From the NCBI GenBank assembly GCA_951406725.2, contig OX597814.1:216504001-216568000 (forward strand): DNA of 64,000 nt, written 5' to 3'. The translations under genes were made by a program, and so were the position numbers. Under the pieces are notes generated by a model. The model saw nothing but the letters and a program-made list of their open reading frames with translations. It had not been told where the DNA came from and did not search any database. Each line of letters begins with the position of its first letter. Positions within the stretch are counted from its first letter, which is position 1. The stretch is from Octopus vulgaris (lineage: Eukaryota). This document shows positions 1 to 64,000 of this stretch, in pieces.

Positions 1-715
1 ACGGTGTCCCAGCTGAGATCTACTAGGCCAAGCCTGATGTCTTTGCAGCCTGGCTCCATCGTGTCTTCTGTGCCGTGTGGGTGATGGAGGGTTTTCCTGA
101 TGACTGGAGTGAGGCAACTCCTTTACCTTTCTTCAAAAAAGGTGATAGAAAGCTGCCTCCAACTATAGAGGCATCAGCTTGATCGATGTGGCTGCCAACA
201 TGTTTGCAATTCTTCTTCTAAAGAGGATCCAGGCCATCCGTAATGTCTGTACTCGTCCTTCTCAGGGTGGCTTCCATCAGTTTCAGTCAAACCGTCCAAC
301 CCATGCCAGCATGGAAAGTGGATGTTAAATGACGATGATTATGATGATGATTTACATTTTCTACTAATCATTCTTTAAAGAGAAATTTCTTGAAATAAGT
401 GTTTTATTTTCTTACGTCCAATAATGTTGAACCAAGAGTTATAGCGTTGTCTGACTCTAAAGTATTTACGAGAGGCCATTTAGCTCTGGAAGCCTTCTTC
501 AACTGAATAACCAAGTTTCTTTCCTTGAACAGGTTACCCTGTTAGAAATTACTTCTCACATGACCATCAGCCTGAGTCATGTGATGTGGTAAGCAGGTAA
601 ATTGTGTGAAGCAGACAACACTGCCATATGATTAATATATACATGAAAGAAAAATTACAAGGAAAGTTTGAAAATGCACCATATATACATACATACATAC
701 ATATATATATATATG
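1..715 (+). repeat. Segmental-duplication copy of 45542-45815 joined to 48339-48775 (RTE RT fragment, LINE/SINE tail, unique flank)
   Basis: 1-274 matches 45542-45815 with ~4 mismatches, including the same TAC-TAG stop. 276-715 matches 48339-48775, including non-repetitive flank. Confidence 0.92.
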
Positions 716-723
716 TATATATA

Positions 724-754
<31 letters not shown>

Positions 755-875
755 GAAGATATATATGTGTATATATATATATATGTGTGTGTGTGTATAT
801 ATATATATATGTGTGTGTGTATATATATCTATATATGTGTGTGTGTATATATATCTATATATATATATATACACA
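680..875. repeat. (TA)n/(TG)n compound microsatellite
   Basis: Directly visible. The YI-repeat ORFs here are artefacts. Confidence 0.95.
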
Positions 876-1024
876 TATCCTTGACTAAAATTTTAAAGAC
901 TACATGTTTATTATGGACTTCTGGTCACACATGTGCAATGATATATAGTAACTAGCCTGAACATTACCTGCACCATGCCTATACATGTGTGTTGCAACGT
1001 ATTTCTTTCCTTAAAATTTAAACA

Positions 1025-3170
1025 AGACTCGAGGAACACACAATCTATTATATAGAAACAAAGCGTTTCCAAATGAAGTAAAAGCTAGAAAGGAAAATCT
1101 AAGAACAGCATGGATAGATTATAGGAAAGCCTATGACATGATCCCACACTCATGGCTAAGTGGATGTTTGAGTATATTCAGTAATTGCAGACAACAAAAG
1201 AGAATTAATTAGCTTTAGCGTGAAGGAATGGAAAGTAGATCTCTGCTCAAGTGACACACTCTTAGGAAAAGTTAATATCAAAAGAGGAATTTTCCAGAGG
1301 GAGTCGTTGTCCCCTTTAATATTTTGTCTTATGTTTGATCCCTCCCCAGTTTAGTATTAAAGAAGGCAGAGGCCAGGTATCAGTTCAGAAATAGTAAGGG
1401 AAAAATTAACCATTTGTTCTACATGGATGATGAGAAGCTTTTTAGTAAGAATGAAAAAGAGATAGATCCCTTAATACAGAATCTAAGATTCTTGAGCAAA
1501 GATACAGGCATGGAATTTGGCATAGATAAGGGTGCAATATTAGTCATGATGAAAAGGGACAGGTAGTCAACAGCGAAGGCATCCAATTGGCCAGACATTG
1601 AAATCATTGAAAGGAGGACAGAGTTATAAGTATCTAGGAGTATTAGAATCTGACAGGGAACTAACTATAGAAATGAAAAGGAAAATTGAAAAGGAGTACA
1701 TCAAAAGGGTGAGAGGAAGTTAATGAAGTCAAAGCTAACTGGTCTGAATCTAGTGAAGGCTGTAAATACTTGGGCAGTATCCTTATTTAGATACTCAGCA
1801 GCTTTTGTAGATTGGACAAAAACTGAATTAGTAAAGCTAAGCAGAAGAAGTAGGAAGGAATTCAATATGAATGGAGGACTCCATCCAAGGCAGGAGTAGC
1901 AAGATTATGCTTACCTAGAAAAGAAGGTGAGAAGTAGGTTAATATCAGTAGAAGACTTCTTGGAGATAGCTAGAGTAGATATAGACTCCTATGTAGATAA
2001 TGGTGAAGAAAGTTTATAAAGGGCTGCTAGAGTCACAGCAAGACATAGGAAAACCGAAAACCCAAACAAAGTTAAAAGCCAGAAAAAAAGAACAGAAATT
2101 ATTTGACCGGCAGGAGAAGATGTTGCATAGTAGATTCGCAAGAATAGTTGCAGCAAATAGTATTTGTGAGACTTGGTTATGGCTGCAGAAAGGAAAGCTG
2201 AAGAGGGAGACAGAAAGTTTGTTAGTAGCATCACAGGATCAAGCATTAAGGACTAATAGGATAAAAGCCAAGATAGAGAAAACCCAAGTAGATTCCCAAT
2301 GTAGGTTATGCAAATCAAAAGAAGAAAGTCTTACTCATATATAGTAAGTGAATGTAGCATGCGGGCACAGAAAGAATACAAGAAAAGGCAAGAAAATATA
2401 GGGAGAGGAATTCACTGGGAACCTTGTAGAAAGCTAGGATTTGCCCATACTAATAAATGATATGAAGACGAACCTAGTAAAGTACTGGAAAGTAAGAAAT
2501 ATAAGATGTGGGACATTCAGACTACAAGACTAATAGAAGCTAGAATGCCTGATTTGGCAGTAGTAGATAAAGAGACTAGAAAGTGCCAGATAATTGACTT
2601 TACAGTCCCAAATGATGAAAAAGTTAATATGAGAGGTATAGAAAAAATAGCAAAGTACCAGGACCTAGCCATTGAATTACAGGAACTATGGTTAACGTTT
2701 GTGATGGATCCGGCACCTTTCGTGGCACGTAAAAAGCACCCACTACACTCACGGAGTGGTTGGCGTTAGGAAGGGCATCAAGCCGTAGAAACATTACCAG
2801 ATAAGACTGGGTCTGGTGCAGCCTTCTGGCTTCCCAAACCCCAGTTGAACCGTCCAACCCATGCTAGCATGGAACGTGGACGCTAAACGGTGATGATGAT
2901 GGTAAGTGCAGATAAAATGTATCCCAGTAGTTATAGGTGCATTTGGAACTATCCCTAAAGATCTGAACAGATGGATAGAGGAAATAGGCATAAAACCCAG
3001 TTTAATATAGCTGCAGAAAACAGTGTTATTAGGGACAGCTAGGATACTTAGGAGGGTTCTTGGCATCTAAGGTTATTTGTTGTAACCCGATGTTAGGAAT
3101 TTTTCTTTTCCAGCTGTAATATATTGTGTGTATTTGAATAATTATAATATCAACAACAATAACAATTGCA
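1025..3170 (+). mobile_element. Decayed R4/Dong-like non-LTR retrotransposon (RT + CCHC + restriction-like endonuclease), 5'-truncated
   Basis: Motifs AWIDYRKAYDMIPHSW, GIFQRESLSPL, NHLFYMDD, LKRETESLLVASQDQALRTN, CRLC, MPDLAVVDK..CQIIDFTVP..EKIAKYQDL. Many stops/frameshifts and an AAT/AAC tail. Confidence 0.85.
2694..2900 (+). mobile_element. Short 3'-tail insertion (RTE-associated LINE/SINE 3' end with (GAT)n tail) inside the RLE element
   Basis: Same 3' end (GGTTGGCGTTAGGAAGGGCATC...CCATGCTAGCATGG...GATGATGAT) as 59000-59176, 39515-39660 (-) and 48260-48415. Interrupts the RLE ORF and is flanked by ATGGTTA/ATGGTAA. Confidence 0.75.
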
Positions 3171-3219
3171 ATAGACCACCTCATTTCGGGATGTCCTTAG
3201 TTAACACCAAACAAATACA

Positions 3220-3817
3220 AAAATTACCACGATAAGGGAGAACAGTATTTAAATTGGAAAGTATGTAAACACTACAAAATCAGCACTGCTGCTTACTGGT
3301 ATGAACATTATCCTGAGCCAGTCGTTGAAGGTAGAAATGTTACTATCCTCTACGATTGTCCAGTCAGCACAGATACTTGTAGACTAAATGATGTAAGTGA
3401 TAGAAATATATCAATAAAACAATTTGACAAATTAAGTAAATGCAAGGACCTGGAAATTGAAATACAAAAGACGTGGCATGTTACAGTAAGGAGAACTGTT
3501 CCTGTTATTGCGGGTGTCCTAGGTATAATAAAAAAAAAAGTAATGTCAGAAACATCTAGATAACATCCCAAGAGAACTTCAGGAAAACACAAAAGATTGT
3601 GCTGATAAATACTGCCCACATCCTTAGAAAAACCCTATCGATTTAAATGCTTGTGTTGTATTACATGAAGATACTTCACTCTTGCCCCTGCTACTCCCCG
3701 CTCCCCAAAATTTCAGTCATACTGTAACATCTCTTATCCATAATTTACCCCAGGATGCTGGGTGTGTCTTGGCAAGTGGTTGTAACACACATGCAGATTA
3801 AAAGCAAATATTGATCA

Positions 3818-3849
<32 letters not shown>

Positions 3850-3900
3850 ATAATAATAATAATAAATATAATAATAATAATAATAATAATAAATAATAAT
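3220..3900 (+). mobile_element. 3' fragment of a second R4/Dong-like RLE LINE with (TAC)n(AAT)n tail
   Basis: HDKGEQYLNWKVCKHY..WYEHYPEPVVEG..KCKDLEIEIQKTW..TAHILRKTLSI*. Confidence 0.75.
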
Positions 3901-3919
3901 AATAATGATATAAGAATAA

Positions 3920-4390
3920 GAATGGTAATGCAAAGACTCTGTGAGATTTTATGATTCAATGGGACCATGAGATAGAGATTAGGAAACCAGACATAGAAAG
4001 AATGCAAACGATACTGGATCATAGATATAACATGCCCAGCTGACAACAAAGTATGCGATAAGGAAGAAAGAAAAGTCGATAGATATGACAGGTTAGCTTG
4101 GGAGGTTAAGCAGCTGTGGTCAATAGAAAAGGTGGTAGTAGTACCAATAATCGTCGGAACCCTGGGAACAGTGAGTAAAAATTTTGAGAAGTACATGGAA
4201 CAATTTGTGGCTGCAAAAAGGGTGGAGTACTTGCAGAAAACAGCACTGCTTGGAATCGCTCAAATACTCCAGATGGTGCTCAAAAAATAAAGAGTGTTAC
4301 CTTAGTTCACTGGTAACCAACAGCTGGCACTGTAGTACATCTCCAGTGTTAGAAGCTGTGCAAAGACAATAAAATAATAATGATAATAAT
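3920..4390 (+). mobile_element. 3' fragment of a third RLE LINE
   Basis: RKPDI..WIIDITCPADNKVCDKEERKVDRYDRLAWEVKQLW..VVVVPIIVGTLGTV..LQKTALLG, followed by an AAT tail. Confidence 0.75.
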
Positions 4391-4602
4391 CCTTTCCACT
4401 GGAAGCACAAGGCCTCAAATTTGGAGGAATGGATGAAGTCGATTACATCACCTCCAGTACTCAACTGTTCTTAATTTATTGACTTTGAAATGATAAAAGG
4501 CAAAGTTAATCTGAGCAGACTTTGAACTTGGGATATAACAGCAGACGAAATACCATTTAAGCATTTCGCCTGGCATGCTAATGATTCTGCAAGCTCACTG
4601 CC
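4391..4602 (-). mobile_element. tRNA-derived SINE (family whose 3' half seeded the 115-bp satellite)
   Basis: Minus strand reads GGCAGTGAGCTTGCAGAATCATTAGC (A-box-like), AAGTTCAAAGTC (B-box-like), then GTCAATAAATTAAGAACAGTTGAGTACTGG...GGCCTTGTGC and an ATT tail. Confidence 0.75.
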
Positions 4603-4604
4603 TT

Positions 4605-4606
4605 AA

Positions 4607-4648
<42 letters not shown>

Positions 4649-4651
4649 GAA

Positions 4652-4682
<31 letters not shown>

Positions 4683-5300
4683 AAGAAGAAGAAGAATGAT
4701 ATCTTTTATTGGCCACAACACTAAAGGAATGGTTACAGCACACAAAAAGAACTAATAGATAAAAATAAAAACAGGTGGGGTTTACATTGATCAAAGAGAG
4801 ATATTATCACATTAAGGGATATGACAGAGGATATATAAAAGAAATTAGAGAAATAAATAATGAATAAATGTATAAATAAATAGAATCCCGAATAGGAGGG
4901 CAGTCCCACACAAAAATCCCAGATTACTCAGCCATCTCCAAGGCATGGGAAAGTGCCCTTCTTCCAGTTTCTTTCCTCCTGTTTAGAAAGGCATATTCAG
5001 AGTAGATGCATTCAGTCTCACCAGACTTGCTACTGTCGACTAGCTTTTGACAAACACACTAAAAGGCAGCACCTCCATCTCTACCCTCACTTTCCTTTTC
5101 AAATGATATTTGAAGAAATTGATGAGGGTTGGTTCAGATGTTGGCTCTTCCATGCCTGAAGAACTTGTCTCAAACAGCCATTGTCCCACTGTAGCACTGC
5201 CATGCCAAAGACTTTTGGAATTTGTCCATGATTTTGATGCAAAGGTCTTTTGGAAAAGACGACTCAGACTATTCTTGTTGATGCCTAGATTCAATCTTTG
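4605..5300 (-). mobile_element. Probable L1/Tx1-type LINE 3' fragment with AATAAA and (TTC)n(TTA)n tail
   Basis: C-terminal-like peptide LINFFKYHLKRKVRVE, minus-strand AATAAAAGAT just before the simple-repeat tail. Confidence 0.45.
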
Positions 5301-5889
5301 GCAATCATCACTTTATTATTATTAATATCATTATTGAGTGAGAGAGCAGTGCATGCCATCAAAGTGACACTGGGGTAAAATATATGAAGCCCAGTATAAC
5401 CATCATGACTACCCATCTGATAAAGGTACACCAGGCACATACATCACAACCATATGTGCACAACATGGTGATCTCAAATCAAGATAAACAGCACATGACC
5501 TTGCAGGTGGGGCTCAGTTAGGATTTTTTTCAGATTGAGTGGCCCATCCTATTCAAAAGGTCTCTGAATAAGGTTTGTCTAAGGATGGTGAATGAAACAG
5601 TCATGTTGCCAAAGGAGAATTATCCAAACCCCAAAGAATTCTTCTCAACGTATGGCTATGATGCTCCCACACTACTTCTGATCATGATCAGAAATGCACA
5701 TATCGTCAGTCACCAAGGGACATGCTCAACTGGTTAAGGTCAAACAACTGACAAGAAAATCTGTGGTATTGAGCAGAATGTTTGCTGTAGCCCATGTTTT
5801 ATACCAAAACGAAACAATGTACATGATAACACTTCTAATGATTAAGATCAGAAGCCATGATAGCTTATCGTTATTATTATTATTATTAT

Positions 5890-6850
5890 TTATAGTTTCT
5901 TTTCATGAATACTTTATTTCAGCTGCCTTGGTAACGGGCATCCTCCAGAGACCAAGAGTAGCAAGGGCAATTTTGTTTTGCTGTGCATGCAAAACTTATC
6001 CCCACATTTATTCCATTTTATATGGAGAGTGCTTTCCGTAGTGTATGGGCTGTACCCAATAAAGTCATCTTTTGTAGTTCACAGAGATTGGAGTTACAAA
6101 GGAGTTGCTTTATATAATTCTCAGCTCCCTTCTTTATCATTCCCAAGGCACCAAATACTACTGATATTATTGTAGAGCTAAGCTTCCACATTTTTGTGAT
6201 TTCAATTTGCAAATCTTTACAGTGAGAAAGCTTTCCGTATTCCTTTCTTGAGACATTTTGATCTTGTGGGACAGACATATCTATTAACAGACAAGTTCCT
6301 CTGTTGTTGTCCTTGATCACAGTGTCTGGTTGATTGGAGTCAATTTTTCTGTCTGTTTGTATTGGGAAGTTCTAGAGAATGGTGATGCTCTTGCCATTAA
6401 CTACATCCTCTGGATGGTGCTTGTACAACTTATCATGAGATTTAATTTTGTAGGTATTTCAGAAGCATTCTGGTGCATGTACCGACCTAGTTTGTCATGT
6501 CTTATCGGGTTCTCCTTTTCACCGAGGACTGAGCAGCCAGAAACAGCATGATCAATTGTCTCTGTGAATTTTCCCCCAAATTCTGCACGAGGGGTCAGAT
6601 CCATCTTTAAGGACATTTGTTTGGTAGGTAAGCTCTGATCTTGCTCTGCAATAGCAAAACCTTCTGTTTCCCCCTTTCAGACCTGTCTCTTGCAGCCATT
6701 GGCATGTGAGATTTTGATCAATATCTGGCTTGGACAGATGGTTAGGGTATTTTCCATGCAGGAGTTTACCCTTCCAGTTGTCTTCCATGTTATTCATGCA
6801 AGCCTTCTTTGCTTTTTGTTTGATGTCTTTTGCATCAGTGATAGGTTTGT
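5890..6850 (-). mobile_element. R4/Dong-like RLE LINE 3' fragment
   Basis: WKGKLLHGKYP, AEQDQSL, CRIWG..ETIDHAVSGC, RHDKLGRYMH, CLLIDMSVPQD..KDLQIEITKMW..LLGTAHTLRKALSI*. Confidence 0.8.
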
Positions 6851-6864
6851 CACTATTTGGGTCT

Positions 6865-7085
6865 CTTTGGTTTTTCTGACTACCTCTATGACCTTATCCA
6901 CCCATTTCTCTGCAAGGAGCGTCTCCACACTCCCTAGTCCATCACTATTAACATCCTCGAAGAGTTTATACCAATGTGCTTTGCCTGTGAGGACTCTGGC
7001 TGAAGCTCCTCTCCACCTTACCTCTTGTATGCAACATACATCAACATGTCTCCGTTGAAGCATCTCTACAATCTCACTAGACCTG
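6865..7085 (-). mobile_element. RTE-type LINE AP-endonuclease fragment
   Basis: MLQRRHVDVCCIQEVRWRGASAR, same family as 49390-50418. Confidence 0.8.
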
Positions 7086-8219
7086 CAAAAGAGATATGGG
7101 CAGTAACACAGGAAGGAGAGATGTTATTCAGCATCTGAAAAGAAAGTTACCGTGATCGTTTCGTAACAGATTTCATAACAGTTAATCTTTCTTTTAACCT
7201 TCCATCATTCAAACATGTTAGCATTGTTAAGGTTGTTGCCTCTACTAGGGGTTGGGAGTAAGGAAGCATTGTATATGTGTTTGGGGCATTGTAAATATAA
7301 GCATTATGAGCATTGTGGATGCAAGCATTACTAATGTTGCAGATATAAATGTTAAAACAAAAAAAGGAGAGAGAGAAACAGTAAGTGGAGTGCTATCTGG
7401 TTTAGTTAGTCCAGACATGGAGGGGGAGGGAAAGGAAAGGGCAACGAGATTACCAAGATAAGAAGAAAGAGGGAAGGGCAATTGGGTGTCTGGTAAGAGA
7501 AATGAGATTTCAGGTATTGGTGGTGGGGGTGGGAAGGGGTGGCTGCAGTCAGACAAACAAAAGAGAGTCATTTTGAGGAGCAGAGCAGATAAATAAGAAT
7601 TATTTTAGACAAAAATACAAAATATGTATATACGTGTAGCCAAGAAATAATGTTAGTGATTTTAGCGGCAGAACAAACAAGAAAGAATTATTTTAGAGAA
7701 CAGATGAATTTGAATGAATGAGGCGATTAAAAGAAGTGAAATTCTTAGCTTAGCTGTGCATATTTTTGAGGGTCAGCAAACGGCCAAACACATGGAATAA
7801 TCTATCGAAAATCTGAGAGGTGGGGGAACAGATGTGGAAGTGACAGCCGGAAATGGACAAAGATGGCAGACTTTGCTGCAAGGGAGTAAGAGAAATAGCA
7901 GTAAGTATCCATTGCAACTATGAACAAGAGAATTACTAGCAGGAAAGATACCAGGTTGCAGTCCGACATGCCCATTAAAATTTCCAGTCACAAAGATGAA
8001 ATCATTGCCACTCGTCTTTGATACATTCTCCTGCTACCCCCAATTTAACAATTCAAAATAATAACTTTTATACCTCTTAATTCTAACTTAGTTCATCTAA
8101 TTGTATATATTTATCGTTACTTTTCATAAAAAAGCATATATTTTTTCATATTCAATGTACATTTTCACATTTTTCCTTCTTACTTTCCCTATATATACAT
8201 ACATATATATATATATATA

Positions 8220-8682
8220 TAATAGTTATCGCCATACTAATATGGCAGTCTTATAAATATAAGACTAAAGCTGTCGCTGATTAGCTCCAAGAGGCCACAG
8301 CCTCAAGCTAGCTATTTGACACAAAACCTGCGTTCGTTATAAACCTTCGAACAAGGGAGGTCAGCCGCTCCATCCTGCCAGTCAGACAGCTGCAGACATG
8401 TTTTGGGGTTGTTGCCCCTTTTCAATGCAGCGTAGTCAGACCCGCAGGTGTCGCCACTGATCGTCCCAGTTCGAAGGCTTTATTTACCTAGTTACGGTGG
8501 AATACATCCACTTGTTTTCAATAATAGAAATATTAAAATTACTAAGTCTCTCTAAAGGAGATTACGGCAGCGTTACTGGAAATTAATAGTTATCGCCATA
8601 CTAATATGGCAGTCTTATAAATATAAGACTGAAGCTGCCGCTGATTAGCTCCAAGAGGCCACCGCCTCAAGCTAGCTATTTG
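8220..8682 (-). mobile_element. Small PLE-derived/retrozyme-like unit with ~97-bp terminal direct repeats and a degenerate hammerhead
   Basis: 8220-8318 is repeated at 8584-8682 (period 364), flanked by (TA)n. Hammerhead-like motif at 8389-8431. Confidence 0.6.
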
Positions 8683-8729
8683 TATATATGCATATGTATA
8701 CACATATATATATATATATACAAAATATA

Positions 8730-8775
<46 letters not shown>

Positions 8776-8819
8776 GCATATATACATATATATATGTATA
8801 TACATATGCATATGTGGGC

Positions 8820-9960
8820 ACAGGATATCACAAAACAGAAACAACAAAATACAAATACATGGAATATGAACAATTTTGCAAACAACGAAAGAAACAAATG
8901 GAAAACAAGGGGAAGGGGTATGTGGGAGTGAGATATTTAGGGATGGTGGGTTTGGGATGTGTAGGGTTTGGGAGTTGATGGACGGGTAAAGATGAAGGGA
9001 GAGGACAGATGGGAGAAGGTGGGTAGGAGTGAAGAGATTAAGTAGGTGTGAGAGGAAGGGAGGAGAGAGAGGAGAAGAGTTAGCTGAAGTGGAGAGGGGT
9101 AATTGAGCCCACGTGGTGCAAAGGAGTGAAGAGAGAAGATTAATTCCTGTTCATGCCAAAGACAGGAGTCCGGATGGCCCCTGTGCAAGTACAGTCTGAA
9201 CACAGACAGATGTTTTAAAGAATGACCAGTAGAGCAGAAATAGCGCAAGATCAGGGCGTTGTTGCTGAGTATGATATCTCAAAGGTGTTCTACGAACTGG
9301 TCAGCCAAGTGGCATCCCGTTTGACCAATGTACAGAGAAGGGCAGACATTGCAGGAGATACAGTAAATGACATTGCTACAAGTGCAGGTGAAGGAGTCAT
9401 TAATATGATAGGGGTGATGAAGGGTACCTGAGAAGATGGTGGAATTTGAGAGGTATGGGGCAAGTGTGGCAGTATAGGCAGGAGCAAGGTAATGAGCTGG
9501 GTTGGGAGGTAGGGTTAGGGAAGAAACTATGGATCAGGAAGTCACGTAGGTTGTAGGCTCGTTTCAAGAAGGGGAGGAGTGGGACGGGGTTGCCGAAAGG
9601 CTCAGAGAATAATGTGATGTAGAGGCAAGGTGGAGGTGTGGTTGCTGAGTTGAAACTGGAGACAGGTAAAGGGGGGTGGGTACAGGGAGAGAGAGTGGAT
9701 ACTGATGTGGGGATACCCATGAAGGATGAAGTGGCAAGCTATGAGTTGAGACTCAGTCTCAAAGTCATGGTTGTCACTGCAGAACCTATGTGTGTTTAGG
9801 GTGAGAGGAGGAGAAGTTGAGCTATGAGTGTGAGTTGGTGCATTTGTAGTGGATGGAAGTGGTGAGAGTGGAGTGATGAATGCTGACTGAAATGTCGAGA
9901 AAGGCGACAGAAATGTTGGAAATAGTGCAGGAGAATTCAAGGGCTTGACGGAAAGATTGG
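8820..9960 (-). mobile_element. Penelope-like element 3' fragment (RT C-terminus + GIY-YIG)
   Basis: Minus strand encodes FTCTCSNVIYCISCNVCPSLYIGQTG and EQELIFSLHSFAPRGLN. Confidence 0.75.
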
Positions 9961-9974
9961 ACAAAAGAGAGGAA

Positions 9975-10530
9975 CATTATTTACATTTGACGGATATTTG
10001 TCCTCATCTTGTTTGTTGTTAACACATTTTGGCTGATATACTTTCCAATCTTCATCAGGTTTCTTGACAAAATTTTGAAGCTGGGTTCTCATTCCTAAGG
10101 TATTTTTCGATGTTGTTGCTGTTGTTATTATTATTATTATTATTGTCATTGTCTGGAATCAATATTATTATCATTGTTATTATTATTATTATTATTGTCA
10201 TTGTCTGGAATCAATATTATTATCATTGTCTGGAATCAAACTCGGAATCTTGGGATATTCCAAGTTCGATTCCAGGCAGTGACCTGAAAAATAATAATAA
10301 TAATAATAACAATAATAATTATAATAATAATAATAATAACAATAACAAAAACAGCATCGAAAAATACCTCAGGAATGAGAACCCTGGTTCGAAATTTCCC
10401 CAACACACCTGATGAAGGCTGGAGGGTATATCAACCAAAACATTGTGTTAACTACAAACAAGATGAGGACAAATATCCATCAATTGTAAATAATGTACAT
10501 AATTACTCATCTCTTAAATATAGAACTGTA
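9975..10530. mobile_element. Inverted pair of a short hammerhead-bearing repeat (9975-10110 minus, 10355-10530 plus) around ATT/AAT tracts
   Basis: GGAATGAGAACC...CCTGATGAAG...CAAGATGAGGACAAATATCC is present on both strands. Confidence 0.7.
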
Positions 10531-10884
10531 TTAAAAGAGAGGAAGGAGTCTTATTGTTTGCAGGAGTGTGAAGTCATACCGATACAGTCATCAATATAAC
10601 GACCATATAGTTCGGGAGTGGGACCAGTGACTCCTGAAAATATTTGGGCTTCATATTAGGTGATCCTTTTTGCAGAGAAATGGGTGGATAAGGTCATAGA
10701 GCTAGTGAGGGTGTGCGATAGAATGCTTAAGCTCCATTTACAACAGAAACGAAAGTGATAAAATGTGGTCAGCCTAACTGTGGCACATGGCCCCACCTTT
10801 TGGAGAGTACAGAGTTCCACTTTAAACAATATTTGGGCCTCCACACCCCCTATTCCAAATGGTGTCCGGTCAAGTAGTCCCTGA

Positions 10885-12670
10885 GTAAAAAGATTGTAAG
10901 GAAGGTAAGTAGTTCTGGAAGTGGCACAATTAGGGTTGATATAATACTGTAATACGAATGGTGTATGGGATGTATGGGGTTTGGTGGAATAATTGGTAAG
11001 GTTGGTAGTATTCTCTATTAATTATGTGTTCATGTTACATTGTGGATGATATTTATTGATGAAAGTTGCTTCTTTATTCATTCTTTGCCATACTGATGTT
11101 TTCTGTGAACATTCATAGAATTGGAAAATTAGGAAATTAGGATAAAGGTTTTGAGCACATCTTTCTCTGTTCACTGACCTGTATCTGACTGTATTGTGGG
11201 TGGCAGATTTGTTCTTTGTGAAGAGTGGTTCATCGACGGAGTGATATTCCTGTTTGGCCAATATATTGATTACCGCACCCTAAGCAGGTAATGACATAGA
11301 TTAGCTCTTCTGTGGCACAGGTGAAATTTGATTTAATCTTAAATATTCCACCCTCTTTAACGTGGAAATCCGTACCCTCCAAAAGGTGGGGGCATGTGCC
11401 ATAGTTAGGTCGACTGCATTTTTTCACTTTTCGTTCTGTTAATGAATATTGTCTTGCGTTGGTTAATATTTTTTTCAATGATTTCTGTTGTATTTTACTC
11501 TTGATAATTTTGTGTGAGCCTAAAATTTTGTTCATTGTTTTATCTCCTGTGAGAATTTGGATGATAATGTTGAAGGCTTTGTTGTTTCTAGGATTATGTG
11601 TGTAGATGTATGGGAGTATTTTAAAGTCTGGTGTAGTATTTCGGTTGAATTCCCATAATGTTTGTATGTCTATTTCATTTGCTTGTTTAATCCCATCATT
11701 TATTAATGATGATGGGTAATATCTCTTGATTAGTATCGATCTGAGTTCATTAGTCTTCATTCATGAGTATTGGTGTCTGAAGTTATGGTACAGATTCTTT
11801 TCACTAGATTATAAGGTATATTAATTTTTATGTGTTTGAGGTGGCGTGAGTTGAATAATAGGTATTTGTTTGAATCTGTGGGTTTCCTACTCAAGCCATT
11901 TCCAAAATATGTGGAAAGCTTCATCAGGGATGACTTAGACATGCTTAACCACCTCCTGAAGAGAATAAATGAAGGAACCCTATTAGTATCATTTGATGTG
12001 ATGAATTTGTACACCAATATCCCACACGATTATAGTATAGAAGCAATCACCTCCTGGCTAGAAAAATTCCCAGAAGAGATCCTAGGACGCATCAACCACA
12101 TATTCATAATTGCAGTACTGAAATTCATCCTATTGAACAACTATTTCAGGTTCGACACAGATTACCATCGACAAAAAACGTGGAATTGCAATGGGAACTT
12201 GAGCTGTTGCAGTGATTGCAAACCTTGTAATGGGTTACCTAGAACCAAAACTATACCAATCATCACTACAAAAATATGGCACCTCATTTAATTGCTATTT
12301 AAAGGAGAACTGGAAGAGGTATATAGATGATTCCTTTATACTTTGGAAAGATAGCATGGACAAACTCCTCAATTTCAACATAATGCTCAACAATATCAAT
12401 AGCAACATACAATTCACCATGGAGCACAGCAATAAAACCCCTTTTTCTTTACATCCTAGTCAATAACCACATTAAAAAAGACATTTTCTATAAACCCACA
12501 GATTCAAAGCAATGTAACATGAACACATAATTAATACAGAATACTACTAACTCTACCAATTATTCCACTAACCCCCATACATGCCATACACCATTCGTAT
12601 TACAGTATTATATCGACCATAATTGCACCACATCCAGAACTACTTACCTCCCTTACACATAATCTTTTTA
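10885..12670. mobile_element. Penelope-like element with internal inversion: RT core on + (11885-12508), RT C-terminus + GIY-YIG on - (11022-11885), ~155-bp terminal inverted repeats
   Basis: Plus strand: LLVSFDVMNLYTNIPH, GIAMGT, WKRYIDD. Minus strand: ELIYVITCLGCGNQYIGQTG. 10885-11042 is inverted at 12511-12670. Confidence 0.85.
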
Positions 12671-12671
12671 G

Positions 12672-15350
12672 CCAGGTGAAGAATGTACCCCACAACGTAG
12701 ACAAGTAGTTAGTGGTTTAAGGATTAGGGCTAAATTGATGCCCAGATGATGACTAGCATGGAGGAGAAGGGTCTGGAAGCTTAAAGATCCTGTGAATGGA
12801 TAGAGATTTAGAGACGCATCACTCAGAGATTTTGATGAAATAGAAGGGGATATAATATTACATGATGTGGAAGACAACTGGAGGTTTCTACAGGACAACC
12901 TGCTGAGAGTCACTGACCAGATCTGTGGATGGTGCAAAGTCCCATCTTGACCCAAAGTAACATGGTGGTGGAACAATGTTTTTGACAGGGCTATTAGAGA
13001 AAAGAAACAGGTTTGAAAGGACTGGGAGAACGGTGGTAGCAGAGAATTGTATCAGAATGCCAGAAGGGAAGCTTGGAGGCAGGTTTATTTAGCCAGAGGG
13101 CAAGCAGATAAGAAAAAATTTGCCATTGTTCTGCCATGTGAGGACCAAAAGCTTAAGGTATTTCGTGTTGCAAAACAGTGTGTGAGAGAGAATCGTGATG
13201 TAGGAGAGAAATGTGTCCACATGGATGATGGTTCACTTGCATTAAATGAGGCTGCAAAGAGAGAAGTATGGAGATGCCATTATGAAAGGTTGCTAAATAA
13301 AGAGAATGAAAGAAAGCCTGCTGAATGCCGACCCAACAGAGAGAACAGCTATCCGAGTTGACTACCTTGGTAGATAAAGCAATAAAGGGTTGAAGACAGA
13401 GAAAGACCCCCAGCCCATCAGGAATCACCACAGAGATGCTCAAAGTATCTGGCAGTGTCAGCTATAGTGTTGTCACCCATATAGTCAACCAGATGATACA
13501 TGAAGAAGTCATACTCAATGACTGACGTAGCAGCACTGCAGTCAACTGCTACAAAGGTAAAGGTGACGCTTTAGATACAAATAATTACAGAGGTATCAAG
13601 CTGTTGGATCAGGTAATCAAAGGCATGGAGAGGGTCAGTTTAGATAAGATGCAGTTTGGGTTCGTGCCAGGGAAAAGCACCACTGTTGCTATGTTCCTGG
13701 GAAGACAACTGCAGGAGAAACACCTAGCCAAAGATAAACCCCTGTACCTGGCTTTCATTGACATGGAGAAAGCCTTTGACAGAGTCCCCCGATCCCTTAT
13801 CTGGTGGTCAATGAGGAAACTAGGGATAGATGAATGGTTAGTGAGAGCCATGCAAGCCACGTACAGGGATGCTGTCAGTAACGTGAAGGTTGGCAACGAG
13901 TACAGTGAAGAATTCCGGGTAGGGGTAGGGGTCCACCAAGGTTCAGTCATCAGCCCGCTCCTATTTATCATAGTCCTCCAGGCAATAACAGAGGAATTCA
14001 AGACAGGATACCCCTGGGAGCTCCTCTATGCTGATGACCTTGCTCTAATTGCTGAGCCACTATCAGGTGTGGAAGCTAGGATTAGAAGTGAAGGGCCTTT
14101 GAGTCAACTTAGCTAAAACCAAAGGCTTAATACGTAGGAAGGCAGACAAACCACAATCCCTTCAGGTAGATGGTTTTCCTCGGTCTGTAGAAAAGGTGTT
14201 GGTAGAAACTCTATAAGATGCACCCAGTGTATCTATGGACACATAAGAAGTGCAGCAATATCAAAGGAAGGCTAACTGGGAAGATAGTTTTTGTATGTGG
14301 CCGATGCTCAAGAGCAATAAACACTGAAAATGTGCAGAGAACAGCTTCTGTTTCATGCCTGGGGGGAAAACTGGAAGTAGTTGACAGCTTCCGTTACCTA
14401 TGTGACCAAGTGAGTGCTCTGAAAGTGTAGCTGCTACAATAAGAATAGCCTGGGCAAAGTTCAGAGAGCCCCTACCTCTGGTGGTGACAAAGGGCCTGTT
14501 GCTCAGAGTAAATGATAGACTGTATGATGCATGTGTATGAACATCCATGCTACGTGGCAGCAAAACATGGGCTGTGACTGCTGAGGACATGCGTAAGCTC
14601 GCAAGGAATGAAGTCAGTATGCTCTGATGGATGTGTAATATCAGTGTGCATACTCGACAGAGAGTAAGTACCTTGAGAGAAAAGTTGGACCTAAGAAGCA
14701 TCAGATGTAGTGTGCAAGAGAGATGACTGCACTGGTCTGGTCATGTGGAGAGAATGAATGAGGATAGCTGTGTGAAAAAGTTCTACACCCTAGTGGTTGA
14801 GGGAACCTGTGGAAGAAGTAGACCCAGAAAGACCTGGGATGATGTGGTGAAGCACAACCTTTGAACATTAGGCCTCACCGAGGCAATGACTAGTGACCAA
14901 GACTTTTGGAAATATGCTATGCTTGAGAAGACCCGGCAAGCCAAGTGAGGCCATAACCAGTGGCCTATGCCAGCAGTGTAACCCGCCCACTTATGCATAC
15001 CTTTTTTTCATTGGACACTAAACTTTACTTGTGAAGACCTGTTGAGGAAAGTGAAATCAAATTCGCTGATGTGGTCAATGATAGCACTGCCTGACTGGCA
15101 CCCGTTAAAACATGATCATTGCCAGGGCCACTGACTAACTCCCATGCCGGTGGTACATAAAAAGCACCATTTGAGCATGATCATTACCAGCGTTGTCTTA
15201 CTGGAACTTGTGCCGGTGGCATGTGAAAAACAACATTCGAGTGAGGATGTTGCCAGTGCCGCTGGACTGGCTCCTGTGCAAGTGGCACATAAAAAACAAC
15301 ATTTGAGCATGGCCATTGCCAGTATCGCCCAACGGCCATTGTGCCAGTGG
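12672..15350 (+). mobile_element. Decayed RTE-type LINE (APE C-terminus, RT, PHD-like insert, 3' UTR with ~60-bp tandem units)
   Basis: MQFGFVPGKSTT, FIDMEKAFDRVPR, GVHQGSVISPLLF, LLYADDL. A short upstream APE piece lies at 10660-10745. Confidence 0.88.
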
Positions 15351-15904
15351 TTCATAAATATTTTTCACCCCAAAATATTTATAATTGTATATAAGTTCAT
15401 TAGTTACTACAATTTATTAGTTTCTTTTGCATATTTTTAGTTTATGTATGTGTATGCTAATATACAAAGCAGAATTTTCGGGATGGTGTCTGGGAGTGAG
15501 GTGCCCCTCAGCTTCTGTTGAAACATGTCTCTAGAATAAGGTCATTCTGATATAAAACCAGATATACAGGGAATGGCATTGGAAATTTTAAGGATATTTT
15601 AAGAATATTTGGTTTGTGCTAGAGATCATGGTGCTCCCACATCCCTAAGCCTGTGACTCATATTGGAACCAGACATATTGCTCTGGCTTGTCTCAGGATA
15701 ATGGCAATAAAGTGGTGTCGTTCAAGCCTTATTGGACCTAAAACGCTGCAAAGGCATTGCTGACCTCTGCTCGATATGTACCTTTTCTACTCTCTTTTTT
15801 TTTCTCCTTATACATATATTTATTTTACTCTTAGTATATATGTATCTTTAGTTTTAGTGTATATTTATATATTTATTTCATTTTAGTATATTTTTATTTT
15901 TATT

Positions 15905-16575
15905 TGGAAGTACTGTGGCGATGGGAAGGTGGTGAAGCAAGGAGGCATTACACGTTGGAGGCATGTAGTCAGTGACCAGCACATAGGTGGCCCATGTTAG
16001 ATATAGAGATGTCTCCTTTTCTCCCAAGACAGCAGTGGGATTTGGGTGCTGCATAGGTGTCTGAGCAGCTCTATTTAGAGAGGGCACTGCTCACCCAGAG
16101 GCTGAGGAGATTCTAGAAAGGGTGAACAAAAAATTGACTGTCTTTCTATAAAAAATTGGTTCTTTCTATATCTGGTCAATTTAGTGTGACTGACGGATGT
16201 CCACCCTGTGCTCGAAAAACAAAGAAACTTTTATTTACAAAATCTGGTTGGAACTTGAACATTTCATGTTGGAATGTGTGCATTCTGTTGGATAACAAGA
16301 GTGATTGGAGGTCTGAAGATATGCGCAACACTTGTTGCTCGTGAGCTGAACCATTATAACAATGATATAGCTTCACTTTCAGAGGCTTGTATGGAAGGTG
16401 GTGGTCAACCTAAGGAAGTAGGAGGTGGATGCACCTTCTTTTATTGGAAGGAGAAGCAGAAGGGGGAGCACAGAGAGGCTGTTGTTGGCTTAGCAGTTCG
16501 ATCTGATATCCTGAAGAAGTTGGAGGAGTTTCATGTTCCTATAAATAAACATCTAATGACACTAAGGTTGCACCT
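15905..16575 (+). mobile_element. 5' part (UTR + APE N-terminus) of a BovB/RTE-like LINE, cut off by the satellite
   Basis: LNISCWNVCILLD..TLVARELNHYNNDIASLSE..EHREAVVGLAVRSD..LMTLRL. Confidence 0.8.
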
Positions 16576-19500
16576 GAAATTGCTGACCTTGTGCCAAAAT
16601 TTGAAACCAAAATTCCAGTGATGTTTATGGTCAATAAAATAAGTACCAGCTCAGCACTGGGCTTGATGTAATTGACTTAGCCATCTCCTGAAATTGCTGG
16701 CCTTGTGCCAAAATTTGAAACCAAAATTCCAGTGTTGTTTATGGTCAATAAAATAAGTACCAGTTGAGCACTGGGGTTGAGGTAATTGACTTAGCCACAG
16801 TCCTGAAATTGCTGGCCTTGTGCCGAAATTTAAAGCCAAAATTTCAGTGATGTTTATGTTCAATAAAATAAGTAGCAGTTGAGCCCTGGGGTTGATGTAA
16901 TTGACTTAGCCACTCTCCTGAAATTGCTGGCCTTGTTCCAAAATTTAAAGCCAAAATTCCAGTGATGTTTATGGTCAATAAAATAAGTACCAGTTGAGCA
17001 CTGGGGTTGATGTAATTGACTTAGCCACTCACCTGAAATTGCTGGCCTTGTGCCGAAATTTAAAGCCAAAATTTCAGTGATGTTTATGTTCAATAAAATA
17101 AGTACCAGTTGAGCACTGGGGTTGATGTAATTGACTTAGCCACTCTCCTGAAATTGCTGGCCTTGTTCCAAAATTTAAAGCCAAAATTCCAGTGATGTTT
17201 ATGGTCAATAAAATAAGTACCAGTTGAGCACTGGGGTTGATGTAATTGACTTAGCCACTCACCTGAAATTGCTGGCCTTGTGCCGAAATTTAAAGCCAAA
17301 ATTTCAGTGATGTTTATGTTCAATAAAATAAGTACCAGTTGAGCACTGGGGTTGATGTAATTGACTTAGCCACTCTCCTGAAATTGCTGGCCTTGTTCCA
17401 AAATTTAAAGCCAAAATTCCAGTGATGTTTATGGTCAATAAAATAAGTACCAGTTGAGCACTGGGGTTGATGTAATTGACTTAGCCACTCACCTGAAATT
17501 GCTGGCCTTGTGCCGAAATTTAAAGCCAAAATTTCAGTGATGTTTATGTTCAATAAAATAAGTACCAGTTGAGCACTGGGGTTGATGTAATTGACTTAGC
17601 CACTCTCCTGAAATTGCTGGCCTTGTGCCAAAATTTAAAGCCAAAATTCCAGTGATGTTTATGGTCAATAAAATAAGTACCAGTTGAGCACTGGGTTTGA
17701 TGTAATTGACTTAGCCACTCACCTGAAATTGCTGGCCTTGTGCCGAAATTTAAAGCCAAAATTTCAGTGATGTTTATGTTCAATAAAATAAGTACCAGTT
17801 GAGCACTGGAGTTCATGTAATTGACTTAGCCACTCTCCTGAAATTGCTGGCCTTGTTCCAAAATTTAAAGCCAAAATTCCAGTGATGTTTATGGTCAATA
17901 AAATAAGTACCAGTTGAGCACTGAGGTTGATGTAATTGACTTAGCCACTCACCTGAAATTGCTGGCCTTGTGCCGAAATTTAAAGCCAAAATTTCAGTGA
18001 TGTTTATGGTCAATAAAATAAGTACCAGTTGAGCACTGAGGTTGATGTAATTGACTTAGCCACTCACCTGAAATTGCTGGCCTTGTGCCGAAATTTAAAG
18101 CCAATATTCCAGTGATGTTTATGGTCAATAAAATAAGTACCAGTTGAGCACTGGGGTTGATGTAATTGACTTAGCCACTCACCTGAAATTGCTGGCCTTG
18201 TGCCGAAATTTAAAGCCAAAATTTCAGTGATGTTTATGTTCAATAAAATAAGTACCAGTTGAGCACTGGGGTTGATGTAATTGACTTAGCCACTCTCCTG
18301 AAATTGCTGGCCTTGTGCCAAAATTTAAAGCCAAAATTCCAGTGATGTTTATGGTCAATAAAATAAGTACCAGTTGAGCAGTGGGGTTGATGTAATTGAC
18401 TTAGCCACTCACCTGAAATTGCTGGCCTTGTGCCGAAATTTAAAGCCAAAATTCCAGTGATGTTTATGTTCAATGAAATAAGTACCAGTTGAGCACTGGG
18501 TTGATGTAATTGACTTAGCCACTCACCTGAAATTGCTGGCCTTGTGCCAAAATTTAAAGCCAAAATTCCAGTGATGTTTATGGTCAATAAAATAAGTACC
18601 AGTTGAGCACTGGGTTTGATGTAATTGACTTACCCATCTCCTGAAATTGCTGGCCTTGTGCCAAAATTTAAAGCCAAAATTCCAGTGATGTTTATGGTCA
18701 ATAAAATAAGTACCAGTTGAGCACTGGGGTTGATGTAATTGACTTAGCCACTCACCTGAAATTGCTGGCCTTGTGCCAAATTTAAAGCCAAAATTTCAGT
18801 GATGTTTATGTTCAATAAAATAAGTACCAGTTGAGCACTGGGGTTGATGTAATTGACTTAGCCACTCTCCTGAAATTGCTGGCCTTGTTCCAAAATTTAA
18901 AGCCAAAATTCCAGTGATGTTTATGGTCAATAAAATAAGTACCAGTTGAGCACTGGGGTTGATGTAATTGACTTAGCCACTCACCTGAAATTGCTGGCCT
19001 TGTGCCAAAATTTAAAGCCAAAATTTCAGTGATGTTTATGTTCAATAAAATAAGTACCAGTTGAGCACTGGGGTTGATGTAATTGACTTAGCCACTCTCC
19101 TGAAATTGCTGGCCTTGTGCCAAAATTTAAAACCAAAATTCCAGTGATGTTTATGGTCAATAAAATAAGTACCAGTTGAGCACTGGGTTTGATGTAATTG
19201 ACTTAGCCACTCACCTGAAATTGCTGGCCTTGTGCCAAATTTAAAGCCAAAATTTCAGTGATGTTTATGTTCAATAAAATAAGTACCAGTTGAGCACTGG
19301 AGTTCATGTAATTGACTTAGCCACTCTCCTGAAATTGCTGGCCTTGTTCCAAAATTTAAAGCCAAAATTCCAGTGATGTTTATGGTCAATAAAATAAGTA
19401 CCAGTTGAGCACTGAGGTTGATGTAATTGACTTAGCCACTCACCTGAAATTGCTGGCCTTGTGCCGAAATTTAAAGCCAAAATTTCAGTGATGTTTATGG

Positions 19501-22500
19501 TCAATAAAATAAGTACCAGTTGAGCACTGAGGTTGATGTAATTGACTTAGCCACTCACCTGAAATTGCTGGCCTTGTGCCGAAATTTAAAGCCAAAATTC
19601 CAGTGATGTTTATGGTCAATAAAATAAGTACCAGTTGAGCACTGGGGTTGATGTAATTGACTTAGCCACTCACCTGAAATTGCTGGCCTTGTGCCGAAAT
19701 TTAAAACCAAAATTTCAGTGATGTTTATGTTCAATAAAATAAGTACCAGTTGAGCACTGGGGTTGATGTAATTGACTTAGCCACTCTCCTGAAATTGCTG
19801 GCCTTGTGCCAAAATTTAAAGCCAAAATTCCAGTGATGTTTATGGTCAATAAAATAAGTACCAGTTGAGCAGTGGGGTTGATGTAATTGACTTAGCCACT
19901 CACCTGAAATTGCTGGCCTTGTGCCAAAAATTTAAAGCCAAAATTCCAGTGATGTTTATGTTCAATGAAATAAGTACCAGTTGAGCACTGGGTTGATGTA
20001 ATTGACTTAGCCACTCACCTGAAATTGCTGGCCTTGTGCCAAAATTTAAAGCCAAAATTCCAGTGATGTTTATGGTCAATAAAATAAGTACCAGTTGAGC
20101 ACTGGGTTTGATGTAATTGACTTACCCATCTCCTGAAATTGCTGGCCTTGTGCCAAAATTTGAAACCAAAATTACAGTGATGTTTATGGTAAATAAAATA
20201 AGTACCAGTTGAGCGCTGGGTTTGATGTAATTGACTTACCCATCTCCTGAAATTGCTGGCCTTGTGCTAAAATTTGAAACCAAAATTCCAGTGATGTTTA
20301 TGGTCAATAAAACAAGTACCAGTTGAGCACTGGGGTTGATGTAATTGACTTAGTCACTCTCCTGAAATTGCTGGCCTTGTGCCAAAATTTGAAACCAAAA
20401 TCCCCTGATGTTTATGTTCAATAAAATAAGTACCAGTTGAGCACTGAGGTTCATCTAATTGACTTAGTCACTCTCCTGAAATTGCTGGCCTTGTGCCAAA
20501 ATTTGAAACAAAAATTCCAGTGATGTTTATGGTCAATAAAATAAGTACCAGTTGAACACTGAGGTTGATGTAATTGTCTTAGCCACTCTCTTAAAATTGC
20601 TGGCCTTGTGCCAAAATTTGAAACAAAAATTCCAGTGATGTTTATGGTCAATAAAATAAGTACCAGTTGAGCACTGAGATTGATATAATTGTCTTAGCCA
20701 CTCTCCTGAAATTGCTGGCCTTGTGCCAAAATTTGAAACAAAAATTCCAGTGATGTTTATGGTCAATAAAATAAGTACCAGTTGAGCACTGGGGTTGATG
20801 TAATTGACTTAGCCACTCTCCTGAAATTGCTGGCCTTGTGCTAAAATTTGGAACCAAAATTCCAGTGATGTTTATGGTCAATAAAATAAGTAGCAGTTGA
20901 GCACTGGGGTTGATGTAATTGACTTAGCCACTCTCCTGAAATTGCTGGCCTTGTGCCAAAATTTGAAACAAAAATTCCAGTGATGTTTATGGTCAATAAA
21001 ATAAGTAGCAGTTGAGCACTGGGGTTGATGTAATTGATTTAGTCACTCTCCTGAAATTGCTGGCCTTGTGCCAAAATTTGAAACAAAAATTCCAGTGATG
21101 TTTATGGTCAATAAAATAAGTACCAGTTGAGCACTGGTGTTCATGTAATTGTCTTAGCCACTCTCCTGAAATTGCTGGCCTTGTGCCAAAATTTTAACCC
21201 AAAATTCCAGTGATGTTTATGGTCAATAAAATAAGTAGCAGTTGAGCACTGGGGTTGATGTAATTGACTTAGCCACTCTCCTGAAATTGCTGGCCTAGTG
21301 CCAAAATTTGAAACAAAAATTCCAGTGATGTTTATGGTCAATAAAATAAGTAGCAGTTGAGCACTGGGGTTGATGTAATTGACTTTAGTCACTCTCCTGA
21401 AATTGCTGGCCTTGTGCCAAAATTTGAAACAAAAATTCCAGTGATGTTTATGGTCAATAAAATAAGTAGCAGTTGAGCACTGGGGTTGATGTAATTGACT
21501 TAGCCACTCTCCTGAAATTGCTGGCCTTGTGCCAAAATTTGAAACAAAAATTCCAGTGATGTTTATGGTCAATAAAATAAGTAGCAGTTGAGCACTGGGG
21601 TTGATGTAATTGACTTAGCCACTCTCCTGAAATTGCTGGCCTTGTGCCAAAATTTGAAACAAAAATTCCAGTGATGTTTATGGTCAATAAAATAAGTAGC
21701 AGTTGAGCACTGGGGTTGATGTAATTGACTTAGCCACTCTCCTGAAATTGCTGGCCTTGTGCCAAAATTTGAAACAAAAATTCCAGTGATGTTTATGGTC
21801 AATAAAATAAGTACCAGTTGAGCACTGGGGTTGATGTAATTGACTTAGCCACTCTCCTGAAATTGCTGGCCTTGTGCCAAAATTTGAAACAAAAATTCCA
21901 GTGATGTTTATGGTCAATAAAATAAGTACCAGTTGAGCACTGGGGTTGATGTAATTGACTTAGCCACTCTCCTGAAATTGCTGGCCTTGTGCCAAAATTT
22001 GAAACAAAAATTCCAGTGATGTTTATGGTCAATAAAATAAGTACCAGTTGAGCACTGGGGTTGATGTAATTGACTTAGCCACTCTCCTGAAATTGCTGGC
22101 CTTGTGCCAAAATTTGAAACAAAAATTCCAGTGATGTTTATGGTCAATAAAATAAGTACCAGTTGAGCACTGGGGTTGATGTAATTGACTTAGCCACTCT
22201 CCTGAAATTGCTGGCCTTGTGCCAAAATTTGAAACAAAAATTCCAGTGATATTTATGGTCAATAAAATAAGTAGCAGTTGAGCACTGGGGTTGATGTAAT
22301 TGACTTAGCCACTCTCCTGAAATTGCTGGCCTTGTGCCAAAATTTGAAACAAAAATTCCAGTGATATTTATGGTCAATAAAATAAGTAGCAGTTGAGCAC
22401 TGGGGTTGATGTAATTGACTTAGCCACTCTCCTGAAATTGCTGGCCTTGTGCCAAAATTTGAAACAAAAATTCCAGTGATATTTATGGTCAATAAAATAA

Positions 22501-25500
22501 GTAGCAGTTGAGCACTGGGGTTGATGTAATTGACTTAGCCACTCTCCTGAAATTGCTGGCCTTGTGCCAAAATTTGAAACAAAAATTCCAGTGATATTTA
22601 TGGTCAATAAAATAAGTAGCAGTTGAGCACTGGGGTTGATGTAATTGACTTAGCCACTCTCCTGAAATTGCTGGCCTTGTGCCAAAATTTGAAACAAAAA
22701 TTCCAGTGATATTTATGGTCAATAAAATAAGTAGCAGTTGAGCACTGGGGTTGATGTAATTGACTTAGCCACTCTCCTGAAATTGCTGGCCTTGTGCCAA
22801 AATTTGAAACAAAAATTCCAGTGATATTTATGGTCAATAAAATAAGTAGCAGTTGAGCACTGGGGTTGATGTAATTGACTTAGCCACTCTCCTGAAATTG
22901 CTGGCCTTGTGCCAAAATTTGAAACAAAAATTCCAGTGATGTTTATGGTCAATAAAATAAGTAGCAGTTGAGCACTGGGGTTGATGTAATTGACTTAGCC
23001 ACTCTCCTGAAATTGCTGGCCTTGTGCCAAAATTTGAAACAAAAATTCCAGTGATGTTTATGGTCAATAAAATAAGTACCAGTTGAGCACTGGGGTTGAT
23101 GTAATTGACTTAGCAACTCTCCTGAAATTGCTGGCCTTGTGCCAAAATTTGAAACAAAAATTCCAGTGATGTTTATGGTCAATAAAATAAGTACCAGTTG
23201 AGCACTGGGGTTGATGTAATTGACTTAGCCACTCTCCTGAAATTGCTGGCCTTGTGCCAAAATTTGAAACAAAAATTCCAGTGATGTTTATGGTCAATAA
23301 AATAAGTACCAGTTGAGCACTGGGGTTGATGTAATTGACTTAGCCACTCTCCTGAAATTGCTGGCCTTGTGCCAAAATTTGAAACAAAAATTCCAGTGAT
23401 GTTTATGGTCAATAAAATAAGTAGCAGTTGAGCACTGGGGTTGATGTAATTGACTTAGCCACTCTCCTGAAATTGCTGGCCTTGTGCCAAAATTTGAAAC
23501 AAAAATTCCAGTGATGTTTATGTTCAATAAAATAAGTACCAGTTGAGCACTGGGGTTGATGTAATTGACTTAGTCACTCTCCTGAAATTGCTGGCCTTGT
23601 GCCAAAATTTGAAACAAAAATTCCAGTGATGTTTATGGTCAATAAAATAAGTACCAGTTGAGCATTGGGGTTGATGTAATTGACTTAGCCACTCTCCTGA
23701 AATTGCTGGCCTTGTGCCAAAATTTGAAACCAAAATTCCAGTGATGTTTATGGTCAATAAAATAAGTACCAGTTGAGCACTGGGGTTGATGTAATTGACT
23801 TAGCCACTCTCCTGAAATTGCTGGCCTTGTGCCAAAATTTGAAACAAAAATTCCAGTGATGTTTATGGTCAATAAAATAAGTACCAGTTGAGCACTGGGG
23901 TTGATGTAATTGACTTAGCCACTCTCCTGAAATTGCTGGCCTTGTGCCAAAATTTGAAACAAAAATTCCAGTGATGTTTATGGTCAATAAAATAAGTACC
24001 AGTTGAGCACTGGGGTTGATGTAATTGACTTAGCCACTCTCCTGAAATTGCTGGCCTTGTGCCAAAATTTGAAACAAAAATTCCAGTGATGTTTATGGTC
24101 AATAAAATAAGTACCAGTTGAGCACTGGGGTTGATGTAATTGACTTAGCCACTCTCCTGAAATTGCTGGCCTTGTGCCAAAATTTGAAACAAAAATTCCA
24201 GTGATGTTTATGGTCAATAAAATAAGTACCAGTTGAGCACTGGGGTTGATGTAATTGACTTAGCCACTCTCCTGAAATTGCTGGCCTTGTGCCAAAATTT
24301 GAAACAAAAATTCCAGTGATGTTTATGGTCAATAAAATAAGTACAGTTGAGCACTGGGGTTGATGTAATTGACTTAGCCACTCTCCTGAAATTGCTGGCC
24401 TTGTGCCAAAATTTGAAACAAAAATTCCAGTGATGTTTATGGTCAATAAAATAAGTACCAGTTGAGCACTGGGGTTGATGTAATTGACTTAGCCACTCTC
24501 CTGAAATTGCTGGCCTTGTGCCAAAATTTGAAACAAAAATTCCAGTGATGTTTATGGTCAATAAAATAAGTACCAGTTGAGCACTGGGGTTGATGTAATT
24601 GACTTAGCCATCTCCTGAAATTGCTGGCCTTGTGCCAAAATTTGAAACAAAAATTCCAGTGATGTTTATGGTCAATAAAATAAGTACCAGTTGAGCACTG
24701 GGGTTGATGTAATTGACTTAGCCACTCTCCTGAAATTGCTGGCCTTGTGCCAAAATTTGAAACAAAAATTCCAGTGATGTTTATGGTCAATAAAATAAGT
24801 ACCAGTTGAGCACTGGGGTTGATGTAATTGACTTAGCCACTCTCCTGAAATTGCTGGCCTTGTGCCAAAATTTGAAACAAAAATTCCAGTGATGTTTATG
24901 GTCAATAAAATAAGTACCAGTTGAGCACTGGGGTTGATGTAATTGACTTAGCCACTCTCCTGAAATTGCTGGCCTTGTGCCAAAATTTGAAACAAAAATT
25001 CCAGTGATGTTTATGGTCAATAAAATAAGTACCAGTTGAGCACTGGGGTTGATGTAATTGACTTAGCCATCTCCTGAAATTGCTGGCCTTGTGCCAAAAT
25101 TTGAAACAAAAATTCCAGTGATGTTTATGGTCAATAAAATAAGTACCAGTTGAGCACTGGGGTTGATGTAATTGACTTAGCCATCTCCTGAAATTGCTGG
25201 CCTTGTGCCAAAATTTGAAACAAAAATTCCAGTGATGTTTATGGTCAATAAAATAAGTACCAGTTGAGCACTGGGGTTGATGTAATTGACTTAGCCATCT
25301 CCTGAAATTGCTGGCCTTGTGCCAAAATTTGAAACAAAAATTCCAGTGATGTTTATGGTCAATAAAATAAGTACCAGTTGAGCACTGGGGTTGATGTAAT
25401 TGACTTAGCCACTCTCCTGAAATTGCTGGCCTTGTGCCAAAATTTGAAACAAAAATTCCAGTGATGTTTATGGTCAATAAAATAAGTACCAGTTGAGCAC

Positions 25501-28500
25501 TGGGGTTGATGTAATTGACTTAGCCATCTCCTGAAATTGCTGGCCTTGTGCCAAAATTTGAAACAAAAATTCCAGTGATGTTTATGGTCAATAAAATAAG
25601 TACCAGTTGAGCACTGGGGTTGATGTAATTGACTTAGCCACTCTCCTGAAATTGCTGGCCTTGTGCCAAAATTTGAAACAAAAATTCCAGTGATGTTTAT
25701 GGTCAATAAAATAAGTACCAGTTGAGCACTGGGGTTGATGTAATTGACTTAGCCACTCTCCTGAAATTGCTGGCCTTGTGCCAAAATTTGAAACAAAAAT
25801 TCCAGTGATGTTTATGGTCAATAAAATAAGTACAGTTGAGCACTGGGGTTGATGTAATTGACTTAGCCATCTCCTGAAATTGCTGGCCTTGTGCCAAAAT
25901 TTGAAACAAAATTCCAGTGATGTTTATGGTCAATAAAATAAGTACCAGTTGAGCACTGGGGTTGATGTAATTGACTTAGCCACTCTCCTGAAATTGCTGG
26001 CCTTGTGCCAAAATTTGAAACAAAAATTCCAGTGATGTTTATGGTCAATAAAATAAGTACCAGTTGAGCACTGGGGTTGATGTAATTGACTTAGCCACTC
26101 TCCTGAAATTGCTGGCCTTGTGCCAAAATTTGAAACAAAAATTCCAGTGATGTTTATGGTCAATAAAATAAGTACCAGTTGAGCACTGGGGTTGATGTAA
26201 TTGACTTAGCCACTCTCCTGAAATTGCTGGCCTTGTGTGCCAAAATTTGAAACAAAAATTCCAGTGATGTTTATGGTCAATAAAATAAGTACCAGTTGAG
26301 CACTGGGGTTGATGTAATTGACTTAGCCACTCTCCTGAAATTGCTGGCCTTGTGCCAAAATTTGAAACAAAAATTCCAGTGATGTTTATGTTCAATAAAA
26401 TAAGTACCAGTTGAGCACTGGGGTTGATGTAATTGACTTAGCCACTCTCCTGAAATTGCTGGCCTTGTGCCAAAATTTGAAACAAAAATTCCAGTGATGT
26501 TTATGGTCAATAAAATAAGTACCAGTTGAGCACTGGGGTTGATGTAATTGACTTAGCCACTCTCCTGAAATTGCTGGCCTTGTGCCAAAATTTGAAACAA
26601 AAATTCCAGTGATGTTTATGTTCAATAAAATAAGTACCAGTTGAGCACTGGGGTTGATGTAATTGACTTAGCCACTCTCCTGAAATTTCTGGCCTTGTGC
26701 CAAAATTTGAAACAAAAATTCCAGTGATGTTTATGTTCAATAAAATAAGTAGCAGTTGAGCACTGGGGTTGATGTAATTGACTTAGCCACTCTCTTAAAA
26801 TTGCTGGCCTTGTGCCAAAATTTGAAACAAAAATTCCAGTGATGTTTATGTTCAATAAAATAAGTAGCAGTTGAGCACTGGGGTTGATGTAATTGACTTA
26901 GCCATCTCCTGAAATTGCTGGCCTTGTGCCAAAATTTGAAACAAAAATTCCAGTGATGTTTATGTTCAATAAAATAAGTACCAGTTGAGCACCGGGGTTG
27001 ATGTAATTGACTTAGCCATCTCCTGAAATTTCTGGCCTTCTGCCAAAATTTGAAACAAAAATTCCAGTGATGTTTATGTTCAATAAAATAAGTACCAGTT
27101 GAGCACTGGGGTTGATGTAATTGACTTAGCCATCTCCTGAAATTTCTGGCCTTCTGCCAAAATTTGAAACAAAAATTCCAGTGATGTTTATGTTCAATAA
27201 AATAAGTACCAGTTGAGCACTGGGGTTGATGTAATTGACTTAGCCATCTCCTGAAATTTCTGGCCTTCTGCCAAAATTTGAAACAAAAATTCCAGTGATG
27301 TTTATGTTCAATAAAATAAGTAGCAGTTGAGCACTGGGGTTGATGTAATTGACTTAGCCATCTCCTGAAATTTCTGGCCTTGTGCCAAAATTTGAAACAA
27401 AAATTCCAGTGATGTTTATGTTCAATAAAATAAGTAGCAGTTGAGCACTGGGGTTGATGTAATTGACTTAGCCACTCTCCTGAAATTGCTGGCCTTGTGC
27501 CAAAATTTGAAACAAAAATTCCAGTGATGTTTATGTTCAATAAAATAAGTAGCAGTTGAGCACTGGGGTTGATGTAATTGACTTAGCCACTCTCTGAAAT
27601 TGCTGGCCTTGTGCCAAAATTTGAAACAAAAATTCCAGTGATGTTTATGTTCAATAAAATAAGTACCAGTTGAGCACTGGGGTTGATGTAATTGACTTAG
27701 CCATCTCCTGAAATTGCTGGCCTTCTGCCAAAATTTGAAACAAAAATTCCAGTGATGTTTATGTTCAATAAAATAAGTACAGTTGAGCACTGGGGTTGAT
27801 GTAATTGACTTAGCCATCTCCTGAAATTTCTGGCCTTCTGCCAAAATTTGAAACAAAAATTCCAGTGATGTTTATGTTCAATAAAATAAGTAGCAGTTGA
27901 GCACTGGGGTTGATGTAATTGACTTAGCCATCTCCTGAAATTTCTGGCCTTCTGCCAAAATTTGAAACAAAAATTCCAGTGATGTTTATGTTCAATAAAA
28001 TAAGTAGCAGTTGAGCACTGGGGTTGATGTAATTGACTTAGCCATCTCCTGAAATTTCTGGCCTTCTGCCAAAATTTGAAACGAAAATTCCAGTGATGTT
28101 TATGTTCAATAAAATAAGTACAAGTTGAGCACTGGGGTTGATGTAATTGACTTAGCCATCTCCTGAAATTTCTGGCCTTCTGCCAAAATTTGAAACAAAA
28201 ATTCCAGTGATGTTTATGTTCAATAAAATAAGTACCAGTTGAGCACTGGGGTTGATGTAATTGACTTAGCCATCTCCTGAAATTTCTGGCCTTCTGCCAA
28301 AATTTGAAACAAAAATTCCAGTGATGTTTATGTTCAATAAAATAAGTACCAGTTGAGCACTGGGGTTGATGTAATTGACTTAGCCATCTCCTGAAATTTC
28401 TGGCCTTCTGCCAAAATTTGAAACGAAAATTCCAGTGATGTTTATGTTCAATAAAATAAGTACAAGTTGAGCACTGGGGTTGATGTAATTGACTTAGCCA

Positions 28501-29477
28501 CTCTCCTGAAATTGCTGGCCTTGTGCCAAAATTTGAAACAAAAATTCCAGTGATGTTTATGTTCAATAAAATAAGTACCAGCTGAGCACTGGGGTTGATG
28601 TAATTGACTTAGCCACTCTCCTGAAATTGCTGGCCTTGTGCCAAAATTTGAAAGCAAATCTCAGTGATGTTTATGTTCAATAAAATAAGTACAAGTTGAG
28701 CACTGGGGTTGATGTAATTGACTTAGCCACTCTCCTGAAATTGCTGGCCTTGTGCCAAAATTTGAAACAAAAATTCCAGTGATGTTTATGGTCAATAAAA
28801 TAAGTACCAGTTGAGCACTGGGGTTGATGTAATTGACTTAGCCACTCTCCTGAAATTGCTGCCCTTGTGCCAAAATTTGAAACAAAAATTACAGTGATGT
28901 TTATGGTCAATAAAATAAGTACCAGTTGAGCACTGGGGTTGATGTAATTGACTTAGCCACTCTCCTGAAATTGCTGGCCTTGTGCCAAAATTTGAAACAA
29001 AAATTCCAGTGATGTTTATGGTCAATAAAATAAGTACCAGTTTAGCACTGGGGTTGATGTAATTGACTTAGCCACTCTCCTGAAATTGCTGCCCTTGTGC
29101 CAAAATTTGAAACAAAAATTACAGTGATGTTTATGGTCAATAAAATAAGTACCAGTTGAGCACTGGGGTTGATGTAATTGACTTAGCCACTCTCCTGAAA
29201 TTGCTGGACTCGTGCCAAAATTTGAAACGAAAATTCCAGTGATGTTTATGGTCAATAAAATAAATACCAGTTGAGCACTGGGGTTGATGTAATTGACTTA
29301 GCCACTCTCCTGAAATTGCTGCCCTTAAGCCAAAATTTGAAACAAAAATTACAGTGATGTTTATGGTCAACAAAATAAGTACCAGTTGAGCACTGGGGTT
29401 GATGTAATTGACTTAGCCACTCTCCTGAAATTGCTGGACTTGTGCCAAAATTTGAAACTAACATTCCCGTGATGTTT
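16571..29477 (+). repeat. Satellite array, ~112 tandem copies of a 115-bp (some 114-bp) SINE-derived monomer
   Basis: Monomer GTCAATAAAATAAGTACCAGTTGAGCACTGGGGTTGATGTAATTGACTTAGCCACTCTCCTGAAATTGCTGGCCTTGTGCCAAAATTTGAAACAAAAATTCCAGTGATGTTTATG repeats head-to-tail without spacers. Confidence 0.98.
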
Positions 29478-29681
29478 CTTGTATTTATTATAATTAATAG
29501 AGATAGTCTTTACTTAGTATCTGTTAAATGTTGATTATATTTTTCTCTTTGCTAATGTATTATAATAATAACATTACTTTGTCTTCAAATACTTTTCTGT
29601 CATTACCCACTGAACTCCCCAGCTCATCCCTAATCCCTCACCAACGAAATGATTTTATCCTTTTACATTTTCATAATTTAG

Positions 29682-31205
29682 TTGTGCTGGACGATTGTAG
29701 TAGAGATCATATACTGCAAAATGTGAAGTTCGATGTTCAACCATTGAGGGAACCATCAAAAGAAAATACCATTTCAAGACAGCAAGTCCATGACTATTTA
29801 CTACCTTCCGAGTTCTATCTGACTTTCTTAAAGAGACATAAAACCTTAGTTAATGACCAATTAAAGAAATGGGCTGAAGTAATATGGAAAGATTCCAAGT
29901 TTAATAAACTGAACTTAAAATATTCCAAAGAAAATTTTGAGAAAATTGAACAGTGCCTGGAAGATTTATTAAATCCCATTACTGTTGAAATCATTGATGT
30001 TCCAATCGATATTTTTGAAGATGTTGCTAGAACATTTAAAAGTGAAGATGATGAGATGTATTTTTATTTTGATTTCCTATATCATAAAGTTCATATTTTG
30101 GGATTTGATGAAAGTAACGTGATTAAAATGAAAAAGAGACTTTTGGATAATCTTAGAAAGATATGTGAGTTTAATTTAAATATTCATGAAAGACGTATTC
30201 TATCTGGTCACAGATTCTTTGAGCAGGCACAAAGACAATCTGAAGATCTACAAGTCAGAATTCATGGTAACAAAGTTGTTTTTGAAGGCCACACTTCCAA
30301 TATAGCTAATTGTAAAAATGATATGACTAAAATACTTCAGTCAATTGTTAAATCCAAACTGTGTTTGCCTTTAAATACTGGAATGATCATAAATAAAAAA
30401 CCAGTGAAAGAATATCTTGATGAAAAACTGAGAAACAAGAAATGCATTGGTTCATGGGAAACGGGTGATGGTGATTCAGTATTACTTTATGCAAGTGATA
30501 AAACACATCTTTCACTTTTGGAAGAAATTATGAAAGAAACTTTTGTTGCCAATACACTGGATTTTCTAGACAAAATGAAGGATTCTCCAAATTATGGACA
30601 GTGGCTGACATTTGTTGAAAGTCTAAAAGAAGAGTTTCCAGATTTCCATTTTATTGGAGAAAATTCTATTGTTGCTGTTGATGCTGTAGTTAATGATATA
30701 AAAAGCAAAATTGATAACTTTAAGCAATCTTTAACTGATGAATCTTATATATCGATGAATCATGCACATTTCCTCTTTCTGAAAGAGTTCAAAGAACAAG
30801 AAATCAATGACTTTGGTGCGAAAAATAAAATTAAGAATGTGTGTCTCAAAGATAATAAGTTACACCTGGAAGGAACACAAGAGCAATTTAAGAAAATGGA
30901 AATATTTATAGAAAATTTAAGAAAGGATATCAGCTCAAAAGATGGAACATTTAGATCTCAAGAAACCCAGAAAACTGAAGAAGGAAACAATTTCTTATGG
31001 GAAAAGCAGAAGAAATCTGAGAGTATAAAATTAAATTCAGATTTAGAAAGTGAAACAGAAGAAATACTTAATTTTGTGTATAAGAACTGTGAAATCGTGT
31101 TGAGGGAAGGTGACATCACGACTCTGGACACAGATGCTATTGTTAATGCTGCAAATGGTAGATTGGAACATATGGGAGATGTTGCAGCAGCCATTGTGCA
31201 GAAAG
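29682..31205 (+). CDS. Large internal exon of a PARP14/PARP9-like macro-PARP: degenerate KH-like region + macrodomain N-terminus
   Basis: 1524-nt open frame. Acceptor ttttcataatttag| (5' boundary less certain), donor AAAG|gttagt. Encodes EIVLREGDITTLDTDAIVNAANGRLEHMGDVAAAIVQKG. Confidence 0.85.
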
Positions 31206-31244
31206 GTTAGTAATACCATTTCTTATAGTTAATGTTTCTTTTTA

Positions 31245-31410
31245 GAGCCAAGTGTGGTTGAGAAGCTAACTTCCTGATCACGTGGTTTCAGGTTCAATTC
31301 CACTCACAGCATTTTGGACAAGTGTCTTCTGTTATAGGTCAGTGGTTGGCCAAAGCCTTGGGAGTAGATTTCGTTGATAGAAACTGAAAGAAGCTCATCA
31401 TGTATGTATG
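31245..31410 (+). mobile_element. tRNA-derived SINE (second family)
   Basis: TGTGGTTGAGAAGC (A-box-like), GGTTCAATTCC (B-box), GGACAAGTGTCTTCT...GAAACTGAAAGAAGC. Relatives at 33862-33950 (-), 41130-41195 (-) and 43645/47081. Confidence 0.75.
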
Positions 31411-31539
31411 CATGAACATGTTAACTTTCTTTTAAAAAATCATTACTTGTGCAGATGCATTTTCTTTTTATAATTATTATTTTTATCTTATTTTTGTGCA
31501 TGTGTGTGTTAATATATTTGAAAAACAACATAACCATTA

Positions 31540-33951
31540 GATTTATATAGACAATGCTTTCAATACAGTTAGCGGTAAGTAAATTAGTCTATTCTTAAAC
31601 TTCATTATTACTAGTGAGAGTATGATATGCTAAGATGTTTATGTGTAGAAGTTAAAATTTGAAAAATTTTATCAATACAAAAATTGCAATGAGAATATCC
31701 AGTTTTATAGGATTTCGCATGTCTTATGATTTCCCACTTTAGGTTATGATTTTATTATTGTCCTTTAATTCCCAAATAGACTCCTTTAGACTAGTATAAG
31801 ATAATTTACTTCTGTTTCTAATTGTGCACTCATAGTTTGTAATATACATTTTTATGTAATTTTCCATAGATCCTATGTAAAAGTAGTTTTTACCCTCAGC
31901 TTCCGCTTTACTTCTATATACCACATCTTTTTTATTTGTAACAATTTTTAAACAAACAGTTATGCTTAAATTTGCAGTCACAATACATATTCTTATTTGC
32001 TCTTATAGACTTGCTATTAGTATTATCATTGCTCAAAGCTTTAGTATTCTGGTTACAATAGGATACAACATTCATTGTTTCCCTTCATATTTTAGAAGAT
32101 TTCTTTTTTTGTATATTCACTATAATCAGAATTATTTTTGTTGTCAATTAATACAGCATTACTAAATCTAACTGTACTATTATAGAAATGAGTTAACTGT
32201 TTATTGTTATGTGAAAATATAATCTGGGAAACCTTAGTCGAAACATAATATCCAACACAGAGCCTGCTGGGGTTAATTATGTCATAATACTTTATTTCTT
32301 TAGAAAAGTGAGTTGTAAATAGTTTATAAAGAGATTTAACTAAGTTACCCTTAATTTACTTGGCAAATGGAATAATTAACCAAATAATATTACGCTTATT
32401 ATAAGTTTTATTATAATTCTGTAACTGTTTATCAATTTTATTTATATATGGGGTATGTCATTTAATATCATCTTTACTTTTATGAATATCATTAGAGGAA
32501 TTAAGCAATGAATCGGTTTTCATATTTAGAATATCATTTTTATTTAGTTTATATTTATTTTTATTCTTACCCTTATTTCTATTTTGTTCAGATGCTTTTA
32601 ATTTTCTGTTATTATCAATTATATTTAAATTATGCATATCACTGGAGTTTATGCTCGGTGCACAATATTTTATCTTCTGCTTATGTCCTGCTCTCCCAAG
32701 TTGCCATGCTGTAAAAGTCCACATTTTTGTTGAAAATCTTGTCATTTGGCCATAAAGTTGAGATTCTTCTAGATACATTGTAAATCAAAGAATTTATGAT
32801 AGATCTAGGATGATTACTTCCAATATTTGTATATCTAAGGTTGGTGTTAGATTTATGTAATGGTTTGTGGTTGCCAGTAACGAGGTTAAGGTTAACATGT
32901 AAAAAGGTTACTGACGCATGCTCATTTGTGATAGTTATGGAGAGTCCAAAGTTTTTTTTAATCTATAATATTCCTTCTTGTACATTTCTAATTTTCTATT
33001 AGAAAAGGTTCTATGAGTAAAAGTTGTATCATCCCATTACAAACCTCCCCTAAATTCAGGAAAATCTCTACTTAATTTAAATAGAATATATATACATACT
33101 AGATCAGTGACGCGTGCAAACTCCTCAGATCCCATTATTATATGAAAGCCATCGTTATTGAGCTTTTATATCCAATATTTGTTGTGAAATTCAATATCTA
33201 TTTTCCTGACAGCTAAAATTATGTTAATTTTTTCCGTAGTTAGTTTAGAATATTTCTCACAAAAAAAAGAGCCTTATTTAATAATATATGGTTAATAGAA
33301 GAATAATAATTATCTGTATGAATTTGTAAAAATTTCTTTCTTTTTTTATTGTCAATTCCATTAAACCAATCAGTTACTTTTTACGTATAGACCAAAGCTT
33401 TAATTTTATCGTGTTCTTAACTGCAGGTATATACCTATCTATAATGGCGTAGTTTAGCTTACCTCAGTCTGATTTACCTGGGCAAATTAATCTTACTTTA
33501 GGGTTGTCATAGAAATTCTCCTTATGCTCTTTTAGCATAATCTTAGGTTTCTTTGGAACAAAAGGTTTAGTCCTATCATCCAATTTGTAATCGGTCATTA
33601 TCTGTATAGATATTAAGTTAAAAGTTCTCAATATATTTTAATTAGCTATTTTGTAACTGCTAGTAATTTCCTTTTTTTAATAGTTCATGATAGTAATATA
33701 TATTTCAGACTAGCAGTATCACCCAGCGTTGCTCAGGTTTGTTTCAACCTTTTGGGATTGGAATTTTTGAAAATTAAAAGTTTTGCATTGCAAATTTGAA
33801 TGAAATTAGTTGTGTAGTTTTCAAGTTTTAGGGATTCACTCAGACAGACTGATATATCAGAAAACACATGCCAAGTTACCACACAGTGGAACTGAACTCA
33901 GGACCATGTGTTTTGAAACCAAGTTTATTACTACACAGCCACACCTGCTCT

Positions 33952-33982
<31 letters not shown>

Positions 33983-34129
33983 ATGTGTGCATGGGTGTAT
34001 ATATGTATGCATGTATATATGTGTATATCTATGTGTACATATTACATGTACATCTATATCTATAGAAATACATCTATACATATACATGTATACATATAGA
34101 GCTATACAGATATATCGATATATATATAC

Positions 34130-34177
<48 letters not shown>

Positions 34178-34235
34178 ATATATAAATATACATCCACATA
34201 TATACATGTGTGTAAATATCTGTTATGATAAAAGG

Positions 34236-34268
<33 letters not shown>

Positions 34269-36450
34269 GTATACATCTATATGTAAATATCTCTTATGAT
34301 AAAAGATATATATATATATATACATCTATATGTATACATCTATATGTATTTATATATATATATATACATGTAAATTTAAATTGAAAATAATAAGGGTGAA
34401 AAATTGAATATTAATTTCATTAATATGAATTTAAAACCAGTGGTGTGGAGAAGATATGATATTGCTATGGGCTCGCTCTAGGCAAAAAGGTAAAAAACTT
34501 TTTGCCCATGACACTACATGGACCGAGGAAGGCATGTGTAAAATTTGAATGATATTCTCAAGTTTTTGGGATTCACATATAGATAAGCCCGGTTTCACCC
34601 GATTTGTTTGAATGATGTGACTGTGATCGTTTTCGGTTAGGCATAATCTATAACAGCATTTCTCAACCTTATTTTGGGTCCCCTGTTTTGATTGGAGCCT
34701 CCAGCAGTATGAAAATTTCTCCCCAACCCCCATCAAAAACCAGCTTCAGGGGTTGTGAAGAAAGAATTTGTACATAGTTTGTTTCTGAGAGCTATTGTAT
34801 TGGACCTCTGTCTAATCATTAAAACATTTATTTAATTATGAACATAGAAAGAAATTATACATTAATCCCTATTTTTCTAAGTAGTTGTATCCATAAGAAT
34901 TTTATTTGCAGATGGCAGAAATTGAAAGAAGATATGTGAAATGGACGTGTGGGTGTGTTTATATGTGTGTGTGTTTGTGGCGTGCGTGCTTGCACGTATG
35001 TATGTGAGAGAGAAAGAGGGTGAGAAAGAGAGATAGAGTGAGCGAAGAGAAAATATCTTCGCAGAAAACAGCTTCAGGAGTTGTGAAGAAAGAATTTGCA
35101 TGTAGTCTGTTTCTATGAACTATTCTATTGGACCGCTGTCTAATCACGTCTTTTAAGGTATACACACATACATAGAAAATGTGAGGTCATAGTGGAAAAT
35201 TTTTACGATAGTTGATTTATGGAAAAGATTACGTGAAATCTGTGAATGAAAATGAAGTTCAGAAGTCTACATGGTAGTTAGACCAAGTAGAAATTGCAGC
35301 CAAAGGTAAAGTGGAGATGTATGGAAGAAGTCATTGTTATATGCTTATAGAAAAAATAGACTCGTACATTTTTAGAGAAGAAAATGTAGATGAAAGCGAT
35401 TGTTTTGGACATTTGAGTAATGAGAGAGCAGAAATTGAAAGAAGATATATGAAATGGACGTGTGTGTTTTTCTGGCTAATTTGGTGGGATTTTTGCAGTT
35501 AGCACGAGGTGGTGTGTATTTATCTCTGGAAGGGTAGAAAGCGGATCTTTTGAAGTCGTGAAAATGATTGATCTCTTCCGTCCTTGTCAAGGGGCATGCA
35601 TGTGTGTGTGAGGGAGGAAGAGAGAGAGAGAGGGAGAGAGTGTGTGTGTGTGTTTGATGGGGTGTGCGATATGGGGAAGAGATTTAACTGAAATTTTGTT
35701 ATTCACTTGTTACAGTGAGACAAAATGTGAGTGAGCAACAGAGAAAAGGAGGGGTTATATATGTTGGCGGGGGGATTCCATTAGAACAGTTTGCCAGAGA
35801 GAGTGGCTGGGGAAGAAACAGCGACAGAGAGACAGCGAATATGGAGAGGGAAAGAGAGTGAGTAGAAGCTGTGAAAAGCCGTTATAGAGATAAAGAGGAG
35901 GGAAGGAGGAAAGAGAGAAATGGAAGAAGAAAGGGTGATAACCATTAGAGAGGAAAAACAAACACTTGTCAAATTTCACTCTCTTTGCCATAGCAACCAC
36001 ATCTTTATAGCTTACAAATTTGAACCATCGCAGGTCAGATCATCACCATGCATTTAATACCCCTGCAAATTTTCAGCTCGATCCTAGCATGTCTAGTGCC
36101 ATTGAATCCTGACCAAAACCAAAGTGTGCAAGCTTTTTCTCTCTTTTATATAAGTAGATTATATATATTCCTAGTCTTGTCCAAGTGTACAGTAATGCCA
36201 TCCTTTCTCTTAAGTTCCAAGATTATTATTTTAATATTTCTCAAATGCGTATCTCCTCTGTGGGGGGTATTTTTAAGATTTAACATTTTTTAGTATTTTC
36301 CACAACTCATATTCAAAGTTTGCTTGGTGAATATTTGGTGGTGAGTATCTCTTTGTTGTAAACTGATACAACAGTGGTATTCCTTTGTCACTTTTGGTCC
36401 TTCCCTGCTTTCCCATTTTCTTGTCAATAAGTCTAGGGGTGAACTCTATT
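31540..36450 (-). mobile_element. Highly decayed Penelope-like element (N-terminus 36160-36450, RT + GIY-YIG 31540-33700) split by an insertion
   Basis: VHLDKTRNIY resumes as ..EITSSYK across the insert. Also IIMGSEEFARVTDLV and DVVYRSKAEAEGKNYFYIGSME..SLKESIWELKDNN. Confidence 0.65.
33707..36160 (+). mobile_element. Probable non-autonomous Helentron/HINE-like element(s) with nested SINE and microsatellites
   Basis: 5' end ACTAGCAGTATCACCCAGCGTTGCTCAGGT, subterminal CCTGCAAATTTTCAGCTCGATCC, 3' end CTCTTTTATATAAGTAGAT. Internal direct repeats at 34736/35065 and 34916/35428. Confidence 0.45.
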
Positions 36451-38095
36451 GTCCTTTTATTCTAAATCAAATCCTTGATTCGAATAAATTGATCTACTTA
36501 CCACTAACTGTAGCGAAAGCATTGATTATACAAATCTAATGGTTATGTTGTTTTGCAGTTATATTAACACACACATGCACTTAAATAAGATAACAACAAC
36601 AACAACAACAACAACGATAATAATAAAAACAATGCATCAACACAAGTAAGGGTTTATTTAAAAAACATTACCATACGCATAACTGTGGGATGGTATATAC
36701 ATACACACACACATATATATATATACATATATATGTGTGTGTGTGTGGGTGAGTAGCCAGTTCTTGACAACACACATTGGTTGTAAATGAACATAAAAAT
36801 CACTCAAGTGATGTCCAAAATGATTCTGAATGTTTCAATTGAAAAACATATCTGAATGTGTTAGACAGTTTTTGTTTAAAAGGTGAAAATATTTCTGAAA
36901 TACTCGCCTAATATGCAAGGACACGTTCCCTAGGATATGGTAATTAATTATATTGTAGGAAAGTAAAAAGTAAAGGGGAAAAATAGAATCAAAATTTTTG
37001 ATTTTGTTTGGCTCCATGAATTCAATGTTTTTTAAAATGTTTTTACCAATTGCTTGATACAAGAAAAAAGAAATTTGAAACTCCTGACCAAAACTGAGAA
37101 ATTCTAACTTAACAAGAAATATAGGAAGAGAAAGTTGTGTTTATTTCCACCACGCGACACTTATTATCGCACACACACAGATACACACTTACATTGATAT
37201 GTGTGTGTGTGTGTGTATTTTAGTTTTTGTTTACTTATATACATCAACAAATGAACCAATTGAATAACTGTGTGGTTGTTCAATTTGCTAGAAATAACAA
37301 CCATATCTCTTTCATACTATAAGGAAAAAATAGAATATTATTGAACTTCTTCGGCTCCATGATTTTAATTTTATTTTTAAAGGTTTACTTGATAGCAAAA
37401 AAAAAAAATTGGTAACATCCTGATTAAAACAGAGAAATTCTAACTTAACAAAAAATATAGAAAGAGAAAGAAAAGTTTGTATGTGAAAGCCAAAAGATAT
37501 TTTTTAGCTGAGGTGTAATTTTATGGTTAAAACAAATTCAAAATTTAAATCTTGGAACATAAGACTTACCATGTCATCTGGTGTATGGCCGAATTCAAAT
37601 GGGTAGAAGACCTAAAAGACATGTGTGTTTGTGAGCTTGGGTGTTTAATAGCCAGGGGTCAATTTCAGTTTAATCCTAGAAAGGAATTCAAATAATCAGC
37701 CACTCTGAAAAGACAGCTTCATACTATCTACTCTCTCTACCCCTCTCTCTTTTTCACTCTCTTTCTCTCTCACTTTCTCTCTCCCTTATGTGACACCCAG
37801 TATTAAATTTAAGTATCTTAATTTTCTCATTAAGACCGTTGTTGCTTCAGTAGCCCAGAAGACATGGGTATTGAGAAGTAGTAATACAAAACATAGGTGG
37901 TGGTTTCAAATCTCTCCCAGAAATTACAAGAGACCGACTTAAAAAATTTTATTTAAGCAACAAAACTTCTTTCAACAATTTCTTTCTCTTAAGTGTTGCA
38001 CACGTGTCAGGTGTGGCATATTAATATTATTGATATATATTAACATATATGAACATGTATTAAACAGGAACATAAGAATGCAAATATCTTTGCAG

Positions 38096-38344
38096 GTGGG
38101 GTTGGAATTCAAATTGAATCCAACAGAATTATGAAACAAAGAAAGAGTGAACTGAAACCTGGAGAAGTAGTGTCAACTAAAGCTGGTAAACTCAAATGCA
38201 AGGCTATCATTCATGCTGTTGGACCCGTTTGGAATAATGGAAGGGATCAGGAAATGGATTACCTTTCAAGAGCTGTTCAAAATTGTTTGGCAGTTCTTGA
38301 AGAAAAGTCTTATACATCAATTGCAATTCCTGCCATCAGTACAG
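38096..38344 (+). CDS. Macrodomain middle exon of the PARP14-like gene
   Basis: tttgcag|GT...ACAG|gtaaga, 249 nt, in frame with both neighbours. GEVVSTKAGKLKCKAIIHAVGPVW..SIAIPAISTG. Confidence 0.93.
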
Positions 38345-38419
38345 GTAAGAATTTACCATTTTAATTCTGTTCAAATTATTTGGTATAGAAATAAGAATTA
38401 CAATATTCAAATATCTTCA

Positions 38420-39483
38420 GTTTGTTTCATCACTACTCTCTGTCCATGCTGGAGCAGCACTGCCTTGAAAAATTTTTAGTCAAGGGAATCAATCTTAGTG
38501 TCCTTTGGCCTGCGCTAGGGAGTTTTAAGGGGAAGTGCAGTGGGTGCAAACTGGCCACACCCTTTAAGCACAAGGTTCATCTACCAAGGCCTAGCGAGCT
38601 GGGACAGTGACAGCGAGATCCTCAGGCCGTAGGTTTAAAGTCGGAGTTATCCTCTCCTAGTAGGGTTGCCAACCATGGCTGACGAGCCCCTCCTGCCAGT
38701 GCCATCCAAACCAAGGTGAAAGAGAGAAAAGGATCCATGGTTTTCAGTAGGCATACCTGGTTGCCTAGGCCGGAGTAGGGGCTTAACTAAGGAGACCCCC
38801 ACCTGGAGCCTTTGACTAAAAAGTCTATCTACAAGGCAGCAAAGCGAGACAGGGAGTCACACCCATTGATAGACAATGACAAGTAGACTAGTTCATACGC
38901 CTTTGCTTGGTCATTAACCAAACCGGGGTCCTAATGATCACGAAATTCCATTTGAGCCATTGACCAAATGGTTCTTCCGCCTCTTCTGGGATACAATGCC
39001 TCGGCTGAGACAAGGGACAGTGAGAATACAATATGTACATTTTATATACACACACAGAGTTTAAAATGCAATATATACACCATATACAGAGTTTAAAATG
39101 TTTTTTTAAAAAATGCAATATATACAATACACACACACACAGACACACATGCACAAAGCACTCCACACACACACGTTGTTGGATGGCCGTTGACTACGCT
39201 GTAGTTCTTCCGCCCTTTGATAAGTCTTATTTTTTGTGCTGCAGGGTGTCCAATAAACACCTGCCTCACTTAGCAAGCCTGGTGGGGTTGCCAGTTTAGT
39301 TGCCAAAGACCCGACCATGTAACAGGTTATACTGGACTACATGGTACCAGTAGCACTCAAGTGATCTTAGTACTTGTTTTAAAGTATGGTAATTATTCTA
39401 TCAGTCTCTCTTGCTGAACCACTAAGTTACATGGACATAAACACACCAACACCAGTTATCAAGTAGTAGTGGGAACAAACACA

Positions 39484-39490
<7 letters not shown>
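38420..39490. mobile_element. SINE-like repeat interrupted by an ~865-bp minus-strand non-coding RTE-5'UTR-like insertion (38500-39363)
   Basis: Target-site duplication ATCTTAGT at 38492-38499 and 39364-39371. Minus strand has GGCTCGTCAGCCATGGTTGGCAACC..GGAGAGGATAACTCCGACTTTAAACC. Confidence 0.5.
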
Positions 39491-39514
<24 letters not shown>

Positions 39515-41130
39515 TCATTTAATGTTTGTTGTCCATGCTAGCATGGGTTGGATGATTTGAGAGGAGGTGACATGCTGGAAGTTTGCACCAGGATCCAGTC
39601 TGATTTGGTATAGCTTGCTATGGTTGGATGCCCTTCCTAATGCCAACCACTCCAAGAGTGTAATGGGTATTTTTACGTGCTGCTGGCACAGTTGCCATTT
39701 ACGTGACACCAGTATCTGCCATGACTGCGATTGTTCTCTGCTTGATGGGTCTTCTTCTCAAGAATGACATAATGCCAAAGGTCTTGGTCATTGCCTCTGT
39801 GAAGCCCAAAACTCGAAAGTAACTCAGCCACTTTGTCGCCATGGGACCAATGCTCAAAAGGAACTCAGCCACCTTGATTCTGTGAGGCCCAACACTCGAA
39901 AGGAATTCAGCCACTTTGTCTCTGTGAGGCCCAATATTCAAGGTTGATTTTCTTTTGTGCCACCAGTATGGGTGTACTTGACTCTAGTCCTCTTAAGTAG
40001 TGCACATCGTCAAAGGTCTTTGTCTACAGTCATTGCTTCTGTGAGGTCCAAGTTTCGAAAATCATACTGGCTTCATTTCTCTCAAGCCTACACATGTCCT
40101 CGGCTGTTATAGCCCATGTTATGCTGCCATGCTGAATTGATATTCACACACAGGCAGCAAACAGCCTGCCTTTCACTCTGAGAGAGAAGCCCTTTGTTCC
40201 CAGCAGGGGTTGCAGCTCTCTGAACTTTGCCCAAACTAATCTTATTCTCACAGCAATGCTCTTGGAACAACCACCTCCACTACTGACCTGGTTGCCTAGA
40301 TACCAGAAGCTATCTACTACCTCTTTCTGTTGACTACCTGGCAGTCGACGAAGTCTATTTTCCACACACATTCAGCACTTATTACGCCTGTACAACTCCT
40401 ACATACAAAGGATAGTTTCTCTGTTAACATTCCTTTGATGTTGCTGCACCTTTTGTGTATCCAAAGCTTGCATTGGGTGCATCTTGTGAAGTTTCTACCT
40501 ACACCTTTTCTACAGACTGAGCAGGGCCATCTACCAGAAGGGATTTGTGATTTGTCTGCCTTCCTACTTACTATGACTTTGTTTTTGCTAGGTTAACTCT
40601 AAGGCTCTTTGATTCTAGACCTTGTTTCCATCACTTCCTCTCTAGTGCAAGTAGTGATTCATTTATAAGAGCAAGGTCATCAGCATAGAGGAGCTCCCAG
40701 GGGCAGCCTGTCTTGAATTCCTTTGTTATTGCCTGGAGAACTATGATGAACAAGAGAGGGGTGAGCACCGATCCTTGGTGAACCCCTACTTGCATCCTGA
40801 ATTTTTCGCTGTACTCGTTGCCAAACCTCAGCTTAGTGGTAGCATCCCTGTAGAAGGCTCGTACAGCTCTCACCAACCACTCGTCTATTCGTAGTGGCTA
40901 TGTTGACCACCAGATAAGGGATTGGGCACTCTGTCAAAGACTTTCTCCAAGTCAACAAATGCCATGTACAGGGGCTTATCTTTGATAGGAATTTCTCCTG
41001 CAGCTGTCTTACCAGAAATATAGCATCAGTGGTGCTTCTCCCTGGAACAAATCCAAACTGCATCTCATCTAGATTCTCTCCCAGATTAGTTGGGCTATGA
41101 CTCTCTCTGCAAATTTTGTCACCTGATCCA
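39515..41130 (-). mobile_element. RTE-type LINE 3' half with internal deletion (same family as 12672-15350)
   Basis: MQFGFVPGRSTTDAIFLVRQLQEK, GVHQGSVLTPLLF, LLYADDL, intact PHD-like motif, 3' UTR with ~45-bp repeats. Confidence 0.85.
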
Positions 41131-41219
41131 CGAGAGGTTTCAGTTTCTGTCTACCAAATCCACTCACAGGGCTTTGGTCAGACCAAGGTTATAGTGTCAT
41201 AATTACTATCAAATAGGAA

Positions 41220-42350
41220 TGAAATCCAAAAAAGTCCAATTTCAAATGAAAGCATACACTTGCTCCAATGTTCATTGATTCCATAGAAAATAATATGTAT
41301 GAGAGTGTCAATCTTGAGTATTCAAGTACTCCTGTTTGATTATTTCTGTCTAACCTTATTTTCTGGGGAAGTTAGTTTGGTGCAAAACCTGTATGAGTTA
41401 ATTATGTAAAGCAGTGGTCATAACTTGTTGAATTTCAAAGAGTGTTGCATGCATATTGTCTCTGCTTCTCTTTCAAGCATTTAGTTTTAGTGAGAATTTT
41501 TCGTAAACAACCATTGTACAGATATGTCATGCCAAACTGTATAGCAAGTTCCATTTGATGTGTGAAGGATGACAAAAGTAGAAGTTCAAGCATTAATGTG
41601 TGACTGATTCTTTTTCCGTAGTAAAATATATCTGTTGTGACTGTGGAGTTGCATATTTTTATGTGAATCACTGGGATTGGTAAGTCATTATAGTTGGTTT
41701 CTGTTTTGAATTTGATAGATGGCTGAAGAATGTTGAGGATGTTATTAAATATTCATAGATCGTTATTTGATCTATTCTAAAAACTGAAGCAGTCATCGAG
41801 GAAGGGGCTCCACGTTTCAATGGCATCTTTCTTGAAATTTTGGTCAAAAGCCTTTTCTACTTACTTGTATAGTTTTCCTTGTAAGAAATCCATAATGAGG
41901 TTAGCATATAAGGGTGCAAATTTCGTCCCCATTAAGAATATAAATGATGAGTCAGCATTTAGAAATAAATCTTACTTCACCCCTTACATGTAGGGGGTAT
42001 GACAAACATTTAGATACGTACATAGACACAAATTTCCAAATTCACTCTCAGAGCCTGTAAATGCAAACAGAACATTTGCTAAGAAGCAAAGGAAGCTTCA
42101 CTAACACTAACTGAAGAATGCCAATTGAATCATTCTCAAAGATGCCAATAAGGATGGGGTGATAGTGATTATAGAGAGGGACGATTACAAAGACAAAATA
42201 TTGGAATATCTAACCAACCAAAACTACTATAAGAAAGACAGAACATTAATTGACCAATACCCAGACTTCTTCACAGGTAAGGAAATTTACTTATGTAAAT
42301 CAGAAACTTAAGACTGTAATTTTTATAGATTACTCAAGATCCACAGAAAC
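41220..42350. mobile_element. Penelope-like RT fragments in inverted arrangement (minus 41220-41935, plus 41935-42350)
   Basis: Minus: MGTKFAPLYANLIM..WSPFLDDCF. Plus: ILKDANKDGVIVIIERDDY..FYRLLKIH. Confidence 0.7.
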
Positions 42351-43348
42351 TTTTGTTTGAAATCTCAATTTTCATAGAATTCCCATTTTTGTGAGGAGCT
42401 TCATTCTTGTTAGAAGACCCAATTTGGTATTATTCCGGGGGAAAGAAAATGATGTAAAACAATGTGATATTCTCAGCAGGGGAAAAAGAGGAACAAAACA
42501 CATTTTAACTGAATGTGAATACTGCGTATATGATGAAGGAAACACTGGCAAGTTACTTTTTCTTTTTTAAATCGTTAATAGGTTTAATGTGAAAGGTAAT
42601 TTAGAGAAAGAGAAGGAGGAGAAAGAAAGAAATTAGCAGAAAACTAAGAGAAATATAGTGTGATAGGTGAATGGGAATAAAACTTAAAGGCATGGAAATA
42701 GATATATGTAGTGGAAATGAAATGTAAGAAGACAGAGGTTGTATTTTATGGATTGGTAGTAATTACTTATAGGAACTAAAGGTATGTTTTTGCCAATGTT
42801 TGCAATGCTAAATACGTTCTGTAGACATATTTACAAGAGAATTCTCCAAGAACAGAATGAGATATAGTTCTTCGTTACAGAGCGGAAGACAAAATTAGAG
42901 ACAAATGACTGTGTGATAAACTTTCATAGATGAATGTATGAATATGTTGCAGTTAAGAAAATGTGTGAGCTAAGGTTATCTTAGGCAACAACATCATTCA
43001 ATTTCCATGATTATCATTATTATTATTATTATTATTTAACTGAACGAACAACAAAGAAAAGAAAATGTGTTCAACATGAGAGAGAGGGAGACAAACTTAT
43101 ATCTTATTAAATACCATTGTAAATTAATGGGGACTAAAGACCCTCCCCCTCGGTCATGAATGGCCATGGTATTGCACCTAGAAAGTTCCCCCCTGTCTAT
43201 TAAAGAATATTCTTCTAAATGATGGAATTGTATTGCTTCTTGGCATTGCAGCTGATAAATTACTGAAATTATATCACAGGTTAATTATATATATTTTGAG
43301 TAAGAACAATTGTTGGATTAAATATGTTGTATACTTTATTTATTACAG

Positions 43349-43528
43349 GTATTTATGGTATACCCATAGAAAAGGGAACCAAATGTACAGTAACAGCTAT
43401 AAAGGAATATCTTGATACTCACTCGAATTCTAAAATAAAACATATTTGTTTGATTGATATACGGAAGGAAGTAATCAGAGCTTTTAAGCTTCATCTAGAA
43501 ATGGTGTTTGGAATCAGTAAAAGCAGAG
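43349..43528 (+). CDS. Macrodomain C-terminal exon of the PARP14-like gene
   Basis: ttattacag|GT...AGAG|gtagga, 180 nt. Completes ISTG-IYGIP (loop 2) and encodes IKHICLIDIRKEVIRAF. Confidence 0.9.
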
Positions 43529-43699
43529 GTAGGACTTGTTATTTGCTTGATATTTTAGTGAAAATTTAAATGATTTATTTCAGTGGTTAATTAAGATTTT
43601 TCCTCCTTCAGTCAACTTTTATCTGATTCCTATTATGTATTATGGGCAGAGTCATGGATTTGTGGTTAAAAAGCTTCATTTCGAACCATGTTGAATCCC

Positions 43700-46600
43700 T
43701 AAAGGTTCAACCCCTCCTCAAAGCAGTAGGGTGGTGTAAAAGGGCAGTGTCAGAGCTATGCTGTCGGGAACTTTAGTTCCTGGTGGATTGGTTTGGCACC
43801 GAGCGGTATTAGGGCCGCAGACTGGCAAACGGGACTCTGGTGAAAATTCCAAGAGGCGTCTGATCGGCAACTGGTCGCTTTGAGGTCGTTCGGTCCCTGC
43901 ATCTGTGGAGACTCCACAGCAAACAACGCATCCCGTCTCTCAGGATATGCATGCAGGATATCGGGGACCACTTGTCAATTCAATATTCCCACAAAACTTC
44001 TATGAATCCTACTACTACCATGGCAATAAATACGAATACGAATTATCTACCTATGCAAACAATCAACAAACCTCAAACTGCTATGGCCATTCAAACTACT
44101 CCTGGAGTATTCCTGATCTTTAAATGTAGGACAGAACTGAAGGTACCATGCAGGAACATCAGAACCCTTCGCGACAACGGTGTCCAGTCGCTAACAATGA
44201 AGGCTTTGCACAAGTATTATGTGAATGTTGCTTGCCTTTCAGAGGTCCAACTCGCTGATGTTGCCCATCTTCCTATTAAGGTGCCGGGCGAGGATGTCAG
44301 TTATCACCTATATCATAGTGGCGTGACCGACAACAGTGGTCTTCATAGGGTTGCTGTGGCGCTCAGCCCTGACGTGCAAGCGGCTCTGCTGGCGTGGCAA
44401 CTGATCTCACACCGACTTGTGCTGGTTCGATTGAGGTGTAAAATCGCCAATGTCGTGAGATTGCTGTCTACATGCCCACTCTTCGTGCAGACGATGCGGA
44501 CGAGGTGCAGTTCTATACTGATCTCCAGGCTGCCGTGGATGGTGTTCCATCCAGTGATGTTCTCATTGTTGCTGGGGACTGGAATGCACGAACAGGGCCG
44601 GCTGATGATACAATGCGACATTTTCTGGGACGCCATGCCGCTGTGACAATGGTGAACAGCTCATATCCTTCGCAGATGCCAATTGTCTCATTGTTACTAA
44701 TACCCGGTTCCAACATCCTCTGCGCCATCTCGTCACTTGGCGGTCCAATGGTGGGAGAACAGCCAATTAGATCGATTACATACTGGTTTAGGTCCGGCTC
44801 GGCTAGCTCAGTGGTGGACGCTCGTGCATATTGCGGGACTGATACGAGCAGCGAGCATGGGTCTGACCATACTCTTGTTCGGGCAACCCTTCGTTTGCAG
44901 ATGCAGGAAAAATCTCCTCCTAACCATAAGAAGAGAATTGACATCTTGCAACTCAAACTCAATGCTGGCAATGGTTTCCAGTTGGAGTTGTGGAGCGAAT
45001 TCCAGTTGCTTGGTGACGTGGTGGAACAGCAGCTGGAGGAGGAGTGGCACGCGCTGAAGGAGGTGAGGTGACAGTTGAGGTGGCCTGAAAACACCTCTGG
45101 CCTACTCGCCGCCGTCATAGGGACTGTATCTCCGGCGACACTCTTGAACTCGTGGAGAGGGCTAGGGTGGCTCGGCGTGAGGGGGCGCCAAATCTGCGAG
45201 ATCTCCAACGTCAAGCCTCTCGGGCCATCTGGACCAATCGAAATGCAGACTAGCATGCATAACCGGGTTAGATGGAGAGAGCAGCCGCATGCGACCATGA
45301 AAGCTTTACAGACTAGTGAAGCAGGCCAGCTGTAGCAATCTGGGTGTCAGTGAGACGATCTGTGATCGGAACAGTGTGGTCATTACCAACCTCAATGAAT
45401 GGCTGCGCCACCTGCCTCCATCTACGACAACCGACGCGCAGCCGCCTGGAGAAGAGTACGGGTGCAACTCTGCCCCTTCAATCGCTGAGGAGATGCGCGG
45501 TATCCTGAAAAATCTCCGGAACAACAAGGCCCTTGGTGAGGACAGTGTCCCAGCTGAGATCTACTAGGCCAAGCCTGATGTCTTTGCAGCCTGGCTCCAT
45601 CGTGTCTTCTGTGCTGTGTGGGTGATGGAGCATTTTCCTGATGACTGGAGTGAGGCAACTCCTTTACCTTTCTTCAAAAAAGGTGATAGAAAGCTGCCTC
45701 CAACTATAGAGGCATCAGCTTGATCGATGTGGCTGCCAACATGTTTGCAATTCTTCTTCTAAAGAGGATCCAGGCCATCCGTAATGTCTGTACTCGTCCT
45801 TCTCAGGGTGGCTTCTTTCGCGGGAGAGGGTGTGTTGATCAAATCTTCAGTCTCCGGCGAGTCCTGGGACAGTGGTGGGTGCACCAACAACCTACCGTTC
45901 TCTGGTTCATCGATTCTGCGGCTGCCTTCGACTCGGTGGATCGAGAAGCCCTCTGGCGTATTATGCAGGCAGACGTTATCCCTGTGAAGCTGCTAAACCT
46001 CATACAGGGCTACTAACATTCAACGAGGGTTCATGTGAGGGTCTATGGTGGGATGACGGAGTCGTTTTATGTCACTACCGGTGTTCAACAGGATTGTGCG
46101 CTCTCGCCAACCCTATTCAATTACGCCATTGGTTACATTCTCAACACTGTGCTTCGTGACTACCCAGGCATAGAGGCTGGGAGAGGAGTCGTGGTAACGG
46201 ACATGGCCTATGCAGATGACATTGCACTCTGGGGCACTAACTGGGCAGATGTCCAAGTTGCTCTCGAAAGGGTGCATGCATCAGCTGTTGGTCTTCGGAT
46301 CAATACTGGCAAAACCAAAGTGATGAGGTCTCTGGTCACAGCAGATGAATGGCAGGCAATCGTTCTCAAGGGCATGGAGCTGGAGGATGTGGATTCCTTC
46401 ATCTACCTGGGTTCAACGGTGATTCCAACGGGCCAGGGCGCAGCCAAATTCGAGCATCACATAGGCGCTGCCAGATCCGCATTCATGCACCTCCAGCGGT
46501 GCCTGTGGGACAGAAGAGAGATCTCCTTGGTGACCAAAGGGCGAATCTACCAGGCTGTTGTTCATACTGTCCTCCATTATGGTTGTGAAACATGGCCTAT

Positions 46601-47080
46601 GAGGGCAGTCGATCAGCAAAGGCTGGAGGTGTTCGACAGTGATTGTCTCCGTTGCATTCTTCACTACCGACACATTGATCGAGTTCCTACAGCCGGTCTT
46701 CGTCATCGCCTGATTCTCCCACCCCTCCCTTCGGTGCATCTACAATGGCGATGAAGGTGATTCAGTCATGCGGCCCAGTCTCCAGAGAGTGAGCTGATTC
46801 GCGATGTCTGCCTCCCACCACCACTACTCAGCTGGCACAAATGCATGGGCGGGCACGTGAAGACCTGGGCAACCACGTTAAAGGAGGACCTCTCTGAACT
46901 GTCAGGTACGCAGGTCAGGTGATCGGTCTGTGCAGATGGAACCATGAATGGCTCGCTATTTCCAGTGACCTCGCACAGGACTGTCAAGTGTGGCCTGCCA
47001 TGGTTCGTGATGCCGTTAGGACCAGAGAAGAAGCCGGCTCAACCCGCCCTGGGTGAATGCCGTCACAAGTACAAGTAAGT
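43700..47080 (+). mobile_element. Apparently full-length, decayed GC-rich RTE-clade LINE inserted into a SINE (SINE halves at 43645-43699 and 47081-47470)
   Basis: 12-bp TSD ATGTTGAATCCC (43688-43699, 47081-47092). APE motifs VACLSEV, VAGDWNAR, GSDH. RT motifs GVQQDCALSPTLFN, MAYADDI. Tail ACAAGTACAAGTAAGT. Confidence 0.9.
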
Positions 47081-47649
47081 ATGTTGAATCCCAATGTAAG
47101 GCAACTCAAGCAAATATCTTCTAGTATGGCCCTGAGCCAACAAAAGCCGTGTAAACTGGTTTGGGAGATAGAAACTGATACAAGGGACCCTCATATATGT
47201 ACTGTGTGTGTGTGTGTGTGTTTGTACTCTTGTCTTGACATCATGTGATGGCTGTAAACGAGCATCCCCAGCATACAAGTGAGGTTGTTTGTTTCCTGTC
47301 TTCTGTGGAAACCACGTCTGGCCAGGGGGAATATTACCTTGCTTGGAAACAGATGAGGGTCAGCATCAGGAAGAGCATCAAGCTATAGAAAGTCTGCCTC
47401 AATAAACTAATCTCACCCATGCAAGCAGGGAACAATGAATGTGAAAACAAGGATGATGATGATGATGTTTAATTTATGGCTGTTGATAAAATATTCTTGT
47501 CTCACTCTGTGATTCCCTAACAAAGGATAATTATAATTATTTATCTGATACATTGTAAACATGACTATTGTTCATATTCTAATTAATATGAAGGTATAAA
47601 GTGTCCCCACACCCCACAAATAAACAGACATTGGAGAGTTATCAAATAG

Positions 47650-48415
47650 TTGGATCAGGTGATGAAAGTCATGGAGAGGGTCATAGCCCAAATAATTAGG
47701 GAGAGAGTTAGTTTAGACAAGATGCAGTTTGGGTTTGTGCCAGGGAGTAGCACCACTGACGTTATATTTCTGGTAAGACAGCTGCGGGAAATAAACCTCT
47801 GTACCTAGCCAAAGGTAGACCTCTTTACTTGGCCTTCATTGACATAAAGAAAGCTTTTGACAATCCCTTATCTGGAATGGTGCACAAGAGGCATCAGATG
47901 TGGTGTGCAAGAGAGAAGACTGCACTGTGGAGGGGACATGTGGAAGAGATAGACCCAAGATAGACAAGGGATGAGGTGGTGAAGCACGATCCTCAAACAT
48001 TGAGCTTCATGGAGGCTATGACTAGTGACTGAGACCTTTGGCAATATTCTGTGCTTAAGAAGACCCATCAAGCCAAGTGAAATTGTAGTTGTGGCTGATG
48101 CCAGTGTTGCACAAAAAGTACCTTACAAACTTTGGTCCACACAGAGATGATAAGTTGCTGAGACCTCTGGCAATTAACCATGCTTGAGAAGACTCATCAA
48201 ACCAAATGAAATCGCAGACGATGCTGGTGTCACCTAAAAAGCACCCATTTCACTCTTGAAGTGGTTGGCATATGGAAAGGCATCCAACTGTAGAAACTGT
48301 GTCAAATCTGACTGGAACCTGGTGCAGCTCTCCAGCCTATCAGTTTCAGTAAAGCCATCCAACCCATGCCAGCATGGAAAGTGGATGTTAAATGACGATG
48401 ATTATGATGATGATT
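47650..48415 (+). mobile_element. Internally deleted RTE-type LINE remnant with (GAT)n tail
   Basis: LDQVMKVMERVIAQIIRERVSLDKMQFGFVPG joined to 3' end sequence like 14700-14950. Confidence 0.75.
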
Positions 48416-49389
48416 TATATTTTCTACTAATCATTCTTTAAAGAGAAATTTCTTGAAATAAGTGTTTTATTTTCTTACGTCCAATAATGTCGAACCAAGA
48501 GTTATAGCGTTGGCTGGCTCTAAAGTATTTACGAGAGGTCATTTAGCTCTGGAAGCCTTCTTCAACTGAATAACCAAGTTTCTTTCCTTGAACAGGTTAC
48601 CCTGTTAGAAATTACTTCTCACATGACCATCAGCCTGAGTCATGTGATGTGGTAAGCAGGTAAATTGTGTGAAGCAGACAACATTGCCATATGAGTGATA
48701 TATACATGAAAGAAAAATTACAAGAAAGGTTTTAAAATGCACCATATATACATACATACATATTTATATATATATATATATATATATTGATTAACCCTGG
48801 CTGTAAACACGATTCTCAGAGGATGAAAAATTTCAGATAAAAGATTTTAAGCTTTCAACTTGCTCCTCGTTTCATTGTATTTTTGCGAGTATTATCATCA
48901 TAGACCCTTATTACTTTCTCGCTATTCTGTCTTTTCGTCTTACAGTCGATGTCTTTTCGTCTTAAACCCTAGGTCACGCACTTTCGTAATTTGCAACATA
49001 GTCTTTCACTCATGAAAATTTATCACACGATCACACAGTCTTTCGTCTCTAATTTTGTCGCTCATCTTGTCTTTCTCCCTCACTTATCGGCTATCATTCT
49101 GTCTATTTAATTCCTACCCTATTTGCCTATCTACCTGTCGGCCTTTTCTGTCTCTTAATTCCTAGCCCATGGTTGCCAGTTCGTGGAGGTACCTAAGCAC
49201 TCCCACCCTTTCCACCTGTACCGAAAGTCCCTATCTCGTCTTCCTTTGCTTGTCTCCCATGAACTCCTAAAGGCCTTACGCCAACACCACCCCTACTATA
49301 TAAGGTAGTGATAATACAGTGCAAAACATGATAGTTTAGTGTAAGCAGGTTGAACTTATTAAGATCATTGTTTGCTTATGAATTCTGCC

Positions 49390-50418
49390 AAATGCGAGCT
49401 CTCTTTTCAGGTACATGACGCCACTAACCCCCGTCCCAGGGTCTCTAGGGCCCATACCTCCCACACCCTCAGGGTTGGCACTCTCAACATCTGCACACTG
49501 AAAGGTAGGTCTGGTGAGATTGTTGAGATGCTTGAATGGAGATGTGTCGATATGTGCTGCATCCAAGAGGTAAGGTGGAGAGGAGGTTCTGCTAGGTTCC
49601 TCAAAGGCAAAGAACACAGGTACAAGATTTTCTGGGCAAGGAACACTGACGCGGTTGAGGGTGTGGGTAAACTTCTTGTGGAGAAATGGGTAGATAAAGT
49701 AACTGAGGTAGTCAGAGGATGCGACAGAATACTTATGATTAGATTAATGCTTCATCATGGGTTAGCAACCATTATCTCAGCCTATGCCCCTCAGTCAGGG
49801 CTACCCGATGGACAGAAAGACCGATTTTATGACATCCTCTTGCAGATTACCGCATTGACGAATGACAGGAACCTTCTCTTTGTGGCTGGCGACTTCAATG
49901 GACATGTTGGACAACATGTCAGGAGCTTCCATGGTATACGTGGAGGCTATGGTTTTGGCTCCTGCAATGAGGAGGGAACCAGGCTGCTGGAGTTCTGTGA
50001 TGAAATTGATCTTATGGTTTGCAATACTAACTTCAGGAAACCTGCCAGCCACCTAGTCACCTACCGCTCTGGCAGACACACTAGTCAGATCGACTACATC
50101 CTCACCAGAAAAAGGGAAAGATGGCTGCTTATAAATGCCAAAACCTTCCCAGGTAAAAATGTACTCCACAATATAGACTAGTAGTTAGTGACTTCAGGAT
50201 CAGGGCTAAATGGATGCCCAGAAGAGGACCAGCAAGGAGAAGAAGGGTCTGGAGACTTAAAGATCCTGCAAATGGACAGAGATTTAGAGACATATTACTC
50301 GAAGCCTTTGACTAAATAGAAGGGGATGTAGCTTCATATGATATAGAAGACAACTGGAGGTTCCTACAGGACAACCTGCTAAGGGCCACCAACCAGATCT
50401 GTGGATGGTGCAAAGTCT
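49390..50418 (+). mobile_element. RTE-type LINE AP-endonuclease region
   Basis: ORF 49372-50181: LRVGTLNICTL, CCIQEVRW, ISAYAPQ, AGDFNGHVG, SQIDYIL. Confidence 0.88.
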
Positions 50419-51050
50419 AAGATTTTCAGTAATTTTATGGAATGGTTGGGTTTTACCCGTTACTAAATTAATGTTAACATCTAAATAATTAACATTATAG
50501 TTCACATTATATATAGTAATACTTAAAACATTTCTTTTGAAGAAATTATAAAGTTTCTTTTTATATAATTCTAACTTTCTATTAGTACAATTTTTTAAAA
50601 TATACTAGTTTTTATTTTAATATAATGTTTATGTTTAACTTTTTATCGTGTGATATATTAAATCTATAGATTTTATACATGGATATTAATATAACAAATT
50701 TATATAATGGATTTTAGTGTATTTGTACTTTTTCAAAGTTTTGATTGTATTTTCATGAATGAAATTAATTGAGTTGATTAATTAGACGTTTATCCTTTTA
50801 AAATCTAGATAGATTAACCAGAATCGTTGAACTTAGTAATTTAGTTTGCTTATCAATATTAGTTAGTTCTTGCTATTATTTTGACTTTGATCGTTTTTAT
50901 TATTGTTAATGTTATTGATTGGTTTGGTAGAGGACTGGTGATTGTGATTGTACATCTTCATAGTGTATTGTTCTTTGGTTTGAATATTTTAGCACCTTTC
51001 TTTAATTTGGGGTTGATAGGTTTCTTACTTTCCATTAACATATTATTCTC
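50419..51050 (-). mobile_element. Decayed Penelope-like fragment
   Basis: VNYLDVNINLVTGKTQPFHK resembles a PLE RT C-terminus. Confidence 0.5.
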
Positions 51051-51052
51051 GC

Positions 51053-51113
<61 letters not shown>

Positions 51114-51428
51114 TATATGTTATATAATATATTATATTATTTATTGACATATAGAGGAATTTGTATTTGTAATACTAAATTGAAGTTACTTAGGTATTAT
51201 ATAATTTGATATTTAGTCTATTTTGTTATAGTTTGTAATATGAAATCTATAGATACTACACATGTATATTTATTATATTAGCTTATGTAAGGAGTTTGTC
51301 TATATTTGAAACATTTCTTATTTTGATTACAATTTAATGACTTGTAATAGCTTTGAGTATTTTATTTAATTTTATAGTATTTAATTATTGAAGTATTATT
51401 TTATTTTTCAGTTATGTATATTTAGAAT

Positions 51429-51473
<45 letters not shown>

Positions 51474-51486
51474 TATATACATATAC

Positions 51487-51547
<61 letters not shown>

Positions 51548-51730
51548 TACATATAGTTGCAAATTGAGATAGGGGTTGTAAGTGCAACCCTCTATGGGAT
51601 AACGTATATCCAATATACTGCTAGTGAAGTACCTAACAAAGTTAATACATAAATGTTAACGATTGCGATGCAATCAATTCATTTACTGTATTATATGGGC
51701 AAAGGTAAAATGATTTACCACAAATTACTA

Positions 51731-52836
51731 ATACAAGATAAGAAAATGGAGAAATACATCTAAATCAAATATCAATTACCAGATAATACTCAATCACATG
51801 AGACTGTAGGGTTAGATATAAAAAGCCGAATAAATCAGTGTACATAAAGGAATGTAAATAAAAAAGTGTACATAAAAGAGTAATGTTGTATAATAAGTAG
51901 AATATATATAAAAGAGAATATAGATACAAGTAAATATAAATATAAGTATAAATTAGATCTTACAGCTGTTTCGGCCATGTCGATAATTATGTCTCATTTT
52001 ACCAATATTAGCCCTTTATGGTTGGTCAATATATAGATATAAATGAGACATTAACAAAAATATCACAAGGCCTCTTCGGAGATTATGTAATATAACCTAC
52101 ATATATACCCACATGGGTGTGGGTGCATACCCACAATACAACATATATATATATATACATATGAGTGCATATACTCACACTCCTATACATATAAAAATAT
52201 ACATTTACATAATGATATAAATAAATAATATAAATTAGTAAACATAAATATGTGTTCCACACTCAATGTGTCAGTTTTTCGACTTAATATTGTGATAATA
52301 AACATACACAAATTAATACCTAGATGCAAATATACATAGTCAATAGTACATTATATTACTTCATAATAGTTTCTAAAGTGTCATTAAAGTTAGTATCATT
52401 ATCGTTGTCAATACCATTAATTTTATCATTGTTATCATTCATAATATTATTAATAACTCTTACGTTATGATCCAGAGCGGAATATATGTATGTCTGTGTT
52501 CCAGTTAATAATTTTCCTTATGGCATAAATACACTAATATTGGTAAAATAAGACATAATTATCGACATGGCCGAAACAGCTGTAAGATCTAATTTATATT
52601 TATATTTATATTTACTTGTATCTATATTCTCTTATATATATATTCTACTTATTATACAACATTACTCTTTTATGTACACTTTTTTATTTACATTCCTTTA
52701 TGTACACTGATTTGTTCGTTTTTTTATATTTAACCCTACAGTCTCTTATGTTGTGGTTTAATAAAGTATGTGATTGAGTATTATCTGGCAATTGATATTT
52801 GATTTAGATGTATTCCTCCATTTTCTTATCTTGTAT
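51731..52836. mobile_element. PLE-type inverted pseudo-LTR pair (51731-52011 / 52534-52836)
   Basis: ~280-300-bp inverted repeats containing GGCCGAAACAGCTGTAAGAT. Confidence 0.8.
51957..52083 (-). ncRNA. Type I hammerhead ribozyme, U4C variant with long stem II
   Basis: ATCT-CCGAAGA-GGCC...GGCC-GAAA-CAGCTG-TA-AGAT. Confidence 0.7.
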
Positions 52837-52920
52837 ATATACATATATATATATATATACACACATATATATATATATATATACGCACATATATATATAT
52901 ATATACACATATATATATAT

Positions 52921-53011
<91 letters not shown>

Positions 53012-53087
53012 CATATATATATATATACATATATAATATATACATATACATATATACATATATATACATATACATATATACATATAC

Positions 53088-53132
<45 letters not shown>

Positions 53133-53152
53133 CATATATACATATACATATA

Positions 53153-53184
<32 letters not shown>

Positions 53185-53299
53185 CATATATACATATATA
53201 TATATACATATATACATATATATATATACATATATACATATATATATATACATATATACATATATATATATACATATATACATATATATACATATATAC

Positions 53300-53365
<66 letters not shown>
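52835..53365. repeat. Long (TA)n/(TACA)n microsatellite (similar tracts at 51050, 51430, 54647, 55890, 59177)
   Basis: Directly visible. Confidence 0.95.
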
Positions 53366-53367
<2 letters not shown>

Positions 53368-54646
53368 TAATAAAAGAAATAAAACATATGCATATATATA
53401 AACATATATGTATGTACCTACCTCTACATGTACATATACACGCATATATGAGTACAGGACACCAAAGGGACGTCGAACACAAAGAGAAACGAAAACATAG
53501 ACACAAACCAAAGGAACAGGACGTTTTTTTAAAAACAAAAAATGGAGTACAGGACAGTTAACACAACGAAAAAACCCCTTCTTCAGTCGCTAAGGTTTCA
53601 TCTACTCTACGTTTTGAAGGATAAAAGTGAGACATATCTTCGACAAGAAACTTTCCTTCCTGCGAAAAGCAAATCAATTAAAATTCTGAGATCTTTTCGC
53701 AGAGGGGTAAAAAATGGTAAAAAAAATGTGGTAAAAAAATGGTAAAAAAACAGGACAGTAACGACAGTACAAGAATATAAACAGTAAAAAAATATATATA
53801 TAAACAATAAAAAAATATATATAGCAGTAAAAGACAGGACAGGGAAAACAAGATAAGAAGGGCTGTTGACGCCGAACGAAAAAAGTATTGCAAACGCTGA
53901 ATTTTTTGTGAACGACGAGAGAGCAGGAAAAGTCGTCCAGTTGCCTTGAAAGGCGGGTGAGAAAGACAGTTAGCAGTTACGGCGGAAGTATCGTCGCAGG
54001 TGGACGACGGGAATGGGGGAGGAGGAGCAAGAGGAAGGGAGAGAAGAAGGGGAATGGTGTGAGACCATGAAGAATGGTGAGGGGGAGAGAGAGAATGAAG
54101 AATGAGAGAGAGAGGAAGAGACAAGTTAAGTGAGGGAAAAAAGACGAAAAAGGGGATGGGATAGAAAGAAAGATGGAGAGTACGCGTGAGAGTTAATATC
54201 AAGGCGAAACTTGATATACAGAACAATCTTACTTGAGAGGGTGCGTGCGTTTAGTCGTATAATATATTAATAAAAGAAATAAAACATATGCATATATATA
54301 AACATATATGTACATACCTACCTCTACATGTACATATACACGCATATATGAGTACAGGACACCAAAGGGACGTCGAACACATAGAGAAACGAAAACATAG
54401 ACACAAACCAAAAGAACAGGACGTTTTTTTAAAAACAAAAAATGGAGTACAGGACAGTTAACACAACGAAAAAACCCTATCTTCAGTCGCTAAGGTTTCA
54501 GCTACTCTACGTTTCGAAGGATAAAAGTGAGACATATCTTCGACAAGAAACTTTCCTTCCTGCGAAAAGCAAATCAATTAAAATTCTGAGATCTTTTCGC
54601 AGAGGGGTAAAAAATGGTAAAAAAAATGTGGTAAAAAAATGGTAAA
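53363..54646 (-). mobile_element. Non-autonomous element with ~380-bp direct repeats, period 900 (PLE pseudo-LTR-like)
   Basis: 53363-53746 is nearly identical to 54263-54646 and is flanked by (TA)n. PLE assignment is inferred from architecture only. Confidence 0.6.
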
Positions 54647-54692
54647 TATATACATATATACATATATATATATACATATATATATACATATA

Positions 54693-54728
<36 letters not shown>

Positions 54729-54757
54729 CATATATATATATACATATATATATATAC

Positions 54758-54866
<109 letters not shown>

Positions 54867-54875
54867 CATATATAT

Positions 54876-55887
54876 ATACTTTGATACTTTGATACTTTGA
54901 TAGGTTTCGGCCATTATTGGCCCAGGCCATGTCTAACTTAATAGCACCACCTGGTGAAGTCTTTCAAGTCAGAATTTGGGCACTATGGCCCACTCAAGTA
55001 GAGAGTTATTGTTTACAGAGACATATCCGGGTGTAGGTGGTTTATCCGGGATTTCTTGAAGGAATCTGTCCAAAGACTTCTTGAACCCTATAGGGTCAGT
55101 TTCTGTTTTAATGTGTTTTGGTGTAATGTTAAAGAGAGCGGGGCCAATTGAGGTGAAATAATTGTGCCGTATTGTTGTTATGAGATGAGAGTGCGATTTT
55201 TGTTTTGGGCGGATGGCACGGGGCCCAAGCCTTGGATGTACCTTAAAGGTGATGCCAACATCATTTGGGCAATGCTGATGGAATATTTTCCACATCATGC
55301 AGATGATGTAGCGCTCACGACGACGTTGGAGAGAATAGAGTTTTAGCTTTTCTAGTCGACCCCAATAGTCGAGGCCTGTCATGCCATCTATCTTTTTTGT
55401 GATTGCCCTTTGAGGTGCTTCAACTTTTATGATACCTTGTATTGTGTGGGGAGACCACAGTGGACAACAGTATTCAAGGTGGGGTCGGGCAAAAGTGGAG
55501 AAGAGAAGGATAATGGTGTGGATATCTCTCGACTGGAAAGTTCTGAGAATCCAGGAACACATTCTGCGGGCCATGTCAACTTTGGTGTTTATATGAGTGG
55601 CCCAGCTTACGTTGTTGTCCACAATTACTCCCAAGTCTCTGATGTTGTTGGACGCCGCGAGAGTTTCACCTGAAGGAAGGGAGTATGGGAGTTTCAGGGC
55701 ATCCTCTTTTCCAAAGTGGATTAGCTCAAATTTATCCTCGTTCAGCAGCATATTGTTTTTTTCTGCCCATTGGATAACAGCCAGTAGATCTGACTGAAGG
55801 CATGTCCGGTCACTCGCCTCATTTATGACCTTCTGTAGCTTGGAGTCATCTGCAAAGATTTTTATGTTGCTGTGCTTGATGATGTCA

Positions 55888-55890
<3 letters not shown>
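54876..55890 (-). mobile_element. 5'-truncated, young CR1-group LINE (RT C-terminal ~305 aa uninterrupted)
   Basis: [42 protein letters not shown], with an 8-bp tandem tail (TATCAAAG)3. Confidence 0.88.
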
Positions 55891-55957
<67 letters not shown>

Positions 55958-56036
55958 CATATATATATACATATACATATATACATATATATATACATAT
56001 ATATATATATACACATATATATACATATATATATAC

Positions 56037-56082
<46 letters not shown>

Positions 56083-56085
<3 letters not shown>

Positions 56086-58632
56086 GGAAAAAAGCAACAA
56101 GAATGGATCAATGTTTCGTACGAAGACATCTTTAATAAGTTCTACAAAAATTGCAGTAAATATAGGTGACTCGTACTCATCAGCCGAAAAAACATCTGAG
56201 ATTCCCAAACATCAAAGGGGGTGATGTTACACCCGTGAAACATCATGGAAAGTTCTATAAAAATGAGATTTAGATAACAAATTGGTTTCTAAAAGTTCTA
56301 TTTTTATTGCACAGTCATATATCAGGGTTTTAAAAAATTTTTTCAAAACCTCTTAGTTTTCCAGAAAGTGAAGATGAAAGTGAGGGTGTGAGTTTATCCA
56401 TATTGAAGAAAGTTTGATTCCTGGAGATCTGATGAGAGGTATCGTACTCACAGAATATGTGTTTGTCCATATATAGTTCATAGTAAAGTGTGATTCAAGC
56501 TGTGTGAAGATATTTTGGATACATTTGTGCGAAATTTCTGAAAACTGCTATGTTAGATCAATAATAATAATATAAAACTAGCCAGGAAAAATTTTAATAA
56601 TAGTAATAAGAATACAAATAAAAATTGTAGTAACATTACTGAAAGTAATAATAGCCGCAATGATAATAATGAATATCAGAACATAAGTATAACCAATAGC
56701 TATAGAATTGCTAGTAATAATAATAACACAAATAGGAATAATTATGTTAATAATACGAATAATACCAAGAGTGAAAATACCGAGAATGGAGACAACAATG
56801 ATATCTACAATAATACTATACATTTAGAAACTAATACCGGCAACAATATTAACAGCACCAACAATATTAATAATGATGGTAGGGTTATAGAATCAAATGA
56901 TAGTGTAAGAATACCGATAAATGATAATACTACTTTAGATAATAACATTAACTACAATAACGATAACATTATTTTAGATAGCAGCAGTAACCAAAATTAT
57001 GAAAAATATATACTCGTAATATTTCGAGTAACAGTAGTATGAGACTTCTATCCTCGAATAATTCCACATCAAATTATAATCCCCCTTGATGTAACTGCAG
57101 AATTAGATCAAAATGCCCGGCGCCTGGTCTATGCGGGTTAAATAACGTAATCTACAAATGCACCATAACCACGGATAATAACTAATATACTTATTTAGGA
57201 TGTACTATAAATTTTAAAAAACGCCTTAGTAACCATCTATCCTCTTTCAGATTACGTCATAAAGCTGATAGCACCACTCTTTCAAGTAAAATCTGGGAAT
57301 TAAAAAACAATAATATTAAATATAACCTTAATTGGGAATTAGTTAGAAGAGCGATACCTTATAAAAACAGCAGAGTAGGTTGTCAACTTTGCTCCATGGA
57401 AACACTTGAAATACTAATGTATAGAAAAAATGATATTTTATTGAACAGCAGGATTGAACTGGGTCCCTCTTGTATCCATGCTAAGACTAAGACTCTTAAA
57501 TATTTTAAATGATAACAGTATATATAAAAAATCACTTTGAATAAAACATTACTCTTACATATTATATATTTAATTAGACAGCTACGATCTAATTAGCTAT
57601 GATTATATTCTTTCTCTAACTATACTAGGTGATACTGATAGATATAAATTAATTGATTTGAAACTTCATTCTATTAGACTATGTAGATAATTTAAATTAT
57701 TTCTTTCTAATTTTTAGTCTATCTTATAGTAAGTTAGTTAATTAAACTTCTTAGTTCTTTTATACTAATAATAAATTTTGCTAATCCCAAACCTATAATA
57801 TAACGGTTTCATTATGAAAAATAACTCTATTTCCTTACTTCTGACCTCTAATTGTATTCCCATAACCTGGCAATGTATTAATAGTAACATTAATAAATGA
57901 AGAAATAAATTAAATGACCTTCGTTCGAATTTTGCACTAAGATGTTTTCCTATAGAAACAACCTTTGACCCCTCCTTTTCACCTTCCCATTTCCTCTTTA
58001 TATAGCAATTAACAACAGTAGGTGGTCAAATTCAACATTCCTCCTTTAAGCTCTGTGGTTCTTGCAGATTTCAATAGCAGTCTGTTCGTCTCCACTATAA
58101 GACTGTTGCTACGCTTCAGAGACCCTCCTACAACTTCCTTGGATTCTAACATAGCAGTTTTCAGAAATTTCGCACAAATGTATCCAAAATATCTTCACAC
58201 AGCTTGAATCACACTTTACTATGAACTATATATGGACAAACACATATTCTGTGAGTACGATACCTCTCATCAGATCTCCAGGAATCAAACTTTCTTCAAT
58301 ATGGATAAACTCACACCCTCACTTTCATCTTCACTTTCTGGAAAACTAAGAGGTTTTGAAAAAATTTTTTAAAACCCTGATATATGACTGTGCAATAAAA
58401 ATAGAACTTTTAGAAACCAATTTGTTATCTAAATCTCATTTTTATAGAACTTTCCATGATGTTTCACGAATATAACATCACCCCCTTTGATGTTTGGGAA
58501 TCTCAGATGTTTTTTCGGCTGATGAGTACGAGTTACCTATATTTACTGCAATTTTTGTAGCCTTATTAAAGATGTCTTCGTACGAAACAATTGTACCGAA
58601 ATATTGATCCATTGTTGTTGCTTTTTTCCTAT
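56083..58632. mobile_element. Non-autonomous PLE derivative: ~475-bp near-perfect inverted repeats (56083-56557 / 58145-58632) around a GIY-YIG remnant (57089-57512, +)
   Basis: CNCRIRSKCPAPGLC..NVIYKCTITTDNN*YTYLGCTINFKKRLSNHLSSF..TTLSSKIWELK..CQLCSME. Confidence 0.85.
58513..58601 (+). ncRNA. Type I hammerhead ribozyme with intact core
   Basis: Stem I TTTCGG/CCGAAA, core CTGATGA, stem II GTACGAG/TTCGTAC, GAAA, palindromic stem III ACAATTGT, GUA triplet with predicted cleavage after 58595. Confidence 0.85.
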
Positions 58633-58766
58633 TTATAATCACCCCACTTTGTCGTATGGTTAACACCATATAGATTTCTGGTGCATCCAAGTTAAGTACC
58701 ATATTCATGTGAATTCAACAGAACTCACTTGAATCTTAATTGCTTGTACCATATATATATATATGT

Positions 58767-59173
58767 AGCCAGTACCGCAACGACTGGCCTCCGTGCTGAG
58801 GGCACGTAACAAACACCATCCGAGCGTGGCCGTCCGCCAGCCTCGTCTGGCACCTGTGTCGGTGACACATAAGAAAACACCATCCGAGCGTGGCCGTCAG
58901 CCAGCCTCGTCTGGCACCTGTGTCGGTGGCACATAAAAAACACCATCCGAGCGTGGCCGTCTGCCAGCCTCGTCTGGCACCTGTGTCGGTGGCACATAAA
59001 ATCACCCACTACACTCTCGGAGTGGTTGGCGTTAGGAAGGGCATCCAGCTGTAGAAACACTGCCAGATCTGACTGGCCTGGTGCAGCCTTCGGGCTTGCC
59101 AGACCCCAGTTGAACCGTCCAACCCATGCTAGCATGGAAAGCGGACGTTAAACGATGATGATGATGATGATGA

Positions 59174-59176
<3 letters not shown>
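58767..59176 (+). mobile_element. LINE/SINE 3' end with three ~63-bp tandem units and (GAT)n tail
   Basis: AACACCATCCGAGCGTGGCCGTC.GCCAGCCTCGTCTGGCACCTGTGTCGGTG occurs three times. CpGs are retained, suggesting a young copy. Confidence 0.8.
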
Positions 59177-59222
<46 letters not shown>

Positions 59223-59249
59223 TACGTATACATATATATATATATTTAA

Positions 59250-61093
59250 AAACTGTCAGTACTGAAAACATCTAAGATATAGCAGAGCTCACCAAGGCTG
59301 TTGACTCCCTAGCAAGAAATAAGGCTCCAGGAAAAGACGGCATCCCCTCAGAGATCATCAAAGCCGGCAAAAACACCATCCTGCTTCGGCACCTTCATGA
59401 GCTTCTGTGTCAGTGCTGGGAAGAGGGTACAGTCCCTCAGGATATGCGGGATGCCAACATCATTACGCTTTACAAAAACAAAGGTGACCGTGGTGATTGT
59501 AACAATTACCCTGGTATATCCCTTCTAAGGACCTTTGGGAAAGACCTTTGCCCGCGTTACCCTGGCCAGGCTACAACTACTTGCTTCTCGAATCTATCCG
59601 GAATCGCAGTGTGGCTTTAGAAGAAGCAGATCAACTATCGATATGATATTCTCCATACGCCAACTTCAGGAGAAGTCCAGAGAGCAGAAAATGCCATTAT
59701 ATATGGCCTTCATTGATCTAACAAAGGCTTTTGACTTGGTAAGCAGAACAAGCCTCTTCCTCCTGCTCCACAAAATCGGATGTCCACCAAAGCTGCTGAG
59801 GATCATCAAGTCTTTCCATGATGACATGCAAGGCACCATACAGCACAACGGTTCAACATCAGCCGCCTTCCAAATAAAAAACGGGGTAAAGCAAGGCTGT
59901 GTCCTCACTCCTACATTGTTTGGCATCTTCTTCTCACTCTTACTGTCACATGCCTTTCAGACATCAGATGATGGAGTGTTTCTGCACAGTAGAAGTGACG
60001 GGAAACTGTTCAATCTCTCGCGCCTGCGTGCCAAGACCAAAATCAGAAACGTCCTGATCAAGGAGATGTTATTTGCTGATGATGCCGCTCTAGTAACACA
60101 CACAGAAGAAGCCCTCCAAAGGCTCATTAACTGTTTTGAGCAAGCATGTAACGACTTTGGCTTAGCTATCAGCCTTAAGAAGACCAACATCATGGGCCAG
60201 GCTACATCGGACATCCCAAACATACATATTTGGAGACCACAGATTACAAGAGGTGGAGAAGTTTACCTATCTGGGCTCTACCGTCACCTACAACCTATCC
60301 CTTGATGCTGAGCTCAATATACGCATTGGCAAGGCAGCTGCTGCGATGGCCCAACTCTCCAAACGGGCTTGGGACAACAATAAGCTGACCAAGACCACGA
60401 AAATGAAGATCTACCAGGCATGTGTACTCAGCACTCTACTGTATGGAAGCGAGACCTGGACGCTATACATACGCCAAGAGCGTCGCCTAAACATCTTTCA
60501 CCTGCGCTGCCTCCAAAAAATCCTCCACATCAAATGGCAGAATCATATCCCCAACAAAGATGTCCTCAGGCAAGCAGGAATACCAAGCATGTTTGCACTC
60601 CTCACACAAAGACGTATGAGATGGCTTGGGCATGTTAGCCGTATGAAAGATGGCAGAATCCCCAAGGACATACTCTACGGAGAGCTTGCTAGGGGTACTA
60701 GGTCTGTGGGTAGACCGATCTTACGTTACAAGGATGTTTGCAAAAGGGATATGAAGGCCTGCAACATCAATATTAGCGGTTGGGAGGCAGTCGCCGGCAA
60801 CCGTGGAGAATGGCGACGTACAGTAAAAGAGGGAATACAAAAGAGTGACAGAGAGAGAGAGGAGAAATGGAAAGAAAGGAAGAGACGTAAACAAGAGACC
60901 ATGGCACTACAACCAGCCAGGAACAGTCTTCGCTACATTTGCGGTACCTGCCAGAGGGAGTGTTTGTCCAGGATAGGACTACACAGCCACAGCAGGAAAT
61001 GTATCAGGAAATAAAATATAAAAGCCGGACTTGACCTAGAAAAAGAAAAAAAAAATGCGCAACTCCATTGTCTCCAGAGACAGAAAGGATGCC
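59250..61093 (+). mobile_element. 5'-truncated BovB/RTE-like LINE (RT + C-terminal zinc finger) with about 2 frameshifts
   Basis: PESQCGFR, FIDLTKAFDLV, GVKQGCVLTPTLF, MLFADDAAL, YICGTCQRECLSRIGLHSHSRKC. 3' end GTCTCCAGAGACAGAAAGGATGCC. Confidence 0.9.
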
Positions 61094-61141
61094 TATACAA
61101 TATATATATATACATATATATAGCAGGCATTCGTCGTGACA

Positions 61142-64000
61142 AGACGTACTTTTCATAGCTCCGGTGAAAGTCAGTAGCCAAAGTCAGTAGCCAAAGAAGC
61201 ATATTTCAACTCAAGCCAGCAGAAGCTCTCATTGTTTTTAGTCCCAGTACTTTTGAATTCTTCAATTCTACTATTTTACTCTTCTACTACCATTGGAGGT
61301 TAAATTTAAACAAATCTATATACAACCTGGAGAAAGAAATATAAACCAAAACTAAACCCAAGACTAGTTCTAAAACTAGTCCCGTGAGTACAATTCCTCT
61401 TCCTTGATCCGTATTAAACTCACCGCTTATCCTGATTTGTACAAAATACACTGAACTCTCCCACACACACTCACATTTCCGAATATATCGAAACAAACTT
61501 TACAACGGTGTATTCACTATTATACTTCAAGCCTATAATACTGTCCCACTGAATATGGCCAATAATATTCAAAAACGCCACTGGGTTGAAAATGAAATCA
61601 CTGCACTGATAAACGCTTGGTACACCCACCACAATGAAGCTAATGTTTACAGTAAAATAGCTGAAAAATCAGCAAAACAATCCTTTCACAGATCTGTAAA
61701 ACAGATCGAAAATAAAATAAAAGAAATTGTTAGAATATTTCCTATTTTATACACGCACATGGCAACTCTAGAAGCCATCCTTGTCAATGAACGTAGTGCA
61801 CCAAATGACCCAACTCCAACAGGTCAGGGGTCACTTCCACGACCTGATAGCCAGCAACAAACATCTGACATAATTCCGCCCATTCCACCCAACAACTCAC
61901 TATCACAAAAACAACAACAGCCTGCTTCAGTACCTGACCCGATTCCAAGTCAAGTTTCACTGCTGCTACAGCAACAACAACAACAACAACACTCTGCTAC
62001 TGCTACTACAGCCAGAATAGAAAAACCACTACTACACCCACATAAAACACTCTGCCGTTACTATTCTCAAGGTAACTGTAGATTTGGCCCCAGCAGCACC
62101 AACAACAATGGACGCTGTGCTTATTTCCATCCTACCTTATGTCGTAGACTTGTTAAGGGCACCTGTCCATATGGTATAATGGGAAAAAACTGCCCTCACC
62201 TCCACCCCAAATACTGTCCTAAATACAGAGTCCATGGTCCTGATCCCAAATATGGATGCACAAAAAGCAATGCATGCACCTTCTTCCATCCTAAACTGTG
62301 CCAAACTTCTGTGTCTCTAAGGATGTACCTGAACCCAGAATGCAACCACCACCATCTGAAGGGCACAAAACGATCGCAGAATAAATATAAACAGCAACAG
62401 AGGAAATCTACGACAACAACAAGAACAAAACACAACCACGTTTCCCCTCCTACAATCAAACAATGTAGACAGAACCATGAAAAAACCATAACACCAAATA
62501 ACACCAACATGAAATATGTATCCTCTGACCAAGTGGCAAACCAAAGAGGTAACTCCTTTTTACTGTTTTACCTAGAAAATATGAAGGCCGACCTAAGCCA
62601 GGAGATCAAATGGAGCTATCAGCAACCACCTATGCAAATCACAAGGACCATACACCCACTACCAACAAGAAAATCATACACACACAGCTCCATACAAAAA
62701 CTACCCACATTGTTACCACGGAACAACATAAAACACAACTTAGAACAAGGCAAACATCAAACTCCCCTTACCTCGACATTCCTGTTAAATGTACGTGGCA
62801 TCAACCCATCAATTATTGCCCAAAATGGAAGATGCCATATATAGAGAGTTGGCTTGCCGAAACGGCACATTGCTTCCCTTTCTTTATCCTTATCGAGACT
62901 CACCTGAACAACACCCATATGGACGCCGAGGTGAAAATAAAAGATTTCACCATTGTTCGTGCGGATTGCACAGACCGAAATAAAAGAGGGACAGCCATCT
63001 TTATCCATGACTCCTTTTCACTTGATGCCAAGGACATATTTTCCAATGGCTATTGTGAATCGGTATCACTATTCAGCAAGGCCAAGGACATAATCATTGT
63101 TGGTCTTTACAGGCCTCCCCAAGCACCTCTAAAGTGCTTTGAAGAGTGCCTTAGCAAAGTCAAGTCCTTCCTTCGGAAGTACAACTCCGGAAACATACTA
63201 GTGATGGGTTATTTTAACCTCCCTCATGTGAACTGGCCCACAAATACTCTGAAGTTAGGCAAATGCTCTACATCAGATAGAGCAGCAGCAGAACTGCTCT
63301 TTAATCTAATGGATGAATACTTCCTGACTCAGCTAGTGCTCGAACCAACAAGACAGAATAAAACGATATTGGATCTGGTATTGACCAATCACTCTAGCTT
63401 CGTTCACAGTATTTCAGTTGAAAAAACTCTCCTCTCAGACCACGACATGATACTCTGTAATTTCAATTCCCGACATATAAAAACCAAACCAGCCAATCCC
63501 ACTCCATGGCACTCATTTGACAACATAAACTTCCACAAAGTGGACTGGGGAGCAATGAGAAAGGATCTGTCTTGCATCAACTGGTCTTTTACTCTCAATT
63601 CCACCCATACTGAGACCGCATGGCAGCACTTTGAAAACATTGTCACCTATACATGCTCTAAACACGCTCCCACGAAATCTATTAACACAAACAGAAACCG
63701 GCTCCCTAAAAAGAAAAAAAACACTCATCAGGTGCATCAAAAGACTCAACAAAAAAATCAACCAATTAAAATATTCCCACATACAACATCCAAATTCAAC
63801 AACATGAAAAGGCTAGAGCTGGAAAAACTTCATCTACAGAACGACATGAAAACCTCCATTGAAAATCAAAGAGCTGTGGAGGAACAGTGGGTAATCAAAA
63901 ACATCAAACAGAACCCAAAAGTGTTCTAGTCTTATGCAAATAAGCATAGAACCATTGTCTCACCCATTGGGCCATTGATTGATGGTAACGGCATTCCCCA
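61142..64000 (+). mobile_element. 5' portion of a CR1-group LINE (5' UTR, ORF1, AP endonuclease), running off the window, with frameshift and stop
   Basis: FLLNVRGINPS, IETHL, IVGLYRPP, MGYFNLPHVNW, EPTRQNKTILDLVLTN, SDH. Stop at 63927-63929. Confidence 0.85.
61555..62844 (+). CDS. LINE ORF1-like protein: Myb/SANT-like N-terminus, Q/P-rich linker, CCCH zinc fingers
   Basis: RHWVENEITALINAW..RSVKQIENKIKEI, CRYYSQGNCRFG..CAYFHP, CRRLVKGTCPYG..CPHLHP, CPKY..GCTKSNACTFFHP. Confidence 0.7.
   Translation: MANNIQKRHWVENEITALINAWYTHHNEANVYSKIAEKSAKQSFHRSVKQIENKIKEIVRIFPILYTHMATLEAILVNERSAPNDPTPTGQGSLPRPDSQQQTSDIIPPIPPNNSLSQKQQQPASVPDPIPSQVSLLLQQQQQQQHSATATTARIEKPLLHPHKTLCRYYSQGNCRFGPSSTNNNGRCAYFHPTLCRRLVKGTCPYGIMGKNCPHLHPKYCPKYRVHGPDPKYGCTKSNACTFFHPKLCQTSVSLRMYLNPECNHHHLKGTKRSQNKYKQQQRKSTTTTRTKHNHVSPPTIKQCRQNHEKTITPNNTNMKYVSSDQVANQRGNSFLLFYLENMKADLSQEIKWSYQQPPMQITRTIHPLPTRKSYTHSSIQKLPTLLPRNNIKHNLEQGKHQTPLTSTFLLNVRGINPSIIAQNGRCHI

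What the first reader, a model, noticed from the sequence alone, without database searches (positions are those of the whole stretch)
1..48775. Recent ~45-48 kb segmental duplication that may repeat a phase-symmetric KH-macro module
Seen: 1-715 is a ~97-98% copy of intron sequence downstream of the last macro exon and shares the RTE's disabling TAG, so the locus was copied after that element decayed. The three exons are 1524, 249 and 180 nt, all multiples of 3 and all phase 1. I found no WWE/PARP-catalytic or first exon between 715 and 29682. Inference: another macro exon set probably lies just left of the window and could splice in frame to 29682, giving a tandem (KH-macro)n protein or an expanding macro-PARP cluster. 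In vertebrates this family acts in innate/antiviral immunity.
Basis: partly seen in the sequence, partly recalled or inferred. Interest (0 to 1): 0.72.

Follow-up and report, generated by a model that had tools for sequence, protein, structure and literature searches.

The report
Octopus PARP14-like gene repeats KH-macro block
The window holds the middle one of three tandem copies of a three-exon block (six RNA-binding-type KH folds plus an ADP-ribose macrodomain) inside an octopus PARP14-like gene, likely made by unequal crossing-over; this copy lacks the enzyme end and is likely decaying, while three sister genes carry the same repeated block and would encode longer proteins if the blocks are spliced together, which is not yet shown.

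Summary
The local facts hold: exons 29682-31205, 38096-38344 and 43349-43528 are phase 1, and a second set lies 2-12 kb left of the window. But the copied block is about 12 kb (97% identical); 42-48 kb is only the offset. The window is module 2 of 3 in one Octopus PARP14-like gene (B): RRM exons precede module 1 only. Its KH exon is a chimera of last-type and first-type modules, the mark of unequal crossing-over. Sister genes A (3 modules), C and E (2 each) share the layout and keep a PARP end, so the design is older than this copy. Gene B looks damaged: module 1 lost its acceptor and has a stop, module 2 has Gly>Asp at the macrodomain's ADP-ribose loop, module 3 is cut, and no PARP exon follows in 260 kb. 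Short indels occur in all five genes checked and may be assembly errors. The module-to-module splice was not seen. PARP14 clusters are known; no paper on this repeat was found. The scan earlier noted a different repeated module in another octopus PARP14-like gene.

The parts
1..274 (+). End of the decayed RTE piece in the intron after module B1; copy of 45542-45815; shared TAG at 24-26
   Evidence: 98.5%; the TAG is also in module A1, not in C1
276..724 (+). Intron sequence copied at 48339-48787 (after a 2.5 kb deletion in the left copy); right end of B1/B2 homology
   Evidence: 96.2% over 449 nt
875..1025 (+). Piece of intron found otherwise only after last modules (before the second macrodomain) of genes A, C, E
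   Evidence: 88-99%
15809..16570 (+). Piece shared with other module-to-module introns (B2>B3, A2>A3, C1>C2); may itself be a repeat
16573..29477 (+). 115-bp satellite, 112 copies, ending 205 nt before the KH-exon acceptor; a mark of this gene family
   Evidence: 236 bp to 16.8 kb before other modules; 150 of 426 matches listed, all on C1 in the family's clusters
29682..31205 (+). Large exon of module B2: six predicted type I KH folds, a disordered linker and the start of macrodomain 1; phase 1-1; chimeric (5' last-type, 3' first-type)
   Evidence: pLDDT 82; KH domains, Z 9.0, rmsd 1.7 over 64 residues
31178..31180 (+). Asp codon where the 20 other copies with an alignable loop and the two with a short deletion nearby have Gly; aligns with Af1521 Gly42
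   Evidence: PMC8319303 passage
38096..38344 (+). Macrodomain-1 middle exon (m1a), 249 nt, phase 1-1
   Evidence: Pfam Macro 2e-20
43349..43528 (+). Macrodomain-1 last exon (m1b), 180 nt, phase 1-1; identical to the copy at about -2194..-2015
43700..47080 (+). Decayed RTE-like insertion 171 nt after m1b, shared by modules A1, B1, B2, C1 and in part E1
30183..48787 (+). Span homologous to the upstream copy at -11703..724 (the true duplicated block)

Best explanation
The window holds module 2 of three tandem KH-macrodomain modules in one Octopus PARP14-like gene, likely made by unequal crossing-over inside the KH exon of an older two-module gene, and this gene copy is likely decaying while sister genes would splice the same modules into one longer protein. 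Shown: one set of RRM exons lies upstream of module 1; nothing of the family lies between modules; every exon of a module is phase 1-1; genes A, C and E have the same layout with further macrodomains and a PARP end after the last module. Shown: the window's KH exon has last-type letters at its 5' end and first-type letters at its 3' end. Inferred: misaligned pairing of first and last modules, helped by 92-95% identical exons and the 115-bp satellite before each, gave first-(last/first)-last. Inferred: the m1b donor joins the next KH acceptor in frame, giving RRM-(KH6-MD1)n-MD2/3-ART proteins with several RNA-binding arrays and several candidate ADP-ribose erasers per writer domain. Inferred for gene B: it yields at most a truncated product without a writer domain, because module 1 lost its acceptor and has a stop, module 2's macrodomain is predicted not to bind ADP-ribose, and module 3 stops after m1a.
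For: Gene maps. Phases and splice sites of 8 local modules. Chimera: of 96 diagnostic columns, 17 of the first 19 (29528-29847) are last-type, none first-type; 73 of 76 from 30934 on are first-type (many of these 76 lie in two indel or divergent patches and are not independent). Six module-to-module introns are homologous; one 1.35 kb block is found at full length only in five of them. 10 of 23 KH exons sit in such arrays. 3 in-frame stops among 23 exons against about 49-71 expected without selection, so the exon as a class codes. Two public models on this contig join m1b to a KH exon (P0001, P0002). Contigs of three runs stop at the exon's 5' edge where a fourth goes on into the intron; one bridges KH exon to an m1a-type exon, and one first-type piece is 5 letters from B2 against 7 for the closest assembled sister. 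Lesions in B.
Against: No contig listed shows an m1b-to-KH join (174 loose ends were not shown). None of the 12 O. sinensis and O. bimaculoides models among the 24 hits spans the junction. P0001 and P0002 are predictions with patched exons. Extra modules are often broken in this assembly (A1, A2, B1, E1), and C, the gene with two whole modules, has a 1-nt deletion in an RRM exon. Against decay of B: 1-2 nt indels occur in 5 of 5 genes checked, 5 of 6 in A-runs, as assembly errors would; B2's frame is open (chance 0.04-0.11 if neutral); a 100-N gap at +132,357 could hide the 3' half. Pairwise dN/dS near 1 (0.98 local, 0.86 overall) does not separate relaxed from mixed selection.
Confidence: 0.62

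Rival explanations
1. Gene B is a working multi-module gene: the RRM indel is an assembly error, the broken first KH exon is skipped in frame, and the 3' half is hidden in the gap or the protein acts without a PARP domain, as a PARP9-like partner.
For: Indels in A-runs in all five genes checked; all remaining B exons are phase 1-1 with intact splice sites; B2 and B3 KH exons are open; gap at +132,357; introns in B are very long (32 and 54 kb).
Against: Homology to gene A's intron ends at +105,870, 26 kb before the gap, with no m1b; no family exon to +364,000; all 18 matches to the last PARP exon lie elsewhere on C1; four separate defects fall in one gene; B2's loop Gly is replaced.
Confidence: 0.14
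2. Modules are alternative cassettes: each transcript uses one KH-macro module, so the array gives variants and not longer proteins.
For: Phase symmetry allows any module to be skipped; models from other Octopus species show one KH block; broken extra modules would be tolerated.
Against: All donors and acceptors are near-identical canonical sites, with nothing seen that would forbid joining; no transcript evidence for skipping.
Confidence: 0.12
3. The repeat is an assembly artefact: two haplotypes joined in tandem.
For: High identity (97%, m1b 100%); a gap and indels in the cluster; read depth not tested.
Against: The copies have different 5' flanks and large indels; B2 is a chimera of two module types that differ by about 10% in m1a and m1b; the same junction intron stands in four genes, one 211 Mb away; an O. 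sinensis protein groups with module E1 apart from E2 (bootstrap 100).
Confidence: 0.06
4. Each module belongs to its own gene in a tandem cluster.
For: The family is a large cluster with many single-module genes; a new promoter or non-coding first exon would not be seen by my searches.
Against: No RRM or PARP exon between modules in A, B, C or E; 23 KH loci against 15 loci for the RRM exon searched.
Confidence: 0.06

Closest known systems
Human PARP14 (RRM1-3, KH1-8, MD1-3, WWE, ART; PMC13224862, passages and section 9 seen)
   Same: RRM exons, a KH array running into a macrodomain closest to PARP14 MD1 (3q6z, E 2.5e-25, against 4.5e-10 for 3q71 and 1.1e-7 for 4abk, query P0017 = module C1), then further macrodomains and a PARP domain in sister genes.
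   Different: The KH-MD1 block is repeated two or three times at DNA level; gene B has no later macrodomain or ART exon; WWE was not detected by Pfam in the Octopus models.
PARP9 and PARP15, partial duplicates of PARP14 (PMC10221186, passages and section 3.1 seen)
   Same: Partial duplication as the source of new macro-PARP layouts; loss of MD1 activity recurs.
   Different: Those are separate genes; here the partial copy stays inside the gene. Gene B has no ART domain at all.
PARP14-like clusters of lancelet and sponge (PMC4245714, passages seen)
   Same: Local duplication into clusters, variable macrodomain number.
   Different: At least 4 and 6 genes there; here 23 KH-exon loci and 17 last-PARP-exon loci on one chromosome, with repeats of the KH block.
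Public Octopus models P0001 and P0002 ('PARP14-like')
   Same: They map to gene A and already join m1b to a following KH exon.
   Different: They split gene A in two at frameshifts and are named as ordinary PARP14-like proteins; no model for gene B was returned.

Membership tests
PARP14-like macro-PARP | N-terminal RRM domains | tested here: met
   Three exons at -30133..-23410 match RRM regions of P0007 and P0002, which carry Pfam RRM_PARP14_3; the third has a 2-nt deletion in an A-run.
PARP14-like macro-PARP | Array of type I KH domains before the macrodomains | tested here: met
   Six repeats of the fold in the model; best solved matches are KH domains, Z 9.0. Pfam gives no KH hit on the exon itself, but 23 of 41 aligned relatives match KH_PARP14_1.
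PARP14-like macro-PARP | Macrodomain 1 directly after the KH array | tested here: met
   Pfam Macro 2e-20; best PDB matches are PARP14 and PARP9 first macrodomains.
PARP14-like macro-PARP | Macrodomains 2/3 and a C-terminal ART domain in the same gene (gene B) | tested here: not met
   None from +104,200 to +364,000 and none downstream in genome-wide searches; one 100-N gap remains. Gene B is therefore filed as a truncated derivative, not a full member.
PARP14-like macro-PARP | Macrodomains 2/3 and ART domain (sister genes A and C) | tested here: met
   Exons present after the last module, with LWHGT and YFA motifs; Pfam PARP on P0003 1.8e-17.
PARP14-like macro-PARP | WWE domain | tested here: inconclusive
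   No Pfam WWE hit on 10 Octopus models or the limpet protein at E 0.001; no dedicated search.
PARP14-like macro-PARP | Immune induction and antiviral action | not testable with these tools
   Known from vertebrates (PMC13224862). In octopus only a proteomics mention of a PARP14-like protein in skin mucus was found (PMC11431876, one passage).
Hydrolase-active macrodomain 1 | Asn and Gly flanking loop 1 (window module B2) | tested here: not met
   Asn kept; Asp at the Af1521 Gly42 column. G42E abolishes binding in wild-type Af1521, though it is tolerated with other changes (PMC8319303 passage). That PARP14 G832 is the same column is recalled, not checked.
Hydrolase-active macrodomain 1 | Hydrophobic plus aromatic residue in loop 2 | tested here: met
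   IY in B1, B2, C1; TF in A2, A3, C2; IF in E2; IC in A1 (not met there). Criteria from PMC10221186 section 3.1.
Hydrolase-active macrodomain 1 | ADP-ribosyl hydrolase activity | not testable with these tools
   Needs an assay.
Intragenic tandem module duplication | Phase-symmetric unit between shared 5' and 3' exons | tested here: met
   (5' and 3' ends in A, C, E; 5' end only in B).
Intragenic tandem module duplication | Transcript joining one module to the next | tested here: inconclusive
   Not among the loose ends listed; only predicted models show it.

The most novel reading that the evidence does not exclude
Octopus runs a PARP14 'accordion': unequal crossing-over between satellite-flanked, phase-symmetric KH6-macrodomain-1 modules changes how many RNA-binding arrays and ADP-ribose erasers sit in front of one writer domain, copy number varies between animals, and truncated copies such as gene B act as writer-less, binding-dead decoys or partners.
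Probability: 0.22. Interest if true: 0.66.

Novelty: new variant of a known kind. Interest (0 to 1): 0.42.

Why it matters
PARP14 carries both a writer (ART) and its own eraser (macrodomain 1), and vertebrates diversified it by making separate partial genes. If the octopus modules are spliced in series, this lineage multiplied the eraser and KH block inside the gene, with loop variants from module to module, which gives a natural series to test what KH arrays and extra erasers do. It also means public models split and mislabel these genes. If the junction is not spliced, it is an ordinary birth-and-death cluster with one decaying copy.

Tried and rejected
Sequencing runs: no RNA holder listed on record; kinds are guesses. 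At 12 of B2's 19 private sites that one search lists, the laid contigs mostly carry the sister letter; contigs drop rare variants and come from other animals, so this is not taken as evidence that B2 is silent. No read set was laid on a stretch holding both the 43528 donor and the 29682 acceptor, so the join was tested only through loose ends at the acceptor. Positive selection on the 5' half of the KH exon was considered because it differs by 10% against 3-4% in introns; rejected, since pN and pS are equal (0.10) and chimerism explains it. A 56-nt candidate exon at 533-588 (and 48596-48651), used by model P0001, was set aside: it has stops in the read-through, is absent from the other four models printed and would shift the frame. 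Pfam PARP search of the genome missed the C1 genes; own-exon queries found them. Foldseek on the whole model gave only weak matches. The codon-model run printed no omega. P0047 (unnamed) repeats a KH stretch three times without a macrodomain, and P0063's second match is partial: not the same design. Literature searches found no paper on repeated KH-macro modules or on this octopus cluster; subscription papers and supplements were not seen. Look-ups by place and sequence in earlier findings were empty.

Full report
Coordinates are window coordinates; negative or above 64,000 means beside the window. The window is G000:C1:216,504,001-216,568,000. Proteins named Octopus vulgaris lie on a contig of the same length as C1 and match neighbouring exons at 100%, so the animal is taken to be that species. 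Gene letters A-E and module numbers are mine.

1. Observation. Bases 1-274 match 45542-45815 at 98.5% and 276-724 match 48339-48787 at 96.2%. The three exons are 29682-31205, 38096-38344 and 43349-43528; all are multiples of three, phase 1, and join to 650 codons without a stop. The predicted upstream set exists: a KH-exon remnant at -11703..-10681, m1a near -7440 and m1b near -2194. The duplicated block is -11703..724 against 30183..48787, 12,060 aligned bases at 97.0%. The offset grows from 41.9 to 48.1 kb through indels. The DNA between the copies is not duplicated: 2,760 of 15,846 bases of 724-16570 align to the next spacer, and 16573-29477 is a 115-bp satellite. So the title's 45-48 kb duplication is an offset, not a length.

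2. What the exons encode. The large exon folds into six repeats of the type I KH pattern, a low-confidence linker (418-460) and the start of a macrodomain (mean pLDDT 82). The best solved matches are KH domains (PCBP1 Z 9.0; PCBP2 Z 9.0, rmsd 1.7 over 64 residues); matches concentrate on residues 99-221 and 353-414. The macrodomain of the sister module C1 is closest to human PARP14 and PARP9 first macrodomains.

3. The family. The exon has 27 matches in the genome, 23 loci once four split pairs are merged, all on C1 in clusters near 5.3-5.8, 7.5-9.5, 206-207 and 215.8-216.6 Mb. The last PARP exon has 18 matches (17 loci) and one RRM exon 16 (15 loci); these are lower bounds. I fetched 664 kb around the window (one region of 654 kb was searched), 170 kb over gene C, 80 kb over the 5' part of gene E and parts of gene D; other clusters are judged from coordinates only.

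4. Gene layout. Gene A (216.24-216.38 Mb): RRM exons, three KH-m1a-m1b modules, two further macrodomains, PARP end. Gene C (215.82-215.96 Mb, minus): RRM, two modules, two macrodomains, PARP end. Gene E (5.36-5.52 Mb): RRM, two modules, macrodomains, PARP end (3' part from search coordinates). Gene D has one module. Gene B, the window's gene: RRM exons at -30133..-23410, module B1, module B2 (window), module B3 (KH at 97,330, m1a at 103,900), then no family exon to +364,000. Ten of the 23 KH exons are in such arrays. No RRM or PARP exon lies between modules.

5. How it arose. Modules fall in two types, first (A1, B1, C1) and last (A3, B3, C2), which differ by about 10% in m1a and m1b and have unrelated intron 1 interiors. 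B2 carries last-type letters at 17 of the first 19 diagnostic columns (29528-29847) and first-type letters at 73 of 76 from 30934. That is what a crossover between the last module of one chromatid and the first of another gives: first-(last/first)-last. The six junction introns are homologous, and a 1.35 kb block occurs at full length only in five of them, in part also upstream of one other KH exon. E's junction is about 90% identical to the others, so the two-module design is older than the 3% split of B1 and B2. An O. sinensis protein groups with E1 apart from E2. The satellite precedes each KH exon examined, from 236 bp to 16.8 kb, and B1's deletion begins in it; that it promotes mispairing is inference. 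The B1-B2 junction is more complex than one crossover, since 875-1025 resembles introns after last modules.

6. State of gene B. The third RRM exon has a 2-nt deletion in an A-run. B1's KH exon lacks its acceptor and first 501 nt and has AAG>TAG at -11308; its m1a and m1b are whole, so they could be spliced in frame but would lack the macrodomain's N-terminal loop. B2 has Asp at the column of Af1521 Gly42, alone among 23 copies; G42E abolishes ADP-ribose binding in wild-type Af1521 (PMC8319303, passage), and a Gly-to-Glu change blocks PARP14 MD1 (PMC10499325, passage). B3 has no m1b; homology to gene A ends at 105,870, and a 100-N gap lies at 132,357. Against reading all this as decay: 1-2 nt indels also occur in A1, A2, C, D and E1, five of the six in A-runs, so short indels here may be assembly errors. 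The deletion, the stop and the missing 3' half are harder to explain that way.

7. Selection. Three in-frame stops occur among 23 exons, against about 49-71 expected from tree length without selection (rough, since recombination inflates the tree). Mean dN/dS is 0.98 for the 8 local copies (28 pairs, 0.70-1.56), 0.86 for all 23, and 0.35 in the macrodomain start. B2 has 16 private amino-acid changes and 3 silent ones, close to the ratio of sites. The exon codes as a class and evolves fast; positive selection is not shown.

8. Transcripts. Four runs were laid on 29500-31400. Three (X1, X5, X7) have no cover of 29500-29627, where X18 has. One X5 contig leaves the exon at its donor and continues into an m1a-type exon; its start matches E1's m1a among 110 loci, while its KH end is one letter from B2, so it is a form not in this assembly. 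Another X5 piece (30836-31103) is first-type and closer to B2 (5 letters) than any assembled sister (7). In this assembly first-type modules of A, B and C are always followed by another module, so this hints that multi-module genes are transcribed. No m1b-to-KH join is among the listed loose ends; 174 were not shown. Among 24 proteins found with the junction region only P0001 and P0002, predictions on this contig, span it. Of 109 fetched proteins with a KH-profile hit, four show a repeated match: those two, P0047 and, weakly, P0063.

9. Comparison and novelty. PARP14 with RRM, KH, three macrodomains, WWE and ART is ancient and present in molluscs; only macrodomain 1 erases ADP-ribose; partial and clustered duplications are common (PMC13224862 passages and section 9; PMC10221186 passages and section 3.1; PMC4245714 passages; PMC4038475 seen as a listing only). 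The searches found nothing on repeated KH-macro modules or on this cluster. The finding works like an intragenic module expansion of PARP14; gene B itself fails the ART test and is a truncated derivative.

10. Verdict. A real, partly mis-sized feature. New variant of a known kind. The DNA layout and crossover origin are well supported (about 0.85), splicing of modules in series in at least one sister gene is likely (about 0.65), and a working protein from the window's own gene is unlikely (about 0.2). Interest 0.42.

Noticed in passing
window 16573-29477; G000:C1 near KH exons: A 115-bp satellite at 97-99% unit identity sits about 200 nt before family KH exons across clusters 200 Mb apart, although the exons differ by 10-13%; this suggests ongoing homogenisation. 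One 9 kb array at 206.48-206.49 Mb has no KH exon listed next to it.
   Followed up: partly
G000:C1:216,473,866-216,480,590 against 216,099,000-216,106,300: Gene B's RRM exons are 97.5-99.6% identical to those of single-module gene D, while A and C share a shorter-matching second RRM exon: gene B looks like a D-type head on A/C-type modules.
   Followed up: partly
G000:C1:8.58-8.96 Mb, minus strand: Order by coordinates: RRM, KH (8,923,098), second-type macro, KH (8,755,326), m1a, m1b, macros, PARP, with no RRM match between the two KH exons; a further tandem layout is possible.
   Followed up: no
G000:C1:206.61-206.77 Mb; P0007, P0031: The second-type macrodomain unit is also expanded: seven such exons follow one KH module here, and O. 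sinensis P0007 has five macrodomains.
   Followed up: no
G000:C1:8,382,234 and 8,755,326: Two KH exons 373 kb apart are identical in the alignment: very recent copy or redundant assembly.
   Followed up: no
modules A2, A3, B3: Loop 1 reads NATNGRLNLMEGV in place of NAANGRLEHMGGV: a distinct macrodomain variant in last-type modules.
   Followed up: partly
module A2, columns 29657-29721 of the window exon: A last-type module with a short first-type tract over its acceptor, a likely gene-conversion patch.
   Followed up: partly
window 30755-31062: Contigs of X5 and X7 skip 306 nt inside the KH exon (ends TG..AG), perhaps a deletion form of a sister gene.
   Followed up: no
window 41700-43600 and about 45400: B1 and B2 reach 98-99% here (m1b 100%) against 95-97% elsewhere: possible conversion tract.
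   Followed up: partly
+123,191..125,229 and +126,384..128,420 (right of window): A 2 kb inverted repeat at 99.7% close to the assembly gap.
   Followed up: no
window 59529-61014, 61408-63929, 13526-14740, 49363-50181: Fragments of reverse-transcriptase and endonuclease frames of retrotransposons, one with a CCCH-like stretch, fill the introns (labels by eye).
   Followed up: no
window 53357-53746 / 54258-54646 and 56086-56557 / 58145-58629: Small local direct (97.7%) and inverted (95.7%) repeats beside long TA arrays.
   Followed up: no
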